Positions 1 through 64,000 of a DNA stretch of 64,000 nucleotides are shown one piece after another. A program made the position numbers and the translations under genes. The stretch spans positions 1 to 64,000 of the forward strand of contig JALHMH010000003.1 in NCBI GenBank assembly GCA_022844165.1. Reading direction: 5' to 3'. Position 1 is the first letter of the stretch, and every line of letters begins with the position of its first letter. The notes under the pieces were generated by a model. That model ran no database searches. It was not told the DNA's origin and saw nothing but the letters and a program-made list of their open reading frames with translations. Origin of the DNA: Lysobacterales bacterium (GTDB lineage Bacteria; Pseudomonadota; Gammaproteobacteria; Xanthomonadales; SZUA-5).

Positions 1-1
1 T

Positions 2-118
2 CAGCAGACCGCGATCGGCGACGACGACGATGTGCTTGACCGCAAAGCGCTTCAGCGCGTGCTTGAGCATCGGCGCCAGCGTGGTGGTCTCGCCGACATT
101 GCCCGGCGCCACCGTGTG
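2..118 (-). pseudogene. IS1634-family DDE transposase fragment, 5' part missing, runs off the window edge
   Basis: Minus strand reads HTVAPGNVGETTTLAPMLKHALKRFAVKHIVVVADRGLL, resembling the IS1634 GN..E..TL.P...RF.....VADRGLL segment. Similarity stops at the duplication at 119-152. Confidence 0.75.
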
Positions 119-152
119 CGAGACGACAGCGCGGACGAGACGACAGCGCGGA
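119..152. repeat. 17-bp perfect tandem duplication abutting the element-end motif
   Basis: CGAGACGACAGCGCGGA at 119-135 and 136-152, running into GGACATCCA at 150-158. Confidence 0.95.
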
Positions 153-330
153 CATCCAGTTTTTTTGATTCTTCATGCGAACCTGTTAGACGTGCAAACG
201 TTTAGACGTCTGGATACAAGATTCAAACCGGGATGATTTTCGGCGCGCGATCAACGCCTCCAGACGCCAGCGGCGCCAGAAATCCCATGTGAGTATCTCA
301 GCCGGTCACAAGGCTCCGGGCATAGCCATG
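150..330 (-). mobile_element. 3'-end fragment of the HUH/RAYT-like element (last codons plus 3' flank)
   Basis: Near-identical to 340-520; begins with GGACATCCA. Confidence 0.9.
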
Positions 331-339
331 CGACAACGC

Positions 340-1631
340 GGACATCCAGTTTTTTTTGATTCTTCATGCGAACCTGTTAGACGTGCAAACGTTTAGACGT
401 CTGGACTAAAGATTTGAACCGGGATGATTTTCGGCGTGCGACCAACGCCTCCAGACGCCAGCGGCGCCAAGAATCCCATGTGAGTCTTTCAGCCGGTCAC
501 GAGGCTCCTGGCGTAGCCGATGCCTTTGAGCCACTTCCGTTTCCACTCTGCGGCTTTGGCCTCGAGTGCTTCAACGCTGGCAACGAAGCGCCAATATCCA
601 GAGCCGACGCCTTTGACATGCGCGGTCCAGTAGTTGGTGTCGAGTCCGAGCTTGCTCAGCGCAGTCGGCTCACGCTCATCGATCTTGCCGCGTTTGCCGG
701 GTCTGAGTTGGCGGCCGGTGTAGTCGACCAGCTCAATGTACTGGCGATTGCTCATCGCCAGTCTGGCGAAGGCTTGGTCTTTCAACATATCTAATCCAAG
801 CCGAACGCCGGCAATGGGTTGGATCGGCTCGTCCGCTTTGCTGGGATCTTTGCGCAGATCCTCGGCGCGCACCTGCACGCTGGTGTGATCGCTGCTCTCG
901 ATACTGTCGGCGATCCCGGCTCGCACGGGATTGAGATCGACGTAGGTCATCGCAGCGGCAAGTGCGGCTTCGTCGTCCAGGAGCTGGCACTTGAACCGCC
1001 CTTCCCAGAAGCGCCCTTTCACGTCATCTTCGGCATTCGCTTTGCGCGCGACGTACTCGTCGAGACAGCGCATGAACCAGGACAGATCCGCGAGCCGATC
1101 GCGGCGAGCCTCAAGTGCGGCTTTGTCCGCGCACAGCGCTGCGATTTTCACCGCGTTCTGCTCGGCCTCGCGCGCCGGGAACAACTGCACCCAGCGACTG
1201 GCAACTTCCTCGTCAGACCATTCGCGCGCGGCGGTCGGTTCAATCGACAGCACCACGTGCAAGTGGTTGCTCATCACGGCATAGCTGTAAACATCGACCG
1301 CAAAAATCCCAGCCAATTGCAGGATGCGCGAAGCGATCATTGGCTTGCGGTGCTCGTAGTCCACTCCCGTGATCGGATCAATGCCGCACAGCCACGCGCG
1401 CCGCACGCAACGTGCGACGCAGTGATAGAGGCCTTGCTGGCCTTCGGCGACAGTGAGGTGGCGGGCTTGAGTCATGCGGCGATCATTGCGATGACCGCTG
1501 AGCTTGTCTGTAGGGCGTACGCTGAAAGTGGTGTCAGAATTTTCCGACAGCGAATGTGATCGGGGTCATTTCGCCGCTTCGCCAGGTGGCTACGGGATTC
1601 CAATACCCATGGCGGCGAAGAGTGGTTGTCT
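340..1631 (-). mobile_element. HUH/RAYT-like element copy A
   Basis: Bounded by GGACATCCA (340-348) and the variant inverse motif TGGTTGTCT (1623-1631). Flanks are shared with copies B and C. Confidence 0.8.
489..1475 (-). CDS. HUH/Y1 transposase (RAYT / IS200-like), 328 aa
   Basis: YHCVARCVRR, YAVMSNHLHVV (HUH), RFWEGRFK, YVDLNPVRAG (catalytic Tyr). Confidence 0.92.
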   Translation of the reverse strand: MTQARHLTVAEGQQGLYHCVARCVRRAWLCGIDPITGVDYEHRKPMIASRILQLAGIFAVDVYSYAVMSNHLHVVLSIEPTAAREWSDEEVASRWVQLFPAREAEQNAVKIAALCADKAALEARRDRLADLSWFMRCLDEYVARKANAEDDVKGRFWEGRFKCQLLDDEAALAAAMTYVDLNPVRAGIADSIESSDHTSVQVRAEDLRKDPSKADEPIQPIAGVRLGLDMLKDQAFARLAMSNRQYIELVDYTGRQLRPGKRGKIDEREPTALSKLGLDTNYWTAHVKGVGSGYWRFVASVEALEAKAAEWKRKWLKGIGYARSLVTG

Positions 1632-1684
1632 CGGATCTCCACGGATCTCCATGGTCTCGGATCTCCATGGCTGTCTCGGACCTC
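1629..1684. repeat. Stutter repeat (TCT)CGGATCTCCA outside the copy A 5' end
   Basis: Four degenerate copies, including a second motif TGGCTGTCT at 1668-1676. Confidence 0.9.
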
Positions 1685-1685
1685 T

Positions 1686-1866
1686 GCAGCATAACCAGGC
1701 GCGTCGCACGCAACGTGCAATGCAGTAACAAAGGCCTTGCTGGCCCTCGGCGACGGTGAGGTGGCGGGCTTGGGTCATGCGGCGATCATTGTCGCGACGG
1801 CAAGGCGTGTCTGTCAGGCTAACGCCGAAACTTCTGTAGGAATTTTCTGGCGGCTGGTGGATGTCC
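1686..1866 (-). mobile_element. Diverged 5'-end fragment of the HUH element
   Basis: Encodes MTQARHLTVAEGQQGLCYCIARCVRRAWLC from ATG 1778 and ends at TGGATGTCC (1858-1866). Confidence 0.88.
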
Positions 1867-1991
1867 GTGATCTAGGATCTAGTGATCTAGGCACTCTGAA
1901 ACTTCTGTAGGAATTTTCTGGCGGCTGGTGGATGTCCGTGATCTACGCCGTGATCTACATCCGGATCTACGTCCGTGATCTACGTTCGATC
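1827..1991. repeat. 48-bp duplication of the element end plus GTGATCTA stutters
   Basis: 1827-1874 equals 1898-1945. GATCTA occurs seven times after the TGGATGTCC motifs. Confidence 0.92.
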
Positions 1992-2057
1992 CAAGTTACA
2001 CCTCGGCAATCGCAGCGCAGCTTTGGTCTTTCAGATTTCGCGCGAGGCGGCGGAGGA

Positions 2058-2837
2058 TCAGAGCGTCTCTCCACGGTCGTGGTTGTCGTCCGCTCGCAAC
2101 AGATCCAGCACGGCGCGTGCACTGTCCTGATGGAGGAGGGTCACTGCCGAGTGATCGAGGAACGTGGAAGCGTGCTGAGTCAAGGCCGCGCGCGTCGCGG
2201 GATCGGCGGCCAGGGTGTCCAGATCGACGTCATTGAAGTAGTCGGCGCGGGTAGCGCCGCGGCGGGTTTCAGCAACCAAGCCTTCAGCCGTCAATCCGGT
2301 ATCGAACCGCAAGTGGGCCAACAGATTCGCACGGAAAGGCTCAAGGCGTTCGAGCAGGGTGGCGTTCAATCGGGTGAAACTGTCGGTGAAGGTGTCGTAA
2401 TCCCTCAGCGCGTTGCGCAAGCGCTCGTCGCGCAGGATGCCGAGCTGCGCAGCGGACAGCATTTCGACATAGGTGGCTGCGCGTGGCGGAGCCGGATTCA
2501 TGCTGGTGACGTTGTTCAGATCGATCAGCATCGCGAATTTGTCGCGGGGCCAACGGCCCAACTTTTGCCAGCCGTCCAGATCAGCCAACAACTGGTTGGC
2601 TGAAGCGAGGTTTCTCTGCCATTTCATCGCGCTGCGGCTTAATCGCGCATCGATTTTTTCGAAGTCCAGGACAAGGCGGTCAATGACTTCCGCTTCGCGT
2701 TGCTGGGATTTTCGTTCCTCATTCCAGTTCGCCACCTGGATACCCAGGAACACACCCAGCACCAGCAGCACGAACTCGATGCTGATCGCGGTCCAGTTCT
2801 GTTCCTTCAGGTTCTGGGCGATGCGGCGAAGGATCAT
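2058..2837 (-). CDS. Membrane-anchored hypothetical protein, paralog 1 (DUF6090-like)
   Basis: N-terminus MILRR..QNWTAISIEFVLLVLGVFLGIQVANWNE (single TM). ATG overlaps the upstream stop. Confidence 0.8.
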   Translation of the reverse strand: MILRRIAQNLKEQNWTAISIEFVLLVLGVFLGIQVANWNEERKSQQREAEVIDRLVLDFEKIDARLSRSAMKWQRNLASANQLLADLDGWQKLGRWPRDKFAMLIDLNNVTSMNPAPPRAATYVEMLSAAQLGILRDERLRNALRDYDTFTDSFTRLNATLLERLEPFRANLLAHLRFDTGLTAEGLVAETRRGATRADYFNDVDLDTLAADPATRAALTQHASTFLDHSAVTLLHQDSARAVLDLLRADDNHDRGETL

Positions 2838-3619
2838 GGCGTATCCGTTTTCGGAGAACGGCCAAGTGCCGTGTCGATGCTGCGCTTGAGTTCGACGCAA
2901 GTGGCGCGCTGTATCCGGAGGATGTCGACGATTTGATGCGCCGAGTCCATCCAGAAGTTGAGCTCCGCCACCAGTTGCGGGTGGTCTGTGTACTTGCGCA
3001 GCACGCCCAGCGCGACCGCTTCATCCACGGGAGCCGCGCAGTCCCTGTGTTCCACCACCGCAAGGTCAAAGCACTGCGTGGCGATGTGGCGACCAATGCG
3101 ATAGGGCGTCAGCCCGCGCACCAGCCTTCGGTATTCCGGGTTGAACTTCAGGATGTAGTCGGCGCGCGCAAAGGTACCACTCACAAAATACTCGGTGAGT
3201 GCGGTGCGCAAAGCGGTGTCTCGCACCAAGCCGAGTTCGCCCGCCGAGCGCATCTCCTGATAGGTGCTGTCGACCGGCGAGTACGGCAGGATGCGGCTGG
3301 CCTGGGCAAATGACAGCACGGTCTGCCAGGCGGATCCGTCGGCCAGCCTGCCATCCTCCGCCCATCCGAGCGCGGCCTCGCCATAGGCGATGGAGCGACC
3401 GACATAGGCCGAGCGCTTGTCGATGGACGCCAACTCCTGATCGAGATCGTTGGATAGCCGTTCCAGGAAGTCGTGCGCACGCCGGTCTTCCAGTCGAGCC
3501 TCATTCCAGTTCGCCACCTGGATACCCAGGAACACACCCAGGACCAGCAGCACGAACTCGATGCTGATCGCGGTCCAGTTCTGTTCCTTCAGGTTCTGGG
3601 CGAGGCGGCGAAGGATCAT
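2834..3619 (-). CDS. Membrane-anchored hypothetical protein, paralog 2 (DUF6090-like)
   Basis: Same N-terminus; TYQEMRSAGELGLVRD motif. Confidence 0.8.
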   Translation of the reverse strand: MILRRLAQNLKEQNWTAISIEFVLLVLGVFLGIQVANWNEARLEDRRAHDFLERLSNDLDQELASIDKRSAYVGRSIAYGEAALGWAEDGRLADGSAWQTVLSFAQASRILPYSPVDSTYQEMRSAGELGLVRDTALRTALTEYFVSGTFARADYILKFNPEYRRLVRGLTPYRIGRHIATQCFDLAVVEHRDCAAPVDEAVALGVLRKYTDHPQLVAELNFWMDSAHQIVDILRIQRATCVELKRSIDTALGRSPKTDTP

Positions 3620-4404
3620 GGCGAAGCCTCCAGTTCGGCATCGATCAGCGTCACGATCTCGTCGATCATCTCGATCTGTCGCTGGCGCTGCGGCAGGGAA
3701 TTGAACGCGAAGCGCCGCAGCATCCTGACCGCCACCCCGAACTCACGATCGCCGCGCATGGCCGCAAGGTCGTAGACGATCAGCTCCTCGCGGATGCCGG
3801 ACAGCTGCGTGTCGTCCGCGACCGTCCGGCTGGTGACGTGCCGCAGCAGGATGGGAATCTGGCGCACGGCGTTGTCGTTGGTCATCCGCATCAGCTCCAG
3901 CATCACGCCGTGGAAGCGATCGTAGTCCGTGAGGCGGTCGCGAAGCCGGGGGTTGGCGATGCGGCTGAGCTGGCCGTTCGAACGCATTTCCACATAGGTC
4001 GCCGGCAACGGCGGCGGATTCCGGGTCTGCGCCAGCGCATCCAGGGCGCGGGCCATCCCTGCATGGTCGATCGGGGTGTCTTGCGAAGCCGCATCGTCGG
4101 CGAGCACGCGCGTCATCAGCAGCTCGCCGCCATCGATCGAGTCGCGGTAGAACCCGACGTGCTGCTGGGTTCTCTCGCGGATGCCGATCAGGTCGATCCG
4201 CAGCCGCTCGAGATACTGGGCCTGCAGGGCCGTCTGCTGCCTATCCTCGTTCCAGTTCGCCACCTGGATACCGACGAACACGCCGATCACCACGATCGCG
4301 AAGTCGATGCCGATCGCGGTCCAGTTCTGCGTGCGGATGTGTTCGGCCACGCGCAGCAGGCGGGTTGGGCGCGGTGTGATGGCCTCGGCGGTGCGCTCAC
4401 TCAC
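3616..4404 (-). CDS. Membrane-anchored hypothetical protein, paralog 3 (DUF6090-like)
   Basis: QNWTAIGIDFAIVVIGVFVGIQVANWNE; TYVEMRSNGQL. The GTG start at 4404 is inferred. Confidence 0.78.
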   Translation of the reverse strand: MSERTAEAITPRPTRLLRVAEHIRTQNWTAIGIDFAIVVIGVFVGIQVANWNEDRQQTALQAQYLERLRIDLIGIRERTQQHVGFYRDSIDGGELLMTRVLADDAASQDTPIDHAGMARALDALAQTRNPPPLPATYVEMRSNGQLSRIANPRLRDRLTDYDRFHGVMLELMRMTNDNAVRQIPILLRHVTSRTVADDTQLSGIREELIVYDLAAMRGDREFGVAVRMLRRFAFNSLPQRQRQIEMIDEIVTLIDAELEASP

Positions 4405-4506
4405 AAGATAGCCCCCGTTGTCGTCCTTGCGACACAAATACAGCGGGCCGTCGATATCGCCCAGCCACGCGGATCACGTTGCGGCGTTTCATCGCGGCGA
4501 GCTGTT

Positions 4507-4593
4507 TCACTGGGTCAGGCTCGCACCGTCGCCCAGCGCAGGGTCCGCGGTGACGGCCCAGTGCAGGATGTGGGTACCCAGGAGAATGCGCAT
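4507..4593 (-). pseudogene. Truncated VapC/PIN toxin
   Basis: MRILLGTHILHWAVTADPALG then a stop after 28 aa, resembling the PIN N-terminus MRLLLDTH.LLW with D to G. TAATG overlap with the antitoxin. Confidence 0.75.
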
Positions 4594-4826
4594 TACGACG
4601 CGCCGAACTCGGCGGCTATCTCGGCATTGTCGGCGTCGATATCGGCAGGAATGATGTACTTGCCTTTGAGCACACCGAGTTTCACGGCCTGAGTTTCGAT
4701 CGGCACCAGGCGGGCTGCCGGCTTGCCGTTGCGGGCAATAATGGTGTCGCGCTGCGCACCGCTGGCGATGTCTTCAACCAGGCGCGACAAATGGGTTTTA
4801 GCTTCCAGGATGTTGACGGTCCTCAT
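4593..4826 (-). CDS. Phd/YefM family antitoxin
   Basis: MRTVNILEAKTHLSRLVE...IIARNGKPAARLVP. Confidence 0.88.
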   Translation of the reverse strand: MRTVNILEAKTHLSRLVEDIASGAQRDTIIARNGKPAARLVPIETQAVKLGVLKGKYIIPADIDADNAEIAAEFGAS

Positions 4827-5059
4827 GCTTGCGCTCGTGGACTGCATCTTGGTCAGGTCAGGCCAGACTAGCATGGATCGCACGCAGCCTGGCCGTTGCC
4901 TGCACGCAATCGTCTTCTTTACCCGCGCCGGTCTTGAGCGCATCGCGAGCGATAGTCGCCGCTCGCGTCCTTGTGATCGCTGTTCTGTCCACAAACTTGT
5001 GACGCGCGCCTGAGCAGCATGAGCGCGCATTGAAGATGTTTTTCGTGCTGCTGGACGCT

Positions 5060-5130
5060 TCGTCTTTCAACATTCCAAGCCGAACGCCGGGCTGGATCGG
5101 CTCATCCGCTTTGCCGGAATCGTTGTGCAC
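5060..5130 (-). pseudogene. Degenerate internal fragment of the HUH transposase
   Basis: GKADEPIQP--GVRLG--MLKD aligns to copy A (about 776-860) with two 6-bp deletions. Confidence 0.8.
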
Positions 5131-5567
5131 TTGCGACCAGACGCCGCCCTAGAGCTTAAGTAGTTCCTCTGAAGGGATCAACTCCATCATCCAACGCCTT
5201 ACTTAAGCAAACAACTTCCGAACACGAACCGTGCCAATACGGCCGCTTTTTTGCCGTATCAGCTATTTCCATAACCTCCGGGCGTCGAGGATAACCCGCG
5301 TAAGGCGGATTCCCGTGTGGGGTGGAACCCGCACACACTTCATCGTGCGGATTCCACCGCCCCGCGCAGGGCACGATGGACGATGGTGTGTCGGGGCCGG
5401 ATGGTTCGGAGGGGTTCCGGACATCCACTCGTCGTCTCCTCAGCCGATGTCCGCCCATGGCGCATCGTCAGGCGTATTCACGGCGCGCTCCTGAGCGAAC
5501 TCATCGAAGTGTGCCGCGAATCGGTGGGTGCGCCAGGATGCTCTGGACGGGCGGTGCGCCAGTGAAC

Positions 5568-8500
5568 TCACTCGAAGCCGTCCGCGAACACGCCGTCGAC
5601 CACTTCGCCGATCAGTTCCACGCTCGCCTGCTGATCGTAACCGGCGGCCTCGTTGGACAGTCGAATGCGAGCATCTGCCGTTTGCAGGCCCACGCGCGAG
5701 GGATCGCCAGCGAGCCGGTACGCGTAAGTGCAAGACGCGCCGGGCGCCAAGGTGGCGGGACAGGCGCCGACCAGGGTGAACGGTGTGGCCAACGATCGAT
5801 TCACGGTGAGCGTCACATCGCTGGTATTGACGATAGTCACCGAGGCGCTGTTGCTTGCATCGACCGGAATGCGGCCAAGATCGATGCGAGTCGGCGTCAC
5901 TTGCGCCAGTGTGCCGCTGCCCTGCCCGTTCAAGCTGATCATCACCTGGCGCGACTGCGCGCCTTGCGAAACGGTCAGGAAGCTGTTGAGCGCGTAGCGA
6001 ATCGCCGCACGCGGCAGGAAGCTGAAATCGATCAGACAGCTATTGCCTGGCGTGGTCGGGTTTGCGCACGGCGGACCGCGTAACCATGCCACTTCGCTGG
6101 GCGGAAGGTTGCCGCCGCTGACGCTGATGTTGCTGGCCGACAGATTCTGGGTGGCGGTCAGCAAAGTGGCGCTTTTTCCGACTGGGACCAGGCCGAAGTC
6201 GAGCGCGACCGGACGCGTCGAGCTGATTTGCGCGCCTACGGCGCCGACGCCGAGCAAGCCAATATCGAAGCTGTCGCTGAAGTCCGAGAAGAAGGAGTCT
6301 TCGAAGAAATTCAGGCGCGAGCTGCTCGCAAACCGGCCCGCAACGCTTGGCTCGAAGCGGTAGACAAGGCTGCACGATGCGCCCGCTGCGAGCGTGGCGC
6401 CGCAGCTCGATACTGGACCGGCAAAGCCGACACTGCTGGTGAGTGCGCCGCCGCTCAAGCGCAGTAGTGCGGTGGTCGGATTGGCGATGGCGATACTGAC
6501 TGACGTGCTGGTGCCGACGCCCTGCGTGCCGAAATCGATACGCGCCGGCCCCAGATCGACCAGCCGTCCAGTGCCGGTGCCGCGCAGATCGACGTTCGCC
6601 AGCGTGGTCGGCGCGCTACCGATCGTGGCGCTCACGCGCGCCAATCCGGCAAACGTCGCCCCGGCTCCCAGGCGCGGCCGGAAGGTCAGGTTCAAGGTAC
6701 ACGAAGCACCGGCCGCCAGCGGCACGGTGCAGGCGCCATCGTCGACCGAGAACGCGGATGAAAGCAGCGACACTGGATCGCCCAATAGCTCGATCGTTGG
6801 ATCGAACGGCGCGCTCGAATCGTTGCGCACCAGCACCGGCAAAGTCACCGCTCGACCAACGCGCACCGCACCGAAGTCGATGCGCGTGGGCGTCACGGTG
6901 AAACGCTGCGGCGCTTGCGCCTGCGCTGCAGCGACGCTGAGGGTATAGCTGCGGCTGGCGCTGGCGCCTGCGCTGTCGATCGCGCGCACGGTAAAGGTGA
7001 AACTGCCTACCGCTTGCGGCCTGCCGCTCAACACACCACTTTGCGCTTCGAGCGCCAATCCCGGCGGTATCGCGCCGGCGCTGATCGACCAGCCGCTGAC
7101 GATCCCGCTGCCCCCGGTGGTCTCGAAATCGACGCTGTACAACGCTCGCTCGGTGGCGCCTGGGAGCGGTGGGGCGTTGACGATCGCCAACGGCACCGGT
7201 ACTGGCACCACTTTGAGTGTGTACTGGCGGTAAGCAATGTTGGAAGCGCTGTCGTTGACCCGCACAACGAACCCAACATCGCCGACCGATGTGGGTGTGC
7301 CCGACAAAATGCCGCTGGTGGACAGCGAGAGGCCCACCGGCAAGCTGCCGTTGGCGATGCCCCAACCACTGTAGACGCCGCTGCCACCCACGGCTTGGAA
7401 GCCCAGCGAGTAAGCGCTGCCGACCGTCGCCGGCGGCAGCGGCGATGGCGTCGCGATGGCGAGCGCCGGCAGAGCGCCCACCGTGATGGCGTAGCCGCCC
7501 GTGGCCTGCGTACCGTCGCTATCGGTGACACGCACCGTGAAGTTGAACGTGTCGACCACTGTCGGCGTGCCGGACACTGCCCCGCTGGCGGCCAGCGTCA
7601 GTCCCGTGGGCAGGCTGCCGCCTACGATCCTCCAATCGATGTAGGTGCCGGAGCCGCCGATCGCCTGGAACGAGAGCGAGTACGGCGCTTGCAGTGTCGC
7701 TGGCGGGAGCGGCGGCGGCGTCGAAATCTCGAGTGCGCGTGTCACCGTTGCCGGGGAGGAAAACTCCGAGGTGTTGTTTGCTGCGGAGAGCGGTTGCGGC
7801 GGTTGATCGCCGGCCGGCGGCACATCGACCAGCAGCAGATCCGTCGCCGTCGCCACCATCGCCTTGCCGCTGGTGTCGCCACTGCCGCCCACGGTGGCGG
7901 TACAAACGCCGGCCACGCAGCCTGCGCCGATCGCCACGCCTGCGGTGTTGAGGGTGACCGTCTGCTCGCCGAGATGGGTCATACCCGCGCCGTCGGCAGC
8001 CAGCTCGTAGAAGTCGATGCGCAGCGGCCGCGATGGCGAAACTGGCCGCAGCGGCAAGGTCCAACGCAGCGAGGTGCCATTGCCGCCGAAAGTGGGGCCG
8101 GCACCGGCGCCGCATTCGACCGGCATCGGACTGCCGCTGCACAGGATCGGGGCGATCTGATCGAGGTTGGCGTAGTTTTGCGGCAGAGCGTTTGGATTGA
8201 AGCCGTCGGGCGCGTTCGGCACCCGTTCCAGATCGATGCCGATGCCGCTGCCGCCGCGCGCGTTGCCGTAGATCGCGTTGCGTTGAATGACGTTGGCCCA
8301 GCCGGTGGCGGCCGAACCTTGGCGCAGCGCCACGCCATTGCGGCCATTGCCGGCAATGATGTTGATGTCGTTCGGTGCCGGGCCACCGATCTGGCTGCTG
8401 CTGGCTTGAAAAAGGTGCACGCCATCGCCGACATTGCCGAGCCCGATGACGGGCGCCAGACCGGTCGGCGGCGACACGCCGATGAAGTTCCCTTGCACCT

Positions 8501-9914
8501 GGGTTCGCAGCGCTTCGTTGCCGCGCAACAGGATGCCGTGACGCCCATTGGCGAGAATCAGATTCAGGCGAACGCGCACATCAGGTACGGTGATCACCAT
8601 TCCATTGCCGCTGTTGCCGTATTGCAACTGGCCGAGCGGCGTGGAACCGGCGGGAAACGTGGCCAGGCCGACCACGTTGGCGAACACATCCACACCGCGG
8701 CTCGCCCCGCTGATCAGCATGCCGCCCGAGGTGTCGTTGGCGACGACATCAAGATCGGCGCCGCCGGCGTCGCTGAGGTTGTCGCTGATGGTATTCGCCG
8801 GGCCGATCAACGCGGCAAATCCGGTTGGGTTGTCCAGACCCGGATCGTTGGGGCCGTTCGGATGCGAATCGAGCGTGATGCCGTTCTCGGCGTTGCCGAC
8901 GCTGGTCGGCGCACTGCCGAGCCCGACGAGGTTGCCGGCCACGAAATTCGGCAACAGAACCGCGCCCGATTGCAGCGCAATGCCGCTTCCGTTATTGCCG
9001 CTCACGAGATTGCCGGGGCCGATGAAGTTACCCCAGGCCGTGCCTTGCAGACGAATGCCATCTTTGTTGCCCGCGCCGCGGCCGTTGGGCACCGCAGACA
9101 ATCCATCGGCGCTCAAGCCGACGATGTTGCCGACGATAAAGGTGTTCACCGTGCCCTGACCGGTCAGCAGAATGCCGACACCCTGGTTGCCCGACACCAC
9201 GTTGCCGCTGATGATCGTCGGATTGGCCACCACCGACAGCAACGATTGCAGCGCTGACGAGTACGCCGCGATCGCGCCAAACGTGGCCGGCGGATCGGCG
9301 ATCAAACCGTCGATATTGGGTGCGGATGCGGGCGGCACCACGCTTCCCGACACCAGGATGCCATCGCCGGTGTTGGCATCGCTCGCCGAGGACGCCGCGC
9401 TGGCGCCAGGGTTGGTGCCGATGCGATTGCCGCTCACCACATAACCGTTGCCCGCCAGCGAGAGGCCCGAACCTTGGCAGCGGCGCAGCACAAAATTGCG
9501 CACCGTGGAGTTGCGCGCGCCGTTGGGACTGACGGCGGTGGGGACATCGCGCAAATCAAAGCAGCCGTTCGCCAACGCACCGTCGATGACCATGCGCCCG
9601 CCGCTGGCAGTATTCGCCGGGTTGCTGCCATCGAAGGTTGTGCGGCTGGTCACCGTCGGCAAAGAGGCGCTGAGCACGATGGTTTGCACCGAGGCATCGA
9701 AGGTGACGGTGTGTGGGCCGGCCAGCGCGTTGCCTTGCAAAATCGCTGCGCGCAGTGTGCAGGTGGCCGCATTGGCGGGCGAGACCGTGCTGCAAACATT
9801 GTCGGCGGTGTTGCTATCGGCCCCCGAGCCGTTGCTGCGAACCACGAAGTTGGCTGCGGGCGCAGACCCGATGGTCGCGCCGAGCGCCAGAGCGAAGGCG
9901 TAGATGCGATGCAT
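5568..9914 (-). CDS. Large secreted/surface protein: CSLREA-like N-terminus, beta-helix, Ig-like repeats, C-terminal VFADGFE
   Basis: Signal peptide MHRIYAFALAL; CTLRAAI; GN-rich beta-helix repeats; three GSLPxGL Ig repeats; IDFG repeats. Confidence 0.85.
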   Translation of the reverse strand: MHRIYAFALALGATIGSAPAANFVVRSNGSGADSNTADNVCSTVSPANAATCTLRAAILQGNALAGPHTVTFDASVQTIVLSASLPTVTSRTTFDGSNPANTASGGRMVIDGALANGCFDLRDVPTAVSPNGARNSTVRNFVLRRCQGSGLSLAGNGYVVSGNRIGTNPGASAASSASDANTGDGILVSGSVVPPASAPNIDGLIADPPATFGAIAAYSSALQSLLSVVANPTIISGNVVSGNQGVGILLTGQGTVNTFIVGNIVGLSADGLSAVPNGRGAGNKDGIRLQGTAWGNFIGPGNLVSGNNGSGIALQSGAVLLPNFVAGNLVGLGSAPTSVGNAENGITLDSHPNGPNDPGLDNPTGFAALIGPANTISDNLSDAGGADLDVVANDTSGGMLISGASRGVDVFANVVGLATFPAGSTPLGQLQYGNSGNGMVITVPDVRVRLNLILANGRHGILLRGNEALRTQVQGNFIGVSPPTGLAPVIGLGNVGDGVHLFQASSSQIGGPAPNDINIIAGNGRNGVALRQGSAATGWANVIQRNAIYGNARGGSGIGIDLERVPNAPDGFNPNALPQNYANLDQIAPILCSGSPMPVECGAGAGPTFGGNGTSLRWTLPLRPVSPSRPLRIDFYELAADGAGMTHLGEQTVTLNTAGVAIGAGCVAGVCTATVGGSGDTSGKAMVATATDLLLVDVPPAGDQPPQPLSAANNTSEFSSPATVTRALEISTPPPLPPATLQAPYSLSFQAIGGSGTYIDWRIVGGSLPTGLTLAASGAVSGTPTVVDTFNFTVRVTDSDGTQATGGYAITVGALPALAIATPSPLPPATVGSAYSLGFQAVGGSGVYSGWGIANGSLPVGLSLSTSGILSGTPTSVGDVGFVVRVNDSASNIAYRQYTLKVVPVPVPLAIVNAPPLPGATERALYSVDFETTGGSGIVSGWSISAGAIPPGLALEAQSGVLSGRPQAVGSFTFTVRAIDSAGASASRSYTLSVAAAQAQAPQRFTVTPTRIDFGAVRVGRAVTLPVLVRNDSSAPFDPTIELLGDPVSLLSSAFSVDDGACTVPLAAGASCTLNLTFRPRLGAGATFAGLARVSATIGSAPTTLANVDLRGTGTGRLVDLGPARIDFGTQGVGTSTSVSIAIANPTTALLRLSGGALTSSVGFAGPVSSCGATLAAGASCSLVYRFEPSVAGRFASSSRLNFFEDSFFSDFSDSFDIGLLGVGAVGAQISSTRPVALDFGLVPVGKSATLLTATQNLSASNISVSGGNLPPSEVAWLRGPPCANPTTPGNSCLIDFSFLPRAAIRYALNSFLTVSQGAQSRQVMISLNGQGSGTLAQVTPTRIDLGRIPVDASNSASVTIVNTSDVTLTVNRSLATPFTLVGACPATLAPGASCTYAYRLAGDPSRVGLQTADARIRLSNEAAGYDQQASVELIGEVVDGVFADGFE

Positions 9915-10191
9915 TGCTTGGACTCCCGGTCGCAAGACGCGACTCTGGAGGCATGAATGCTGTCGAGAGCGCGAAGCGAACAGGGCGCAGCGAAAACCGA
10001 AGCGCGCGGGCCTGGCGGTTACCCCGACGCGGCGCTGAGCGGTCGTTGCAGCGACATCAGCCGTGCGCAAGTCGGTTTCGCGCATGTCCGTATTCGCTCG
10101 CTATGGATTGGGCGCTGTGCTTGATCCCTGCGCGAACGATCCCTGAATGCGCGACCGCGTCTTGCGCGAACTGCGCTTTGAATCGATGCTT

Positions 10192-10393
10192 TGATAGAGG
10201 CCTTGCTGGCCTTCGGCAACAGTGAGGTGGCGGGCTTGAGTCATGCGGCGATCATTGCGATGACCGCTGAGCTTGCCTGTAGGGCGTACGCTGAAAGTGG
10301 TGTCAGAATTTTCTGACAGCGAACGTGATCCGGGTCATTTCGCCGCTTCGCCAGGTGGCACGGGATTCCAATACCCATGGCGGCGAAGAGTGG
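10192..10393 (-). mobile_element. 5'-end fragment of the HUH element
   Basis: Near-identical to 1423-1625; holds the first about 17 codons from ATG 10244. Confidence 0.9.
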
Positions 10394-10458
10394 CTAGTAG
10401 ACAGTCCCGCGTAAGGTCGCGAGGAAACGCCCGGATTCGTCGTGCGGGCTAGCCCGGA

Positions 10459-11499
10459 CTAGCGCTCAAGGACGACCAGATCGTGCGTGTAAATGTAGCC
10501 GGGAATGACCTCGACTGAGGCGAAGTGTTTCTGCCAATGCCGATGGATGTAGTCGCTGTGATGGAAGACGTTCACGTATTCGTCGGGCTCTGGAACAAAA
10601 CCTTCGAGCTGGTTGTTGGCGCTCGCAACAAAGAACTGCTCGCGCTCCAGCCGAGCAACGGCTGCCTCGATCTCCGGCGCCGGGCGGCACCCGTACTCCA
10701 CTGCGGTCCGCCCGTGGACCGTGACGTAAGCGCGGCCACCCGGACGCAACAGACGACGAATCTCGGCGAGCCAGTGATTTTGCAAATCTTCTCGCAGATG
10801 CGTAAACACGGACACGCCATAGATGACGTCGAATTCGCCGCCAGCGAACTGTGTGGATTCGCGCAGCAGGATGGATTCATAGCGTCCAGGCAGATTCGTC
10901 GAACACCAACGCACGTTGTCGGCATCGATGTCGACGCCGGTGAATGCACCGAATGAATCGCAGGTATGTCGCGCAACGCGACCGCAGCCGACGCCCCAAT
11001 CGAGAACACGCAAATCCTCTAGCGCAGGGAAATCAGCCGCGATGAGCGCCAGCAATTTGTGAGCATCGGTACATCCGATGCGAAGGAAGCCGCTCAAATC
11101 GCGGTTGCCGATGACGCGAAAGCGTTGATCGGCGGAAGGTACGGCACGGTCTATCGCCGGTCCCGACAGCGGAACGAACGCGCTGTTGCGGGCGCGAGTC
11201 CGCGGCGTGTCGAAGCGCGAGGCGCAATGCAGCTCAAGCAACGAATCCGACAGATCAATCGGGTGTTCCAGATGAAACCCGCAAGACCGGGCGTTCTTGC
11301 GGCGCGCGAACAGCTCCGCGACATCGGGTCGATCCACAGCTTGCACAATATCGGGCGGCTTGCCGTTGATCGAAAAGCGCGATTCGATCGCGTTGTCGAT
11401 CTCTGGAAACACCCACCCGTCCGCATATAGCCGGCCATCGACGATGGCGAGCCCATCTATAGACCAGGGTTCGGCCTCAAGACGGTCGAAGCTTTGCAT
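10459..11499 (-). CDS. Class I SAM-dependent methyltransferase
   Basis: VLDWGVGCGRV, GVDID, FDVIYGVSVFTHL, LLRPGG. Confidence 0.88.
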   Translation of the reverse strand: MQSFDRLEAEPWSIDGLAIVDGRLYADGWVFPEIDNAIESRFSINGKPPDIVQAVDRPDVAELFARRKNARSCGFHLEHPIDLSDSLLELHCASRFDTPRTRARNSAFVPLSGPAIDRAVPSADQRFRVIGNRDLSGFLRIGCTDAHKLLALIAADFPALEDLRVLDWGVGCGRVARHTCDSFGAFTGVDIDADNVRWCSTNLPGRYESILLRESTQFAGGEFDVIYGVSVFTHLREDLQNHWLAEIRRLLRPGGRAYVTVHGRTAVEYGCRPAPEIEAAVARLEREQFFVASANNQLEGFVPEPDEYVNVFHHSDYIHRHWQKHFASVEVIPGYIYTHDLVVLER

Positions 11500-11607
11500 T
11501 AGATCGTTCCTCCGGTTGGCCTTGAAATAGCAGGCCGCACGAATGCGGCCTGCCAAAAAACGTCGACGCCCGGCGCCGATGGATATCGGCGCGGGAGTTG
11601 GACCAGA

Positions 11608-13806
11608 CTAATAGCACATCGTTCCGGTCCCGAGGCACAACAAAACGTCTCGCGCCCGTGCCCGAAGTAGCGGCGATTCGGTGGGCGAGATGTTTCCGCG
11701 CAGGCCAACCGGGCTGGTACATGACGGGCCGTAATTGCCGAAGCAAAGGTCGGAATAGAGGAACATCAGCAAACCATCGACGCGCGGCTGCGTTTGCGTC
11801 AGCGACTGGTAGTAGGACAATCGATTGCGCATCGTCGCAAGCTTTGGCGCCGGATTCACATCGTTTCCTCCGATCCAGCCTTCGGCGACCACGAAAAAGC
11901 GTGCCGACGGTTTCGATATCTGTTCCAACTTCGCAAAGAACTGCTGATCGGTGAATCCGTTGCACGCCGACAGTGACGGACTGCTGTAGTTAATGGGATA
12001 GCAGTTCACGGCAAGCAAGTCGTACATCAGCGGGTTCTGCACGAGCGTCTGGGTGCCCAGAGGGCCGTTTCCGGCGATGCGCGGACTCAAAACGCCACCG
12101 ATCTTGGTCGAACTGGAAGCGCCGGCAGGCCGGAACTTGCGAACCATGGTCTCGAAACTCGACATGTCGGCAGCCGTGATGCACTGATGCAAATCGGGTT
12201 CATCCACCGGAAGAACCGCCAGGATCTTGGCGTATTGCTGTGCCGTAAGTTGCGCCATCAGCGATGTCCACTTCTGCTGCGCGTTGTCCAGCACATCGAA
12301 ATGCAGACCCGGTTCGCTGATGGTATTGCCCTCGCCGCAGGTGTTGCACGGCCAGGTGCGGCAGCCGAACAGGAAATTCGTGGTGTCCAGAAGCAGCTTC
12401 TTGCCGGGCGGAAGCGAATCCAGAATTCCGGCCAAGTGCAGATCTGGGCGCTCCAGTTGGACGTACAGCGTATTGGTGTGTTCAAGCACCTCATTCGAAT
12501 AGTCGAGGTTCAATTCCATATCGCCTGGAAAACTGGGGTTCAGCGTCTTTCCTCGGAAGTAAGCCGTAAACTTCGGGCTCGGCACAGCGCGTGTTCCCGT
12601 GACAGTAACGCGCGCCAATTCTGCTGCGGAGGGATTCGAGGGCGGGCCACCGCGCAACGCGATCACGTAGGTACCCTCGGCGATCTGGCCGAAGGTAAGC
12701 GAATTGCTGAGGTTGTGGTCGATCCATTGACCTTGCAGCGTGGGACCGGACAGGATCCATACGGTTGCGTCGGAAACGCCTTGCGCGGACCACGTCAATT
12801 GCGTGGTGCAGTGCTGCGCTCCAACCGGGATAACGCAGGACGTAGGATTGGCGGTTAATGTCCCAGTCGCGGTCTGCTGCGGAATGCCTTGCAGGGTAAC
12901 GCGAGCGATCTCGGGCGCGTTGGGCTGCGCGGGCGAACCGGCGCGAAGAGCGAAGACATAGGTTCCTGCAGCTATGTCATAAATCGGAATCGAGTCGTTC
13001 TGGGCATAGTGAATCCAGGTACCGGCGCGTGTAGGACCGGAGACACCCCACAACGTGACCTCGGGATATCCAGAGGTCTGCCAATTCAAGTAAACCGAGC
13101 AATGCGTCTGGCCGCTCGGTATGGTGCAGTTTGCGGGCGTCGACCAGAGGCTTGCGCTGGTCTGAACTTGCCGAATGCCGGTGATCGACGTGCGGGCCAG
13201 TTCCGGCGCGTTCGGTTCGGCCGGGGAGCCTGCACGCAACACGAAAGTGTAGGTACCTTCGTGGATCCAGTAGATTGGAATGGTGTCCGCCACGGCAGTG
13301 TGAATCCAGAGCCCGGCATTCGTTGGACCCGACAGTACCCACAACGTCGCGCTGGCGGCGCCTTGCGTGCTCCAACTCAGAGACGAATTGCAGGTGTCGC
13401 TCCCTTGAGGAATCGTGCAAGTCGACGGACTGGCGCTGATCTGCCCGGTTGCGGCACCAGACGATCCTGGCAGGCCAGTCACCGACCGTCTGGCCAACAC
13501 CTTGCCGTTTGGCTGATTGGGTGCGCCGGCGCGTAGCACGAAAACCGTTGTTCCCTGGCGAATCCAAGGAATCAGCAGCGTCGCGCCAGGGGCGTGGTGC
13601 ACCCAGCTTCCCACGTTGATCGGGCCCGATTCGACCCACAGCGTGGCTGTAGTCGTCCCTGACGATGTCCACGTCACAGTCGTCGAGCACTGGCCTTCAG
13701 AACTAATGGTGCATGTTGATGGGCTGAAGCTCAGCGTTCCCGACTGCGCATGGGCAGAGGACGCCCAAGCAAAGAAAACGAACAAAAGTAGCGCTATTCG
13801 ATTCAC
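11608..13806 (-). CDS. Secreted protein with four about 96-aa repeats and a C-terminal putative glycoside-hydrolase-like domain
   Basis: Signal peptide; repeat SP..CTIP.G...C...L.W...G....TLW..SGP..G.WI; C-terminal VDEPDL. Confidence 0.75.
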   Translation of the reverse strand: MNRIALLLFVFFAWASSAHAQSGTLSFSPSTCTISSEGQCSTTVTWTSSGTTTATLWVESGPINVGSWVHHAPGATLLIPWIRQGTTVFVLRAGAPNQPNGKVLARRSVTGLPGSSGAATGQISASPSTCTIPQGSDTCNSSLSWSTQGAASATLWVLSGPTNAGLWIHTAVADTIPIYWIHEGTYTFVLRAGSPAEPNAPELARTSITGIRQVQTSASLWSTPANCTIPSGQTHCSVYLNWQTSGYPEVTLWGVSGPTRAGTWIHYAQNDSIPIYDIAAGTYVFALRAGSPAQPNAPEIARVTLQGIPQQTATGTLTANPTSCVIPVGAQHCTTQLTWSAQGVSDATVWILSGPTLQGQWIDHNLSNSLTFGQIAEGTYVIALRGGPPSNPSAAELARVTVTGTRAVPSPKFTAYFRGKTLNPSFPGDMELNLDYSNEVLEHTNTLYVQLERPDLHLAGILDSLPPGKKLLLDTTNFLFGCRTWPCNTCGEGNTISEPGLHFDVLDNAQQKWTSLMAQLTAQQYAKILAVLPVDEPDLHQCITAADMSSFETMVRKFRPAGASSSTKIGGVLSPRIAGNGPLGTQTLVQNPLMYDLLAVNCYPINYSSPSLSACNGFTDQQFFAKLEQISKPSARFFVVAEGWIGGNDVNPAPKLATMRNRLSYYQSLTQTQPRVDGLLMFLYSDLCFGNYGPSCTSPVGLRGNISPTESPLLRARARDVLLCLGTGTMCY

Positions 13807-13905
13807 AATGTTTCCATTGGTTATTGGCGTCCGGAGAGCATAGAAGCCCTCAGTCGAATAAATGCACGAGCCAGCATTTATTGCACGTGCGTTACAATCT
13901 GACCT

Positions 13906-13980
13906 TTAGGCCGAAATCGCCAACTGCTCGCGGTGATAGAGCCGAGAGGCCACGAACACCACGATCGTAAATGCCGAACG
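13906..13980 (-). pseudogene. Probable 3' remnant of an ABC permease gene
   Basis: AFTIVVFVASRLYHREQLAISA* resembles the C-terminus of NatB-like permeases (recalled, not searched). The upstream part is replaced by the stutter. Confidence 0.45.
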
Positions 13981-14099
13981 CTGCCGAACGCGGAGCCGAA
14001 CGAACGCGGACAAACGCGGACATCCCGAACGAACACGGAACGAACACGAACGCGGAACGCGAACGCGGAACGAACACGCGGAACGAACACGGACATCCA
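13973..14099. repeat. Long irregular GAACG/GAACACG/CGCGGA stutter
   Basis: About 120 bp of permuted short units ending in GGACATCCA (14091-14099), with a partial motif at 14018-14025. Confidence 0.92.
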
Positions 14100-14464
14100 G
14101 TTTTTGACTCTTCACGCGAACCAGTTAGACGTGCAAACGTTTAGACGTCTGGACACAAGATTCGAACCGGGATGTTTTTCGGCGCGCGATCAACGCCTCC
14201 AGACGCCAGCGGCGCTAAAAAAATCCCATGTGAGTATCTCAGCCGGTCACGAGGCTCCTGGCATAGCCGATGCCTTTGAGCCACTGTTGCTTCCACTGTG
14301 CGGCTTTGGCCTCGAGCGCTTCCGCGCTGGCAACCAAGCGCCAATAGCCAGAGCCGACGCCTTTGACGTGCGCGTTCCAGTAGTTGGCATCCAGTCCAAG
14401 CTCGCTCAGTGCCGTCGGCTCACGCTCATCGATCTTGCCGCGTTTGCCGGGCTTGAGTTGGCGG
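14091..14464 (-). mobile_element. 3'-end fragment of the HUH element, inverted relative to copy B
   Basis: Encodes RQLKPGKRGK...GIGYARSLVTG* (stop at 14239) plus the conserved 3' flank. Confidence 0.92.
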
Positions 14465-14525
14465 GCTCTTCGGGACACCCAGCAGCCGTCAGTAGGGGCT
14501 CTTCGGGACACCCAGCAGCCGTCAG
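14463..14525. repeat. 30-bp direct duplication of the copy B 5' end
   Basis: GGGCTCTTCGGGACACCCAGCAGCCGTCAG at 14463-14492 and 14496-14525. Confidence 0.95.
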
Positions 14526-15727
14526 AAAATTCCGACACCACTTTCAGCGTACGCCCTACAGACAAGCTCAGCGGTCATCGCGATGATCGCCGCATGACTC
14601 AAGCCCGCCGTCTCACCGTTGCCGAAGGCCAGCAAGCCTTCTATCACTGCGTTGCACGATGCGTGCGGCGCGCGTGGCTGTGCGGCATTGATCCGATCAC
14701 GGGCGTGGACTACGAGCACCGCAAGACGATGATCGCGGCGCGCATCGTGCAATTGGCCGGGATCTTTGCGGTCGATGTTTACAGCTACGCCGTGATGAGC
14801 AACCACTTGCACGTGGTGCTGTCGATTGAACCGGCCGCCTCGCGCGATTGGTCTGATGAGGAAGTTGCACGGCGCTGGGTGCAATTGTTCCCGGCGCGCG
14901 AGCCCGAGCAGAACGCGGTGAAAATCGCAGCGCTGTGCGCGGACAAAGCCGCACTTGAGGCTCGCCGCGATCGGCTCGCGGATCTGTCCTGGTTCATGCG
15001 CTGTCTCGACGAGCACATCGCGCGCAAGGCGAATGCCGAAGATGATGTGACGGGGCGCTTCTGGGAAGGCCGATTCAAATCTCAGTTGCTTGACGACGAA
15101 GCCGCGCTCGCCGCGGCGATGGCGTACGTCGACCTCAATCCGGTTCGAGCCGGGATCGCCGACTGCATCGAGAGCAGCGATCACACCAGCGTGCAGATGC
15201 GCGCCGAAGAACTGCGCAAAGATCCCGGCAAAGCGGACGAGCCGATCCAACCCATTGCCGGCGTTCGGCTTGGATTAGATATGTTGAAAGACAAAGCCTT
15301 CGCCAGACTGGCGATGAGCAATCGCCAGTACATTGAGCTGGTGGACTACACCGGCCGCCAACTCAGACCCGGCAAACGCGGCAAGATCGACGAGCGTGAG
15401 CCGACGGCACTGAGCAAGCTTGGCCTCAACACCAACTACTGGACCGCACACGTCAAAGGCGTCGGCTCTGGTTATTGGCGCTTCGTTGCGAGCGTGGAAG
15501 CACTCGAAGCCAAAGCGGCTGAGTGGAAGCGACAGTGGCTCAAGGGCATCGGATATGCCCGGCGTCTTGTGACGGGCTGAGAAACACACATGTGGACTTT
15601 TGGCGCCGCTGGCGTCTGGAGGCGTTGGCTGCGCGCCGAAAATCGCCACCATGGGAACCACCATTTCGTACGCCTAGACGTTTACGCGGCAAAAATCCTA
15701 AAGGACTGGAACGGAAAGTGGGTGTCC
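14506..15727 (+). mobile_element. HUH/RAYT-like element copy B
   Basis: Bounded by GGACACCCA (14506-14514) and TGGGTGTCC (15719-15727), a perfect 9-bp inverted pair. Confidence 0.85.
14594..15580 (+). CDS. HUH/Y1 transposase (RAYT / IS200-like), 328 aa
   Basis: Near-identical to copy A, with HUH and Tyr motifs intact. Confidence 0.92.
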   Translation: MTQARRLTVAEGQQAFYHCVARCVRRAWLCGIDPITGVDYEHRKTMIAARIVQLAGIFAVDVYSYAVMSNHLHVVLSIEPAASRDWSDEEVARRWVQLFPAREPEQNAVKIAALCADKAALEARRDRLADLSWFMRCLDEHIARKANAEDDVTGRFWEGRFKSQLLDDEAALAAAMAYVDLNPVRAGIADCIESSDHTSVQMRAEELRKDPGKADEPIQPIAGVRLGLDMLKDKAFARLAMSNRQYIELVDYTGRQLRPGKRGKIDEREPTALSKLGLNTNYWTAHVKGVGSGYWRFVASVEALEAKAAEWKRQWLKGIGYARRLVTG

Positions 15728-15736
15728 GCGGAACTT

Positions 15737-16600
15737 CTAGGAATTGTCCCAGTCCCGCGGCTCCGCGCCTTCGAGTAGCAGCAGCGTGATCACCCGGTCC
15801 CGGTCAGTGTAGGAATGCTTGAACTCCCGCAACTTCATGTGTGCGCCCTCCTCGGCGCACCAGATCGCCGCGGAGCACTCCACGCCATCGAAGCATTGCA
15901 CCACGCTGGCGTCTGCGGCCAGGGTGCCGGCGAACGGCTCTTGCGCGGAATCTGTTTGGCGGACTCGGGCGCGGGTCTTGAGGGCGTTGCGGCTGGCTCG
16001 CTGGTACTTGAGGAAGCCCTGATCCCAGTGGATCAAGATCGCGCGCTGGTCCGTGGCTTCGATGAAGCGCAGGCACAACGCTTCGAAGGAGACTTCGAAG
16101 GTGCGCGCGATCTCGCTCAGCAGGTGCAGCGTGACTTTGCGTTGATCGCCGAGGAAGCGCCGCAGCAGATCCATGGGCATGAGCAGGTTGCTGGCGAATT
16201 CGTTGGCCTCGCGTTCGATGTTGCGGCCATCGAACTGCCCTGAGGTGACACCGCTGTTGTCGCATTCGAAGCGGTCTTGCAGCGCACGGTGCAGGATGAA
16301 GTGGCCCAATTCGTGCGCGATGGTGAAGCGGCTGCGCTCGGGCGTCGCGTGTTCCTTGAAGAGGATGCCCCATTCGGCGGGATCGTCCGGGTTGCGGACC
16401 AGGCAGCCCTCGAAGGCGCTGATGTCGAGCGGCCTCGGTGGCTTGATCTCACGGACGCCCTTGCCGTACGGCGTTTCCGGAAGCATTTGGCCAAGCACAT
16501 CCAGATCGGTGGCTTCGGGCATGGTCGCGCCATGCCATAGGCGCAACCACTTCAGCGCGGTGGTGGCCGCTACGAAGGGGGTAAGGTCCTGCGCGTTCAC
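15737..16600 (-). CDS. ImmA/IrrE family metallopeptidase
   Basis: RFTIAHELGH; EREANEFASNLLMP; FEVSFEA. Confidence 0.9.
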   Translation of the reverse strand: MNAQDLTPFVAATTALKWLRLWHGATMPEATDLDVLGQMLPETPYGKGVREIKPPRPLDISAFEGCLVRNPDDPAEWGILFKEHATPERSRFTIAHELGHFILHRALQDRFECDNSGVTSGQFDGRNIEREANEFASNLLMPMDLLRRFLGDQRKVTLHLLSEIARTFEVSFEALCLRFIEATDQRAILIHWDQGFLKYQRASRNALKTRARVRQTDSAQEPFAGTLAADASVVQCFDGVECSAAIWCAEEGAHMKLREFKHSYTDRDRVITLLLLEGAEPRDWDNS

Positions 16601-16944
16601 GACTTCGGTTCACCCTCGCCGCGACCCGGGAACATCAGCTTGAGCGCCTGACGGTAGCGCTCCTTCTCCTCGTCGGTCATGCCAGCGTATTCGCGAAAGA
16701 ACGCGACGTCCTCGGGCTTGGCCTCGTGAGCCTCGCGGGGCGTTTCCTCCATCAGGTCCTCGACTGTGACGCCGAAGGTCTTGGCGAGGAGGAAGACGCG
16801 TTCGGCCGACGGTCGTTGGCCATCCTTCATCTCCAGTTCCCAGATGTAGCCGCGGGTGCAGCCGACCGCGTCAGCCACCTGCTGCAGGGTCATGCCTTTG
16901 GCTTCGCGTAGGCGCCGAAGCCGGGTTCCGAGTGTGGTTGCCAT
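16597..16944 (-). CDS. XRE-family HTH regulator
   Basis: LGTRLRRLREAKGMTLQQVADAVGCTRGYIWELE. Confidence 0.9.
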   Translation of the reverse strand: MATTLGTRLRRLREAKGMTLQQVADAVGCTRGYIWELEMKDGQRPSAERVFLLAKTFGVTVEDLMEETPREAHEAKPEDVAFFREYAGMTDEEKERYRQALKLMFPGRGEGEPKS

Positions 16945-16998
16945 CGGTCTGCTTCTACTGGACAGGCGTCTCAAGACGTGAGCCACGAAGTATAGCCA

Positions 16999-17076
16999 CG
17001 AGATACATGGACGGGGTGAAGCGCTCTCGATGATTGACAAGCGGAAATCCGGGTACTAGCCTTTCGCTGTATCTCG
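16999..17076 (+). promoter_or_regulatory. Putative sigma70 promoter flanked by a 9-bp inverted pair (candidate XRE operator half-sites)
   Basis: TTGACA (17034-17039), 17-nt spacer, TAGCCT (17057-17062); CGAGATACA (16999-17007) and TGTATCTCG (17068-17076). Confidence 0.5.
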
Positions 17077-17183
17077 CTACACGACAAACCAAGGGAGCAT
17101 TGCCTTCAAACACTGACACCCGTTGTGCCTGATCTCGTGCTGTCCAGCTCCCGACTGCCAGTCCTTTGAAGGAACTCCCCGCA

Positions 17184-18410
17184 ATGAAGAAAACGTTTGT
17201 CGATGTGCTGCTCGAACTCCCAGTGGACGCCACGCTCCAGCAGCTCCTGACGGAGCACGCGCTGCCTGTGCCCCTGGGCTTCGCCTGGGACGACACCCCC
17301 GAAACCTCGCGTGCGCTGCTCGACTGCGTCCGCCAGTGGCCCGATATCGATGCCAAGGATCGCCTGGTCGGCGAACTGAATGCCTGCCTGCCTTTGGCTG
17401 ACGCACCGGGGCAGCAGGCCATCTTCCAAGTGGCCGCCGGTGGCGGAAGCGCCCTGATCGGCCTCGCGACCTGCAAGAGCGACCTGCATCGCGCCTTCTG
17501 GTTCTACCGGCACCATCCCGACCTGTTCCGCCACGCGCTGGATGCCGACTTCATCGAACGTCGTGGCAGCCAGGCCCAGCAACATGCGTTGAGTATCAAG
17601 CGCCATCCAAACATGACCAAGCCCGCGCTCGCGGCCTTCGGTCAGGCCGTCGCGAAGTTCTATCAGCGCATGCTGAGCTGCGGCGACGGCGTGGAGACCA
17701 CTATCTTCCAGCGCAGCCCCGGCGTGTTCCTGCTGACGACGCACGTCAAGGGCTTGGCGATGCTGCACCTCGAGTTCCAGGGCACGTCGCTGACGCGCCG
17801 CGTCGGCAACCCGAGCATCCACGGCATGCTGGAGTACTCCGAGAAGACGGGCGTGGTGCGTACGTTGATCAAGGGTGGCGCCGCCTACCACCAGATGCTG
17901 GCCAGCGAGTTCGCTACCCACCTGCTGGGCCAAGCCGTGGATGCCAAGCGCATCAAGCCGGAGAAACTCGACCTCACTCAGTTCCGTGCCGGCGTCGACT
18001 TCCCGCAGGCGATCAAGGACGGGTTCGTTGCCGTGCAACTCAAGCAGATCACGGTGCTGAGTCCGACCGGCAAGCTCAAGGTCGAAGCCACGGCGACGGC
18101 GATGGCTCAGCACCAGTCGGTCACCGAGTTGATGCAGGAAGAGATGTCGGCGCCCCTGGAAGGCGGCTGGACGGTGACCGCGGTGCAGATCAACCTGTAC
18201 TACCCGGGTGAGGCTGGCCGCAGGAACCGCGTGATCACCGCCGAGTTAACCAGCATGGGCCGGCTGCGGCTTCCGATGCGCGATCCCGTGATGAAGGCCA
18301 ACGTCGAGCGCTACCTCGTCGAGAAGGGAATCCTGGCGCGCGGCCAGACACTGGATGCGGACGACTTCCCGCATGTCGACGAGCAGCCGCAGTCGATGGT
18401 CGAGGGCTGA
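17184..18410 (+). CDS. Hypothetical protein, 408 aa
   Basis: Long ORF with RBS AAGGA, divergent from XRE/ImmA. Confidence 0.8.
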   Translation: MKKTFVDVLLELPVDATLQQLLTEHALPVPLGFAWDDTPETSRALLDCVRQWPDIDAKDRLVGELNACLPLADAPGQQAIFQVAAGGGSALIGLATCKSDLHRAFWFYRHHPDLFRHALDADFIERRGSQAQQHALSIKRHPNMTKPALAAFGQAVAKFYQRMLSCGDGVETTIFQRSPGVFLLTTHVKGLAMLHLEFQGTSLTRRVGNPSIHGMLEYSEKTGVVRTLIKGGAAYHQMLASEFATHLLGQAVDAKRIKPEKLDLTQFRAGVDFPQAIKDGFVAVQLKQITVLSPTGKLKVEATATAMAQHQSVTELMQEEMSAPLEGGWTVTAVQINLYYPGEAGRRNRVITAELTSMGRLRLPMRDPVMKANVERYLVEKGILARGQTLDADDFPHVDEQPQSMVEG

Positions 18411-18413
18411 CCG

Positions 18414-19331
18414 TTGTCGGCGCATGCGGAGTGGGCGCTGGTGTGTCGTTTGTTCTCGACCGGCACGCCGGTGATGAGAATGCGGCTGTCGGAGAGCGAG
18501 GCTGCCTTGCTTCCCGGACTGACCAAGGCGGTGAAGCCAGCATCGATCAACGCCAACATCGTGCCGTGCCCTTACTGCGGGATGGCCGGTGGCGAAGTGC
18601 GGCGGGGTCGAGACGGTTGCCTGGAGTGCTGCTGCGTCGAGTGCGGGCCGGTCTCGGTCGATCCCGACGACCTCACGGCGTTCGCGCTCGACGATCAGTG
18701 GCTGCACAGAAAGCTGCGAGCGGCGCTGGATATCGATTCGGATGGCGGTTCGACGATGCTCACGGCGGGGGCTTGGATGCTCGGCAGCAGCGGCAAGACG
18801 CCTGTGGTGTTGACGCGCGACATCCCTCGGCTGTGGCGCGAAGCAGGACTGCTGGATCGAGTCCGGATCGCCAACGGCCCGGTGCGCGTGATCGCGCCAA
18901 CCCGGCAGATCTCGGCGGGTGTGCCAACAGATGCGGGCGTGGAGTGGCTGGCGCTGGAGGAACGGTTCCGGCTGCGCGGCGAAGTCGTTTCGTTTCTCGC
19001 GCCGCCAGGGGCTGCGATCACCCGGCGCAAGAACGACCCGGCGGCACCGGTGCATGGGCCGTTCTCAGGTGACTTTCGGCTCGTGTACTTGGACGGCGAA
19101 GACAACCCGCCGATTCGCTGCACGAAGGCTCAGTCAGAAGTGTTTCGCGCGCTGTGGGAGTTCGGAGGTCATGATCGACGAGCTGAGGATGTGAGGCGGC
19201 GCACTGGTCGCAGTACTACGAAGCCCATCGACCTGTTCAAGGCGCATCCCGAGCCCAAGCGCGCCTACGAGGCCTTGGTCGTGACCAACCAGAAGGAAGG
19301 CTTGTACCGCATGCCGTGCGCAGTCCGGTGA
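18414..19331 (+). CDS. Hypothetical protein with Zn-ribbon and probable C-terminal winged helix
   Basis: CPYCG...CVECG; starts 3 bp after the upstream stop. Confidence 0.75.
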   Translation: MSAHAEWALVCRLFSTGTPVMRMRLSESEAALLPGLTKAVKPASINANIVPCPYCGMAGGEVRRGRDGCLECCCVECGPVSVDPDDLTAFALDDQWLHRKLRAALDIDSDGGSTMLTAGAWMLGSSGKTPVVLTRDIPRLWREAGLLDRVRIANGPVRVIAPTRQISAGVPTDAGVEWLALEERFRLRGEVVSFLAPPGAAITRRKNDPAAPVHGPFSGDFRLVYLDGEDNPPIRCTKAQSEVFRALWEFGGHDRRAEDVRRRTGRSTTKPIDLFKAHPEPKRAYEALVVTNQKEGLYRMPCAVR

Positions 19332-19504
19332 CTGCCGACCCTCCGTTCTCTCAACCCGATTGCTGCTCCAATCGTCCCTGCCAACCGCTCTTGGCGACAC
19401 CCGTTGCCCTCGGCAAAGGCCTTGGCCTCGGGCGTGAAATCGCCCGTGGTCACTGCTGATCCCGCTCCGGAGTGAGTGACAGACTCCCGGATCGAATTGG
19501 AGGC

Positions 19505-20863
19505 TCAGTCGACTGACGCCGCTGCGACGCCGATTGGAAACTCGATGATGACCGCTAGCCCCGGCGACGCAGACATGAAGTGAAGTCGCGCGCCGTGCAA
19601 CTTCGCAATCGCGGCGACCAGGCTCAGCCCGAGGCCACTGCCGCTCGTCGCGCGCGCCGCGTCGGCGCGCACGAACGGCTTCGCAATCTCGGTCATGAGC
19701 TCGGCAGAGACACCTTTGCCGTTGTCGCGCACACTGCCGCGAAGCTGCGCGCCATCCGATTGCAGGCCGACAAGGATCACGCTGCCGGGCCCAGAATGGC
19801 GGATCGCGTTCTCGATGAGATTGGTGAAGATCTGCACGAGAAGCGCGCCATCCCCGGAAAGCACGAGACCTTCGGCGATTTCTGCAACCAGCTCCTGGCC
19901 AGCGTCCTGGGCGACGGCTGCGTAGTCTTCTACGAGCCGAGTCAGGCACGCGCTCAGGTCGACGCGCGTGAATCCCGCCTTGCGCGCACCTGACTGGATT
20001 TCCGCGATGCGGAGCAAGGCGGCGAAGGTCTCCTGGATGCTGTCTAGGATGGCGATGGCTTCTTGAACCGGGTGATCAGGCGCCGCCGCTGGGGATGCGG
20101 CAGCGAGATCTTCAAGCTTCAGGCGCAGCCGCCCCAGCGGTGTGCGCAGGTCGTGCGCGATATGGGTGCTCACCTGTTGCACATTGGCGACCAGTGATTC
20201 GATGCGATCGAGCATGCGATTGATCGTGGCGGCGAGTTGGTCAAATTCATCGCCGCTGCCGGTGCGGCTGATGCGCTCCGACAGCCAGCCCTCGCCAATG
20301 CGCTCGGCAGTGCGGCTCAACCGGTTGATCTCAGCCAGAAAGCGCCGGCCGAGCCAGAGGCCACCGCCGGTGCCGAGAACCAGCGTTAGCGCCAGGGCCA
20401 GCAACACGCGGTTGCGCATCGCCTCGCCGAGCTCGCGCTCCGGCGTCAGCTCGGCGGCCACCAGCAGCAGGTAGCCGTCATTGAGCGGGCTGCCTTTGAT
20501 CAGGAGGTCAGCCTGGTCGACGCGCGCGATACGCTGCCAGCCGGCAACAGCAGCCGGGAGCTCGTCGAAGATGCCGCGCCCGTCGGCACTGAGCACGCGG
20601 TAGAAGAGGCGCGCACCCGGATGGTTCTGAGTGCGCTCGCGAATGTCATGGCGCAGCTCTTCGAGGCCATCGTCGCGGTAGTCGCCGAGCAACTGCGCGG
20701 TTTCCGCCTCGATGTGATTGCGCGCCTGGTCTTCGAGCGAGCTGCGGATGGTCAGGAACAACAGCAGCGCGAGCGCCGCCACCGACAGGCTGAAGAGCAG
20801 GGTGTACCACGCGAGAAAGCGAAAGCCGGCACTGGCGAGCAGCTTAGCGCGCATCGAGTACAT
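19505..20863 (-). CDS. Sensor histidine kinase (HAMP, HisKA, HATPase)
   Basis: AHDLRTPL, NLIENAIRH, DNGKG, GSGLGL; two TM segments. Confidence 0.93.
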   Translation of the reverse strand: MYSMRAKLLASAGFRFLAWYTLLFSLSVAALALLLFLTIRSSLEDQARNHIEAETAQLLGDYRDDGLEELRHDIRERTQNHPGARLFYRVLSADGRGIFDELPAAVAGWQRIARVDQADLLIKGSPLNDGYLLLVAAELTPERELGEAMRNRVLLALALTLVLGTGGGLWLGRRFLAEINRLSRTAERIGEGWLSERISRTGSGDEFDQLAATINRMLDRIESLVANVQQVSTHIAHDLRTPLGRLRLKLEDLAAASPAAAPDHPVQEAIAILDSIQETFAALLRIAEIQSGARKAGFTRVDLSACLTRLVEDYAAVAQDAGQELVAEIAEGLVLSGDGALLVQIFTNLIENAIRHSGPGSVILVGLQSDGAQLRGSVRDNGKGVSAELMTEIAKPFVRADAARATSGSGLGLSLVAAIAKLHGARLHFMSASPGLAVIIEFPIGVAAASVD

Positions 20864-21515
20864 AGCCCGATCCGCGTACCGTGCGGATGCGTTCGCTGCT
20901 GAAGCCGCGATCGATTTTCGAGCGCAGTCGACTGATGTGCGTCTCGACGATATTGGTCTTGGGGTCGAAGTGGAAATTCCACACCGATTCCAACAGCATC
21001 GTGCGCGTCACGACGCGGTCGGCGTTTCGCAACAGGAACTCGAGTAGCCGGAATTCCGTCGGCTGCAGATCGATCTCCTGCCCCGCGCGGCTGACCCTGC
21101 GCTTGATCAGGTCCATGATGATGTCACCGGCGTGCAGCTTGTCCTGGCTCGCAAGTGGCGGGCGCCGGCCCAATGACTGCACACGAGCGAGCAACTCAGC
21201 AAAGGCAAACGGCTTGACCAGGTAGTCGTCGCCACCCGCCTCGAACCCTTGCACCTTGTCGCCGATGCCGCCCATGGCAGTGAGCAGCAGCACTGGCGTA
21301 CCGATTGCACTCGCGCGCAGCGCCTTCAACAAGGCCAGCCCGTCCAGCTTCGGCAACATGCGATCGACGATCAGCGCGTCGTAAGCATCGCCGATTGCCA
21401 ACATGAGGCCTTCGTGGCCATCGCTGGCCAGATCGACACTATGGCCGTGCTCCCGCAAACCGCGGGCGACGTAGCTCGCCGTTTCGCAATCGTCTTCGAT
21501 TAGCAGAATTTTCAT
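20844..21515 (-). CDS. OmpR-family response regulator
   Basis: KILLIEDD, DRMLP, DDYLVKPF, IRTVRGSGY. Confidence 0.95.
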   Translation of the reverse strand: MKILLIEDDCETASYVARGLREHGHSVDLASDGHEGLMLAIGDAYDALIVDRMLPKLDGLALLKALRASAIGTPVLLLTAMGGIGDKVQGFEAGGDDYLVKPFAFAELLARVQSLGRRPPLASQDKLHAGDIIMDLIKRRVSRAGQEIDLQPTEFRLLEFLLRNADRVVTRTMLLESVWNFHFDPKTNIVETHISRLRSKIDRGFSSERIRTVRGSGYVLDAR

Positions 21516-21575
21516 GCTGTCTCCGAGCGCTGCGGGAGGCTTGCGACTCCCGCAGCAGTATCGGACCCGTTTGGA

Positions 21576-21878
21576 TCAGTCGTCGATGTCTTCGCGAGCG
21601 CCGATCACAGCGCCGCTGATGCCATCCACCGCAACATCGAACACGCGCTCGCCGACCACCACGCTGACCTCATAGGCGGGCTTGAAGCTGTCGTCATCGA
21701 GGCTCGCCTCGATCGCACGCCCGCCTTGGTGGTTTTCAGCTGCAGCAATCGCCTGCGTGAGACTGATGCTGGTTTGTTCGAGCAGACGGATGTCGCCCTT
21801 GTCCGCGGCAACCGCGGCGACCGAAACGCCACCAGCCAGCAGGGCAACGATGAAACCAAGTTTGTAGTTGAGGTTCAT
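21576..21878 (-). CDS. PepSY domain protein
   Basis: Signal peptide; ISLTQAIAAA...YEV...VDGISGAVI. Confidence 0.85.
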   Translation of the reverse strand: MNLNYKLGFIVALLAGGVSVAAVAADKGDIRLLEQTSISLTQAIAAAENHQGGRAIEASLDDDSFKPAYEVSVVVGERVFDVAVDGISGAVIGAREDIDD

Positions 21879-21974
21879 GGGTCAACTTCCTTTTGGACAG
21901 GCACACTGCCTGGGTGCTGACCTTTCTACCCGGTCAACGTCGAATTCCGATGTCCGCTCCTATACAGCTTCACA

Positions 21975-22116
21975 ATGTTCGGGCCGATACGCCAGATCGC
22001 AGCCGGCCCGCCGATGGATGGGGGCATGGAGTACGTGGCGCTGGAGGAGCGATTCCACCTGCGAGCCGATGTTGTCTCGTTCATTGGCGCACCCGGGGCC
22101 GGCGTACCGCGACGTC
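21975..22116 (+). pseudogene. Fragment of a diverged paralog of 18414..19331
   Basis: PIRQIAAGPPMDGGMEYVALEERFHLRADVVSF aligns with PTRQISAGVPTDAGVEWLALEERFRLRGEVVSF. Confidence 0.85.
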
Positions 22117-22177
22117 AGAATCGCGGACAGCCACGGTGCAGAATCGCGGACAGCCACGGTGGCGGAATCGCAGCCAC
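22116..22177. repeat. 23-bp tandem duplication plus a partial third copy at the copy C 5' end
   Basis: CAGAATCGCGGACAGCCACGGTG at 22116-22138 and 22139-22161. Confidence 0.95.
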
Positions 22178-23420
22178 GCGGCGAACCACCCTAGGGAGCC
22201 GGATCACGTTCGCTGTCAGAAAATTCCGACACAACTTTCAGCGTTTGCCTGACAGACAAACGCATTGGTGATCGCCATGATCGCCGCATGACCCAAGCCC
22301 GCCACCTCACCGTCGCCGAAGGCCAGCAAGCCTTCTACCACTGCGTTACGCGCTGCGTGCGGCGCGCGTGGCTGTGCGGCATTGATCCGATCACGGGAGT
22401 GGACTACGAGCACCGCAAGCCGATGATCGCGGCGCGCATCCTGCAATTGGCTCGGATTTTTGCGGTCGATGTTTACAGCTATGCCGTGATGAGCAACCAC
22501 TTGCACGTGGTGCTGTCGATTGAACCGACCGCCGCGCGCGATTGGTCTGATGAGGAAGTTGCCCGGCGCTGGGTGCAATTGTTCCCGGCGCGCGAGGCGG
22601 AGCAGAACACGGCGAAAATCATCTCGTTGCGCGCAGACAAAGCTGCACTTGAGGTCCGCCGCGGTCGGCTCACGGATCTTTCGTGGTTTATGCGCTGTCT
22701 CGACGAGCACATCGCGCGCAAGGCGAACGCCGAGGATGACGTGACGGGGCGCTTCTGGGAGGGCCGATTTAAATCTCAGTTGCTTGAAGATGAAGCAGCG
22801 CTTGCCGCGGCGATGGCGTACGTCGACCTCAATCCGGTTCGAGCCGGGATCGCCGACAGCATCGAGAGCAGCGATCACACCAGCGTCCAGGTGCGTGCCG
22901 AGGAACTGCGCAAAGATCCCAGCAAAGCGGACAAGCAAATCCAACCCATTGCCGGCGTTCGGCTTGGATTGGATATGTTGAAAGACAAAGCCCTCGCCAG
23001 ACTGGCGATGAGCAATCGCCAGTACATTGAGCTGGTCGACTACACCGGCCGCCAACTCAAGCCCGGCAAACGCGGCAAGATCGACGAGCGAGCGCCGACG
23101 GCGTTAAGCAAACTCGGACTCGACACCAACTACTGGACCGCGCACGTCAAAGGCGTCGGCTCAGGTTACTGGCGCTTCGTTGCCAGCGTGGAAGCACTCG
23201 AAGCCAAGGCAGCGCAGTGGAAACGGAAGTGGCTCAAAGGCATCGGCTACGCCCGGAGCCTCGTGACCGGCTGAGAAACTTACATGGGATTCTTGGCGCC
23301 GCTGGCGTCTGGGGGCGTTGGTCGCGCGCCGAAAATCATCCCGGTTCGAATCTTGAGTCCAGACGTCTAGACGTTTGCACGTCTAACAGGTTCGCATGAA
23401 GAAACAGAAACTGGATGTCC
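22148..23420 (+). mobile_element. HUH/RAYT-like element copy C
   Basis: Bounded by GGACAGCCA (22148-22156) and TGGATGTCC (23412-23420). Confidence 0.85.
22288..23274 (+). CDS. HUH/Y1 transposase (RAYT / IS200-like), 328 aa
   Basis: Near-identical to copies A and B. Confidence 0.92.
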   Translation: MTQARHLTVAEGQQAFYHCVTRCVRRAWLCGIDPITGVDYEHRKPMIAARILQLARIFAVDVYSYAVMSNHLHVVLSIEPTAARDWSDEEVARRWVQLFPAREAEQNTAKIISLRADKAALEVRRGRLTDLSWFMRCLDEHIARKANAEDDVTGRFWEGRFKSQLLEDEAALAAAMAYVDLNPVRAGIADSIESSDHTSVQVRAEELRKDPSKADKQIQPIAGVRLGLDMLKDKALARLAMSNRQYIELVDYTGRQLKPGKRGKIDERAPTALSKLGLDTNYWTAHVKGVGSGYWRFVASVEALEAKAAQWKRKWLKGIGYARSLVTG

Positions 23421-23577
23421 GCGTTGTTGCCCCAAATCAGCGCAAATCGCCCCACGTCGATCCCGCAACATCCAACCGCGACGATACCGCCACCCATGAC
23501 ATCGAATTCGACCGATGTCGCGACGACACCCTCCAAAAGCTATTTCCTTGGGCGTGACAGACGCCACGCAGGGGCTC

Positions 23578-23632
23578 GTCCAACAAACGCTTCAGATCGC
23601 GGCTGCGCGCGATCTAAGCTTATTCGTTAAGC
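23578..23632 (+). mobile_element. Integron attC-like site (55 bp)
   Basis: GTCCAAC (RYYYAAC), 5 nt, CTTCAGATCGCG ... CGCGATCTAAG (one extrahelical base), GTTAAGC (GTTRRRY). Confidence 0.75.
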
Positions 23633-23670
23633 ATCAGGGCTGCTAGCGGCCAACTGCATTCCAACCAGGT

Positions 23671-24939
23671 CTACCGCTTCTTCGCAGCTCGCTCGGGCAC
23701 TACGTAGAGGTTGAATGCAAAGACGTGGACTGTGACCTCTCGGCCAGCGTCCTCCTGCGATTGGAAGACGAAACGCCACTCGCCTGTCCGACCCGCGTTC
23801 ATGGCGCGCAGAAACTTCGGATGTGCTCGAAGCGACGCTTCGATCGTGGTTTGTATACCGGAGAATCCGGCAACGTCCTTGTTGAAAATCAGCAATGCTG
23901 CCTTGCAGTCGCGCCATGTCACATAGCCAAGCAACTGAGTCAGCGCGTCGAGCAAGACTTTTTCACCTCCCCACAGCTTGCACTCTGCCACGAACGCAGA
24001 TCGAGACTCTTCCTCAAGCCGGACATCAGTCTTGCCGTACTTCCGAAAAGTCTCGCCGGTGGCCTTACCTTCAAACACTACGTTTATGTGCGAAAGAATG
24101 TTATCGCGCAGCCCTTCTTCGCCGAGCGGAGCGTAGGTCTGAGGAGTTCCTTCGAAGGACGCTCCCGCGTGGCGAATGATTGCCAGCAGTTCCTCGTACG
24201 TCTCACTTGTGATTGCAGGTTCCGGCTTATAGCCCGCGGCTGGCGGGCGGGGTAGCGGGCGCACTATGCGCTTTGCGACCTCAATGGGCTTGAACTCAGG
24301 CATGCCTGACTTCTTCACCATCGGGATGTTGAATGCAGAAGTCAAGCCGTGCAGCTTCTCGATCTCGGCGCGGCGGTGTTCGATGGCCGACCGAAGTTCA
24401 CCGGGGATACGGTTGTGATGCTGATCCAGCAGTTGCTTCTGCGATGCAATCAGCTGGCGGATACCGCTGAGAGATGACTCAAGTTCTTGTTTGTATCGTT
24501 CTGGCTCGGTATTGCTGGTGTTTGTGAACGACAGCGTTAGCATCGAACGGCGTGAATCAATTTCCCCGCGAGGCATGACGCTTATCCACATGTTTGGGCG
24601 GAGTTTCCAGAGGCTATGGTCACCTGCAAACGGGATGTAGAAGGTCAAACGGTGCCCCGTCGTGTGCACGCGTCCGCCGCGTCCCATGTCGTAATCAAAA
24701 CGCCCAGTGACGTCAACCTGCGTCTCGGCGTGGTCCATCTGCATCTGCTCTTCATGTAGCACGAGCGGTTCAATGACGAGAGGTGAGCTCAGGTGTTCTA
24801 TAAGTGTCTCGACGGATGTTGCCAGGAACTGCTCGCGAGGAATGTTGTGCACCGATGCTTTGATGCCGCTGAGCTTGTTGTCCAGTGCAGAGCTCAGGTC
24901 ACCGTCGCTGAACAGTTGATTGGCGCTAGTTCCTCGCAC
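23671..24939 (-). CDS. Hypothetical protein with C-terminal PD-(D/E)xK-like nuclease motif, cassette-borne
   Basis: EEGLRD...GETF...GKTDVRL...FVAECKLW; lower GC than its neighbours. Confidence 0.72.
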   Translation of the reverse strand: MRGTSANQLFSDGDLSSALDNKLSGIKASVHNIPREQFLATSVETLIEHLSSPLVIEPLVLHEEQMQMDHAETQVDVTGRFDYDMGRGGRVHTTGHRLTFYIPFAGDHSLWKLRPNMWISVMPRGEIDSRRSMLTLSFTNTSNTEPERYKQELESSLSGIRQLIASQKQLLDQHHNRIPGELRSAIEHRRAEIEKLHGLTSAFNIPMVKKSGMPEFKPIEVAKRIVRPLPRPPAAGYKPEPAITSETYEELLAIIRHAGASFEGTPQTYAPLGEEGLRDNILSHINVVFEGKATGETFRKYGKTDVRLEEESRSAFVAECKLWGGEKVLLDALTQLLGYVTWRDCKAALLIFNKDVAGFSGIQTTIEASLRAHPKFLRAMNAGRTGEWRFVFQSQEDAGREVTVHVFAFNLYVVPERAAKKR

Positions 24940-25334
24940 TTGTGCTCTCCCAAGGTTTGCGCGCTGATTATCCTAGGAGATCCTAGGTATTTTGCTTACT
25001 GCGTCACCGCTGAAGAGCGCGACAAGCGCGCTACATTGCGGTGTGCGGCTGGGCGTGTTTCTGATGCCTAACTAAAAATAGACGACACGAAGCCAACGCT
25101 GGGATGTCGCCTATTCTGAATGGGTCTTGCGCTTGACCTGTCCACCGGTGCTTCCCTCATCAGTAATCAAACCTAAAGTTTCGTGGATGGAGAGCGAACG
25201 AGCCCTCCGGGGCCAGCGCTGTGCGGATCCATCGGGATTGCAACAGTTTGCACTTTGAGACGGCGTGTGTCGATCTTGACGGACACTGAATGATCCGGTG
25301 TCACGACCGCCGAGTCCGACCTCGCTTGGGCGCC

Positions 25335-28079
25335 TCAGTGGCTGGACAGCGCGTTGCGCCGGGCAATCCAACCCGGGTCGCGATCGGGCAGGGGCGATTC
25401 GAACTGCGCGATGACCGATCGTCGTGCCGCCTCATCGCCGCGCGCCTGGGCGACTTCGGCGTAGAGCGTCCGGTAGCGACTTGCGTCGACGACGCCCAGC
25501 TCGGGTACCCAGGGCTGCAAAGCGAGCAGCGCCTGCCATGCACCCTCGTGGTCATTGAACTGATGGAGCGCATCGGCACGCAACAATTGCCCGTTACGCC
25601 CGGCGGCGCTGTCCGGCCCGAGCTCACGGATGCCACGATCGAAGGCCGCCAGCGCCTCATTCCGGTCGCCGCGGCGGGTCGCGATTTCGCCCAGCACGAG
25701 AAACGGTCGCCCCACTTCCACGCCGTGGTCGCCGAACATCGCAATCGCATCGTCGCGAGCCCGTTCCGCGTGGCGTGCAGCCGACTGCAAATCGCCGCGA
25801 TCGAGTGCGATGCGCGCCAGCGCGATCTGCGTTCTTGCACAGTACGGGTGGCTGAAGTTCGGCATCGCGCAATTACTCGCGGCGCGTTCCGCCAAGGTCC
25901 GTGCTGCCTCGAAATCGCGCGCTGCATGATGCGCGGCCGACAGTTGCAATCGGGCGATCACCAATCCGGGATGCGGATCGGTAAACAGCGCTTCGCGCAT
26001 CGTTAGCGACGCTTGCGCATGCTCGATCGCCGACTTGTCGTCGCGCTGTCTGGAGGCCAGCATGCTCAGCGCCGAGTGCGAGTGGGCAATGCGATCGTCG
26101 GGTGCGGAGAAGATCTGTCGCCGCAGATCCAGCGACTGTTGCAGGGCTCGTTCCGCCTCCTCATATCGGCCGAGTCCCATCAGCGCATAGCCGTATTGCA
26201 CGAGGTCATTGCCGAAATGCGCATTGGGCGGCAGCTTCAGCAACGCCCGACGCCGGATCAGCGGCGTCAGCAGCGCTTCCGACGCTGCCCACTGCTGGCG
26301 GGACCCATAGTAGTTCGCGACGTCGGCGTGGGCTTCGATCGCCTTCAGGCTGTCGACGCCATCCAGCTGTTCGAAGTGTTTGGCCGCGAGTTGCAGCAGC
26401 CGCAGCGTTTCGTCGAAGTTGCCTTGCTCCCATTCGATGAAGGCCAGGGTTTGCAAGGCATCCCCGCTATGCGGCTGCGGACCCTTCTCCAGCGCCGGCA
26501 GCCAGACGCGCAGCTGTTCGGCCCCGGCGTCAGCCTGGTTGTTTGCCAACAACCGCTGCGCCTCCAGCGTGGCATGCCGCAATCGATCCTCGTCCGCGAG
26601 CAAGGGCTTGGCGGTGTCCAGCGCCCGCTGCGCGTCTGCGAGCGCTCGTTGCGAAAGATGGATGTTGGCCAGCGTCAGGAGAATATCGGCACGCAATGCC
26701 GGCGCTAACAATGGGTCGGCGAGCACGCGCTTTTCTGCCATCGCCGCCAGCACGTCGGGCGTCGGTTTCTGGTTTGCCGGCAGGTCGGCACTCGAGGTCT
26801 CGAGAATATCGATCAGCACATCGCGAACGGTGCTCGCACGCTGCGCCTGTGCGCGCGCTGCCGTCGCCTCCGATGTGGCGCGAGCGCTTTGCTCGATGGC
26901 CAGCGCCAGGCTCAGCAGCGTGGCCAACGCCAGCGTGGCGGTGACCGCGCTGGCCGCCCGATGCCGCGCAACAAACTTGCGAAAGCGATACCAGCGCGAC
27001 GGCGGATGCGCGACCACGGCTTCGCCGCGCAGATAGCGTTCGATGTCGTCGGCGAAGGCGGCCGCGCCGTCGTAGCGCGCCGTCGGTTCCGGGGCCAGGG
27101 CGCGAGCCAGGATGTTGTCGAGATCGCCGCGCAGCGCTCGCGCCAGCGCTGCTGGCGGCGCCGGCAGCCGGCCGGATTGGAAGTCGCTTTCCGGCCGCGT
27201 CGTGGCGCTGGCCGATGGACGCTCGCTCAAACCATTGAGGTCCGGGCGATGGCCGAGCAGCAGCTCGTGCAGCAACACACCGAGCGAATACACGTCGGCA
27301 TAGGTCGTCACCGGCTCGCCGCGACGTTGCTCCGGCGCCGCGTAGACCAGGGTCATCAGGGCCTGTCCGGTTTGGGTCGCGGCGTTGCTGTCGTCCAACA
27401 ATTTGGCGATGCCGAAATCGAGCAACTTGACCTCACCCGACGCGCTCACCAGCACATTGGCCGGTTTGATGTCGCGATGCACGATCAATGCGGCGTGCGC
27501 GGCGGCCACCGCGCGACACGCGCAGGCGAACAGGATCAAGCGCTCGCGGAGCGGAACGGCCCGACGTTCGCAATGCGCCGTGATCGCGATGCCATCGACA
27601 TGCTCCATCACCAGATACGGAACGCCATCGCTGACGCCGCCATCGATCAGACGGGAGATGTTCGGGTGGTTCAGGCTCGCCAGGATTTGCCGCTCGCGGC
27701 GAAACAACGTTCGCTGTTGCGCGGTCTGCAGACCGCGATGCAGAAACTTGATCGCCACCTGCTGCTCGAAGTCTTTGTCGCTGCGTTCGGCCAGATAGAC
27801 CGAGCCCATGCCGCCGGAACCCAACGGACGCAATAGTCGATAGCCGCCGATCTCATGGCCGATTGGCTCATCCTCGGTGTCTTCGTCGAGCGCCAGCAAC
27901 CACTCGCCGATCGGCACGTCCAGCATGCCGCTGCGTTCGCTGGCGGCAATCAAGCGTTCCAGGTCGCCGCGCAAGGCAGCATCGAGCGATTGTGCTGCCA
28001 GCCACGAGGTTCGCTCGCTTTGCGCGACGGCGCGGTAGCGATCGAACCAAAGGCGCAGCGCATCGGTCGTGGTGGTCAT
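25335..28079 (-). CDS. Ser/Thr protein kinase with TM segment and TPR repeats
   Basis: LGSGGMGSVY, VAIK, HRDIKPANV, LLDFGIAK, YAAPEQ. Confidence 0.95.
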   Translation of the reverse strand: MTTTTDALRLWFDRYRAVAQSERTSWLAAQSLDAALRGDLERLIAASERSGMLDVPIGEWLLALDEDTEDEPIGHEIGGYRLLRPLGSGGMGSVYLAERSDKDFEQQVAIKFLHRGLQTAQQRTLFRRERQILASLNHPNISRLIDGGVSDGVPYLVMEHVDGIAITAHCERRAVPLRERLILFACACRAVAAAHAALIVHRDIKPANVLVSASGEVKLLDFGIAKLLDDSNAATQTGQALMTLVYAAPEQRRGEPVTTYADVYSLGVLLHELLLGHRPDLNGLSERPSASATTRPESDFQSGRLPAPPAALARALRGDLDNILARALAPEPTARYDGAAAFADDIERYLRGEAVVAHPPSRWYRFRKFVARHRAASAVTATLALATLLSLALAIEQSARATSEATAARAQAQRASTVRDVLIDILETSSADLPANQKPTPDVLAAMAEKRVLADPLLAPALRADILLTLANIHLSQRALADAQRALDTAKPLLADEDRLRHATLEAQRLLANNQADAGAEQLRVWLPALEKGPQPHSGDALQTLAFIEWEQGNFDETLRLLQLAAKHFEQLDGVDSLKAIEAHADVANYYGSRQQWAASEALLTPLIRRRALLKLPPNAHFGNDLVQYGYALMGLGRYEEAERALQQSLDLRRQIFSAPDDRIAHSHSALSMLASRQRDDKSAIEHAQASLTMREALFTDPHPGLVIARLQLSAAHHAARDFEAARTLAERAASNCAMPNFSHPYCARTQIALARIALDRGDLQSAARHAERARDDAIAMFGDHGVEVGRPFLVLGEIATRRGDRNEALAAFDRGIRELGPDSAAGRNGQLLRADALHQFNDHEGAWQALLALQPWVPELGVVDASRYRTLYAEVAQARGDEAARRSVIAQFESPLPDRDPGWIARRNALSSH

Positions 28080-28585
28080 AGCTGCATCTGCAAATAGGCA
28101 CGCGCGAATTGCCAGTCGCGATCGACGGTGCGCCGCGAGATGCCCAGCAGGTCTGCCGTACGCGAGAGGTCCTGGCCCGCGAAGTAGTGCAGCTCGAACA
28201 CTTGTGCGGCGCGTGGATCGGCCGCGGCCAGCGCTTGCAAGGCGCTATCGAGTTCGAGCATGCGGCGCGGATCGGCCACGAATTCGCCCTCGGCGAGCGC
28301 ATCGAAATCCACGCGATGCAAGTCGCCGCCGTGGCGCAGGCGCTCGCGCGAACGCGCGCGATCGATGAGCAGATGGCGAATGGCGCGTGCCGCGTAAGCA
28401 TAGAACTGGCGAGGGTGTTCGAAGTTCAACTCGCCACCTTCGACCATCGCCAGATACAGTTCGTGCACCACACCCGTGGTGTTGAGCGTGTGCTCCGACG
28501 CGCGGCGTTTGCGCCGCGCGATCAGCTTCAGTTCGGCATACAGACGCGCGAACCGGGTATCGACAGACTGCTCGGTTTCGGTCAT
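28076..28585 (-). CDS. ECF sigma factor of the kinase-associated type
   Basis: LYAELKLIAR, TLNTTGVVHELYL, ELHYFAG, ISRRTVDRDWQFARAYL; overlaps the kinase start. Confidence 0.9.
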   Translation of the reverse strand: MTETEQSVDTRFARLYAELKLIARRKRRASEHTLNTTGVVHELYLAMVEGGELNFEHPRQFYAYAARAIRHLLIDRARSRERLRHGGDLHRVDFDALAEGEFVADPRRMLELDSALQALAAADPRAAQVFELHYFAGQDLSRTADLLGISRRTVDRDWQFARAYLQMQL

Positions 28586-28747
28586 CGAAGACGGCCGCCA
28601 CAGGAGTGCATCAGGATGCACGCAAGCGGGCGGATTGTGCCAGCGATGCCTCGCGCAGGACCGAGCCTCCGTACCGTGCAAGCTGGTGCGCGGATACCCC
28701 AGCAAGACGATGCGGACCGCGCCGGAACTTGCGGTTTGCGCATTCGC

Positions 28748-30847
28748 CTATTCGAAACCGTTGGACAACAGCACGTCGTCGATCAACTTGGATTCGTAAG
28801 CACCCGCGTCGAAGTTGCCGAATCCCAACACGATGGATGGATTGGGCAGCCCGCGCGGCGTCAGATCCAGATCGAGCGCCATGCCAGTGCCGGTCGGTCC
28901 GTCGCAATAGTCGATCTGCGGGCCGTTCGGCGCTGGGCGGAAATCGCCATTGGCGGCGTCGACGAAGGCGGCGGGCAGCGAGGTCAGGCGCGTTTGATTC
29001 GGCAAGTCGCCGATCCGGCGCACCAGCGAACAATCGGCGCTGACCAACATCGGGTCGCCGGTACCGACGTCGAGTAGTTTGAAATCCGTGTCGTCCAGGA
29101 TCGAGCTGCGAATCTGCACGGTGCTGAGGACAGCGGGGCGGCTGACCAGCGCATCACCGTTGACGACCCGCGCATTGATCGAATTACGTGCGCTGGTGAC
29201 GTACGTGATTGTGGCGCCAGCAGCCAGATGCAGGATCGACCCCGTCTCGCCATCGGCGAGGTTCTCCGCGATCACGGCATGCCGCAGCGTCAACGCATTG
29301 CAGCCCACAAACAACGCGGCGCCGTCGGCGCGGTCGTTGGCGCCCGGTGGCACGACGAGCGCAAGCGCCCGATTGCCGGAGATGGACACATGCTCGATCA
29401 GGCAGGCCGAGCCGGCCAAGGCAAAGATGCCGCCACCGCGCGCGTCAGTCCCAGTAAACGAGCTCGATCCCGTCGAACCAGTGTTGTCGACGCGGTTGTC
29501 GTCGATTTGATTGCACGGTTCGTTATCCGGGCAGCTTGGGTGTAAGCCGACCAGTAATTCCGCGCCTTGGAACGGATCGTTCAAGTAGATGCCTGCACCA
29601 CCGTCGCTTACGCATGTGCCCGTACCGATCGAATCGTTGCCGCTGACCACGGCGCCGCGAAGTTGGATTCGGGCAGACCCGTTACCATAAATGCCCGCGC
29701 CCCCATTGCAGGCGCGGTTGAAAACAAAGCGCGGGCCCAGCGCTGCGGGCACATTCAATAGAAGCGGCCCGTCAGGGTCGATGCGTGTCGATTGCAGAAT
29801 TGCGGTGTCGGTCACCGAAGCCCCGCCACCGCGCTGCGCTTGATTGGAGGCGACCAGACTTGCGCCCGATACCGAGAGCGAACAAGCCTGCGCAGCGCGC
29901 ATCCCACCGCCTTCCAACGTTGCCGTATTGCCCTGCACCTGAGAGTCGATCAGCTTGACCTGACTGGGCGTCAGGGTGGTCGCACCACCACAATAAATTC
30001 CGCCACCATACTGTGCAGCCGTGTTATTCGAGATGAAGGTGCCAAGGCGTGTGGTCAAGCTCGAGCCGAGCATTGCGAAGGCGCCGCCCGAACGCAGGGC
30101 TGTGTTGCCGACGATCGACACACTTGAGCCACCGTAAAGATTGACGATACAGCCATTCACCGCGGTGATCGCACCCCCATCGCGGTTCGCTCGGTTGTTG
30201 CGCCATGTGCTGGTCTGGCTGGTGTTGCCGGGCACACCCTGGATCACGCGACCGCCGTCGCAGAAGATTCCACCACCGTCGAAACCAGCCGTGTTGCCGT
30301 CGATCAATGCTCGATTGCCCAACAGCAGCGTAGCGCTCGTCAAGTGGATGGCGCCGCCATGGCTGCCGGCGCTGTTCGCAAAAACACTGACGTCGGGGCC
30401 AAACTCGACGACCGTCGCTGAGCCCCGCGCTTCGATGGCGCCGCCCAGGCCGTCCGTGTTGTCCCGGCCGCCGGTCAGACCGACCCGTTCGAGATACAGC
30501 CGTGGGCCCACGATGAACTGCACGACGCGAAAAATGGAGCCGTCGAAGCCGCTACCGTTGATCTGCGATGAGTTGGTCGGTGTGCTTGCTGCGCAGTTCG
30601 TGAAACCGCCCACGATCCGCAACTGGCCCGACACCTGCATAGGTTCGGTTGCATGCGTGCCCGTCCGGACCTTGATGATGTCTTCGCCAGCGCCATTGCT
30701 TTCGCTGGCTCGAACAGCGTCATGCACCGTGGCGTGGGTACGCAACGGGTCGCCGCTCGAATCGCTGACACAAAACGTGGCGGCAAATGCTAGTGAGGGA
30801 AGGGCGGTTGCAACCAAAGCAACCCACAGCAATCGAAAACTCGACAT
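28748..30847 (-). CDS. Secreted beta-helix protein (Pmp-like GGAI repeats), C-terminal LLSNGFE
   Basis: Signal peptide; repeated N.A..GG(A/G)I; DAGAYE. Confidence 0.85.
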   Translation of the reverse strand: MSSFRLLWVALVATALPSLAFAATFCVSDSSGDPLRTHATVHDAVRASESNGAGEDIIKVRTGTHATEPMQVSGQLRIVGGFTNCAASTPTNSSQINGSGFDGSIFRVVQFIVGPRLYLERVGLTGGRDNTDGLGGAIEARGSATVVEFGPDVSVFANSAGSHGGAIHLTSATLLLGNRALIDGNTAGFDGGGIFCDGGRVIQGVPGNTSQTSTWRNNRANRDGGAITAVNGCIVNLYGGSSVSIVGNTALRSGGAFAMLGSSLTTRLGTFISNNTAAQYGGGIYCGGATTLTPSQVKLIDSQVQGNTATLEGGGMRAAQACSLSVSGASLVASNQAQRGGGASVTDTAILQSTRIDPDGPLLLNVPAALGPRFVFNRACNGGAGIYGNGSARIQLRGAVVSGNDSIGTGTCVSDGGAGIYLNDPFQGAELLVGLHPSCPDNEPCNQIDDNRVDNTGSTGSSSFTGTDARGGGIFALAGSACLIEHVSISGNRALALVVPPGANDRADGAALFVGCNALTLRHAVIAENLADGETGSILHLAAGATITYVTSARNSINARVVNGDALVSRPAVLSTVQIRSSILDDTDFKLLDVGTGDPMLVSADCSLVRRIGDLPNQTRLTSLPAAFVDAANGDFRPAPNGPQIDYCDGPTGTGMALDLDLTPRGLPNPSIVLGFGNFDAGAYESKLIDDVLLSNGFE

Positions 30848-31061
30848 AGCGTTCTCCTGGACGATATGTCTTCACTAGCGATTTTTTTCAGCGAAATGCG
30901 CCAAGCCAATTTGCAGCGTCTGTCGATCCCCAGCGTTCGGCTTTGAGCCGCAGGTGTCGTGGCGCATCCGACTGCCAAACAACGCCTGTGGTCGAAGAAG
31001 CCGATCGCTTCCGCGGTCCGGATGGTCCGCGTTCGCCGTTCTCTACCCGAAGGAAGAAGTC

Positions 31062-31364
31062 ATGAAACGAACCCAGGTGTGCTTTGTGTTGCTGGCGTTG
31101 TTGAGTTCCGCCCCGGCCTTTGCGCTACCCAGCCAACGAGAAATCCGCGAAGCCATTTGCCGGATGGGATGTGTCCTCTACTATGGCGACTGCCTGATTC
31201 GAGACCCGCGTGATCCGGACGTGATTCCGCTCAAAGATCCGTATTGCGAAGAACGGCGTGCCGACTGCCTGAGCTCTTGCAGTAACGGCAGTATCGCCAC
31301 CGCGCCGGCGCTCCGGCTGCCGACAACATCGTCGGCGCCAGCCTTGGTTTGCAGCGTGCCGTAA
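31062..31364 (+). CDS. Small secreted Cys-rich protein
   Basis: MKRTQVCFVLLALLSSAPAFA signal; CxxxC motifs. Confidence 0.6.
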   Translation: MKRTQVCFVLLALLSSAPAFALPSQREIREAICRMGCVLYYGDCLIRDPRDPDVIPLKDPYCEERRADCLSSCSNGSIATAPALRLPTTSSAPALVCSVP

Positions 31365-31499
31365 AGATCCCCGCCGCACGACCGCAGCGGGTTGGGCCCC
31401 TGCGGTTGTGCGGGCAACAGCACAAGCTGGCCAGGGACGGGCTGACGTTGTTGCCAATGTTGGCGTCGGCAGGCTGTGGACGAGCGAGTGTTAGGTGAC

Positions 31500-31560
31500 A
31501 GCATCAGGACACCCACAGCTTCAGGACACCCACCCCGCCGGAGAGCTTCAGGACACCCAC
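31500..31560. repeat. Orphan element-end motif, three copies
   Basis: AGC(A/T)TCAGGACACCCAC three times; motifs at 31507, 31524 and 31551. Confidence 0.92.
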
Positions 31561-31579
31561 CGCCCCAGCGAACGCCTTT

Positions 31580-32038
31580 TCACCCCGAACAGGTTGAATA
31601 CGCAAAGTCGATGCGCATCTCTTTGCCGTCTTCGCCGGGCCCGGCGATGCTGGCTTTAAGCTGGTTGCCTTCGCGCCGGTATTCGATGTGCTGCGGGAAG
31701 TCGTGCGCGGGATTGCTAAAGCGCATCCAGCTCTCGCCGCTATCGCTACGCGCGAATGCGGTGGGCGCAGCGCCGCCGGGCTGGGCGATGTAGGTGGGCA
31801 CGCCGTTGGCGCTCTCGATACGCAGGAACTCAAATTGCGTGGCGCGTCTGCTGGCGACGGTGCGGTTCACGCCGAGCATCAAGCCGCCAGCGGCTGGGAG
31901 CCAAAGCTCTTCGCCGGATTCGCCATCGGAGGAATTGCACCAGTGGCCGGCGAGCCAATCGGGCAACGCGGCATCGGCGGCATGGGCGGAAGTGGCGCTG
32001 GCGAGCAGTAACGGAGCGACGATCAGCAACTGGCGCAT
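31580..32038 (-). CDS. Secreted protein (DUF6265-like)
   Basis: WLAGHW, EELW, FEFLRI, FSNPAHDFPQHIEY. Confidence 0.8.
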   Translation of the reverse strand: MRQLLIVAPLLLASATSAHAADAALPDWLAGHWCNSSDGESGEELWLPAAGGLMLGVNRTVASRRATQFEFLRIESANGVPTYIAQPGGAAPTAFARSDSGESWMRFSNPAHDFPQHIEYRREGNQLKASIAGPGEDGKEMRIDFAYSTCSG

Positions 32039-32129
32039 ATGAGTCTCCTCGATTGACGGGCGCGCAGTTTGTGTGCAGCGTGGCGTGGCTGGATTGAACA
32101 AATGCGCAAACGACAGAGGGAACATCGGC

Positions 32130-33010
32130 GTGAACTATGTTGAAGTCCCGCCGCCCGATGGTCTGCGGCGCCAGGTGCAATGTGTGTGGCGACTGACCGC
32201 TGCGAACGCAGCGATGCCAGTCCAGACCGTTTATCCGGATGGCCGTTGCGAATTGATTGTGCACCTCGGTCAGCCGATGAGTCGCTACCGACTCGATGAG
32301 GGCTGGCGCGTGCAGTCGCATTGTTTGTTCGCAGCGCAAATGCGTTCGGCCATACGTTTGGCGGCCAACGGCGCGGTCGACTGTTTGGGCGTGCGCCTCA
32401 CACCTGTCGCCAGTCGCGCGCTGCTGGAGGACGCGTTGCCAACGCTTGCCGACGAGATCATCGACCTGACGCAGACTCAGCCCACATTCGCGCAATCCTT
32501 GATCGCCGCCTGTCGGGCGTACGCGATCGACAGCAACGCCACGCACCTATGGCAGTGCATCGAAGCCTTAGTCGTGCACATTGAGTTGGACGATCAGATC
32601 GAGCAGATCGTCGCGGCCATCGATGCCGCCAGTGGCGACATCGCCATAGCCGAACTGGCAAAGGCCGGGCGGATGAGCTTGCGCAGCCTGCAGGCGCGTT
32701 TTCTGCGCAGCGTGGGGCTCACGGCGAAAGAGTACGCACGCGTGCAGCGTTTGCAGGCCACGATTCGCCAACTCGACGGGCAGGCGCCATCGTTGGCACA
32801 AATGGCGGCAGACGCTGGATTCGCCGACCAGGCGCACGCGACTCGCGAAGTGGTTCGTCTCACAGGGCTGACGCCGGGCAAGCTGCGCCGCGCGCTGCAA
32901 GCCGAGCGCGACGGCGACGCAACGCGCGCATGGCCGCTGCGTTTGTGCGCGGGCATGCGCGCCAGGCGACTGCGGAAAACGCGCTTTCTGGCAGCGCAGT
33001 TCAGTCCTGA
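32130..33010 (+). CDS. AraC-family regulator with a probable 1-nt frameshift near the C-terminus
   Basis: VYPDGRCELI, GFADQAHATRE. The alternative frame from 32930 gives MAAAFVRG...* at 33010. Confidence 0.75.
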
Positions 33011-33109
33011 TAATCCGGCACGAATGGTCGGCAATCAGCCCGATAGTGCGGGCGCCGTGAATAGCGCCCCTACGCTCGCCGAGTCCTGCAGGGGCACTCT
33101 TGCGGTCCG

Positions 33110-33871
33110 TCAGTTCGCCACACTCGCTGCTGCGGCACTCAACTCCGCTGGCGTTTTCTGTTCGCTCGAATGCACCTTGGCATCGATCAGCTCGGGCTGC
33201 AGCGGATTGCGCCACGGCGCATCGACGCTATCGCGATAGACGCGCGTGCGCAGCGTCAGCGTGGCCTGGCGCAGCGACTGGCTGGGCCAGTCGATATGCG
33301 GCGCGTCAACCAGATAATTGAAGGACACGGAGGTTGCATTGTGCCATTCGAAGTTGGGCGGCTCGGCCATGCGGAAATTCTGCGGCAAACCGCCCAGGCC
33401 AGCGGGCATGTAGTTGAGCTTCGCACTCTGCAGAATCTCTAGCAAATCGTCGCTGTCGGGATCGGGGATGCCTTCGTAGGTGTTCCAGGTCACGAGGTCG
33501 CGTTGGTAGCGCCAGCCGTTGCCGTCGAAAACCCACAGACTCAAGCCGCCAACTTCCAGTGTTGCGTCGTCGAAACCTTCGATGTTTGCCGGCCGTTTCA
33601 CGATGTAGCCGCGCTGGTAGTACCAGGTCAAGTCGCGACCGGACCAGACGATCTCGCCCGCGCCATCGCTGAGTTCGATCGAGTCCGCCCCGTTGATGCG
33701 GCCGCGCATTTCGCTGAGCACCGTAGCGTCGTCAGGAATGCCGGTGGTGCTTGGAGCGGGCGGGGCGTTGGGGTCGGCGGCCGATTGCACTGAGACCTCG
33801 TTGCCGCAGGCGACACAAGCGAGCACCAGTGATGTGATCAGCGCGATTCGGGTGGGCGATTTTCTGTGCAT
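33110..33871 (-). CDS. Putative lipoprotein
   Basis: Lipobox-like LACVAC after a basic/hydrophobic leader. Confidence 0.72.
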   Translation of the reverse strand: MHRKSPTRIALITSLVLACVACGNEVSVQSAADPNAPPAPSTTGIPDDATVLSEMRGRINGADSIELSDGAGEIVWSGRDLTWYYQRGYIVKRPANIEGFDDATLEVGGLSLWVFDGNGWRYQRDLVTWNTYEGIPDPDSDDLLEILQSAKLNYMPAGLGGLPQNFRMAEPPNFEWHNATSVSFNYLVDAPHIDWPSQSLRQATLTLRTRVYRDSVDAPWRNPLQPELIDAKVHSSEQKTPAELSAAAASVAN

Positions 33872-34032
33872 GGTCCGGCTCCTTCGTCAATCGATCTAAA
33901 AGGCTGTTGAAGAACGCGCTTCCTGCGCATTTCTCAAGTTTCGAGTCCGAGGCAGCTACGGATTCGCTCATCGCAGATAAGCCACTTGCGCGCTCGATCC
34001 GAGTGCGAACCGTCCTTGGTTCGCAAATGCGC

Positions 34033-36885
34033 CTATTCGAAGCCATTGGCAAACATCGAATCGGGCGAGTCGTTGTCGATGATGGTGATGGTCATCTGGT
34101 CAGGGGACCCGACCGTGGCGCCGCCGCTGGGTTGCACGATCTGCAGCGTCAGCGTCTCGTTGCCCTCGATCAGCGCGTCATCGACGATTTCGAACTCGAA
34201 ATTGGCCGGCGTGGTCTGGTTATCGGCAAACGTCGCGAACGTGCCAGGCGTGTTGAAATCGTTGCTTGAGGCGCTGATCGGAACGACGCTCGCGCCCACG
34301 CCCACAGCGCCTTCTGCGCCACCGCTGCGCACCACGGGAATCAGCAGCGTGCCGGCCCCTTCGGAGACGTTGAGCGTGGTTGAGGTCAGCGACAGGACGC
34401 CCGGATTGAGCGTGACCAGCATCAGATCGAAATCGTTGTTGCGATCGAACTCGCCCAGGGGTTGATCGGTACTCAACACCGCCATTGTGCTGGATGCCAC
34501 GCGCACCGCCACGATGTCATGCGGCGCGTTGTCGGTTGCATAGATGTTGCTGCTGGTGCGCAGCAACTCGCGCAGCGAAGCGGCAAAGACGTCGTAGCGA
34601 TAGGCGATGGAACTGCCGGCATCGTTGGCGATCAGGCTCAAGTAGCGCCCGTCGCGACCAAAGCGCGCGCCCAAGGTGTTGACGACAGTGCCCGAGGGCA
34701 AGCCAATCAAGCGGGTGGCCAAGGCGGTGCGATCGTAGAGGTAAATACCGCGCTCGTTGCCGCTGCCGTTGTAAAGGTAGGCCACGAAGCGACCATCGGG
34801 GCTGATCGCAGCCTGGGTGCTCGGCGAGGGGCGTTGCATGCCCGCACTATCCAAACTGACGCGCTCGGTGACGCCGCTGACGCGGTCGTGCACGAAGATG
34901 TCGATTGCGCTGTTGCTGTCGCCGGTCACCAGGTTGTTGGCGGCGGAGGAGAATGCGATCCATTGGCCGTTGTCGCTGATGTCCGGCGCGTCGCTGCTGG
35001 CGGTCGCTTGTGCGCCGCTGCTGCTCACGCTGACGCGGCGGATGCCGCTGACGCTATCCCACACGAAGACATCGGAAGCGCCATTGGTGTCGCCGGCCAC
35101 AAGATTGCTCGCAGTGCTCTGAAAAGCCACGCGTGCGCCGCTGCCATCGGCCACCGGGGCGGCGCTGCCGCCAGCGCCGAGATTGTCGATGCCCAGGCTG
35201 ACCAGCGTCGGCACGCCGTTGGGTAGCGTTTGTCGATAGACGTTAACGCCACTGGCGCGCGCGTCGAGGTTGGTGGCGCTTGTAGTGAACGCGACCACCG
35301 CACCGTCGGCCGACAGGCGCGCGGCGATGATGCCGGACGGCTGCGGCAGGCTGCCGTTTGCCGCCCGCCCGAGAAGACGGATGGCGCCTGTCGATGGCAC
35401 GAACTCAGGCAGTTGCGGTTCCGCCCCGCCGTTGCTTCGCACCAGCGCACCGAGCTCATTGAAGCTATCGGCATCCAGATCCACCGCACGGCTGACGGCG
35501 ATGGCGCGAGTTGCATCGCGCGACACATCCATGATGTTGGTGCGCCCGCTGCCATAGCCCACCGGCACCACGGCATTGGCGACGCTGATGCGGCTGGACG
35601 CGGCGCTGGTCAGATCGAGGCGGTACACATCGCGCTGCCAATTGCCGTCGGCGAGGTCGAGCGCGTCGGCGGTGACGATGCAGGCGGCGTCGCCCGCATC
35701 GCTGATTCGCGAGCGAAACACGCCGAACATCGTGGTGGTCAGGCGCGTGGTGGTGCTGGTATCGAAGTCGCGGACGAACAACTGCTGCGCTGTTCCGGAT
35801 CCGCCAATGTTGATGCCGACGGTGTCGAAGAACACATAGCGGCCGGCGGCGGTAACGCCGGCGGCATTGCTGTCGCTGCTGGATTCCTGTCCGGCCGACC
35901 CGATGCTGGCGCGCAGCAGCGTTGCGCTGGCGATTTCGTAGCGGAAAATGTCGGTGCGATTGTTGCCATCGCCGGCCACGAGATTGGTTGCGCCGCTCTC
36001 GAATATCACAAAGGCACCGTTGCTCGAGACCTCCGGATTTCGCGCGTCGCGATCTGCAGCGATGCCGGCGGCCGATTGCGACGCGCGAACCACCGCGCCG
36101 CTGCTGATGCGCTTGACGAACACGTCCACAAAGCCGTTGTTGTCGCCGGCGATCAAATCGCCGTCGGTCGCCGCGAAGGCAATCAAATCGCCGCTGTTGT
36201 CGATGGCGGCCAAACCCGACACGTTATTGCTCATCTGCCCGCCGCCGAGTTTGGTCGACACCCGCAGCAGCGTGCCGGTCTGCGTATCGAAGCGGAATAC
36301 GTCGGAGGTGCTGTTGCTGTCGCCCGCGACCAGATTCGCGTCGGCGCTGACAAAAAGCACATAGCGGCCATTGCCAGACACCCGCGGCCCATCGCTCACG
36401 GTCGCCGCCGTGCCGCTCAACGTCGTCGCGGCGCGCAGCAGCGTGCCGGTTTGCAGATCGCGATGAAACACCGTGTTCGGCTGCTCAACACCGCCGCCCG
36501 TCTCCAGAAGATCGTCGGCGCTGAGGAACGCCGCATATCGGCCGGTGTTGCTCAAGTCCACGCGCACCGCATTGCGTCGGCCTTCGCTGCCGCCGACGCG
36601 TCCGCTGATCCGTTGCAGTACGCCGGCCGCACCGACAAATGCATCCGACCGCCCGTTGCGATCGCCAGCCACCAGATTCACCGCAGCGCTCTCGAACCCG
36701 ACCACCAGACCGGATCCTGAGATCGCGCAGTTAAATGCGGGCTCGTTGGCGGACGTGCCCCAGATCAAGGGGTCTTCGATATTCGACAACGGCGTCGACG
36801 TCGCCGCGCTGGCAGCCAATGCCGACAGACACGACGACAACACGAAGCCACCGCGCAAAAATCGCAGCCAAACAGAACTATTCAT
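34033..36885 (-). CDS. Secreted beta-propeller (TolB-like NLVAGDxN repeats) plus Calx-beta domain, C-terminal MFANGFE
   Basis: Repeated S.A.NLV.GD.N...DVF; VSEGAG...IVDDALIEGNE...ITIIDND. Confidence 0.87.
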   Translation of the reverse strand: MNSSVWLRFLRGGFVLSSCLSALAASAATSTPLSNIEDPLIWGTSANEPAFNCAISGSGLVVGFESAAVNLVAGDRNGRSDAFVGAAGVLQRISGRVGGSEGRRNAVRVDLSNTGRYAAFLSADDLLETGGGVEQPNTVFHRDLQTGTLLRAATTLSGTAATVSDGPRVSGNGRYVLFVSADANLVAGDSNSTSDVFRFDTQTGTLLRVSTKLGGGQMSNNVSGLAAIDNSGDLIAFAATDGDLIAGDNNGFVDVFVKRISSGAVVRASQSAAGIAADRDARNPEVSSNGAFVIFESGATNLVAGDGNNRTDIFRYEIASATLLRASIGSAGQESSSDSNAAGVTAAGRYVFFDTVGINIGGSGTAQQLFVRDFDTSTTTRLTTTMFGVFRSRISDAGDAACIVTADALDLADGNWQRDVYRLDLTSAASSRISVANAVVPVGYGSGRTNIMDVSRDATRAIAVSRAVDLDADSFNELGALVRSNGGAEPQLPEFVPSTGAIRLLGRAANGSLPQPSGIIAARLSADGAVVAFTTSATNLDARASGVNVYRQTLPNGVPTLVSLGIDNLGAGGSAAPVADGSGARVAFQSTASNLVAGDTNGASDVFVWDSVSGIRRVSVSSSGAQATASSDAPDISDNGQWIAFSSAANNLVTGDSNSAIDIFVHDRVSGVTERVSLDSAGMQRPSPSTQAAISPDGRFVAYLYNGSGNERGIYLYDRTALATRLIGLPSGTVVNTLGARFGRDGRYLSLIANDAGSSIAYRYDVFAASLRELLRTSSNIYATDNAPHDIVAVRVASSTMAVLSTDQPLGEFDRNNDFDLMLVTLNPGVLSLTSTTLNVSEGAGTLLIPVVRSGGAEGAVGVGASVVPISASSNDFNTPGTFATFADNQTTPANFEFEIVDDALIEGNETLTLQIVQPSGGATVGSPDQMTITIIDNDSPDSMFANGFE

Positions 36886-36889
36886 GGCC

Positions 36890-37378
36890 TCAGCTCCGGT
36901 CGATGGGCAATTGTGGATTGACCCGGCGCAGCGCCTGCAACAAGTCTTGGATTTGTTCGCCGCTGAATGCTGTGCTGGCGAACTGCGTGAGCAACTGGTC
37001 GCCAGCGCCGATCAATTGAACCCAGGTGCGGTTCTGCACCGTCCCGCCCACCTGCGCGCGCACCGTGTTGAAGGCGACACGCTGCAAGGCACCAGCAGCA
37101 AAGGTCTGGGTCTTGAACGGCAGCGTGACCACCAGCGATCCATCCTCGTGCACCGCCACCGCATACCGCCCCATCAACCGCTTCAGCCCCCACATCAGCG
37201 CCAACGGAAAACACGCCGCCAGATAGAGCAGTAACAACCACGGCGATTCAGGCACCGCGCGCAGCGTCATTGGAATGACGATGAGCGGAAAACTGAAGAC
37301 CACATACATGACGAACTGGATGACCTTAGGCACCGGCAACTCGCCGGGGTTCTGCATCACAAATAGCGGCTGGCTCAT
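36890..37378 (-). CDS. Hypothetical membrane protein
   Basis: Two hydrophobic segments; 4 bp upstream of the next gene. Confidence 0.7.
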   Translation of the reverse strand: MSQPLFVMQNPGELPVPKVIQFVMYVVFSFPLIVIPMTLRAVPESPWLLLLYLAACFPLALMWGLKRLMGRYAVAVHEDGSLVVTLPFKTQTFAAGALQRVAFNTVRAQVGGTVQNRTWVQLIGAGDQLLTQFASTAFSGEQIQDLLQALRRVNPQLPIDRS

Positions 37379-37498
37379 TGGGCGGCTCCGACGGATGGCG
37401 ACGCCAGCCTAGGAGTCAGGCGCAGCCGAAGTCCTCGCAAAGCCTTGAGCGAGTGTTGATATTTCTATGAAATCAGCGTGTTGGATACGCGGCCGGGG

Positions 37499-40111
37499 CT
37501 ATCGCGCCAGCGGAACGAGCTTGGTGAGTCCCGCAGCCTGCACTTGCGCCACTGCCAGCTGCCAGGCGCGCATCGCGTCGGCGCCATCGTCGTGAGCCAG
37601 CTCACCTTGCGCCTGCAGTGCGAGCAGCCGCAGCCCCTTCGCCTGCGCCTGGGCGGTGGCCCATTGCAGGCGTTCGCGGCGCGCGTTCTGGTTGCGATCG
37701 AGGCTGGCGCGCAGGAGCACCACGCGCAGCGCATCTTCGGCATCGGGTGCCTGGGCGAGAACGTGATCGACGGCGCTGAGCTCTGCTTCGGCCTCGTCGC
37801 GTCGGCCCTGAACGAGCAGCGTTTGAGCCAATAGTAGTTGTGCGTCGCGTTTGAGGGCTTGCGATTGTGCGGTTTCCGGGCGCTTGAGCAGTTCGCGCAG
37901 CTCTTCCTCGACCGCCACGCGCTCGTTCAACGCCAGGCGCGTGCGCAGTGCGTCGAGCTGCGCCTGACGGGCGGCGATCATCTCCTCGGCGTTCTGCAAG
38001 GCCTGCGCCTGCGCATCGAAGAGCGTCCGCGCATTCGGGAAATCGCCGCTGGTGAAGGCGATGGCGCCGGCCAGGCCGGCTTCTGCGGCCCGTGCCAGAG
38101 GTCCGGCATCACGCAAACCTTGGATGTCGACCAACTGCGCGCGTGCCCCTGCGAGATCGGCGAACTGCAGCCGCAAAAGGCCCAGCGTCGCGCGTGTCAT
38201 GGCTTCCTCTTTGCCGTTACCGACGCGCTTGAAGCCCTCTGCAGACTGCGCGGCGACATCGATCGCCTTGATCAAATCGCCGCGCGCGGCATGCACCCGC
38301 GCCAAACGCGACTGCGCATAGGCCTCGCCTGAAGGACTGTTCTGCGCCCTCTCCAGGACCACCGCCTGTTCGCTGTATTGCGCCGCTTCGTCCATACGTC
38401 CGCGCATCGCGGCGACTTCGCTCAAATTGCCCAACGCGGCCGCCTCGGCGCGCTTTTCGCCGCTGGCGCGAAAACTCTCCAGCGCGCGCATCAATTGGTC
38501 GTGTCCACGCTGCAAGTCGCCGCCGCGCACGTAGTGATTTCCCAGCGAGCCGTGCAGAAATCCGACGGTCGATAGCGCCTGGGCGCGGCTCGCCAGCTGC
38601 AGCGCGCGCTCAATCACCGCCGGTACTTCGCTGTTGCGGCCGAGCAGGTAGCGCGGTTCAACGGTGGAATTGAGCGCGTTGGCCGCGCCGCCGCCGTCGC
38701 CAATGGCTTCGTAATCGGCCGCCAATTGTGTGAAAGCGTCGATGGCGGCCGTGTGGTCGCCGCGGGCGGCGAACAGTTGCGCACGCAAGTGGCGCATGGT
38801 GATGACGCCGATCGGGTCGCGGCGGCCGTCGAGCAATTGTTGAATGCGCGCCAGGTGTTGCTCGGCAAGGTCGAGCTGGTCCTGTACGCGCGCGTTCCAT
38901 ACCGCGTCGCGCAGCGAGCGAACGGCGGGGCGGCTAAGGCCGAGCGTTTGCAGCGCTTCGCTGGCCCCGATGGCCAGCGCGGTCGCGCCGGGAGCGTCGC
39001 GCTGCAACTCCGCGGCACGCGCCAGTTCGCCCTTCGCAATTGCCGCCAGCGCCGGGTTGACGGCGCCGATTTGCGCAAGAAGGGACTGCGCGTGTTCGCG
39101 TTGCATGGCGCTATCGCGACGATCGCCAGCGATCTGCGCTGCCAGCAACAGGCGGCGCAAGGCCGGCACCGTGCCAGCGGACTCGAGTTCTGCCGCCAGC
39201 GCACGAAGGCGTTCGGCCGGGATCTTGCGGCGCAGATCCCAGGCGAGCAGCTTAAGGTCGAAGTCTTGCGGACGCAGCGCCAGCAGAGGATCGAGATTTG
39301 CCCAGGCTTCGATTTCGCGGCCCGCAGCTTGCGCCGCGACAGTATCGACCCACAAACGGCCGGGGCGATCGCCGGCGTCCAGATGCTCGCGCGCCACCGC
39401 GAGCGCGGTATCGATGCCGTCGCCATCGGCGCGCAGCATTGCGATCCGGGCTCGCAGCAACTGCGTTGCGACTTCATCTTGCGCCAATCCAGCGAGCGCG
39501 CGTTCCGCGGCGTCGATGCGGAATTCGTCGAAGGCAGTGTGCGCCGCGCGGTAGGCCGGATCGCTGCTGTAGGCGAAGGCATCCGCCGGCTGCGGCCACC
39601 AGGCATCGCGGAAGAACCAGAACACCAGCGCCTGCAGCAGCGCGACAAGCAGCAGCGCCGGGACAATCCAGCGCGCCAGCGGCGCTCGTGGCGCGCTCGC
39701 GGCGGTTTCGGATGCCTGCGGCGTCGGCTGCGCGACAGCCGATTCGACGTCAGTCTCCGTCGAAAGCGCGTTCGTGACGGCCTCGGGGGGCGATGCGGTC
39801 GCGATCGCTTCGACACTGGGTATCCAGCGATAACCCTGGCGATGGCGGGTTTCGATGTACGTCGACTCCTGCGCCTGATCGCCGAGCAGCCGCCGCAACT
39901 CGCGAATCGCCTGCGGCACCGCGCTCGGCGAAATTGCATGTCGCCCCCACACCGCATCGAGCAACTCGTCGGTGGACACCAGCGCCGGCGCGCGCGTCAG
40001 CAACACCAGCAGCGTCTGCGCCACCTGCTTGCGCAACGGTATGGCGCCGCTCGGGCCGTAAACGATGGCGGTGTCTACATCGAATTCGATGCCGCCCGAG
40101 CGATAGCGCAT
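37499..40111 (-). CDS. CadC/ToxR-like winged-helix, TM, TPR regulator
   Basis: DELLDAVWG...AIRELRRLLGD...YIETRHRQGYRW; one TM; TPR-like helices. Confidence 0.87.
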   Translation of the reverse strand: MRYRSGGIEFDVDTAIVYGPSGAIPLRKQVAQTLLVLLTRAPALVSTDELLDAVWGRHAISPSAVPQAIRELRRLLGDQAQESTYIETRHRQGYRWIPSVEAIATASPPEAVTNALSTETDVESAVAQPTPQASETAASAPRAPLARWIVPALLLVALLQALVFWFFRDAWWPQPADAFAYSSDPAYRAAHTAFDEFRIDAAERALAGLAQDEVATQLLRARIAMLRADGDGIDTALAVAREHLDAGDRPGRLWVDTVAAQAAGREIEAWANLDPLLALRPQDFDLKLLAWDLRRKIPAERLRALAAELESAGTVPALRRLLLAAQIAGDRRDSAMQREHAQSLLAQIGAVNPALAAIAKGELARAAELQRDAPGATALAIGASEALQTLGLSRPAVRSLRDAVWNARVQDQLDLAEQHLARIQQLLDGRRDPIGVITMRHLRAQLFAARGDHTAAIDAFTQLAADYEAIGDGGGAANALNSTVEPRYLLGRNSEVPAVIERALQLASRAQALSTVGFLHGSLGNHYVRGGDLQRGHDQLMRALESFRASGEKRAEAAALGNLSEVAAMRGRMDEAAQYSEQAVVLERAQNSPSGEAYAQSRLARVHAARGDLIKAIDVAAQSAEGFKRVGNGKEEAMTRATLGLLRLQFADLAGARAQLVDIQGLRDAGPLARAAEAGLAGAIAFTSGDFPNARTLFDAQAQALQNAEEMIAARQAQLDALRTRLALNERVAVEEELRELLKRPETAQSQALKRDAQLLLAQTLLVQGRRDEAEAELSAVDHVLAQAPDAEDALRVVLLRASLDRNQNARRERLQWATAQAQAKGLRLLALQAQGELAHDDGADAMRAWQLAVAQVQAAGLTKLVPLAR

Positions 40112-40311
40112 GCATGGTTCCGTTGTGGGAAGGGCGATAGCTTACCCTTGGTGCTGTTGATGCGGCACCAAGCAGGCATAGAAGTCCCGGCGCGCCCACG
40201 TTTTCCTGACGATCATCGACCCAACGTACAGATTTCGGTCCCGCCAGGAGGGACGCCCAACGCCGGTGACCGCAGGTATTCTGCGGCACTGCGGATTGAA
40301 TCCAGGCGGCA

Positions 40312-42189
40312 ATGAAAGCGGCATCGGAGACGAACGTCGAACTGCACCAACGTGCTCTGTTTATGGCGGCGCTTGCGCACGCCTTTCGAAGCCGCCTGAA
40401 CGCGGTTCTGGGCAGTTTGGAGTTGGTTCGTCAAACCGATCTCAATCGCGAGCAATCGGGTTTCGTGGCGACGGCTGTTGACGAGGGGCGCGAGTTGTTG
40501 ACGCTGCTTAACGATGCGCTCGACGTCAATCGCATTGAAGCCGGCGAGGTTCGTCTCGACGACTTGCCCACCGATCCGGTGGCCATTGCGGAGGGTGCTC
40601 TGGGTGCTGTGGCCGCAAGACTCCACGAACGCGGTGTGGCGGCAGCGAGCGTGATCGATCCGCAAACGCCAGTGACGCTACGCGGCGATCCGGCGCGGCT
40701 GCGTCAAGTGTTGACCAATCTTCTCGCGAATGCGGCGAATGCGACGGATCTGGGCAGCATCATGTTAAAACTGCGTCCGCTGGCTTCGGACGTACGTGGT
40801 GAGCATCTGCAGTTTGAGATCATCGATACCGGGCGTGGGGTGCCTGAAGGCTTAAGGGAGGGACTGTTCGCGCCTTTCGTTCCGCAGGGTGGCCGGGCGG
40901 ACTGGCGTTCGACGAGCCTGGGATTGGGTTTGGCCTTGTGCCGACACCTGGTTCGAATGATGGGCGGCGACATCGAATACGAAGCCCGTCGCGGCGGCGG
41001 CAGCATTTTTCGCTTCGACGTCTGGTTGCGCCGCGACGCCGAATTCGAGCGCCTGGCGGACGTTGTTGGCGAAGCCCACGATCGCCGCGTGTTGTTGGTT
41101 GACAGCGATCAGGTTCGACGGGTGAGCTTCGCCGAACAGGTGCGTCGCTGGGGAATCCGTGTAAAGGTCGTCGCAGACGGCGAAGCAGCGTCGGTGCTGA
41201 TTCGAAGCGGTCAACGCTTTGATTTGCTGTTGGTGCATCAAGACGCGAATGGCGCCGCCGATGCGGTGGCCTGCAGCGCGCCATTGCGGGTTTCGGTGCT
41301 GGTGCCCGTTGGCCAATCGCCCGCCCAGGCGTTGGTCCCGCGCGACCGATCCGTGAGCTGGCTGTCGGCACCGATGCGGCGGCGCGCATTCGTCGATGCG
41401 TTGATGGGTCGCCCGGTGCCACTGATCGATTCGCCCGACCTTCCCGAGGCGACGCGCAGCACTCGCGCCAGAATTCTGGTCGTCGAAGACAGCGATGCGA
41501 ATCGCCGTGTCATGAGCGCACAGCTGGAGCGTCTTTCCTGCGACGTGGACGCCGTTGCCAACGGATCCGATGCCATCCGCCAGGTGAGCCAGCGCCGTTA
41601 CGCGTTGGTCCTCACCGATCTGGCTTTGCCCGATATGAGTGGACTCGATGTCGCTGTTGGCATCCGGCAACTGGGTGGCGACGCGGCCCGCGTACCGATC
41701 GTTGCCGTCACAGGCGGCACCCATCCGCGCGATCGCGAACGCTGTCTTGCGGCCGGTATGAACGACTATCTCGCCAAACCTGTGGCACGCGATGACTTGC
41801 GCCGAGTGGTTGAACGCTTTGTACCGAGAGACGGCGCGGTGCCAGTTTGGTCCCCAGCGGCGGTCGCCGAGATGGCCAGCGACTTTGGTGCCGAACGCAC
41901 GTACGACCTGGTGGCAGCTTTCGCACGGGAACTGGCGCAGCGACTGGACCGCCTGGCGATCGGGACCAGCGCCCAGCAAATCGGCCATGAAGCGCACGCG
42001 CTCAAATCCGCCGCGTTGGTTTTCGGCGCCGAGTCCTTGGGAAAAGCGGCGCTGGCGCTGGAGCAAAATTGTCGCAACGGCCTGATGGCCGACGTGCAGC
42101 AAGAGACACAAGACGTCGTTGCGTTGGGCCGGCAGGTGTACGCTGCGGTCCAGTCGTGGCTGGTAGACCGATCGGAGCAGAACCCTTGA
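40312..42189 (+). CDS. Hybrid histidine kinase (HisKA, HATPase, REC-like, REC, HPt) without a sensor domain
   Basis: AHAFRSRLN, GDPARLRQVLTNLL, DTGRG, GMNDYLAKP, AHALKSAA. Confidence 0.88.
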   Translation: MKAASETNVELHQRALFMAALAHAFRSRLNAVLGSLELVRQTDLNREQSGFVATAVDEGRELLTLLNDALDVNRIEAGEVRLDDLPTDPVAIAEGALGAVAARLHERGVAAASVIDPQTPVTLRGDPARLRQVLTNLLANAANATDLGSIMLKLRPLASDVRGEHLQFEIIDTGRGVPEGLREGLFAPFVPQGGRADWRSTSLGLGLALCRHLVRMMGGDIEYEARRGGGSIFRFDVWLRRDAEFERLADVVGEAHDRRVLLVDSDQVRRVSFAEQVRRWGIRVKVVADGEAASVLIRSGQRFDLLLVHQDANGAADAVACSAPLRVSVLVPVGQSPAQALVPRDRSVSWLSAPMRRRAFVDALMGRPVPLIDSPDLPEATRSTRARILVVEDSDANRRVMSAQLERLSCDVDAVANGSDAIRQVSQRRYALVLTDLALPDMSGLDVAVGIRQLGGDAARVPIVAVTGGTHPRDRERCLAAGMNDYLAKPVARDDLRRVVERFVPRDGAVPVWSPAAVAEMASDFGAERTYDLVAAFARELAQRLDRLAIGTSAQQIGHEAHALKSAALVFGAESLGKAALALEQNCRNGLMADVQQETQDVVALGRQVYAAVQSWLVDRSEQNP

Positions 42190-43589
42190 GCGAACGCATG
42201 CAGACTCTGCTGGCGCAGGCCAGCGTGCTGGTGGTGGAAGACAGCGAGAGTTTGCGCTCTTTGTACCTGGCGTATCTGCGCCAACAGCCTTGGCGCAGCA
42301 GCGGCGTGGGCAGCGCAATGGAGGCGGCGGCCGCAATCGAGGCCGACCCACCAACGCTGGTCCTGCTCGATTTGCAGCTCCCGGATGCCGATGAGCTGGA
42401 GTTTCTGCGACTGTTGCGATCCCAGGCGCCGCAGATCGGTGTGGTCGTCGCCACCGGTCACGGCAGCGTCGATCTGGCCGTCGACGCACTGCGGCTGGGC
42501 GCCAGCGACTTTCTCGAAAAGCCGGTCAACAAAGATCGCCTGATCCAGACTTTGCGTAATGCGCTCGAGCGGCTGGTGCTTGAACGACAAGTGACGCAGC
42601 TGTTGCAAACGGAACACCGCGAGCGCTTTCACGGATTCATCGGCCGCAGTCTGGCGATGCAAGCGGTGTACCGGACGATTGTTGCGGCGGCGCCCAGCCG
42701 GGCGACAGTCTTTATTACTGGCGAAAGTGGCACCGGCAAAGAAGTCACGGCACGTGCGATACACGCCGAAAGCCCGCGGCGGAGCGGCCCATTCGTCGCG
42801 CTCAACTGCGCGGCAATTCCTCGCGATCTGATGGAAAGCGAATTGTTCGGTCATCAAAAAGGGGCCTTCACCGGCGCTCAGCAGGCGCGCGAGGGTGCCG
42901 CCGAGCAGGCGGACGGCGGCACCCTGTTTCTCGACGAAATCGGCGAGATGAATCTGGAGCTGCAAAGCAAGCTGTTGCGCTTTCTGCAAACGGGCGAGGT
43001 CAAGCGTTTGGGCGCAAATCAGGAGCGCCGCGTGGATGTTCGTTTTTTGTGCGCAACCAATCGCGATCCCTGGGCCGAAGTGCAAGCCGGTCGTTTTCGC
43101 GAAGATCTGTACTTCCGCCTGCACGTGATCCCGCTGCATTTGCCGCCGCTGCGGGAACGCGAAGAGGACGTGGTGTTACTCGCCGAGGAGTTTCTGGCGC
43201 GTTTCGCCGCCGAAGAAGGTCGGCGCTTCAGCGGATTCAGCGCGGCCGCGCGGGAGGCATTGCTGCGCCACCCGTGGCCGGGCAACGTACGTGAACTGGA
43301 AAACGTCGTTCGCCAGGTCGTGGTCCTTAACAACGGGGGCGAAATCGATGCCGACCGGCTGTTGCTGGACTCGCGCCGCTGGTCGCGCGAGATGCAGCAA
43401 CCAGCGACGGCGCCGCTCGATGCCCAGCGAGCATCCGCTGGCCCCATCGAGCCGCTGGCGCTCACCGAACGCCGTGCCATCGAAAACGCCATCACACTTT
43501 GCCGCGGCAATGTTCCCGAGGCGGCGCGGCGACTTGAGGTTGCGCCTTCGACGTTGTATCGCAAACTTGCGCAATGGAGCGACGGTTGA
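42186..43589 (+). CDS. LuxO-like sigma54-dependent response regulator
   Basis: REC; FIGRSLAMQAVYRTI; GESGTGKE; GAFTGA; HTH PSTLYRKL. Confidence 0.92.
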   Translation: MSERMQTLLAQASVLVVEDSESLRSLYLAYLRQQPWRSSGVGSAMEAAAAIEADPPTLVLLDLQLPDADELEFLRLLRSQAPQIGVVVATGHGSVDLAVDALRLGASDFLEKPVNKDRLIQTLRNALERLVLERQVTQLLQTEHRERFHGFIGRSLAMQAVYRTIVAAAPSRATVFITGESGTGKEVTARAIHAESPRRSGPFVALNCAAIPRDLMESELFGHQKGAFTGAQQAREGAAEQADGGTLFLDEIGEMNLELQSKLLRFLQTGEVKRLGANQERRVDVRFLCATNRDPWAEVQAGRFREDLYFRLHVIPLHLPPLREREEDVVLLAEEFLARFAAEEGRRFSGFSAAAREALLRHPWPGNVRELENVVRQVVVLNNGGEIDADRLLLDSRRWSREMQQPATAPLDAQRASAGPIEPLALTERRAIENAITLCRGNVPEAARRLEVAPSTLYRKLAQWSDG

Positions 43590-43596
43590 GCGCCAG

Positions 43597-44454
43597 TTAT
43601 TCGGCTGCTACTGTGAGCGTGAGCGTGTCTTCGTATCGCCCCGCAGCGCGCCGTTCCACCTCGCCGATCTGAATTTGCAGCTCGGCGCGCGACAGCGCAC
43701 CGCGACGATCCAACAACAGATTGGAGGCGCCGTTGATGCGGCGGCCATCGACGCTGAGCGCATAAGGAATGGTCCAGCCGCTGCGGTCGGGAATTCGCAG
43801 CTCGCCCCAGCGCTGTTCGATGCTGAGCTGAGCCGCGGCGTTGCCGCGGACCTCAACGGCCAGTCCATGAACGCTGCCGGTGCGCAATTCGCCCAGGTCG
43901 AAGTGGGTTTGCGTGCCGGCCAGGGGCGCACGCAATCCCGCCGCGACGATATCGACACTGAGAATGGCCGGCACCTGGACGGTCAGGTTCGTGTCCGCCT
44001 GTGCGAGCGGGCTAGCGATCAACGAGGCGCTATCGAACAAACGCCAGCGCAGGCGCAGGCGTGCCGGCCCCGCTTCGAAAGGCACGCCCTGAGCTGACCA
44101 TTGCAAGGTCGGCTGCAGCGTCGCGTTGCCTTGCGCGTCCGCGACCACCGGCAACAGCGCCAGCCCGCCACCCGGCACAAATCCGACCTCGGCACCATTG
44201 GGGCCAGTGCGGATGACTGCTGTTGAATCGGGATGGTCCAAAGGAGCGGCCTCCACGCCGAGCGACAGCGGTGGGCAACCCGTCATGCCGCTAATGCGCG
44301 CGCTCAACGTCTCTTGCAATCGCCCGCCTGCTGCAAGTTCAGCACCAAACCAGCTGGCAACCGGTTGATCTGCAGCGACTTGCAATCGCGGCTGACAAGT
44401 TGACGCGGTTTGCATGTTCAGCGCGGACAGCAGGGCGATCCATGCGGCATTCAT
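43597..44454 (-). CDS. Putative pilus minor/tip subunit
   Basis: Last gene of the usher operon; C-terminal AGRYEDTLTLTV. Confidence 0.7.
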   Translation of the reverse strand: MNAAWIALLSALNMQTASTCQPRLQVAADQPVASWFGAELAAGGRLQETLSARISGMTGCPPLSLGVEAAPLDHPDSTAVIRTGPNGAEVGFVPGGGLALLPVVADAQGNATLQPTLQWSAQGVPFEAGPARLRLRWRLFDSASLIASPLAQADTNLTVQVPAILSVDIVAAGLRAPLAGTQTHFDLGELRTGSVHGLAVEVRGNAAAQLSIEQRWGELRIPDRSGWTIPYALSVDGRRINGASNLLLDRRGALSRAELQIQIGEVERRAAGRYEDTLTLTVAAE

Positions 44455-46880
44455 GGCGACAATGTTCCAAGGTCAATGGTGCCGCGCGCGTCCGCGGGTA
44501 TTTGCAGCAGGTGGCGGCGAACGGGCCGTGTTTGCAGCGTCAATTGCCAATCGCCTGCGATCAGTCCCTGCGCGCGCAATCGACCATCCCGCCCGACGAA
44601 TACCGGCATGGCGTCGCCGCCAGCCTGCGGTTGCAGCTGCCCGGCCACCATCGACAACGGCTCTCCGCTCGCATCGACGATTTGTAGCAAAAGCCCGATC
44701 GTCGGTCGACCACCGGCGGCGACCACAACGCCGCCCTTGTAACCAGGGCGAACCACCGGAAACAAATTGCCCGGATCGCGATCGGCAGGCAACTCAGGCA
44801 ACGACAGCGCCAGTGCCCGCGGCTCGTATGCGCGCAGGTTGGCCACCACCGCAGGCCCCGGCCCCAGACTGCTGGCGAGATAATCATCTTCCACCGGATT
44901 GACATAGACCGGCCCGGAGGCGCGCGAATCCCAGGGGTCGATGACGGCAAAACCACCCTGGACTTGTTCGGTCATCCCAAAGACGCCATCGGCGAATACC
45001 AGCGCTGTGCGGACTGCGAGCCGGGTATCGCGACTCGACGTTCCGTCCGGCGCCGACAATTGTGCGATCGCCAGATCGGCGCCAACGCGTTCGTGCCGCC
45101 AGCCGACGGCGCCATCACGAACTGCGCCGAGATCGCTGCGCGATTCGCCGAGGTTGGCGACGTATCCGCCGCGCTGGTTCTGCCGATTGAATTGCCATCG
45201 GGCACCATATCGCGAGAGCTCCGATTCTGCCTCGACTTGCAGCGCCTGCCGCGCCTCGTCGAACAACCAGTTGAAACTGACGTTGATTCGCCTGTCGACG
45301 GTGCCAGAAACATCCGCTTGCTCGATTCCGATCCGCAACCCCAGACCACGCCCGAAACGACTGGCCCACTGAGCGCTGAAAGCGTACTCGTTCGATGGAT
45401 CGCCTGACCATCGTGCGCGAGCACCAAGGGTCAACTGGTGGCGATCGCGTAGGGTCCGGCTGCTGCGCCACTGCGCTTGCAGCGTTCGGGCGCCTGGCGT
45501 TGAGGCACTCAGCAGCTCGGCGTAACCGGCCTGGCGCCATCCCAGCGCGCCCTCGTGTTGCCAACCCGGCATGGCGTCGGCACCATCGGTCAGACGCCAG
45601 CGCAGATCGGCGCGGCAGCCCTGCGCGTCGGCATGGGCACACGCCACAGCCGCGCCCGTCAGCCACCGTCCCCACGCCTGAGTCAGGCTGATCTCAAGGC
45701 TGTGCTGCTGAAGTTCTGGAATGCTTGCCACGCCAAGTCCCAATGTTGTGCGCGGACCCAGGCCGCGGCCGTAATCGGCAGCGAGTACCCAAGGCCGGAC
45801 GATCGCGTTGTCGAGCAATGCCGGCAAGGCCATCTGCCCGACGCTGATGCTCTGCCGCACGCGACCGGCATGGAGCAACGCGAGATCTACGAAAGCCTCA
45901 ATGAACCGACTCTGGGTGCGCCCCGCCGCATCCGTGATGCGCAGCTCAGCGGCATTCGGGCCGAACCCCAGCGGAAAATCGGAAAGCCGATAGCGCCCGG
46001 CCGGCAAGTCGTAACTCTGCACAATCCGCCCATTGACCAACACCTCCACCTGCGCCGGTTGTTGCAGTTCCAGCGGCGCATCGAGATTCGGCGCAAAACT
46101 TTCGTTTGGCGCAAGCTCGAACGAGGTACCCACACTCAACCCGCGCAAGGCAGGCAAAAAAAGCCCCCCTGCGCGCGCCTCCGACAGATCGCCCAGACGC
46201 CAGCGACGCAGTTCATCTGGGCGGTCGTAGACCAGGGAGCGAAGCCCCGGAAGGCAGCGCCCCTCAGTGCACAAACCATCGAACTCCAGGGTCTTGCCGA
46301 ACGCGCGTACCGCGCCATCGAAACCCAAACCGCGATCCTCAAAACGCCCGGCATCCTGCGAACTGCGACGTACGGCAGCACTGAGATTCAGATAGGCCGA
46401 GACCGCTGCGTCGCCAGCCACCGTCGTGGCCGCCTGGCGGGGACGCAACTGCAAACTTTGGACGCGCCTCAGGCTCGGTTCGATACTTGCGAAGACGAGC
46501 AGCATTCCTGGGTCGTAGCGCAGGGCGATGCCACATCGTTGCGCCAAGGCCAGCGGGTTCTCGTGTGGCGGCTGCAAACAGTCGAGCGCCGATTGCTCCA
46601 GCACATCGGCCAGGCGATCCCGCAGCTGGCTGAGATTGACGCCGATCAGCCGATGGCCCTTGACCTTGACCTCGACAGGATCGAGGCGTTGTCCATTCAA
46701 ATCCAGGTCCGCGGACAACGCTTGCTCCCGCTCCGCACGTTTCCCGAACACCTGTTCGCGCAAAGACTCGTTAGTCGTCTGCGCCGCGAGGCCGGTGCAA
46801 ACCGCCAGGAAAATGACAGCAACAAGCGTCTGGTTGAGGGACATGCCTGATCCTGGTCGGTGCTGCGCACCTCTGATCAA
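44451..46880 (-). CDS. Fimbrial usher protein
   Basis: VEVLVNG...LPAGRYRLSDFPL..G.N...ITDAAGR; beta-rich. Alternative start at 46844. Confidence 0.88.
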   Translation of the reverse strand: MIRGAQHRPGSGMSLNQTLVAVIFLAVCTGLAAQTTNESLREQVFGKRAEREQALSADLDLNGQRLDPVEVKVKGHRLIGVNLSQLRDRLADVLEQSALDCLQPPHENPLALAQRCGIALRYDPGMLLVFASIEPSLRRVQSLQLRPRQAATTVAGDAAVSAYLNLSAAVRRSSQDAGRFEDRGLGFDGAVRAFGKTLEFDGLCTEGRCLPGLRSLVYDRPDELRRWRLGDLSEARAGGLFLPALRGLSVGTSFELAPNESFAPNLDAPLELQQPAQVEVLVNGRIVQSYDLPAGRYRLSDFPLGFGPNAAELRITDAAGRTQSRFIEAFVDLALLHAGRVRQSISVGQMALPALLDNAIVRPWVLAADYGRGLGPRTTLGLGVASIPELQQHSLEISLTQAWGRWLTGAAVACAHADAQGCRADLRWRLTDGADAMPGWQHEGALGWRQAGYAELLSASTPGARTLQAQWRSSRTLRDRHQLTLGARARWSGDPSNEYAFSAQWASRFGRGLGLRIGIEQADVSGTVDRRINVSFNWLFDEARQALQVEAESELSRYGARWQFNRQNQRGGYVANLGESRSDLGAVRDGAVGWRHERVGADLAIAQLSAPDGTSSRDTRLAVRTALVFADGVFGMTEQVQGGFAVIDPWDSRASGPVYVNPVEDDYLASSLGPGPAVVANLRAYEPRALALSLPELPADRDPGNLFPVVRPGYKGGVVVAAGGRPTIGLLLQIVDASGEPLSMVAGQLQPQAGGDAMPVFVGRDGRLRAQGLIAGDWQLTLQTRPVRRHLLQIPADARGTIDLGTLSP

Positions 46881-47599
46881 TCGCCCGGTGGCAACCGCAA
46901 TTCGATCGCCAGCGGTCCGCCATCGAGCGCTTCGCTCCAGGGGACCCTGAGCTCACGCTCGGCGCCTGCAAGAACATTCTTGCCATGCACTGCCTCGCGC
47001 TGCTCGGCGTTGAATTCGAGAACGCGCTCGCCAGCGCTGATAACGAACATTGGCGCTTGCACGATCGCATGCGCGTTGCCGTCGTTCTTCAAACGTACCA
47101 GCGCGTAGCGAGTGTCGGCGGCCTCTTCCCGGCTGATCTGTGCACTGACCCGCGCGTCGGGCTCCGCGGGCCGCACATACAATGCCGCAAGGTATTTGAC
47201 CATCAGGCGCAAGCCACTGCGCTCCGCGCCGTCGCCAAGATCGATGGGCAGTTGTTCGGCCATGAGCCGATAGGCGATTTCCGTTGCTGGCTGTTCGCTG
47301 CCGGTCCATTGCACACGCACGCTCTGCGTTTCGCCGGGCTGCAGAACAATTTGATCCGGATAGATGTTGAAGTCGTCCGGTGCTGCTGTCAGCACATCGC
47401 TGCCATCGATGGCCATGTTGCGACGATGCACGGACAACTCGATCGCTGCCGGCAAAGCGCCGCCGTTCTCGACCTTGAACGTTTGTACGGCCAGGCGGGA
47501 GGGCCCGAATTCCGCCTCAATCGGCGTGAGTTTGAACGCATGGGCCGGAAGAGCTGCCGCCAATACGACCAGGCTTAGGTAGCGGATGAGCGAAGTCAT
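46877..47599 (-). CDS. Fimbrial chaperone (PapD-like)
   Basis: Signal peptide; YPDQIVLQPGETQSVRV; AYRLMAEQLP; NDGNAH. Confidence 0.88.
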   Translation of the reverse strand: MTSLIRYLSLVVLAAALPAHAFKLTPIEAEFGPSRLAVQTFKVENGGALPAAIELSVHRRNMAIDGSDVLTAAPDDFNIYPDQIVLQPGETQSVRVQWTGSEQPATEIAYRLMAEQLPIDLGDGAERSGLRLMVKYLAALYVRPAEPDARVSAQISREEAADTRYALVRLKNDGNAHAIVQAPMFVISAGERVLEFNAEQREAVHGKNVLAGAERELRVPWSEALDGGPLAIELRLPPGD

Positions 47600-47694
47600 A
47601 GAGTTCCTCCAAGAGCTGAGCCCGGCGTTGCCGGGCAAGGTTAGGATCGCTCGACGCGGCCGGCAATGGGCGCCGGCCGCATCATTCGTGGTCA

Positions 47695-48162
47695 TCAGCT
47701 GGCAGCGATGGTGACCGTTACGGTGTCGCTGTAGCTGCCGGCCGGCAATTGGTCCTGACCGTCGACATTCACCGTCAACTCGTAGGCAGCGTTCCACTGC
47801 GGATCGGGGCGCGGGAGCAATGCGTCTGCGGCGAGGCTGTGGTTGCCGATCGAATCGTAGTTGATGCGATACGCGCTCTCTGCATCGCGTGGTCCAATCA
47901 TCTTGCCGCCGCGGTCGCTGGTGAAACTGACCGAGTAGCCATCCGGATCGTTGCAGGTTTCCGTGACCTTGCCGACCGCACGGTTGGTTTCGCCGGTCAC
48001 CAGATCCAGGTTGGTGCCGTAGTCGACAACACCAATCTCGCACAGGTCGCCGACGGTGCCTTTGATGATGATCTGACCGCTGGTCGAGCTGGCTGCGAAT
48101 GCCGAGTTGCCGAACGCCAGTGCGGCGACCAAAGCGGAAGCGGAGAGAAGACGTGTGTTCAT
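47695..48162 (-). CDS. Putative major pilin
   Basis: RBS AAGGAG; signal peptide; Cys pair; C-terminal AGSYSDTVTVTI. Confidence 0.8.
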   Translation of the reverse strand: MNTRLLSASALVAALAFGNSAFAASSTSGQIIIKGTVGDLCEIGVVDYGTNLDLVTGETNRAVGKVTETCNDPDGYSVSFTSDRGGKMIGPRDAESAYRINYDSIGNHSLAADALLPRPDPQWNAAYELTVNVDGQDQLPAGSYSDTVTVTIAAS

Positions 48163-48219
48163 GGTAAAGCTCCTTAGTGAGGTTGTTTGGGCCCCGGTGG
48201 ATCCGGGCACGGACCTCTT

Positions 48220-48235
48220 ATCAAATCGCGTGCCA
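48220..48235 (-). promoter_or_regulatory. sigma54 -24/-12 promoter of the pilus operon
   Basis: Minus strand TGGCACG-CGAT-TTGAT (one mismatch to the consensus at -12). Confidence 0.75.
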
Positions 48236-48251
48236 ACCTTCTGACATCGCA

Positions 48252-48264
48252 TAAAATATTGATA
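48252..48264 (-). promoter_or_regulatory. IHF-binding site
   Basis: TATCAATATTTTA matches WATCAANNNNTTR exactly. Confidence 0.7.
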
Positions 48265-48321
48265 TATAAGCACTTTTTTCGAAAATCCTCGAACCGCCTT
48301 CTCCCGAAAACGCCGCAGTCA

Positions 48322-48355
48322 TTGCAAAATGCAAAACGCGCGACGCAGATTGCGA
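48322..48355. promoter_or_regulatory. LuxO-type upstream activator sites
   Basis: TTGCAAAATGCAA (48322-48334) and a weaker CGCAGATTGCGA (48344-48355). Confidence 0.7.
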
Positions 48356-48396
48356 AGCGGCGATACACTGGTTACCCCAACGCGCAGGAGACCGCT

Positions 48397-49518
48397 ATGT
48401 CGATGGATCGCCGCTCATTTCTTTGGACCAGCGCTGCGCTCGCCGCGATGGCGTCCAGCCGCGCCGAGGCGGCCATGGGCAAGGGCCTGGCCGAACACGC
48501 GCAGCGGGCGGATGGCTCGTATGCCGTTGTGGATCTGAAAAAGCCGGTGATCACGCTCGGTGTGGTGCAGTCGCGAATCAAAGCGATCGATGCGGCGAAG
48601 AATCGGCATGCCAAAGAAATGCGCGCCAATCTCGATCACATGTTGAGCTTGATCGACGCCGCGTTCTATTACGGTGCGCCACCCGATGTGCTGTTCTTCC
48701 ACGAATTCCCGCTGTCCGGCTGGAAGAAATGGACTCGCGAGGAAATTCTGCGTTTTGCGATCGAAATTCCAGGGCCGCAGACCGAGGAGATCGCGAAGAA
48801 AGCCAAACAATATGGTTGTTACATCGTATTCGGCGCCTACGCCCAGGACGCCGCCTGGAAGAACCATGTGCTGAGCATCACCACGATCATCGGGCCCGAT
48901 GGCAATATCGTCGACAAACACTGGAAAGCGCGCAACATCAAGGGTGTGTTCCCAGGCTTCGAACTGTTCACGACCACGATTTACGATGTGCTCGATCAGT
49001 ACATCGAAATGTATGGCGTCGATGCGGTGATCCCGGTCACGCGCACGCCGCTCGGGAACTTTGCAACCAGTTCCGTGCAGCGCGAACCGGAGCTGTTCCG
49101 GGCGATGGCGCTCAAGGGCGCAGAGATCATGTTGCGCACGGCATCGGGCGGATTCACGCCGCTCGATATCCAGGCCACGAGCCTCTACAACGATGTGTAC
49201 ACGGCCATCGTCAACAACGCCGCCTCACCCGGCAACTGGCCGTTTTTCGAAGATTCCGGCAGCGGTGGCACGGCGGTGTATGGGCCAGACAGCAAGGCCA
49301 TCGCGGAAGCGAACGGCAAGCTGGAGCAGCTGGTGACAGCGCGTATCCCGATGGCCGAGTTTCGCGCCCGCCACCGCCAGCCGATCGTGCACTGGGAGAT
49401 GTTTGCGCCGGTGTTCGCCGGCTATCGAAGCAAGTACGGGCCAAATTTGTTTAGTGACTACCAACCGACGGATTTGCTCGATGCCGCACGTCATCTTAAA
49501 GATAAATCGCGCTGGTAA
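48397..49518 (+). CDS. Tat-exported carbon-nitrogen hydrolase (nitrilase superfamily)
   Basis: MDRRSFL twin-Arg leader; FFHEF; HWK; PELFRAMALKGAEI; RBS AGGAG. Confidence 0.85.
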   Translation: MSMDRRSFLWTSAALAAMASSRAEAAMGKGLAEHAQRADGSYAVVDLKKPVITLGVVQSRIKAIDAAKNRHAKEMRANLDHMLSLIDAAFYYGAPPDVLFFHEFPLSGWKKWTREEILRFAIEIPGPQTEEIAKKAKQYGCYIVFGAYAQDAAWKNHVLSITTIIGPDGNIVDKHWKARNIKGVFPGFELFTTTIYDVLDQYIEMYGVDAVIPVTRTPLGNFATSSVQREPELFRAMALKGAEIMLRTASGGFTPLDIQATSLYNDVYTAIVNNAASPGNWPFFEDSGSGGTAVYGPDSKAIAEANGKLEQLVTARIPMAEFRARHRQPIVHWEMFAPVFAGYRSKYGPNLFSDYQPTDLLDAARHLKDKSRW

Positions 49519-49575
49519 GCTGGCACCCGCATTTGCGCCAGCGCGTTTGTCGAGCCTGAAAACAGAGAGAAACCC

Positions 49576-52395
49576 ATGCGTCCCATCTGGCCATTGATTG
49601 CGGTGTTTTCTGCGCCCTTGTTGGCATCGGCGCAGTCACTGGAAACCGACCGCGCGATCGCCGAAATGCTGCGCGAAAAAACCTCGCGATCGAGCGCAGA
49701 TCTGGTGCAAACCACTGACCCGGACGGCGGCGTGTCGCTCAATCTGGGGCCCGGGTTCAAACACGTTTATCTGGCGCGGCTGGATCAAAACGGACTGCAG
49801 GCCAGTTGTGTCGCCAGTGTGCCGGAGGCCAACCAGTTTTTTGGCCGCAATCTGGAGACCGGCAAGAAGCTGCCGCGGTATCTGCCGCCGGCGCCGACGG
49901 CCGATGCCCAAGCCGCGCAATTGCACGGTCTGACGCTCGAGCAATATCAGTTTTACTGGAACTTGATCGAGCAGGCCAAGGTCGACAAGGCGGCCAAAGC
50001 CGTGAGCATTTCGATCCAGAACAACGATGGCCCCGGCGAGGGATTCAACGACAACACGCTCGTTTCGCCTGAGGGTGGAAACAACGGCGCAACGCGCGGT
50101 CAGCAGCGACTGAACGTGTTCGACGAGGCCGCGTCGATCTGGGAGGCGTTTTTGGATAGCAACGTGCCGATTGTGGTCGCTGCCACTTTCGATTCCTTTC
50201 CGGGTCAATGTGGTCCGGGTGGCGGGGTGCTTGGTTTTGCTGGCGCCACCACATTGCACCGCGATTTCCCGAACGCCGAGGTGCCTGGTACATGGTATTT
50301 CCAGGCGCTGGCCAACAAAATGCGACGCAGCGATAACAGTGCGGCACAGCCCGATATCGTGTCGGCATTCAATAGTGATATCGACACCGGATGTCTGGGC
50401 GGTGGGTCGCGGTTCTATTACGGGCTGGACAACGCAACGCCGGCCAATCGCATCAATCTGCTGGTCACCGTGCTGCACGAAATCGGCCACGGTGTCGGCT
50501 CAGCGAGCGCAACCGACGAAAGCACCGGCGCATTCCCTGGCAGTCCACCGTTCCCGGATATTTGGGCGCGCTTTCAGTTCGACACAGACGCCAATCAGTT
50601 GTGGGCCGCGATGACGCCCGGCCAGCGTGTCACGTCAGCAATCAACAGCAACGATTTGGTGTGGAACGGCCCGAGCACCCGAATCGCTTCGGGATTCTTG
50701 GTGGCCGGGCGTGAAGCCGATGGCAGCGTTCAGCTGTTCACCCCGAATCCGGTGCAACCCGGATCGTCGGTCTCGCACTGGAATGACGTAGCGTCGCCGA
50801 ATCTGCTGATGGAACCCGCCATCAACCCGGGCCTGCCGCTGACGCTGGATTTAACGCGCCAACAGATGCGCGACATCGGCTGGTTCCGCGATACCAATAC
50901 TGCCGACAGCACACGCGACAGCATCACCGGCGTTACACCAACCAATGGCACCAGTGTGACGCCGGGTAGCAACGTCAACATCAGCTGGACGAATGTCGGT
51001 GGCTTCAATCGCAACGTGACCATCGAGTTGTCCACGGATGCCGGACTGACGTTCCCCACGACCATCGCCAGCAATGTGGCGAACAGCGGATCGCGCAGCT
51101 GGATCGTTCCCAGCAGCCCCACGGCGACGGCACGAATTCGCGTCCGCGAGCACGATTTTGCTGCTCCATCGGGCGTTTCCAGCGAGAATTTCACCATCGG
51201 CACCGCCAACAGTGCGCCGACATTCACGCCGGGCAGCGCCATTACGCGCGTGCAGGGAAGTGCACCTGGCGCAGCGGTCACGATCGGCACGATCACTGAT
51301 CCGGAATCGTCGGTTGGCAGTTTGACCGTGACGGCCGTGTCTGGCGGCACGGCGAGCGGTTTGACGGTGACGAACATCAATAACCCGGGATCGGGCTCGG
51401 TCAGCGCCAATATCGCCGCGTCCTGCACGGCCGGTCCTGGCACACAGCGATTTCGGGTTTCGGATGGATCGTTGAACGACGAGGGCGACTTACAGGTCAA
51501 CATCACGTCGAACCCGCTGCCAACGTTGAGCTATAGCAACCAGACGGTCAACGGTGGTTCACCGCTGAACGTCAATCCCACGATGGGGCCGAGCGACAAC
51601 GGCAGTGTCGCGTCAGTTGCGGTGCAAAGCGTTGGCACCTACACCGGCACGATCAGTGTGAACGCGGCGGGCGTGATTGCGTTGAGCAACACCGCGCCGG
51701 TGGGGGCGCACACCATCACCATCCGCGCAACAGACAACTGCGGCGCCATTCGCAACGCGAGTTTTACGCTCACCGTGAATAACACCGCACCCAATTTCGT
51801 CCCTGCTGGCAGCATCACACGACAGGAAGGCAGCCCGGCTGGCCCAGCGGTGGTGATTGGGGCCGTCAGCGATCCGCAGCAAAGTGCCGGTTCCTTGCTG
51901 GTCAGCGCGGTCGCCGGTGGCACGGCGACCAACATCAATGTCGGTGCGATCGTCAACAATGCAGGTGCCATCAGTGCGCCGCTCGCAGCGGCGTGCGGCG
52001 CCGCTGTTGGTGTCCGCACCCAGCGTTTCCAGGTCTCCGATGGCAACTTGGCGAATACTGGGGACCTTGCCCTGAATGTCCTCGCCAATGAAGCGCCGAT
52101 TCTTTCGGCCTGGCCGAATGCACAGGTTGCGAATGGCGGCAGCGCCAATGTAACCCCCGCAGCCGCCCCAACCGACAATGGCTCGATTGTCTCAGCGACA
52201 GCATCGGCCAACCCAGGTTCGTTTACTGGAACGCTGAACGTCAATCCCAGCAGCGGCGTTGTGGGTGTGGTCAACGCCGGACCCGATGGCGTTTATGTCG
52301 TGACGGTGCAAGTCACCGACAACTGCGGATCGGCCAACACCACCAGTTTCAATCTCACTGTGGGCGACGGCGTGTTCGCCAACGGCTTCGAATAG
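49576..52395 (+). CDS. Secreted zinc metallopeptidase with Ig-like repeats, C-terminal VFANGFE
   Basis: VLHEIGHG; GSSVSHW; LLMEP; duplicated C-terminal module. Confidence 0.87.
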   Translation: MRPIWPLIAVFSAPLLASAQSLETDRAIAEMLREKTSRSSADLVQTTDPDGGVSLNLGPGFKHVYLARLDQNGLQASCVASVPEANQFFGRNLETGKKLPRYLPPAPTADAQAAQLHGLTLEQYQFYWNLIEQAKVDKAAKAVSISIQNNDGPGEGFNDNTLVSPEGGNNGATRGQQRLNVFDEAASIWEAFLDSNVPIVVAATFDSFPGQCGPGGGVLGFAGATTLHRDFPNAEVPGTWYFQALANKMRRSDNSAAQPDIVSAFNSDIDTGCLGGGSRFYYGLDNATPANRINLLVTVLHEIGHGVGSASATDESTGAFPGSPPFPDIWARFQFDTDANQLWAAMTPGQRVTSAINSNDLVWNGPSTRIASGFLVAGREADGSVQLFTPNPVQPGSSVSHWNDVASPNLLMEPAINPGLPLTLDLTRQQMRDIGWFRDTNTADSTRDSITGVTPTNGTSVTPGSNVNISWTNVGGFNRNVTIELSTDAGLTFPTTIASNVANSGSRSWIVPSSPTATARIRVREHDFAAPSGVSSENFTIGTANSAPTFTPGSAITRVQGSAPGAAVTIGTITDPESSVGSLTVTAVSGGTASGLTVTNINNPGSGSVSANIAASCTAGPGTQRFRVSDGSLNDEGDLQVNITSNPLPTLSYSNQTVNGGSPLNVNPTMGPSDNGSVASVAVQSVGTYTGTISVNAAGVIALSNTAPVGAHTITIRATDNCGAIRNASFTLTVNNTAPNFVPAGSITRQEGSPAGPAVVIGAVSDPQQSAGSLLVSAVAGGTATNINVGAIVNNAGAISAPLAAACGAAVGVRTQRFQVSDGNLANTGDLALNVLANEAPILSAWPNAQVANGGSANVTPAAAPTDNGSIVSATASANPGSFTGTLNVNPSSGVVGVVNAGPDGVYVVTVQVTDNCGSANTTSFNLTVGDGVFANGFE

Positions 52396-52406
52396 GGTCA
52401 CTGAAC

Positions 52407-52997
52407 ATGCAAACTCGGATTGTCGTGCTGCTGTTGGCGGCCCATGCTGGGAACGCGGCCTCGAACGATGGTTGGCGCGGAATCGCGCACGATGATCACG
52501 AGCCGATGATCGATTTCGCCGTGCCTCGGGCGAAAGCACTGCTGGATCGCCTCGCGCCGGACGCGTACGGCCTTGAGGAGGTGCCGAGTGTGCGGGCCAT
52601 ACTGGATGCGCCGAGCGATCAAAAAGGGCATCAAGCTATCCTCGGTCAATGGCGCTGCGCATCCACGCAAATCGATCCCAATGGTGTGTTCGCCTACCCG
52701 CCATTCAAGTGCGAGATCGCGTTCACCGAGGACGGGACACTGACGTTTCGCAAGACCAGCGGCTCGCAGCGGCGCAATGGGCAACTTTGGCCGGCGGATG
52801 GTGGCTTGGTCCTGCTGGGCGGTTCCTCGGTCAACGACGATCCGTATCGAAGCTACAGCGCTACCTACGAATACGCCGATGGCGAAGATGCGGAAGTCGA
52901 TACCGTGGGACTGCTGCAAACGCTCCGCGACGGTCGCATGCGCATGATCCTCGATGCCGACGAAGAACGTGTAGAGCTGTACACGTTGACCCGCTGA
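52407..52997 (+). CDS. DUF4893-like protein
   Basis: GQWRC...YPPFKCEI...FRKTSGSQRRNG. Confidence 0.75.
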   Translation: MQTRIVVLLLAAHAGNAASNDGWRGIAHDDHEPMIDFAVPRAKALLDRLAPDAYGLEEVPSVRAILDAPSDQKGHQAILGQWRCASTQIDPNGVFAYPPFKCEIAFTEDGTLTFRKTSGSQRRNGQLWPADGGLVLLGGSSVNDDPYRSYSATYEYADGEDAEVDTVGLLQTLRDGRMRMILDADEERVELYTLTR

Positions 52998-53132
52998 CGC
53001 ATCTGTCGATCGCCGTTACGCACTGGTGAACCGCCGCCGCTTTCGATGGCAGGCCTTGGCCGCGAGACATCAAAAACGGAACTTGCGCACGGAATCACCG
53101 TCTGATGGTGCGTTGTCATCAGAGCACTTCCG

Positions 53133-54110
53133 ATGTGGCGTCTTCCCCGAATGCTGTTTCGCCAATCTGAATCGCCAGTTTTACTGCTCGCTGGAAATCG
53201 TCTGGAGGCCTGGCGGCTTGTGCCGGTGTTACGCGCACTGCGCGCGGCGGAAGGTGGCGGCGCGCTGCTGGTCGATGCGGGCTGTGGCGATGAAGTGAGC
53301 GCCGCGCTGCGCGAGTTGGGCATGTCGGCCGACATCAAGCTGCCTGCATGTCGCGCGCTCACACTTGCGTTGTACCGACTCGGCGCGAAGATTTCACCAG
53401 CCATGTTCGTTGCCGGCGGTGCATCGAAGAGCGCCATCGCAGCCGGTTTGGCGGCGCGCAGTCTCGGAGTTCAAAGCGCGTTATTGGGTTCACCGATCGA
53501 TCAGAGCTCACCCTGGAGATGGCGCACCCTCGGCGCGTTGTTTACGTGGTCTTTTGCTGGCGCAGAGGCACCGAAGATTGGCCGGCGCACGCTTCAAGTT
53601 GGCGATCCATTCTTCGACTTGTGCCGGGAACAGGCAGCGGCGACCGATGGCGCGCAACAGGCGCAGCGCGTCTTTTGGCACGAGCGTTCCCTCGCCAATG
53701 CGGCGGTTGCGATGCGCGAGTATCTGTCGCAACACAGCGCTTGCATTGACTGGATGGGTGCATGCGGAGCGTCGCTGGATGGCGTTCGTCAATACGGCGC
53801 CATACCGCACTGGCGGCGTCTGGCTTTGTTGCGTCGCGCCCAGGTGGTCGTCACCGACGATACCCTCACCGCGTTTGAGGCGCGCTTTATGGCGCGTCCC
53901 GTGCTCTGGATCGGACCATCGCCACCGCGCGGCTGCGTCGCTGCGGGCGACGATCTGCCGCGTGCGCTCTGGCAAGCGCAGACCGGCGCAATCGCTGCAC
54001 GACCGCTGATCGAAGATGGCCGCGCAGCCACGCGTATCGCTGCACATGTATGCGAACGAATCGACAACCTGGCGCTCGCAGGTTTGCTCAGCAGAGCCGC
54101 TTCGTCCTGA
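53133..54110 (+). CDS. Degenerate UDP-GlcNAc 2-epimerase-like (GT-B) protein
   Basis: VGDP, VVVTDD...EA..ARPVL, DGRAATRIA. Confidence 0.55.
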   Translation: MWRLPRMLFRQSESPVLLLAGNRLEAWRLVPVLRALRAAEGGGALLVDAGCGDEVSAALRELGMSADIKLPACRALTLALYRLGAKISPAMFVAGGASKSAIAAGLAARSLGVQSALLGSPIDQSSPWRWRTLGALFTWSFAGAEAPKIGRRTLQVGDPFFDLCREQAAATDGAQQAQRVFWHERSLANAAVAMREYLSQHSACIDWMGACGASLDGVRQYGAIPHWRRLALLRRAQVVVTDDTLTAFEARFMARPVLWIGPSPPRGCVAAGDDLPRALWQAQTGAIAARPLIEDGRAATRIAAHVCERIDNLALAGLLSRAASS

Positions 54111-54321
54111 CCTCGATCACGAACCGCCGGTGCGTCCTCACTGTGATCCCCGACCTGGCGCGCAGCGGTCAAACCATTCTCGTCCGATCGCCGATTCTTG
54201 AAATCGACCAGGGCGCCATAGCGTTTCGCGGCGGCGCAACAAATGACCCTGGCCTCCGTGCCGACACACAGAGGACTTCGGGTCTGCTTCCGAGGCCCGC
54301 GAGCGCGCCTCGGGGGCTTTG

Positions 54322-55530
54322 TCAATCCGCCTGGCGACGCAAAAACGCCGGAATATCGAGATAGTCGATATCGGGGTTGCTGGGCTCCGTTACCGTGGCG
54401 GTCGGCGCGCCGAAACGGCGAACCGCCGGCTGCGGCTGCGCGGCAGGACGCTGCGTGGGCTGATGCGGCGGCGCCGGCAGTTCGCCATCGGGGCGCACGA
54501 CCCGGAAGCTGTTGCGCTGCCCCTGCGCTTGATGCACCGCCGGATTGAAGGTGTCGACCGGCTGCCGCGCGGTTTGCCGATTCAACCCGGTGGCCACCAC
54601 TGTGACGCGGATCTCGTCTTCCAGGTCCATATCGAGCACGGTGCCGATCTTGATGTTGGCGTCTTCAGCAGCGAACTCCGCCACCGTTTGACCGACATCG
54701 TTGTACTCGCGCATCGACAGATTGGGTCCTGCCGTGATGTTCACCAGAATGCCGCAGGCGCCCTTCAGGTTGATATCTTCCAGCAGCGGATTGCCGATGG
54801 CGGCTTCTGTGGCTGCGACGGCCCGATCATCGCCTTTGGCGCGGCCTGAACCCATCATGGCGAGGCCCATTTCGCTCATCACGGTGCGCACGTCGGCAAA
54901 ATCGACGTTAATCAGACCAGGACGTGTAATCAAGTCGGCGATGCCTTGCACGGCGCCGAGCAACACATCGTTAGCTTCCTTGAATGCATTCAGCAGCGAG
55001 ACCTCGCGGCCCAGCACCGACAGCAGCTTTTCATTCGGGATGGTGATCAGCGAATCGACATGTTGTGCGAGCTCGTCGATGCCCTTCATCGCCACTGCCA
55101 TGCGCCGCTTGCCTTCAAACGGAAAGGGCTTGGTGACCACGGCGACGGTCAAAATATCGAGATCCTTGGCGATCTGCGCGATCACCGGTGCGGCGCCTGT
55201 GCCTGTACCGCCGCCCATGCCGGCGGTAATAAACACCATATCCGAGCCGCGCAACGCTTCGCTGATGCGCTCGCGATCTTCGATGGCGGCCTGCCGGCCG
55301 ATTTCCGGATTCGCGCCGGCGCCGAGTCCCTTGGTGACGTTGCTGCCCAGATGCAACAAGGTAATCCCCTCAGCGCGCTTGAGCGCCTGGGCGTCGGTGT
55401 TGGCGACGATGAACTCAACGCCCTCGATACTGCCGCCGAGCATGTGAGTGACTGCATTGCCACCGCCGCCGCCGACGCCGATGACTTTAATGACCGCATT
55501 CGGTGTTGCACTTTCCATCAAGTGGAACAT
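54322..55530 (-). CDS. ftsZ: Cell division protein FtsZ
   Basis: GVGGGGGNAV, GMGGGTGTG, DIPAFLRRQAD. Confidence 0.99.
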   Translation of the reverse strand: MFHLMESATPNAVIKVIGVGGGGGNAVTHMLGGSIEGVEFIVANTDAQALKRAEGITLLHLGSNVTKGLGAGANPEIGRQAAIEDRERISEALRGSDMVFITAGMGGGTGTGAAPVIAQIAKDLDILTVAVVTKPFPFEGKRRMAVAMKGIDELAQHVDSLITIPNEKLLSVLGREVSLLNAFKEANDVLLGAVQGIADLITRPGLINVDFADVRTVMSEMGLAMMGSGRAKGDDRAVAATEAAIGNPLLEDINLKGACGILVNITAGPNLSMREYNDVGQTVAEFAAEDANIKIGTVLDMDLEDEIRVTVVATGLNRQTARQPVDTFNPAVHQAQGQRNSFRVVRPDGELPAPPHQPTQRPAAQPQPAVRRFGAPTATVTEPSNPDIDYLDIPAFLRRQAD

Positions 55531-55605
55531 GGTCTGACCCTCGCAATGAAGTACCGCTGTTGTTGTTTCGGCTCTGCGCTTCCTGCGTCTGGCCGATTGT
55601 CTTTT

Positions 55606-55710
55606 GGGGCACGGGCCACGCGACGCGGGGCACGGGAGTTGCGCAGCGCCGAATGCTCTTCGGCTTCTCCCGTGCCCCGTGCCCCGTGTCGCGTGTCCCG
55701 TGTCCCGTCC
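55606..55710. repeat. Inverted GGGGCAC/GTGCCCC heptamer arrays
   Basis: G-rich arm 55606-55638 and C-rich arm 55667-55710. Confidence 0.88.
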
Positions 55711-55711
55711 A

Positions 55712-56950
55712 TCAAAACTCCCCACCCACCCACTTCTTGACCTTTTCCCAGGCACTCAGCACGCCCGCTGTCGGCCCACTGCGCACTGGCGTGCGCGGCC
55801 GTTCGACTTGCGTGCCGTAAACCAACAAACCGACGCCCGCTGCATGTATCGGGTTACCCACGACATCGACCAGACCGGTGACATGTTGCGGTATCCCCAA
55901 TCGCACAGGCATATGAAAAATTTCTTCCGCGAGTTCCACTGCGCCTTCCATCCGGGCTGCGCCGCCGGTGAGCACCACGCCCGCGGCGATCAAGTCCTCG
56001 AAGCCGCTGCGACGCAGCTCGGCCTGCGCCAGGGTGAAGAGCTCCTCGTATCGCGGCTGCACCACCTCGGCGAGCGTTTGTCGCGCCAGGCGACGTGGCG
56101 CACGCTCGCCGACGCTGGGCACTGAGATGCTCTCTTCCGCAGTCGCAAGCTGTGCCAGCGCACATGCGTATTTGAGCTTGATCTCTTCGGCATGTTGCGT
56201 GGGGGTGCGAAGTGCAACGGCGATGTCGTTGGTGACCTGATCGCCAGCGATCGGCAACACCGCAGTGTGGCGGATCGCGCCTTGCGCAAAAATCACGATG
56301 TCGGTGGTACCGGCGCCGATGTCGATCAACGCCACGCCCAGTTCGCGCTCGTCGTCGGTCAACACGGCATGGCTGGCCGCCAGCGGCTGCAAGATCAAAT
56401 CGTCGACCGACAGCCCGCAGCGCGCAATGCACTTGGTGATGTTCTGCGCAGCGCTCGCCGCTGCAGTCACCAGGTGCGCGCGTACCTCCAGGCGGATGCC
56501 GCTCATACCGATGGGATGACGTATGCCGTCCTGTTCGTCAATCACATACTCCTGGCTGAGCACGTGGAGAATTTTCTGATCGGCCGGTATCGGCATTGCG
56601 CGTGCCGCGTCCAGCGCGCGGTCGACGTCGAAGTCGGTGACCTCTTTGTCGCGGATCGCGACGATGCCGTGCGAATTCAGGCTCTTGATGTGGCTACCGC
56701 TGATGCCGGCGTAAACCGAGCGAATCTCGCAGCCGCTCATGGCCTCGGCTTCCTCCACCGCACGCTGGATCGACTGCACGGTCGATTCGATATCGACCAC
56801 GACGCCGCGCTTGATGCCACGCGAGGCGTGGCTGCCCAGACCGATGATATCGACCGCTTCGCCAGGCGCGTACTCGCCGACCATCGCCACCACTTTGCTG
56901 GTGCCGATATCGAGGCCAACGATCAGCGATTTGTCACTCTTTCGGGTCAT
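55712..56950 (-). CDS. ftsA: Cell division protein FtsA
   Basis: GLDIGTSKV, DIGAGTTD, VLTGG. Confidence 0.98.
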   Translation of the reverse strand: MTRKSDKSLIVGLDIGTSKVVAMVGEYAPGEAVDIIGLGSHASRGIKRGVVVDIESTVQSIQRAVEEAEAMSGCEIRSVYAGISGSHIKSLNSHGIVAIRDKEVTDFDVDRALDAARAMPIPADQKILHVLSQEYVIDEQDGIRHPIGMSGIRLEVRAHLVTAAASAAQNITKCIARCGLSVDDLILQPLAASHAVLTDDERELGVALIDIGAGTTDIVIFAQGAIRHTAVLPIAGDQVTNDIAVALRTPTQHAEEIKLKYACALAQLATAEESISVPSVGERAPRRLARQTLAEVVQPRYEELFTLAQAELRRSGFEDLIAAGVVLTGGAARMEGAVELAEEIFHMPVRLGIPQHVTGLVDVVGNPIHAAGVGLLVYGTQVERPRTPVRSGPTAGVLSAWEKVKKWVGGEF

Positions 56951-57687
56951 GGATTTGCAGTACTCAAGACGGGAATCGCCGGCACAGCCGGGTCGGCATA
57001 ACGCACGGCGAAGCCATGGGTGTAACGCAGATCGGCGCGAGTGATCGGGCGCGGATCGGATTGTTGCAACGCATCCAGGCTGGCCACGAAACGCGCGTAG
57101 CGGGCGAACTGTTCGCGGCTGCCCAGACGCACCAGTACGCCGGTGTTCAACCGCAGTTCAATGGCGCCGCGTGCGCTCATCGTCAGGCTTTCGATTGGGT
57201 TGTCGTCGGTTGCCGAGAGCGCGCGTTGATAGAACGCGACCAAGGCCGGCATTTGTTCGGGACGTGCATCGAATCGCGGCAGGCCCGTCAGTTCGCCGCT
57301 GCCACGCGCCGGAAACAGTGCGCCGGCAACATCGACGAGTGCATCGTTGCCGCTCCGTCCAAGCACCTTACGCTCGGTAGCGCGCACGCTCAGCACATTC
57401 GGCCAGTGTTTGCGCACTTCGGCCGATTCGACCCAGGGCAGCATCAGCACGCGCGACCGGGCGTCTTCCAGGTCGACGAACAAGAAACCGCGCGCGGCCG
57501 CCGGTGCGATGGCATCACGAATCTGCGCATCGCTGACGCGTTGGAACGGCGCCGTAACATCGATAAAACTGATCGGCAAGAAGCCAACGCCGCCGGTTCT
57601 CGCGAAGTACGCGCCGATCAGCAGCAAACCGATTGCGAACACTGCCAGGAGCGTCAGCGCTTGCGCCAGGAAGGGCCGGGTGGTCAT
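56947..57687 (-). CDS. ftsQ: Cell division protein FtsQ
   Basis: TM, POTRA ([12 protein letters not shown]), DLRY; synteny. Confidence 0.93.
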
Positions 57688-58598
57688 CGCCGGTCCTCCA
57701 GGCTGGTGCGCAAAATGCGTACACACAGCTCGTCGAATTCGATACCCGCCTGGCGTGCGGCTTTTGGCACGAGACTGTGACTCGTCATGCCTGGTGTAGT
57801 GTTGACCTCGAGCAAGAAGCACGTGCCGTGAGCGTCTTGCATGACGTCGATTCGACCCCAGCCGAATGCGCCGACGGCATCGAACGCGCGCTCGCAGAGG
57901 CGTTGCAAGTCCGACTCCTGAGCGCCGCTCAAACCCGGGCAGAAGTACTGGGTGTCGTCGGAGATGTATTTCGCGTGGTAGTCGTAGTACTCGCCCGGTG
58001 GCACGATGCGGATACTCGGTAGCGCTTGTCCATCGAGGATGCCGACCGTCAATTCGGGCCCTGCGATCAGCTGTTCGACCAGCAGCTCGCCATCGTAGCG
58101 CGCCGCCAGAGCGACGGCCGCCTGGATGTCGTTCGCCTGGAAAACGCGGGTCACACCGACGCTCGAACCCTCGCGCGAGGGTTTGACGATGGCCGGTAAC
58201 CCCACCGCTGCCAGCGCCGCCTCGACATCGTCGCCGGGATGCAAAACGGCAAAGTCAGGTGTCGGAATGCCGAGCGACTGCCAGATGCGTTTGGTTCGCA
58301 CCTTGTCCATCGTCAAGGCCGATCCCAGAACTCGCGAGCCGGTGTACGGTACGCCGAGAGATTCGAGAGCGCCTTGCAGCATCCCATCCTCGCCGCCGCG
58401 GCCGTGCAGGATGTTGAAGACGCGATCGACGGCGCCGGCGCGAACCGCATCGAGCAACGCCGGAATGCCGTCGATGGCCACCGCATCGATCCCGCGACGC
58501 TGCAACGCCGCCAGCACATTGGCACCGCTGTTGAGCGACACCTCGCGCTCCGATGAAGTGCCGCCGAGGACAACGGCGACGCGGCCAAAGGTGGTCAT
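57684..58598 (-). CDS. ddl: D-alanine--D-alanine ligase
   Basis: [34 protein letters not shown]. Confidence 0.97.
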
Positions 58599-58609
58599 CC
58601 TCGGCCTCC

Positions 58610-58855
58610 GGGGGCGGGGGGCGGGGCACGGGGCACGGGGCATGGGGCGCCTGCGCAGGTGAAGCGGGGCACGGGGCGCGGGGCACGGGGCACGGGAGCG
58701 CCCCAATGCTGGGGCATCGATCGGCCGAAAATGCGTCTTCTCGCGCCTGCCGACCACCCGCTTTTCCCGTGCCCCGTGCCCCGCGCCCGGTGCCCCGTGC
58801 CCCGCTTCACCTGCGCAGGCGCCCGTGCCCCGTGCCCCGCGCCCCGCTTCACTTG
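58610..58855. repeat. Large inverted GGGGCAC heptamer array
   Basis: Arms at about 58610-58696 and 58765-58855 share an internal GCGCCTGCGCAGGTGAAGCGGGG and its reverse complement. Confidence 0.92.
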
Positions 58856-58863
58856 CGGCCCAC

Positions 58864-60300
58864 TCATCGCGCCCCTCCGACCAAGCCGTTCGCTTCCAGC
58901 TCATTCGCTGCCGCACCGATGTCTCCCGCGCCCTGCAACAGCAGCAGATCGCCGTCGCGCAAAAGATCGGGCAGCACCGAGCGCAGTTCGCGCGGGTGTG
59001 CAATGAATACCGGGTCGACACGACCGCGTGCACGGACTGCGCGCGCCAGGGCGCGACCATCCGCGCCGGCGATGGGCGTCTCTCCCGCGGCGTACACGTC
59101 GGTCAGCACCAGCACGTCGACCTGGCTCAATACATCCGCGAAGTCGTCGAACAAATCCCGGGTGCGCGTGTAACGATGCGGTTGAAAGGCGAGCACCAGG
59201 CGACGCTCTGGCCAGCCGCCGCGTGCCGCCTCGATGACCGCCCGCACTTCGCGCGGATGATGGCCATAGTCGTCGACGAACATCGCCTCGCCGGTCTGCA
59301 ATGTCACTGGCGGGTGTAAGTGGAAACGTCGTCCGACACCGCCGAAGCGCTCCAAACCCTGCACGATGGCATCGGCCGACACGCCGATTTCGACTGCGAT
59401 TGCCGCCGCCGCGCAGGCGTTTTGAACGTTGTGCCTGCCAGGAAGCCTGAGGCACACCGTGCGCGGCGTTTCTTCCGGCAGATGCAGCGTAAAGTGCATT
59501 TCGCCGCCGCGCTGTATCACGTCGCTGGCGCGTACATCGGCGTCCGCGGCGAAGCCGTAAGTGCGCACGGCACGCGGCGAGCGTTCGCCCAACGATCTGG
59601 TCTCCGCGTCGTCGGCGCAGAGCACCGCGAGGCCATAAAAGGGCAGGCGATGAATGAATTGATCGAACGCGTGCTTCAACGTCTGGAAGCTGTTGCCGAA
59701 GTTCTCCAGGTGATCGGCATCGATGTTGGTCACCACGGCCATCAGCGGCTGCAGCAACAAGAACGAACCATCGCTTTCGTCGGCTTCTGCTACCAGATAC
59801 TCGCCGGCACCCAGGCGCGCGTGCGTGCCGGCGCTATTGAGCAATCCGCCGATGACAAACGTTGGGTCCAGGCCATCGGCCGCCAGTACGCTTGCGATGA
59901 GGCTGGTCGTGGTTGTCTTGCCATGCGTGCCGGCCACCGCGATGCCGCGGCGAAACCGCATCAACTCGCCGAGCATTTCGGCGCGCGGCACGATTGGCAA
60001 ACGCCGTTCGCGCGCCGCAGTGAGTTCGGGATTGTCGGCGGCGATTGCGCTTGAGACCACCAACACGTCTACGTCATCGACATGGCTTGCGGCGTGACCG
60101 AGGAAAACGCGCGCGCCCAGTTGTGCGAGGCGGCGCGTGGTTTTGTTGTCGGCCTGATCAGAGCCGGAGATTGTGTATCCCAGATTGAGCATCACTTCGG
60201 CAATGCCGCTCATGCCGGCGCCGCCGATACCAATGAAGTGCACACGGCGGAACGCGCGCATCGAATCTTGTCCAGGACGAAATCGGGCGGCGAGGCTCAT
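58864..60300 (-). CDS. murC: UDP-N-acetylmuramate--L-alanine ligase
   Basis: [31 protein letters not shown]. Confidence 0.98.
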
Positions 60301-61361
60301 GCCGATACCTCAATGCATGCCGCCGCAACCCGTTCCGCGGCATCCGGGACCGCCAGTGCGCGCGCGCGTTCGGCCATGACCCGAAGGGCATGACGATCAC
60401 TCAGCGTTTGTAGTTTTCTTGCCAGCGACCCGGCGCTGAGCGTCGCCTCCGGCAACATCTCCGCGGCGCCGGCAGCGACCAACCAGCCCGCATTCGCGGT
60501 TTGATGATCGTCGACCGCGTATGGATACGGCACCAACCACGCACCGAGCCCGGCCGCTGTTAATTCGGCCAGCGTCAATGCGCCAGCGCGGCAAATAGCC
60601 AGATCGGCCCACGCGTAGGCCGCCGCCATGTCGTCGACGAAAGCGCTCACTTTTGCCGCCACGCCGGCCTTCTCGTAGGCGGCCACTGTCGCTTCCAAAC
60701 CTGCTTGTCCGCACTGATGCCAAACTGTTGGCCGGTGCGCCGCGTCGACCAGTGCCAGCGCCGACGGCAGCGTTTGATTCAAGACGCGTGCGCCCTGGCT
60801 GCCACCGAGAACCAGCAGATTCACGGCACCCTGACGTGCGCCGAAACGCTCCTGAGGCGTGGGCAGTGCGGCGATTTCCGCGCGCACCGGGTTGCCGACC
60901 CATTCCCCGGCAGCGAATACATCCGGAAAGCCGCTGAGTACGCGCCTGGCGAGTTTCGCCAGCACGCGATTGGTTAAACCCGGTATGCGATTCTGCTCGT
61001 GCACGACAAGCGGTTTGCGCGAGATCAGCGCCGCCAGACCGCCGGGACCTGCGGCGAACCCGCCGAAACTGACAACGCATCGCGGCGCGGTACGTTGCAG
61101 TACGCGTCGCGCTTGCCAAACGGCGCGCAACAGATCGATTGGCAACATCAGCTTGCGCATCGCGCCCTTGCCGCGCAGTCCGCGCACGGCGATGCCTTCG
61201 AATGCAACACCACGGCCTAGCACCAATCGCTCTTCCAAACCACCGCGAGCGCCAAGCCAAACCACCGGCACCGCGCGGCGCTGTAACGCCGCGGCAACCG
61301 CCAGCCCCGGAAAGATATGCCCACCGGTGCCGCCGGCCATGACCATCACGGGCGCGCTCAT
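60297..61361 (-). CDS. murG: MurG glycosyltransferase
   Basis: [27 protein letters not shown]. Confidence 0.98.
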
Positions 61362-62533
61362 TTGGCGCCTCCCGATACACCCTCGTGGGCGCCGACCGCG
61401 CGCGGCTCTCGCAAACTGCCGCTGACGCGCAACAACAGCCCGACGGCGCAGCAGCACATCAGAGTGCTCGAACCTCCGGAGCTGATCAACGGCAGCGTCA
61501 GTCCTTTGGTCGGCAGTGCGCCGATGTTGACACCAATACTGATCGCCGCCTGCAGCGCAAACCAAAGACCAATGCCGTAAGCAAGATGCGCTTCAAAGGC
61601 ACGACCTTGGCGCAGCCCTTCGATGCCCAGATAAAACGCGCGAGCAACAAAAACGGCAAACAACCCGATCACCATCAGCACGCCCAGAAAGCCGAGCTCT
61701 TCGGCAATCACCGCGAAGATAAAGTCGGTATGCGCTTCCGGCAGATAGTAGAGTTTCTGCACGCTGTCCCCGAGGCCCACGCCGAGCCACTCGCCGCGGC
61801 CGACGGCGATCAGCGCCTGGGTCAGCTGGAAACCATCGTTGAACGGATCCGCCCAGGGATCGGTGAAAGACAGCAGGCGCCGTACGCGATACTCCTTGCT
61901 CAACGCGGCGAATGCGACCACCGGCATTGCGACCAGAGCCGCGCCGGCAAGGTGGCGTGCGGATCCACCTGCTAACCACACCATGCCGCCAACGATCGAC
62001 ATTAACAACAAGGCACTGCCGAAATCCGGCTGCGCCAGCAATAGCCCAAGCAGCGCGCCAGCTACGATCAACGGCTTCATCACACCCAACAACTGATGTT
62101 GCAACGCCTCCTGATGGCGGACGAAATAGCCGGCGAGGTACACGATCATCAGTACTTTCACCGCCTCGACCGCCTGGAACGTGGAGACGCCCAGGTTGAT
62201 CCAGCGTTTGGCGCCTTTGACTTCAACGCCCAGGCCCGGTACGAAAACGACGAGCAACAACGCGAAGGCGGCTAAAATCAACAGCTGCGAGTAGGTCTTC
62301 AGCCACTCAAGATCGACGCGATAAGCGATAGACCCGAGCACAGCGCCCGCCGCCAGGAACACAAGGTGTTTCTGGACAAAGTAGAACGGACCGACGCTCA
62401 GTCCTTCGGCGATAGCGATTGAGCTCGACGTCACCATGATGATGCCGAACGCCACCAGACCGAGCACGCTCACGGCGATGTACGGGTCGAGCACAACGCC
62501 CGGCGCTGGGGGTAATTTGCGGGCCTGAATCAT
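61358..62533 (-). CDS. ftsW: Cell division protein FtsW
   Basis: [21 protein letters not shown]. Confidence 0.97.
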
Positions 62534-62575
62534 GGTGTGGCTCCCGCTGTGCTTGCGTGCTCGATCGACGAGGCC

Positions 62576-62636
62576 GGGGCGCGGGGCACGGGGCACGGGG
62601 TGGGAAACAGCCCGTGCCCCATGCCCCGTGCCCCGC
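62576..62636. repeat. Inverted GGGGCAC heptamer hairpin
   Basis: GGGGCGC GGGGCAC GGGGCAC GGG ... CCCGTGCCCC ATGCCCC GTGCCCC. Confidence 0.9.
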
Positions 62637-62657
62637 CTTTTGCCCGCGATCCGTCCA

Positions 62658-63740
62658 TCACCGCACCTTCAACGTAGCAAGACCCATCAGCACCAGCACC
62701 ACGCTGATGATCCAGAAGCGCACGATGACGCGCGGCTCGGGCCAGCCTTTGAGCTCGAAGTGGTGGTGCAGCGGCGCCATGCGGAAAATTCGTTTGCCGG
62801 TGAGCTTGAACGAAGCCACCTGCAACATCACGCTCAAGGTCTCCAGCACAAAGATGCCGCCCATGATGACCAGCACGACCTCCTGGCGGACGATGACCGC
62901 GATGCAACCCAACACGGCGCCAACGGCGAGCGCGCCGATATCGCCCATAAAGACCTGCGCTGGATAGGTGTTGAACCACAAAAAGCCCAAACCTGCGCCG
63001 GCCAACGCGCCACAAATGATCGTGAGTTCGCCTGCGCCAGGGATGCGCGGAATGCCCAGGTACTTTGCGAATTCCGCGTGACCCGAGGCATAGGCGAAGA
63101 TGCCAAGCGCTCCTGCGACCAACACTGTCGGCATGATTGCCAATCCATCCAGACCGTCGGTGAGATTGACGGCGTTGGAAAAGCCGACGATCCAGAAGTA
63201 CGCAATGATCAAGTACGCCATCCCGAGCGGAATGGCGATCTGTTTGAAAAACGGCACATACAACTGCGTTGCTGCCGGCGTATCGGCGGTGACGTACAAC
63301 ACAACCGCCGCGGTGGCGCCGAAAATCGATTGCAACAAGTATTTGTAGCGTGCCGCCAGACCTTTGCTGTCCTTGAGCACCAGCTTGCGGTAATCGTCGA
63401 TCCAGCCAATGAAACCAAACGAGAGCAGTACGCCGAGCACAATCCACACGTACCGGCTTTCGAGGTTGCACCAAAGCAAAGTCGCGATCGCCACGGCAAG
63501 CAGGATCAGCATGCCGCCCATCGTCGGCGTACCGGCCTTGGACAGATGCGATTGCGGGCCGTCCTTGCGTATCGTTTGTCCGATCTGTTTTTCCGTCAGC
63601 GAACGGATCAGCTTGGGGCCGAGCCACAGCGAAAGGCCGAGTGCTGTCAGCGTGGCCAGAATGGCGCGCAGGGTGATGTAGCCCACCGCATTAAAGGCAC
63701 TGAAGTACTGTTCCAAGTGGTCGGCGAGCCAGAACAACAT
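62658..63740 (-). CDS. mraY: Phospho-N-acetylmuramoyl-pentapeptide transferase
   Basis: [28 protein letters not shown]. Confidence 0.98.
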
Positions 63741-64000
63741 CAATGAACTCCCTGGCCGGCACCGAGTCCAGCGAGTACGCGCTCCATGCGCGACGAACGC
63801 GAACCTTTGATCAGCGCTGTTGATCCGGGGCGCCACGCCAGGCGCAGCGCCGCAAGCAACGGTTCCAGCTCATCGAAGGCGTATCCCCCGGCGCCAAATC
63901 CGCGTGCTGCCTCGCGGCTCAGGGGCCCGAGTGCGAATAGCGCATCAATACCCGCCACGCGAGCCGCCATGCCGCTGGCGTAGTGCATCGAAGCGCCGTC
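63740..64000 (-). CDS. murF: MurF C-terminal part (partial at the window edge)
   Basis: LIKGSR..RMERV; directly upstream of mraY. Confidence 0.9.

Follow-up and report, generated by a model that had tools for sequence, protein, structure and literature searches.

Three intact open reading frames of 328 aa (489-1475 on the minus strand, 14594-15580 and 22288-23274 on the plus strand) encode HUH proteins in the 64-kb stretch of DNA analysed here (the window), and each is bracketed by inverted copies of a short motif, GGACANCCA, as the first-pass annotation of this DNA had stated. The locus raises the question of what kind of system these genes and motifs form, and whether the enzyme breaks DNA at a fixed distance from the motif and rearranges its neighbourhood. 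The region in question (119-23430) lies within a variable genomic island, which has accumulated an element of ~1.3 kb in three intact copies and no fewer than five broken ones. The best explanation, with a probability of roughly 60%, is a TIRtron-type element whose end duplications are tied to the probable break site of its enzyme.

The enrichment of GGACANCCA is local to the window. A sequence search found 15 sites against 1.68 expected, a number reached in none of 100 shuffles of the window, and every site that had been listed by eye is present (150, 340, 1858, 1929, 5419, 14091, 14473, 14506, 15719, 22125, 22148, 23412, 31507, 31524 and 31551). The genome-wide count, suggested earlier as a check, is at background (125 matches in 4,680,174 bases, or 1.7 per 64 kb), and only four inverted pairs of the motif spaced 40-700 nt apart occur genome-wide, with no genome-wide repeat family. 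A REP/REPIN system was rejected because of this background count and because the cognate sequence is not a hairpin. Each of the three intact genes has forward motifs upstream and a reverse motif ~137 nt past the stop, and the variant end that had been reported for the first copy (copy A) is present in the sequence, with TGGTTGTCT at 1623-1631 and TGGCTGTCT at 1668-1676 of its left end. The oriented motif is likewise found at gene ends in 14 other genomes, the second check that had been suggested. Around 50 homologous genes (protein identity to the window proteins 43-62%), upstream zones contain 52 forward motifs and one reverse (2.64 per kb), downstream zones 75 reverse and one forward (3.05 per kb), and gene bodies 0.04-0.10 per kb, counts that are not independent samples, these loci being the top of one match list from related genomes. 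The innermost upstream motif lies at -91 to -84 from the ATG in 30 of 31 cases; the exact motif is absent upstream of 19 and downstream of 14 of the 50 genes, with variants visible. A short oriented motif as the mark of both ends of this HUH gene family is thus supported in the window and in the 14 other genomes, and its orientation and constant spacing from the gene are kept across many genera. The terminal inverted repeats are ~19-20 bp long and consist of a purine-rich outer part of 9-11 nt and then the motif, GGACANCCA being their conserved inner core.

The encoded protein is a single-tyrosine Y1 HUH nuclease of TnpA-Y1 subclass 2.3, in the RAYT-like class. The residues N70-H71-L72-H73 and the segment Y178-VDLNP are invariant or at least 90% conserved among 36 aligned homologues, and the profiles Pfam Y1_Tnp (E 9e-4) and NCBIfam REP_Tyr_transpos (E 1e-9) match with scores below their curated cut-offs. 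In an AF2 model (pLDDT 80.4), helices at 80-150 form a large beta3-alphaC insertion, and the structure it matches best is 4ER8, the REP transposase of E. coli (Z 11.2, rmsd 3.1, 160 residues aligned), followed by the TnpA proteins of ISDra2 and IS608. The subclass was assigned because length, WE motif, YVDLNP, multi-copy habit and moderate within-genome identity fit the table of Quentin, Siguier, Chandler and Fichant (2018, PMC6006769). In that paper, subclass 2.3 has a median length of 325 aa, YVDLNP, NHYH and a within-genome identity of 74.8%, and is reported mainly in Chromatiales and Alteromonadales. The protein studied here resembles it in length (328 versus 325 aa), identical YVDLNP, the WE motif, the large beta3-alphaC insertion, a long C-terminal tail and several moderately identical copies per genome, but has NHLH instead of the published NHYH and is present in 22 of 22 genomes of one family. 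Sections 11 and 15 of the paper contain neither the inverted repeats nor the motif or end arrays described here, and the HUH nuclease of the element is catalogued, yet unstudied.

The element itself is of the TIRtron type. Inverted ends on a Y1 enzyme had been regarded as unprecedented, a view contradicted by the TIRYT/TIRtron elements described in 2013 (Di Nocera, De Gregorio and Rocco, PMC3733652), in which a RAYT-like gene is flanked by terminal inverted repeats of consensus GGGGWSAS and the repeats are also noted as dimers or clusters. Going by the text of that paper, both systems have a tyrosine-transposase gene with terminal inverted repeats in place of REPs, and GGGGWSAS at a similar distance from the gene; the last six letters of GGGGWSAS match the first six of GGACAC/GGACAG, and several element ends here carry all eight. 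The main text of PMC6006769 places the 26 published TIRYTs in subclasses 2.1 (20), 2.2 (4) and 2.5 (2), none in 2.3, and the passages on TIRtrons in PMC3733652 mention no multi-copy habit, boundary-anchored duplications up to 1.2 kb or selection analysis. RAYT/TnpA-REP proteins (4ER8) share the Y1 HUH fold, the class 2 Y---NP motif and a gene bracketed by inverted cognate sequence, whereas here that sequence is neither a hairpin nor part of a genome-wide repeat family, the protein is twice as long, and the gene occurs in many copies rather than one. IS200/IS605 elements (e.g., IS608, ISDra2) share the Y1 HUH catalytic core, small size and lack of a visible target duplication (as at copy C), but have subterminal hairpins and no inverted repeats; in Table 1 of PMC6006769 their TnpA is ~130-150 aa long with Y---Q, and within-genome copies are 99.4% identical, against 88-96% here. 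A hairpin-ended IS200/IS605 element was rejected because the element has terminal inverted repeats. In rolling-circle HUH transposons (IS91, ISCR and Helitrons), a synthesis-priming nick has one-ended events and tandem or multiple ends among its known by-products; the enzymes are two-tyrosine proteins or members of Rep families, and the ends are not known to be inverted repeats. The anchored duplications described below may be the same kind of nick-primed event, and no sequence or fold relation to these transposons was found beyond the general HUH fold, Rep domains reaching only Z 3.5-5 in the structure search.

Where the element ends can be read at copy C (22115-23431, plus strand), both boundaries of which are fixed independently. 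To its left, an X4 metagenome contig matches as far as 22114 and then diverges, 10 nt before the motif at 22125, a boundary that rests on assembled metagenome contigs; to its right, an unrelated 197-nt repeat begins at 23432, 11 nt past the motif end at 23420. The copy comprises a 23-nt tandem at the left end (22116-22171; motifs at 22125 and 22148), the gene at 22288-23274, a palindrome with its tail (23295-23321) and the right-end motif (23412-23420); the "paralog remnant" said to end near 22116 shows only weak similarity (72-74%) to two other loci. Copy B (14463-15736, plus strand) has a perfect 33-nt tandem at its left end (14463-14525; motifs at 14473 and 14506), the gene at 14594-15580, a GC palindrome with conserved tail (15602-15628) and a right-end motif at 15719-15727, and the stop of an ImmA-like ORF at 15737 lies 9 nt past that motif, in agreement with the earlier reading. 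Copy A (331-1686, minus strand; gene 489-1475) has its right boundary at ~331, a motif at 340-348, and a left end of degenerate tandem units (TRF 1632-1651) with the variant motifs.

Besides the intact copies, the window holds broken ones and solo motif sites. The right-end fragment A' of an older copy (121-330, minus strand; repeats D2 and I5, TRF and sequence) contains the terminal motif (150-158) and a short tandem in which the outer part is repeated (121-154), together with right-end sequence and the last ~14 codons; from 150 to 330 it forms with copy A a tandem of period 191 in two units over 141-523, each unit starting 9 nt before its motif (TRF). Beyond the left end of copy A, a left-end fragment (1686-1983, minus strand; repeats I6, D1 and D7) starts at ~1686-1690, 10-13 nt after 1676, and holds the first ~34 codons (tblastn match 1778-1677) and a left end with a motif at 1858-1866, then a 53-nt left-end duplicate (1893-1945; motif 1929-1937) and short tandem repeats of 8 and 25 nt (TRF 1867-1890 and 1935-1983). 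A right-end fragment left by an older copy and lying in the opposite orientation to copy B (13972-14464, minus strand; repeats I3, I4 and I8) consists of an array of ~10-11-nt outer-part units (13972-14093; TRF 14027-14093, period 11, 6.2 copies), a motif at 14091-14099, and the right end with the last 79 codons (tblastn 14478-14242), and it stops at 14464, 8 nt short of the motif at 14473. Another left-end fragment (10184-10393, minus strand; repeats D1, I7 and I9, blastn interval) has the first ~20 codons (tblastn 10244-10185) and upstream left-end sequence, with no exact motif. A solo terminus-like module (5409-5622, plus strand) carries a motif at 5419-5427 after ~10 nt of outer part, and its 214-nt block is 93% identical to a block that, in the sister species (G001), lies directly against an array at an element end. 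A solo array at 31507-31559 (plus strand) has the motif three times, always with one and the same short outer part, in a region unique in the genome, where neither an adjoining transposase gene or element-internal sequence nor, by tblastn, a gene remnant was found.

Homology between paralogs begins at -95 to -97 in most of the 40 best pairs, and a junction in G001 lies 9 nt outside the motif. The physical boundary of the element is placed 8-13 nt outside the motif; the clustering of breakpoints noticed in the first-pass annotation therefore stands, while its strict range of 8-10 nt does not. Because the motif makes up the inner half of a longer inverted repeat, "8-10 nt outside" it is where the element ends. 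Element boundaries, the junctions of fragments and the outer limits of tandem arrays are all found ~8-13 nt beyond the motif, which makes a break at a constant distance from it plausible and a reasonable inference. No empty site was found in the comparisons made.

What is new is that the element ends are hot spots for boundary-anchored tandem duplication, where direct duplications starting at the boundary and extending inward over 9 nt to ~1.2 kb are in strong excess. If the element were an ordinary insertion sequence with unremarkable ends, the breakpoints would reflect copies inserting into or beside each other and then decaying, and the arrays would be generic replication slippage in purine-rich DNA of low complexity, unrelated to the nuclease. 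This is compatible with inverted ends, with many copies and fragments (often at contig ends), with the microhomology visible at some unit borders, and with the dominance of short periods (43 of 69 array clusters at 8-16 nt). However, the arrays are concentrated at ends and almost absent elsewhere: 19 of the 109 strong arrays in the 4.68-Mb genome (score at least 60, period at least 8) are found no more than 100 nt from one of the 60 element edges, where 0.43 would be expected, and elsewhere the share of sequence taken up by tandem repeats (other genomes) is 8.35% in the upstream zone and 15.2% in the downstream zone, compared with 0.14% in the gene and 2-3.4% in far flanks. End arrays are present at 38 of the 50 homologous genes, recurring in 14 genomes with unrelated unit sequences, and they begin at the boundary wherever this can be checked, exactly so in both places where the boundary is known from outside. 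Simple-sequence slippage does not explain long anchored units of 191 nt (in the window), 152 nt (three copies on contig C47), 1067 nt (98.5% identity, G001) or 1212 nt (99.4% identity, genome G008).

The paralogs are also unlike a typical insertion sequence burst, being old (dS about 0.3) and under purifying selection (dN/dS about 0.1), with no identical dispersed copies; they are clustered. Among five copies, dS is 0.25-0.37 and dN/dS 0.07-0.16; no sampled genome contains near-identical dispersed copies, most pairs being 88-94% identical, and there is hence no sign of recent transposition to new sites. Five element intervals fall within 23.4 kb of the window, clusters occur in other genomes too, pairs no more than 20 kb apart are more alike than distant ones (mean 0.895; 0 of 5000 permutations as high), and the closest non-tandem pair (98.2% gene identity) is 12.7 kb apart on one contig. 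Taken together, an ordinary insertion sequence is an unlikely account of the locus.

Less probable again is the proposal of the first-pass annotation, a system dedicated to scrambling the genome locally and not an IS; in it, a nick at a fixed offset would cause neighbouring host DNA to be deleted, inverted and duplicated, instead of moving a unit by transposition. The fixed-offset boundary is in keeping with it, as are the many truncated copies that end at the terminus of another copy, the inverted orientation of one of them (13972-14464 versus copy B), the gene-less solo motif arrays at 5419 and 31507-31559, and the absence of synteny between the island and the sister species. Yet all of the identifiable rearranged pieces are the element's own ends and copies, with no host genes among them, which makes the proposal overstated: end-anchored duplications are abundant, but no rearranged host DNA was found. 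Moreover, complete ~1.3-kb units bearing both ends turn up repeatedly in various contexts and genomes, as whole-unit movement would predict, and synteny loss in an island rich in mobile DNA has many possible causes.

It is very unlikely that the genes are a domesticated, immobile nuclease family, with paralogs kept by the host and motif arrays acting as iteron-like sites for regulation or DNA processing (e.g., replication-fork or recombination control). The strongly purifying selection on old paralogs would fit, together with the lack of near-identical dispersed copies and the rarity of the family on plasmids (14 of 72,556 records, none reaching 60% identity and most of them on very large replicons), and domestication is argued for RAYT groups in PMC5581495. 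Against this, there are numerous truncated copies and fragments, copies are found at the ends of contigs, copy number varies from 3 to 58 matches among related genomes, element flanks are not shared with the sister species, and the contig of a related strain diverges exactly at the boundary. An assembly artefact, with the junctions and arrays produced by wrongly joining a repeated element, deserves almost no credence, for although many copies are at contig ends of the 59-contig draft, most arrays are shorter than a sequencing read, the same architecture is seen in 14 other independently assembled genomes, and an X3 metagenome contig from another study shares the G001 joint between a right terminus and an internal point.

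A TIRtron-type element with break-linked end duplications would operate as follows. The HUH protein would bind the motif and break one strand at the outer boundary, and the break would be resealed once a little DNA had been newly made or had slipped against the bound protein. In both cases the sequence immediately inward of the break would be doubled, giving units that are most often 11-14 nt long (from boundary to motif) as well as the rarer long ones; at a protein-bound purine-rich site, ordinary replication slippage alone could produce short arrays without a nick. Most new copies would land close by, which is what should be seen if the element is excised and inserted through single-stranded DNA at one and the same replication fork. 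The self-duplicating inverted ends of this element point to the probable DNA break site of its HUH enzyme.

The window contains three intact 328-aa open reading frames (489-1475 on the reverse strand; 14594-15580 and 22288-23274 on the forward strand), each within a copy of an element of ~1.3 kb (copy A, 331-1686, reverse strand; copies B, 14463-15736, and C, 22115-23431, forward strand) that has the motif GGACANCCA inverted at its two ends. Copies B and C have forward motifs 88-163 nt upstream of the gene, the reverse motif lies ~137 nt past the stop codon in all three copies, and in copy A variant motifs occupy 1623-1631 and 1668-1676. The first-pass annotation had recorded these three genes between inverted motifs, a variant at one end of copy A, and 15 motif sites; an exact search of the window agrees with it throughout, each site falling where it had been placed. 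The 15 sites compare with 1.68 expected, and 0 of 100 dinucleotide shuffles reach that number. The window is C3:1-64000 of a host genome of 4.68 Mb in 59 contigs (60.5% G+C), across which the motif has 125 matches, or 1.7 per 64 kb, a background frequency. The motif is therefore not a dispersed REP-like repeat, and its excess in the window belongs to copies of one element; the enrichment proposed earlier holds near homologous genes in other genomes but not genome-wide. A REP/REPIN interpretation was rejected because of this background frequency and the lack of a family of short inverted pairs, only four inverted motif pairs 40-700 nt apart being found in the host genome. In a REPtron, the cognate flanking sequence is a palindromic hairpin with tens to hundreds of copies across the genome, whereas here the cognate sequence is not a hairpin and its 125 genome-wide matches are background. 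A scan of window positions 1-33000 against Rfam returned no known RNA family.

A tblastn search of the same genome found 29 pieces of the element on 16 contigs, including eight full-length copies with 65-95% amino acid identity. Aligning the flanks of these eight copies shows the motif to be the inner portion of a longer terminal inverted repeat: the left end consists of a purine-rich outer part (~9-11 nt) followed by GGACANNCA, and the right end closes with the reverse complement. The same arrangement extends to 50 full-length homologous genes from 14 other genomes, taken from the top of the hit list (43-62% amino acid identity), as expected from the earlier proposal that the motif should recur near homologs elsewhere. 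The relaxed motif GGACANNCA lies upstream of 31 of the 50 genes, its reverse complement lies downstream of 36, and 22 genes have both. The innermost upstream copy is at -91 to -84 from the ATG in 30 of the 31 cases. Orientation is strict: the 400 nt upstream hold 52 forward copies and 1 reverse copy, whereas the 500 nt downstream hold 1 forward copy and 75 reverse ones; the gene bodies contain 2 forward and 5 reverse copies in 48 kb.

A Y1 gene lying between terminal inverted repeats rather than REPs resembles the TIRYTs or TIRtrons, RAYT-like genes whose terminal inverted repeats have the common motif GGGGWSAS (Di Nocera et al. 2013, PMC3733652, main article). The last six letters of that motif coincide with the first six of GGACAC/GGACAG, and all eight letters are present at some ends (e.g., loci L028 and L052 on the left, L044 and L049 on the right), while the commonest form in the window, GGACAT, mismatches the last S. 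The element differs from IS200/IS605 members, which have no inverted repeats, carry subterminal hairpins at both ends, and encode a TnpA of ~150 aa with a Y---Q motif; here inverted repeats are present, and the 328-aa protein has Y---NP. A conserved left-end hairpin was considered and dropped, perfect hairpins occurring in 21 of 50 ends versus 96 of 200 control windows.

The element stops 8-13 nt beyond the motif on its outer side, a short and fixed distance on which several independent lines of evidence agree. A contig from metagenome run X4 tracks the left flank of copy C (4 differences in 613 nt) and no longer matches past 22114, which is 10 nt short of the motif at 22125. On the other side of copy C, an unrelated 197-nt repeat that is 97-98% identical to three other loci begins at 23432, 11 nt past the motif end at 23420. 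The fragment at 150-330 and copy A are successive units of a repeat with period 191, and the unit begins 9 nt before each motif; the inverted fragment at 14091-14464 ends 8 nt before the motif at 14473, and a left-end fragment begins 10-13 nt past 1676. In the sister species (genome G001), the junction between a truncated copy and the copy after it falls 9 nt outside the motif of the latter, and in most of the 40 best paralog pairs from four other genomes homology begins at -95 to -97. The metagenome comparison drew on four sets of assembled contigs (best share 0.48) and yielded one flank contig and one joint. The claim that the enzyme cuts 8-10 nt outside the motif was thus accurate as a description, but the feature so described is where the element physically ends. 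No direct target duplication of the kind that flanks classical DDE-type insertion sequences was seen at the copy C boundaries (22114/22115 and 23431/23432), where the right flank is a repeat that may be a later arrival. No empty site was found in the sister species with five stretches taken around copies A-C and the copies on host contigs C1, C48, and C10; matches to the probed stretches were limited to element DNA and a few other repeats, and the housekeeping flanks are ~74% identical and not collinear.

The encoded protein is a Y1 HUH nuclease with intact catalytic residues. In an alignment of 36 sequences, the HUH motif N70-H71-L72-H73 has invariant N70 and H73 and at least 90% conservation of H71, and a single tyrosine, Y178, conserved in at least 90%, is followed by invariant V179, D180, L181, and P183; each residue of Y178-V-D-L-N-P is either invariant or at least 90% conserved among the homologs. 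An AlphaFold model built on the 36-homolog alignment (pLDDT 80.4, pTM 0.84) places Y178 in helix 169-180. Its top structural match is the E. coli REP transposase 4er8_A (VIA-align Z 11.2, rmsd 3.1, 160 of 165 residues aligned), and Foldseek also ranks 4ER8 first (E 1.5e-3), followed by the ISDra2 and IS608 TnpA proteins, all with E of at least 1.5e-3. Whole-model fold searches, which included the C-terminal part, gave no match outside the HUH core. Profile scores fall short of their cut-offs for Pfam PF01797 (Y1_Tnp; 19.8 bits versus 23) and NCBIfam NF047646 (REP-associated tyrosine transposase; 38.5 bits versus 80), because an insertion of 55-80 aa breaks the profiles; these scores bear on the profiles and not on the fold.

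According to Table 1 of the 2018 survey that defined TnpA-Y1 subclass 2.3 (Quentin et al., PMC6006769), the subclass is characterized by a length of ~325 aa, YVDLNP, a WE motif, an insertion between beta3 and alphaC, and a long C-terminal tail. The protein examined here is 328 aa long, with YVDLNP at 178-183 and FWEGRF at 156-161, and its model has helices at 80-150 between strands 71-78 and 161-166 and a tail at 186-328. Its HUH motif reads NHLH where NHYH is listed for the subclass in that article, the differing residue being a variable hydrophobic position. By length, WE and Y motifs, insertion, tail, and copy habit, the protein matches subclass 2.3 as the article describes it, and the element is of the TIRtron type and belongs to this already catalogued subclass. 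Its identity and architecture can be regarded as highly probable. The 2018 survey states that none of the 26 published TIRYTs falls in subclass 2.3 and found no cognate DNA for the subclass (PMC6006769). Among the matches listed in a literature search from 2018 onward, none appears, from its title or opening abstract lines, to describe the ends of subclass 2.3, although the supplements of PMC3733652 and PMC6006769 may hold figures, and in the literature searched the term "subclass 2.3" accompanies TnpAREP only in the 2018 survey. The family is large, with 6775 matches at E <= 0.001 among 8000 scored candidates (mostly ~319 aa, many labeled "REP element-mobilizing transposase RayT" by JGI), and a subclass 2.3 enzyme is present in all 22 sampled genomes of the source bacterial family. 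A second, short Y1 gene on host contig C48 (21393-21728, forward strand; a 170-aa open frame) scores 72 bits with PF01797, above the cut-off, and is probably a classical RAYT or IS200-type TnpA.

Two further features lie between the stop codon and the right end. A per-sequence palindrome scan located a GC-rich palindrome with a short conserved tail 20-28 nt past the stop in ~36 of the 50 genes, ~90 nt from the right end; in window copies B and C, it occupies 15602-15628 and 23295-23321. Across loci L003-L061, the palindrome has a 5-8 bp stem in three variants and a 3-5 nt loop, with neither a T-run nor an Rfam match. RNAalifold found no consensus structure in 26 post-stop sequences because MAFFT had set two palindrome types one column out of register. 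The ~90 nt from the palindrome (about +54) to the right-end motif form a variable cassette (about 15630-15718 in copy B and about 23322-23411 in copy C) that is common to some copies and unrelated in others (e.g., in the host genome, A, C, and the copy on C54 versus B and the copies on C1, C28, and C48; also in genome G003), a pattern that makes the element ends look mosaic.

The copies are old and locally clustered. Five close copies in the host genome share 90.5-92.8% nucleotide identity, with dS of 0.25-0.37 and dN/dS of 0.07-0.16, and paralogs in other genomes are 88-96% identical, near-identical pairs being tandem only. Such divergent paralogs agree with the mean within-genome identity of 74.8% given for subclass 2.3 in the main text of PMC6006769, and are unlike IS200, for which the same text gives 99.4%. 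Five of the 33 element intervals in the genome fall within 23.4 kb of the window, and runs of two or three copies a few kb apart occur in nine further genomes (G002, G003, G004, G006, G008, G012, G014, G016, and G020). Gene pairs less than 20 kb apart are more alike than others (mean 0.895; 0 of 5000 permutations as high; 30 genes from four genomes, the pairs being non-independent and the loci not randomly sampled), and the most similar pair are neighbors in three of the four genomes. Transposition of IS608 and ISDra2 is single-stranded and coupled to the replication fork, and by analogy the local clustering fits transposition of that kind. Plasmids rarely carry the family, with 14 hits among 72,556 records; identity is below 60% in every case, and most of the replicons are very large ones from Alteromonadales and Vibrionales.

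The surrounding region is a variable island without synteny to the sister species, and its accessory genes include a 1505-aa Ig-repeat protein, a methyltransferase, an ImmA/IrrE-Xre pair, a two-component system, and a Phd antitoxin. The 1505-aa protein (5568-10085, reverse strand; He_PIG/ASH/HYDIN Ig-like repeats) lies in a region that is 99% identical from 5490 onward to C17:93640-95147 of the sister species, and element debris flanks its gene on both sides (a solo motif module at 5409-5622 and a left-end fragment at 10184-10393). A repeat of ~113-125 nt at 5292-5416 stops immediately ahead of the solo motif (5419). The host genome contains 3 further partial copies of it and the sister species at least 15, one of which (C24:76598-76719) adjoins the right-end arrays of an element copy on their outer side. 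This repeat may be a passenger or a second element targeting these ends. The 197-nt repeat at 23432-23630 is 97-98% identical to host positions C42:34633-34829 and C8:129303-129500 and to the initial 127 nt of C27; the sister species has many copies of a ~39-nt stretch of it (about 23594-23637), and it may be either the end of a different IS or a MITE. The segment at 25059-27000 is 98.6% identical over 1942 nt to contig C22 of that species (locus L017) in non-syntenic surroundings and is probably recently shared mobile DNA. Adjoining copy A, three 135-nt direct repeats (2712-2846, 3494-3628, and 4240-4374; 96% and 69% identity) lie inside adjacent reverse-strand open reading frames (2834-3619, which matches DUF6090, and 3616-4437) that form a small tandem paralog array. 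The pair at 15737-17040 (reverse strand) comprises a 287-aa ImmA/IrrE-type M78 peptidase and a 147-aa Xre-type HTH protein. Because the stop codon of the peptidase is found 9 nt past the right-end motif of copy B, insertion of that copy may have set the present C-terminus of the peptidase.

Nearly every end of the element has its own direct tandem repeat, the unit being either the outer part alone or the outer part with the motif and a variable inward stretch. Examples in the window are the left end of copy B (14463-14525), where a perfect 33-nt unit occurs twice, and that of copy C (22116-22171), where a 23-nt unit occurs 2.4 times, together with an 11-nt unit present six times before the motif at 14091, a 191-nt unit at 141-523, and a 53-nt left-end duplicate at 1893-1945. 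Elsewhere in the host genome, contig C47 has a 152-nt right-end unit in three copies, and other copies have units of 48, 53, 38, 26, 25, and 16 nt. With TRF arrays of score >= 60 and period >= 8, 19 of 109 arrays genome-wide fall within 100 nt of the 60 edges of element DNA, compared with 0.43 expected. Around the 50 genes from elsewhere, the share of sequence in tandem repeats is 8.35% in the upstream zone, 15.2% in the downstream zone, and 0.14% inside the gene; it is 2.1-3.4% in the far flanks, where the ends of a neighboring copy are often found. At least one end array is present at 38 of the genes. Array clusters have a period of 8-16 nt in 43 of 69 cases (mode 11-14), 26 of the 69 include the motif, and upstream arrays stop at the innermost motif and reach outward. 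Motif copies are stacked up to eight deep at one end (loci L056, L057, and L062). Much longer units also occur, including a 1212-nt unit repeated at 99.4% identity in genome G008 and, in the sister species, a 1067-nt unit running from the right terminus to about codon 20 that is repeated at 98.5% and followed by a series of left-end fragments, each reaching the terminus. At both sites where the outside boundary is known independently (the left end of copy C and the sister-species end adjoining a block homologous to window 5409-5622), the array starts exactly at the boundary. Unit sequences are unrelated between copies, and therefore the arrays arise anew at each copy. Recurrent duplications that start at the boundary constitute a feature without an earlier report, and one that is mechanistically suggestive.

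An explanation can be proposed in which the protein reads GGACANNCA, perhaps through the subclass-specific insertion or tail, and, once bound, cuts a single strand at the boundary. The 3'-OH released there would prime inward synthesis, mostly stalling at the bound protein after 11-14 nt and sometimes continuing farther, and rejoining of the displaced strand would leave the copied stretch duplicated. This break-and-reseal sequence of events, drawn from the sequence patterns, is tentative and falls somewhat short of an even chance, while the explanation as a whole is given a probability of roughly 60%. In its most specific form, which is rather doubtful, the subclass 2.3 enzyme would be a site-specific "stuttering" nickase that binds GGACANNCA and breaks one strand ~10 nt outside it; host synthesis from the 3'-OH would copy a variable length inward, and the enzyme would reseal the displaced strand onto the new end. 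Every cycle would thereby add one tandem unit, ranging in length from the 11-14-nt outer part to over 1 kb. Such an activity would be a protein-programmed, locus-specific tandem-duplication mechanism unlike both the peel-and-paste transposition of IS200/IS605 and the spread of REPINs, and it could explain the end arrays, the truncated tandem copies, the local copy clusters, and the occasional capture of adjoining DNA (e.g., the 5409-5622 module).

Slippage against a bound protein would generate the same short arrays and explains the long anchored units less well. A plain insertion sequence whose repeats result from generic slippage is an unlikely account, if the best-placed of the alternatives; no recent dispersed transposition was seen among the copies compared. 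The local genome-scrambling system envisaged in the first-pass annotation is a minority reading and quite improbable. The observation behind it was confirmed and generalizes well beyond the window, but the interpretation is only partly supported, as no host-gene rearrangement could be attributed to the element. Still less probable is a domesticated nuclease with iteron-like arrays. Although many element pieces in the host genome sit at contig ends, assembly artefact can be dismissed almost entirely: a contig from metagenome run X3 contains a joint of 23425 to 22356, of the same kind as the terminus-to-internal joint in the sister species.

Subclass 2.3 is a very large family for which its defining survey (PMC6006769) found no cognate DNA. 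The analysis supplies a candidate DNA partner, a conserved 9-bp core whose orientation and distance from the gene are both fixed, and puts the probable site of breakage ~10 nt beyond this core, so that the question of the substrate of the enzyme is now open to a direct oligonucleotide test. The end arrays would constitute a natural record of enzyme activity and, if they are enzyme-dependent, a new route to local duplications by a mobile-element nuclease. Additionally, the combination of old paralogs under purifying selection, local clustering, and no recent dispersed copies bears on the debate over whether RAYT-like genes are selfish or domesticated.

Follow-up and report, generated by a model that had tools for sequence, protein, structure and literature searches.

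The locus discussed here raises the question of why a nine-base motif should be followed by a train of short, similar pieces with no common length, and what these pieces were copied from. The tract occupies positions 13973–14099 of the window, by which we mean the whole stretch of 64,000 nt of Lysobacterales DNA that was analysed. Read on the minus strand from 14099 to 13973 (127 nt), it starts with TGGATGTCC, the reverse complement of the plus-strand end GGACATCCA (14091–14099), and continues with eight irregular units of 10–19 nt, all terminated by TCC. Cutting behind each TCC that stands before G divides it into pieces of 9, 11, 13, 13, 17, 19, 10, 16, and 19 nt. Outward from TGGATGTCC, the sequence is very poor in A, with TCCG[CT]G present eight times and CGTTC 11 times. 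The partial cores GGGATGTCC and TTTGTCC are each recognisable within a piece. TRF returned seven overlapping rows with periods of 10, 10, 11, 17, 7, 13, and 13 and no single period; the longest row (period 11) has 70% matches and 27% indels. With periods spread from 7 to 17 and so many indels in the longest row, the tract is an irregular stutter and not a microsatellite or VNTR, for which a fixed period would be expected. The preliminary description of this DNA had reported irregular units of no fixed period and regenerated partial motifs, and on both points it was correct. The tract contains 53 distinct 6-mers of 122 possible, and an equal or lower diversity was found in a fraction of 3.5e-4 of 199,702 random 127-nt windows of the genome. 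The motif itself is overrepresented, as GGACATCCA occurs seven times in the 64-kb window against an expectation of 0.50, a count reached by none of 100 shuffles.

The genome is a metagenome-assembled draft, in which short repeats may be misassembled, and an assembly artefact or chance low-complexity DNA therefore had to be considered. In sequencing run X1, a contig of 740 nt spans 13600–14196 gap-free, with the listed differences beginning at 14115; in run X2, a contig of 331 nt spans 13920–14250 with 0 differences. The assembly may itself derive from the X1 and X2 samples, which therefore give no independent support. A 91-nt contig of run X4, from a separate study, spans 13927–14017, also with 0 differences. 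The tract is thus matched by contigs of three runs and two studies, and no indel difference inside 13973–14099 was seen among the contigs of four runs, a comparison at the contig level that is blind to length variation between reads. Similar patterns in isolate genomes and in one complete chromosome, together with the strong enrichment of stutters at element ends (below), leave an artefact scarcely credible. The irregular repeat tract is real.

The tract is located in a cluster of mobile-element sequences. The window contains three full copies (A, B, and C) of an element of 1.25 kb, as well as partial pieces; copy B extends from about 14505 to 15727. The features around the tract are as follows.

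13906–13968, minus strand: true flank, remnant of an ABC-2 family permease gene comprising its final ~20 codons and the stop (58-nt block, 83–90% identity)
13973–14090, minus strand: stutter array of eight irregular units of 10–19 nt (sequence cut, TRF)
14091–14099, minus strand: right terminal inverted repeat with the conserved core TGGATGTCC (terminus search, C3 – 14091)
14100–14241, minus strand: non-coding 3′ tail of a truncated, inverted copy of the element (blastn to copy C)
14242–14464, minus strand: transposase gene fragment, last 74 codons of the truncated copy (tblastn, residues 256–329, 86% identity; inverted repeat I4)
14463–14525, plus strand: left-end duplication of copy B, 33-nt unit × 1.9 (TRF, 100% matches)
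14594–15580, plus strand: transposase gene of copy B, 328 aa, predicted HUH/Y1 enzyme of TIRYT type
15581–15727, plus strand: 3′ tail of copy B and right core GTGGGTGTCC (ends at 15727), without stutter

The 58-nt permease block shares 83–90% identity with relatives and with the 3′ terminus of the gene for a 391-aa paralogue (G000:C16 of the present genome), which matches Pfam ABC2_membrane_3 (2.5e-27). The homology ends at about 13968, the first ~370 codons being missing, and a spacer of four bases separates the remnant from the stutter. On the other side of the core, 14082–14464 aligns by blastn with positions 950–1329 of copy C at 87.7% identity and includes a 31-nt shared block in the tail (14124–14154). 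In the left-end duplication of copy B, the left core GGGACACCCA is present twice, at 14472–14481 and 14505–14514. The order of permease remnant, stutter, right core, truncated copy, and copy B places the stutter beyond the right terminus of an old copy, which copy B has truncated. An RNA-family search of 13500–14700 gave a sub-threshold snoRNA row alone (E 0.12; 17.8 bits, cut-off 45), which we took as chance. Apart from its stutters, the locus is an ordinary decayed mobile-element cluster.

The remaining element sequences of the window, several of which carry duplications of their own, are listed below.

119–331, minus strand: additional partial right end, tandem to copy A (191-nt duplication), core 150–158
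330–1631, minus strand: full copy A, right core 340–348, left core 1623–1631
1632–1690, minus strand: stutter outside the left end of copy A, units of 10 nt and longer (TRF, sequence)
1676–1984, minus strand: two partial left ends with GGACATCCA cores at 1858–1866 and 1929–1937 (motif search, TRF)
22116–23420, plus strand: full copy C (the unit itself from about 22148) with its left-end duplication, right core 23412–23420 without stutter

Outside core 150–158, there is a duplication of 17 nt × 2.1 at 119–153, which starts at −4 and has its outer boundary at +13 (positions counted past TGTCC). Each of the two partial left ends has its own outward stutter (1867–1891 and 1935–1984), and the left core of copy C lies inside a 23-nt × 2.4 duplication (22116–22171). 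Four of the seven GGACATCCA sites close a shared block of ~170 nt behind the stop codon of the repeated gene. Searching the genome with the element gave 33 HSPs in blastn, with DNA identities of 72–92% between copies; tblastn found 8 full-length copies among 27 HSPs, plus fragments, with 65.6–93.6% amino acid identity to copy B. As the copies are merely 65.6–93.6% identical, the elements have not moved recently, and the scars could be old.

The protein encoded by copy B contains an HUH motif (N70-H71-L72-H73) in which H71 and H73 are invariant among 20 relatives, and the catalytic-tyrosine motif Y178 V179 D180 L181 N182 P183, all six residues of which are invariant in the same set. This stretch has the form Y---NP, the signature of class 2 in the text of Quentin et al. 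(PMC6006769). In a profile alignment, the HUH stretch was paired with the HUH of the IS200 transposase 2f4f, although the match is weak (E 0.5). The AlphaFold model (pLDDT 84.5, pTM 0.88) places helices at residues 80–149, a large insertion behind the HUH strand. The top Foldseek match is the Escherichia coli REP-associated tyrosine transposase 4ER8 (4er8_A; E 1.2e-3, probability 1.00, TM 0.64 on the target), followed by the transposases of ISDra2, IS608, and IS200 (probability 1.00); the E-values are weak because the core makes up just about half of the protein. Profile scores are below cut-off for both Pfam Y1_Tnp (17.3 bits; cut-off 23) and NCBIfam REP_Tyr_transpos (39 bits; cut-off 80), and phmmer against the PDB gave no match at E ≤ 0.01. 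Such scores indicate a divergent branch, for which membership in the HUH/Y1 group rests on motifs and fold. More than 7000 relatives are present in the protein collection; where a name is given, it is ‘REP element-mobilizing transposase RayT’. The 328-aa product is thus predicted to be a divergent HUH/Y1 tyrosine transposase of the TIRYT type, resembling TnpA_Y1 subclass 2.3.

The published features of subclass 2.3 (Quentin et al. [quoted passage not shown] By length (328 aa), motifs, and copy number (8 full-length), the protein appears to fit this description; WE and YVDLNP are identical, and the large insertion behind the HUH strand is shared. It differs in having NHLH in place of NHYH and in its host, a member of the Lysobacterales as against the published Chromatiales and Alteromonadales (PMC6006769). 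A further difference is the clear, stuttered inverted repeats at the present elements, as that work found no signature in the flanking DNA and identified no DNA substrate for the subclass (PMC6006769).

The transposase gene is bracketed by terminal inverted repeats and not by REP hairpins, and the termini fold no better than shuffled sequences. In the present genome, the left core is GGACAnCCA and the right core TGGnTGTCC or TGGnTGTCT. For comparison, 79 loci were collected from other Lysobacterales genomes, including isolates and one complete chromosome; in these, the left core lies 82–89 nt ahead of the start codon in most loci that have one, and the right core 120–320 nt past the stop codon. 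When 60 right and 57 left termini were profiled, both kinds of end showed partial conservation at +3 to +6 past TGTCC, with G at +3 in 39/60 right and 36/57 left ends and T at +5 in 45/60 and 31/57, respectively. The terminal repeat therefore reaches beyond the core. Sites with TGGNTGTCY are few, the 219 in the whole genome being below the ~300 calculated from base composition.

These properties fit the TIRtron/TIRYT class. The class is known from Stenotrophomonas, in the order to which the present host belongs. TIRtrons were described with their TIR-associated tyrosine transposases (TIRYTs) by Di Nocera, De Gregorio & Rocco in 2013 (PMC3733652), and share with the present element a RAYT-like HUH/Y1 gene between terminal inverted repeats in place of REP hairpins (PMC3733652). 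The TIR motif GGGGWSAS, which holds for the majority of the published cases (PMC3733652), appears to fit the core of the relatives, mostly GGGGACAC or GGGACAC; the cores in the window are GCGGACAT, GCGGACAG, CGGGACAC, and CGAGACAG. Two differences stand out: the genome holds 8 full gene copies plus fragments as compared to one or a few (PMC3733652), and while that work notes that REP and TIR units may recur in tandem along with adjoining DNA of varying length, short partial re-copies of an end (6–20 nt) with a fixed boundary, or a mechanism for them, do not appear in the text of that paper (PMC3733652).

Two other identities were considered and set aside. The IS200/IS605 insertion sequences, among them IS608 and ISDra2, have the Y1 HUH fold and, like the present element, leave no target-site duplication. 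A cut placed at a constant distance from the subterminal element that the enzyme recognises would be a further likeness. Their ends, however, are asymmetric hairpins, their enzyme has ~150 aa, and their copies are near-identical. The element has inverted-repeat ends, a 328-aa enzyme, and copies of 65.6–93.6% identity, and an IS200/IS605 insertion sequence was ruled out by these ends and by the DNA identity of 72–92% between copies. Nor is the flanking repeat the target-site duplication of a cut-and-paste transposon: in 50 loci, the longest strings common to the left and right outside flanks did not exceed those of 600 shuffled pairs. A comparison of filled and empty sites was attempted with genome G001 of the same genus, where a related element array is found beside the orthologue of window positions 5409–5622. 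On the far side of this array (L087), beyond ~1.4 kb, no long match to the present genome was found, so the exact limits of the element cannot be read from that comparison.

Stutters are not peculiar to this one end. Within the zone −15 to +40, a tandem duplication marks 9 of the 20 right ends and 7 of the 10 left ends of the present genome (one of the latter 10 being a wrong-strand hit). Among the controls, it was seen at 50 of 3000 random positions and at 8 of the 183 TGGNTGTCY sites that are not part of an element, and several of these 8 motif-only sites resemble solo stuttered ends. In the foreign loci, the innermost ends carry a duplication in 20 of 59 cases on the right and 25 of 56 on the left (45/115), whereas control sites 900 nt further out do so in 6 of 105. 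TRF coverage in the 79 loci reaches a peak of 20–30% at 50–150 nt upstream of the gene and of 14–20% at 150–400 nt downstream, over a background of 0.6% inside the gene and, further out, ~1–4% upstream and 2–8% downstream. Ends without a duplication are nonetheless the majority (11 of the 20 right ends in the present genome and 70 of the 115 foreign ends). Stuttered ends characterise this element family, both here and in related bacteria. That the tract is tied to the motif, as the preliminary description had proposed, is borne out by these counts, and one circumstance it named as fatal, similar tracts being equally common away from the motif, is not what we see; such tracts are rare away from the ends.

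Arrays at both ends and in many genomes might be kept by selection, the reiterated end pieces serving as iteron-like extra binding sites that regulate the transposase or its gene. Multiple subterminal binding sites are carried by many transposons. The conserved core is missing from most units, more than half of the ends have no array, and unit number, length, and sequence vary within a subfamily in a single genome (left ends C54:22147, C54:24558, C15:104230, and C3:1631). We consider such selected arrays improbable.

What the units are copies of can be read from a second array. At another locus, in G001, a copy of the TGGATGTCC subfamily has three cores, each trailed by the identical nine bases GCGTTCGGC; beyond GCGTTCGGC, the sequences differ, being local flank, inner element sequence, or another partial end. 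The stutter of this copy is a string of GCGTTCGGC plus TCC. In the array at 13973–14090, the outer units are of the GCGTTCGGC type and the inner units of the GTGTTCGT type, GTGTTCGT being the present post-core sequence. Judged by these sequences, the units are re-copies of the element's own end, made up of the last core bases and 8–13 nt beyond. The preliminary description had instead derived them from the motif tail and the local flank, and as to the flank it is not supported: the 8–13 nt belong to the extended terminal repeat, whose partly conserved bases include +3 to +6, GCGTTCGGC stands behind all three G001 cores, and the permease remnant is absent from every unit at 13973–14090. The succession of GCGTTCGGC-type outer and GTGTTCGT-type inner units in these two arrays would fit growth beside the core, with old units pushed outward. 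An orthologous array was not found in the 29 genomes (G000 and 28 relatives), in which the 58-nt permease remnant and one array-to-array match were the sole hits.

The same evidence bears on the process that the preliminary description had in mind, namely, repeated nicks repaired by Ku/LigD end-joining or PolA fill-in, with copying of the motif tail and local target DNA. If staggered cuts were filled in, the products would be blunt tandem duplications of constant span and with little microhomology, much as observed. However, the units lack local flank, the +3 to +6 bases are part of the inverted repeat, and a search for Ku (PF02735) gave no match in the present genome, which is 99.97% complete, while control genomes do give matches. 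Dependence on Ku/LigD is thus unlikely, and we give this explanation as a whole very little credence.

The positions at which duplications begin and end were determined for 32 perfect duplications that span or abut a core, from 29 foreign loci. The outer boundary lies at +8 or +9 past TGTCC in 19 of the 32 and between +8 and +12 in 28. The inner boundary ranges from −40 to +3, with its mode at −3 (TG^TCC; 7 of 32) and 22 of 32 cases between −4 and +1, and the modal unit is 11 nt. Joints have no microhomology in 19 of 32 cases, 1 nt in 6, and 2–4 nt in 7. In the present genome, the outer boundary is at +9 to +13 in 19 of 20 duplications. Among 136 successive core pairs examined for whole-core duplications, 50 had a unit identity of at least 0.8, and 30 of these, two of them with units as long as 87 and 100 nt, have the outer boundary at +8 to +13; in two longer cases, it is at +25 and +30, with an inner stutter contained. 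The 191-nt duplication at 141–523 has its joint at +12, and other tandem tails in the genome, read by eye, have joints at +8, +11, +14, and +15, and one at +33. The scars thus have a fixed outer boundary, blunt-like joints, and a continuum of sizes from 6 nt to more than 100 nt, which probably extends to more than 1 kb.

The tract at 13973–14099 therefore consists of end segments of a TIRYT/TIRtron-type element that were copied again and again, arrayed outward from the core TGGnTGTCC. As to its origin, scars at both ends and position-specific boundaries make repeated events at one site, brought about by the transposase, the best reading, as the preliminary description had supposed. HUH enzymes cut one strand and form a 5′-phosphotyrosine link; the 3′-OH left behind is able either to prime replication or to act as the attacking group in strand transfer (PMC8266576). 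We tentatively propose that the stutters are scars of a site-specific nick by the transposase followed by abortive strand-displacement synthesis and resealing, which could well be the case but falls somewhat short of an even bet. The transposase would nick one strand, the one that reads 5′ to 3′ inward, at a fixed site 8–13 nt outside the core, and would remain tyrosine-linked to the 5′ end of the element strand. The free 3′-OH on the flank side would then prime strand-displacement synthesis into the element, displacing the enzyme-linked strand. Synthesis would abort, usually after ~11 nt and at times after tens to hundreds of nt, and the enzyme-linked old strand would be rejoined to the extended 3′ end. 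At the next replication, one daughter would receive a tandem copy of the stretch from the stop point to the nick site. Each new unit would be placed beside the functional core, so that growth takes place at the inner side of the array and older units are shifted outward.

A partial analogy is found in the Rep proteins of the pT181 family, which nick with a tyrosine and for which synthesis is described as overrunning the nick by 9–12 nt until a second round of nicking and joining follows (Carr et al. 2016, PMC4797284). The length of this overshoot matches the modal 11-nt unit. Rep belongs to another protein family, acts at a plasmid origin, and retains the short piece on the protein (PMC4797284), and the likeness is to be read as an analogy only.

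The clustering of the inner boundary would be accounted for by a second specific cleavage site at least as well as by abortive synthesis. In that case, the transposase would cut one strand at two sites flanking the core, at about −3 and at +8 to +13, and join across sister strands without DNA synthesis; the 3′-OH of the outer site on one sister would be joined to the 5′ end that the enzyme's tyrosine holds at the inner site of its partner, so that one strand gains a duplication and the other a deletion. Both boundaries are indeed clustered (inner at −3, outer at +8/+9), and there is little microhomology at the joints. The E. coli TnpA_REP, also an HUH enzyme that cuts single-stranded DNA beside its recognition element and joins strands, cuts 5′ or 3′ of the REP and joins strands in vitro, and additionally cuts discrete distant sites (PMC8266576). 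Yet the inner boundaries are spread from −40 to +3 in the perfect duplications, reach −109 in longer units, and are deeper still in the 191-nt duplication, a spread for which two-site cutting would require many cryptic cut sites. We regard it as unlikely.

Replication slippage or template switching would need no catalysis; a fork stalled by bound protein or by T/G-rich direct repeats would let the nascent strand re-anneal out of register. The array is built from very similar short units, whose number can change by slippage once two are present, and the share of joints with 2–4 nt of microhomology (7 of 32) is above the chance expectation of ~6%, so some events may be slippage. As the general cause, it is opposed by the 19 of 32 first-order duplications with no microhomology, by an outer boundary that stays constant for units from 6 to more than 100 nt, and by random and motif-only sites, which lack such tracts. 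Single-stranded folding of the tract was no better than that of shuffled sequences on either strand (z +1.62 and +0.82); there is thus no hairpin to stall a fork, which also argues against a REP-like role. Slippage without catalysis is, in our judgement, quite unlikely, a shade more so than two-site cutting.

If nicking and abortive synthesis are the correct explanation, the stutters may be in vivo footprints that map the cut site of this branch of REP-type HUH transposases (8–13 nt outside the core, on the inward-reading strand) and record a rolling-circle-like copying that is started at the ends and usually aborted. This we hold as a doubtful possibility. REP/BIME sequences, too, are often found as tandem copies (PMC8266576). 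They differ from the sites described here in that REPs are hairpins present in hundreds of copies, whereas the present sites form no hairpin and have few solo copies, and the tandem units are fragments of the recognition site. Were the footprint reading true, one process, acting over lengths of ~6 nt to over 1 kb, would account for the tandem arrays of REP, BIME, and TIR units, and each array would preserve the order of events, its outermost unit being the oldest.

The element is a known kind in a new lineage, and the stutter is a by-product with a clear anatomy that suggests a mechanism. Short partial re-copies of ends were not found in the paper texts searched on RAYTs, TnpA_REP/BIMEs, TIRYTs, and Y1 transposases, among them PMC3733652, PMC8266576, and PMC6006769. 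What is new here are the controls for end stutters, the boundary statistics, the connection of short stutters to long partial duplications, the finding that neither Ku nor target-site duplications are present, and the derivation of the units from the element and not from the flank. The scars predict recognition core, cut position, and strand, and the gain of units at the ends offers an easy assay. For annotation, they explain recurrent odd low-complexity tracts and partial gene duplications beside such transposase genes. A scan of the whole 4.68-Mb genome at a slightly laxer threshold found 12 tracts of comparably poor 6-mer content; three are runs of N, and three (13973–14099, C28:58421, and C54:24441) are located at ends of this element family.

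A long duplication lies at an end of copy A, one of the full copies of the 1.25-kb element in the window. Tandem Repeats Finder (TRF) reports a tandem duplication at 141-523, with a unit of 191 nt present in 2.0 copies and 91% matches. It gives copy A an additional right end, which is partial, with the joint located 12 nt past the first core, the conserved part of the terminal inverted repeat. The duplication looks like a long form of the process behind the short stutters, the irregular tandem re-copies of the element end outside the core.

Only the last ~20 codons of an ABC-2 permease gene are left at 13906-13968. The rest of the gene was sought past the element cluster and was not found there, so the permease loss is an element-associated deletion.

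Tandem cores also occur without a neighbouring transposase gene: the first site below is a stuttered end that stands alone. The sites listed after it, on other contigs of the genome under study, resemble it.

31498-31560, minus strand: three tandem TGGGTGTCC cores, spaced 17-27 nt, directly 3' of a gene's stop codon
C1:6206, C10:114012 and C20:81947: similar solo sites

A single GGACATCCA at 5419-5427 is kept in the orthologous stretch of a genome of the same genus (G001, L007:1301-1309). In G001, an element array begins ~200 nt beyond the conserved GGACATCCA; the genome under study has no array at that place.

The 16-nt hairpin that the element carries in the interval from the left core to the start codon is found at further loci without a transposase homologue by tblastn, and at several of these a similar CAGCG-containing stretch comes after it.

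C6:122938, C7:5179, C25:48210, C23:35084, C27:48213, C29:25489 and C42:29448: hairpin loci of the genome under study without a transposase homologue

At these loci, the hairpin may act as a promoter or leader common to them and the element, or may be the remains of very old copies.

The right end of copy B, a second full copy, adjoins an IrrE/Peptidase_M78-type gene (15737-16600, minus strand; 3.1e-21). On contig C4 (~214000-214380), the right end of another element copy is located ~60 nt from a repeat array that looks like a CRISPR array, with a ~28-nt repeat occurring four times and ~32-nt spacers within the 420 nt viewed.

The gene at 11608-13806 (minus strand) encodes a 732-aa protein, predicted to be exported, with about four repeats of a ~95-aa module in the N-terminal half; its only matches, to DUF3019 and Y_Y_Y, are both weak. 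A 135-nt repeat (family D4) occurs three times at 2712-4374, with spacings of 782 and 746 nt, and several inverted arrays built of GGGGCAC-type heptamers are located at 55459-62635.
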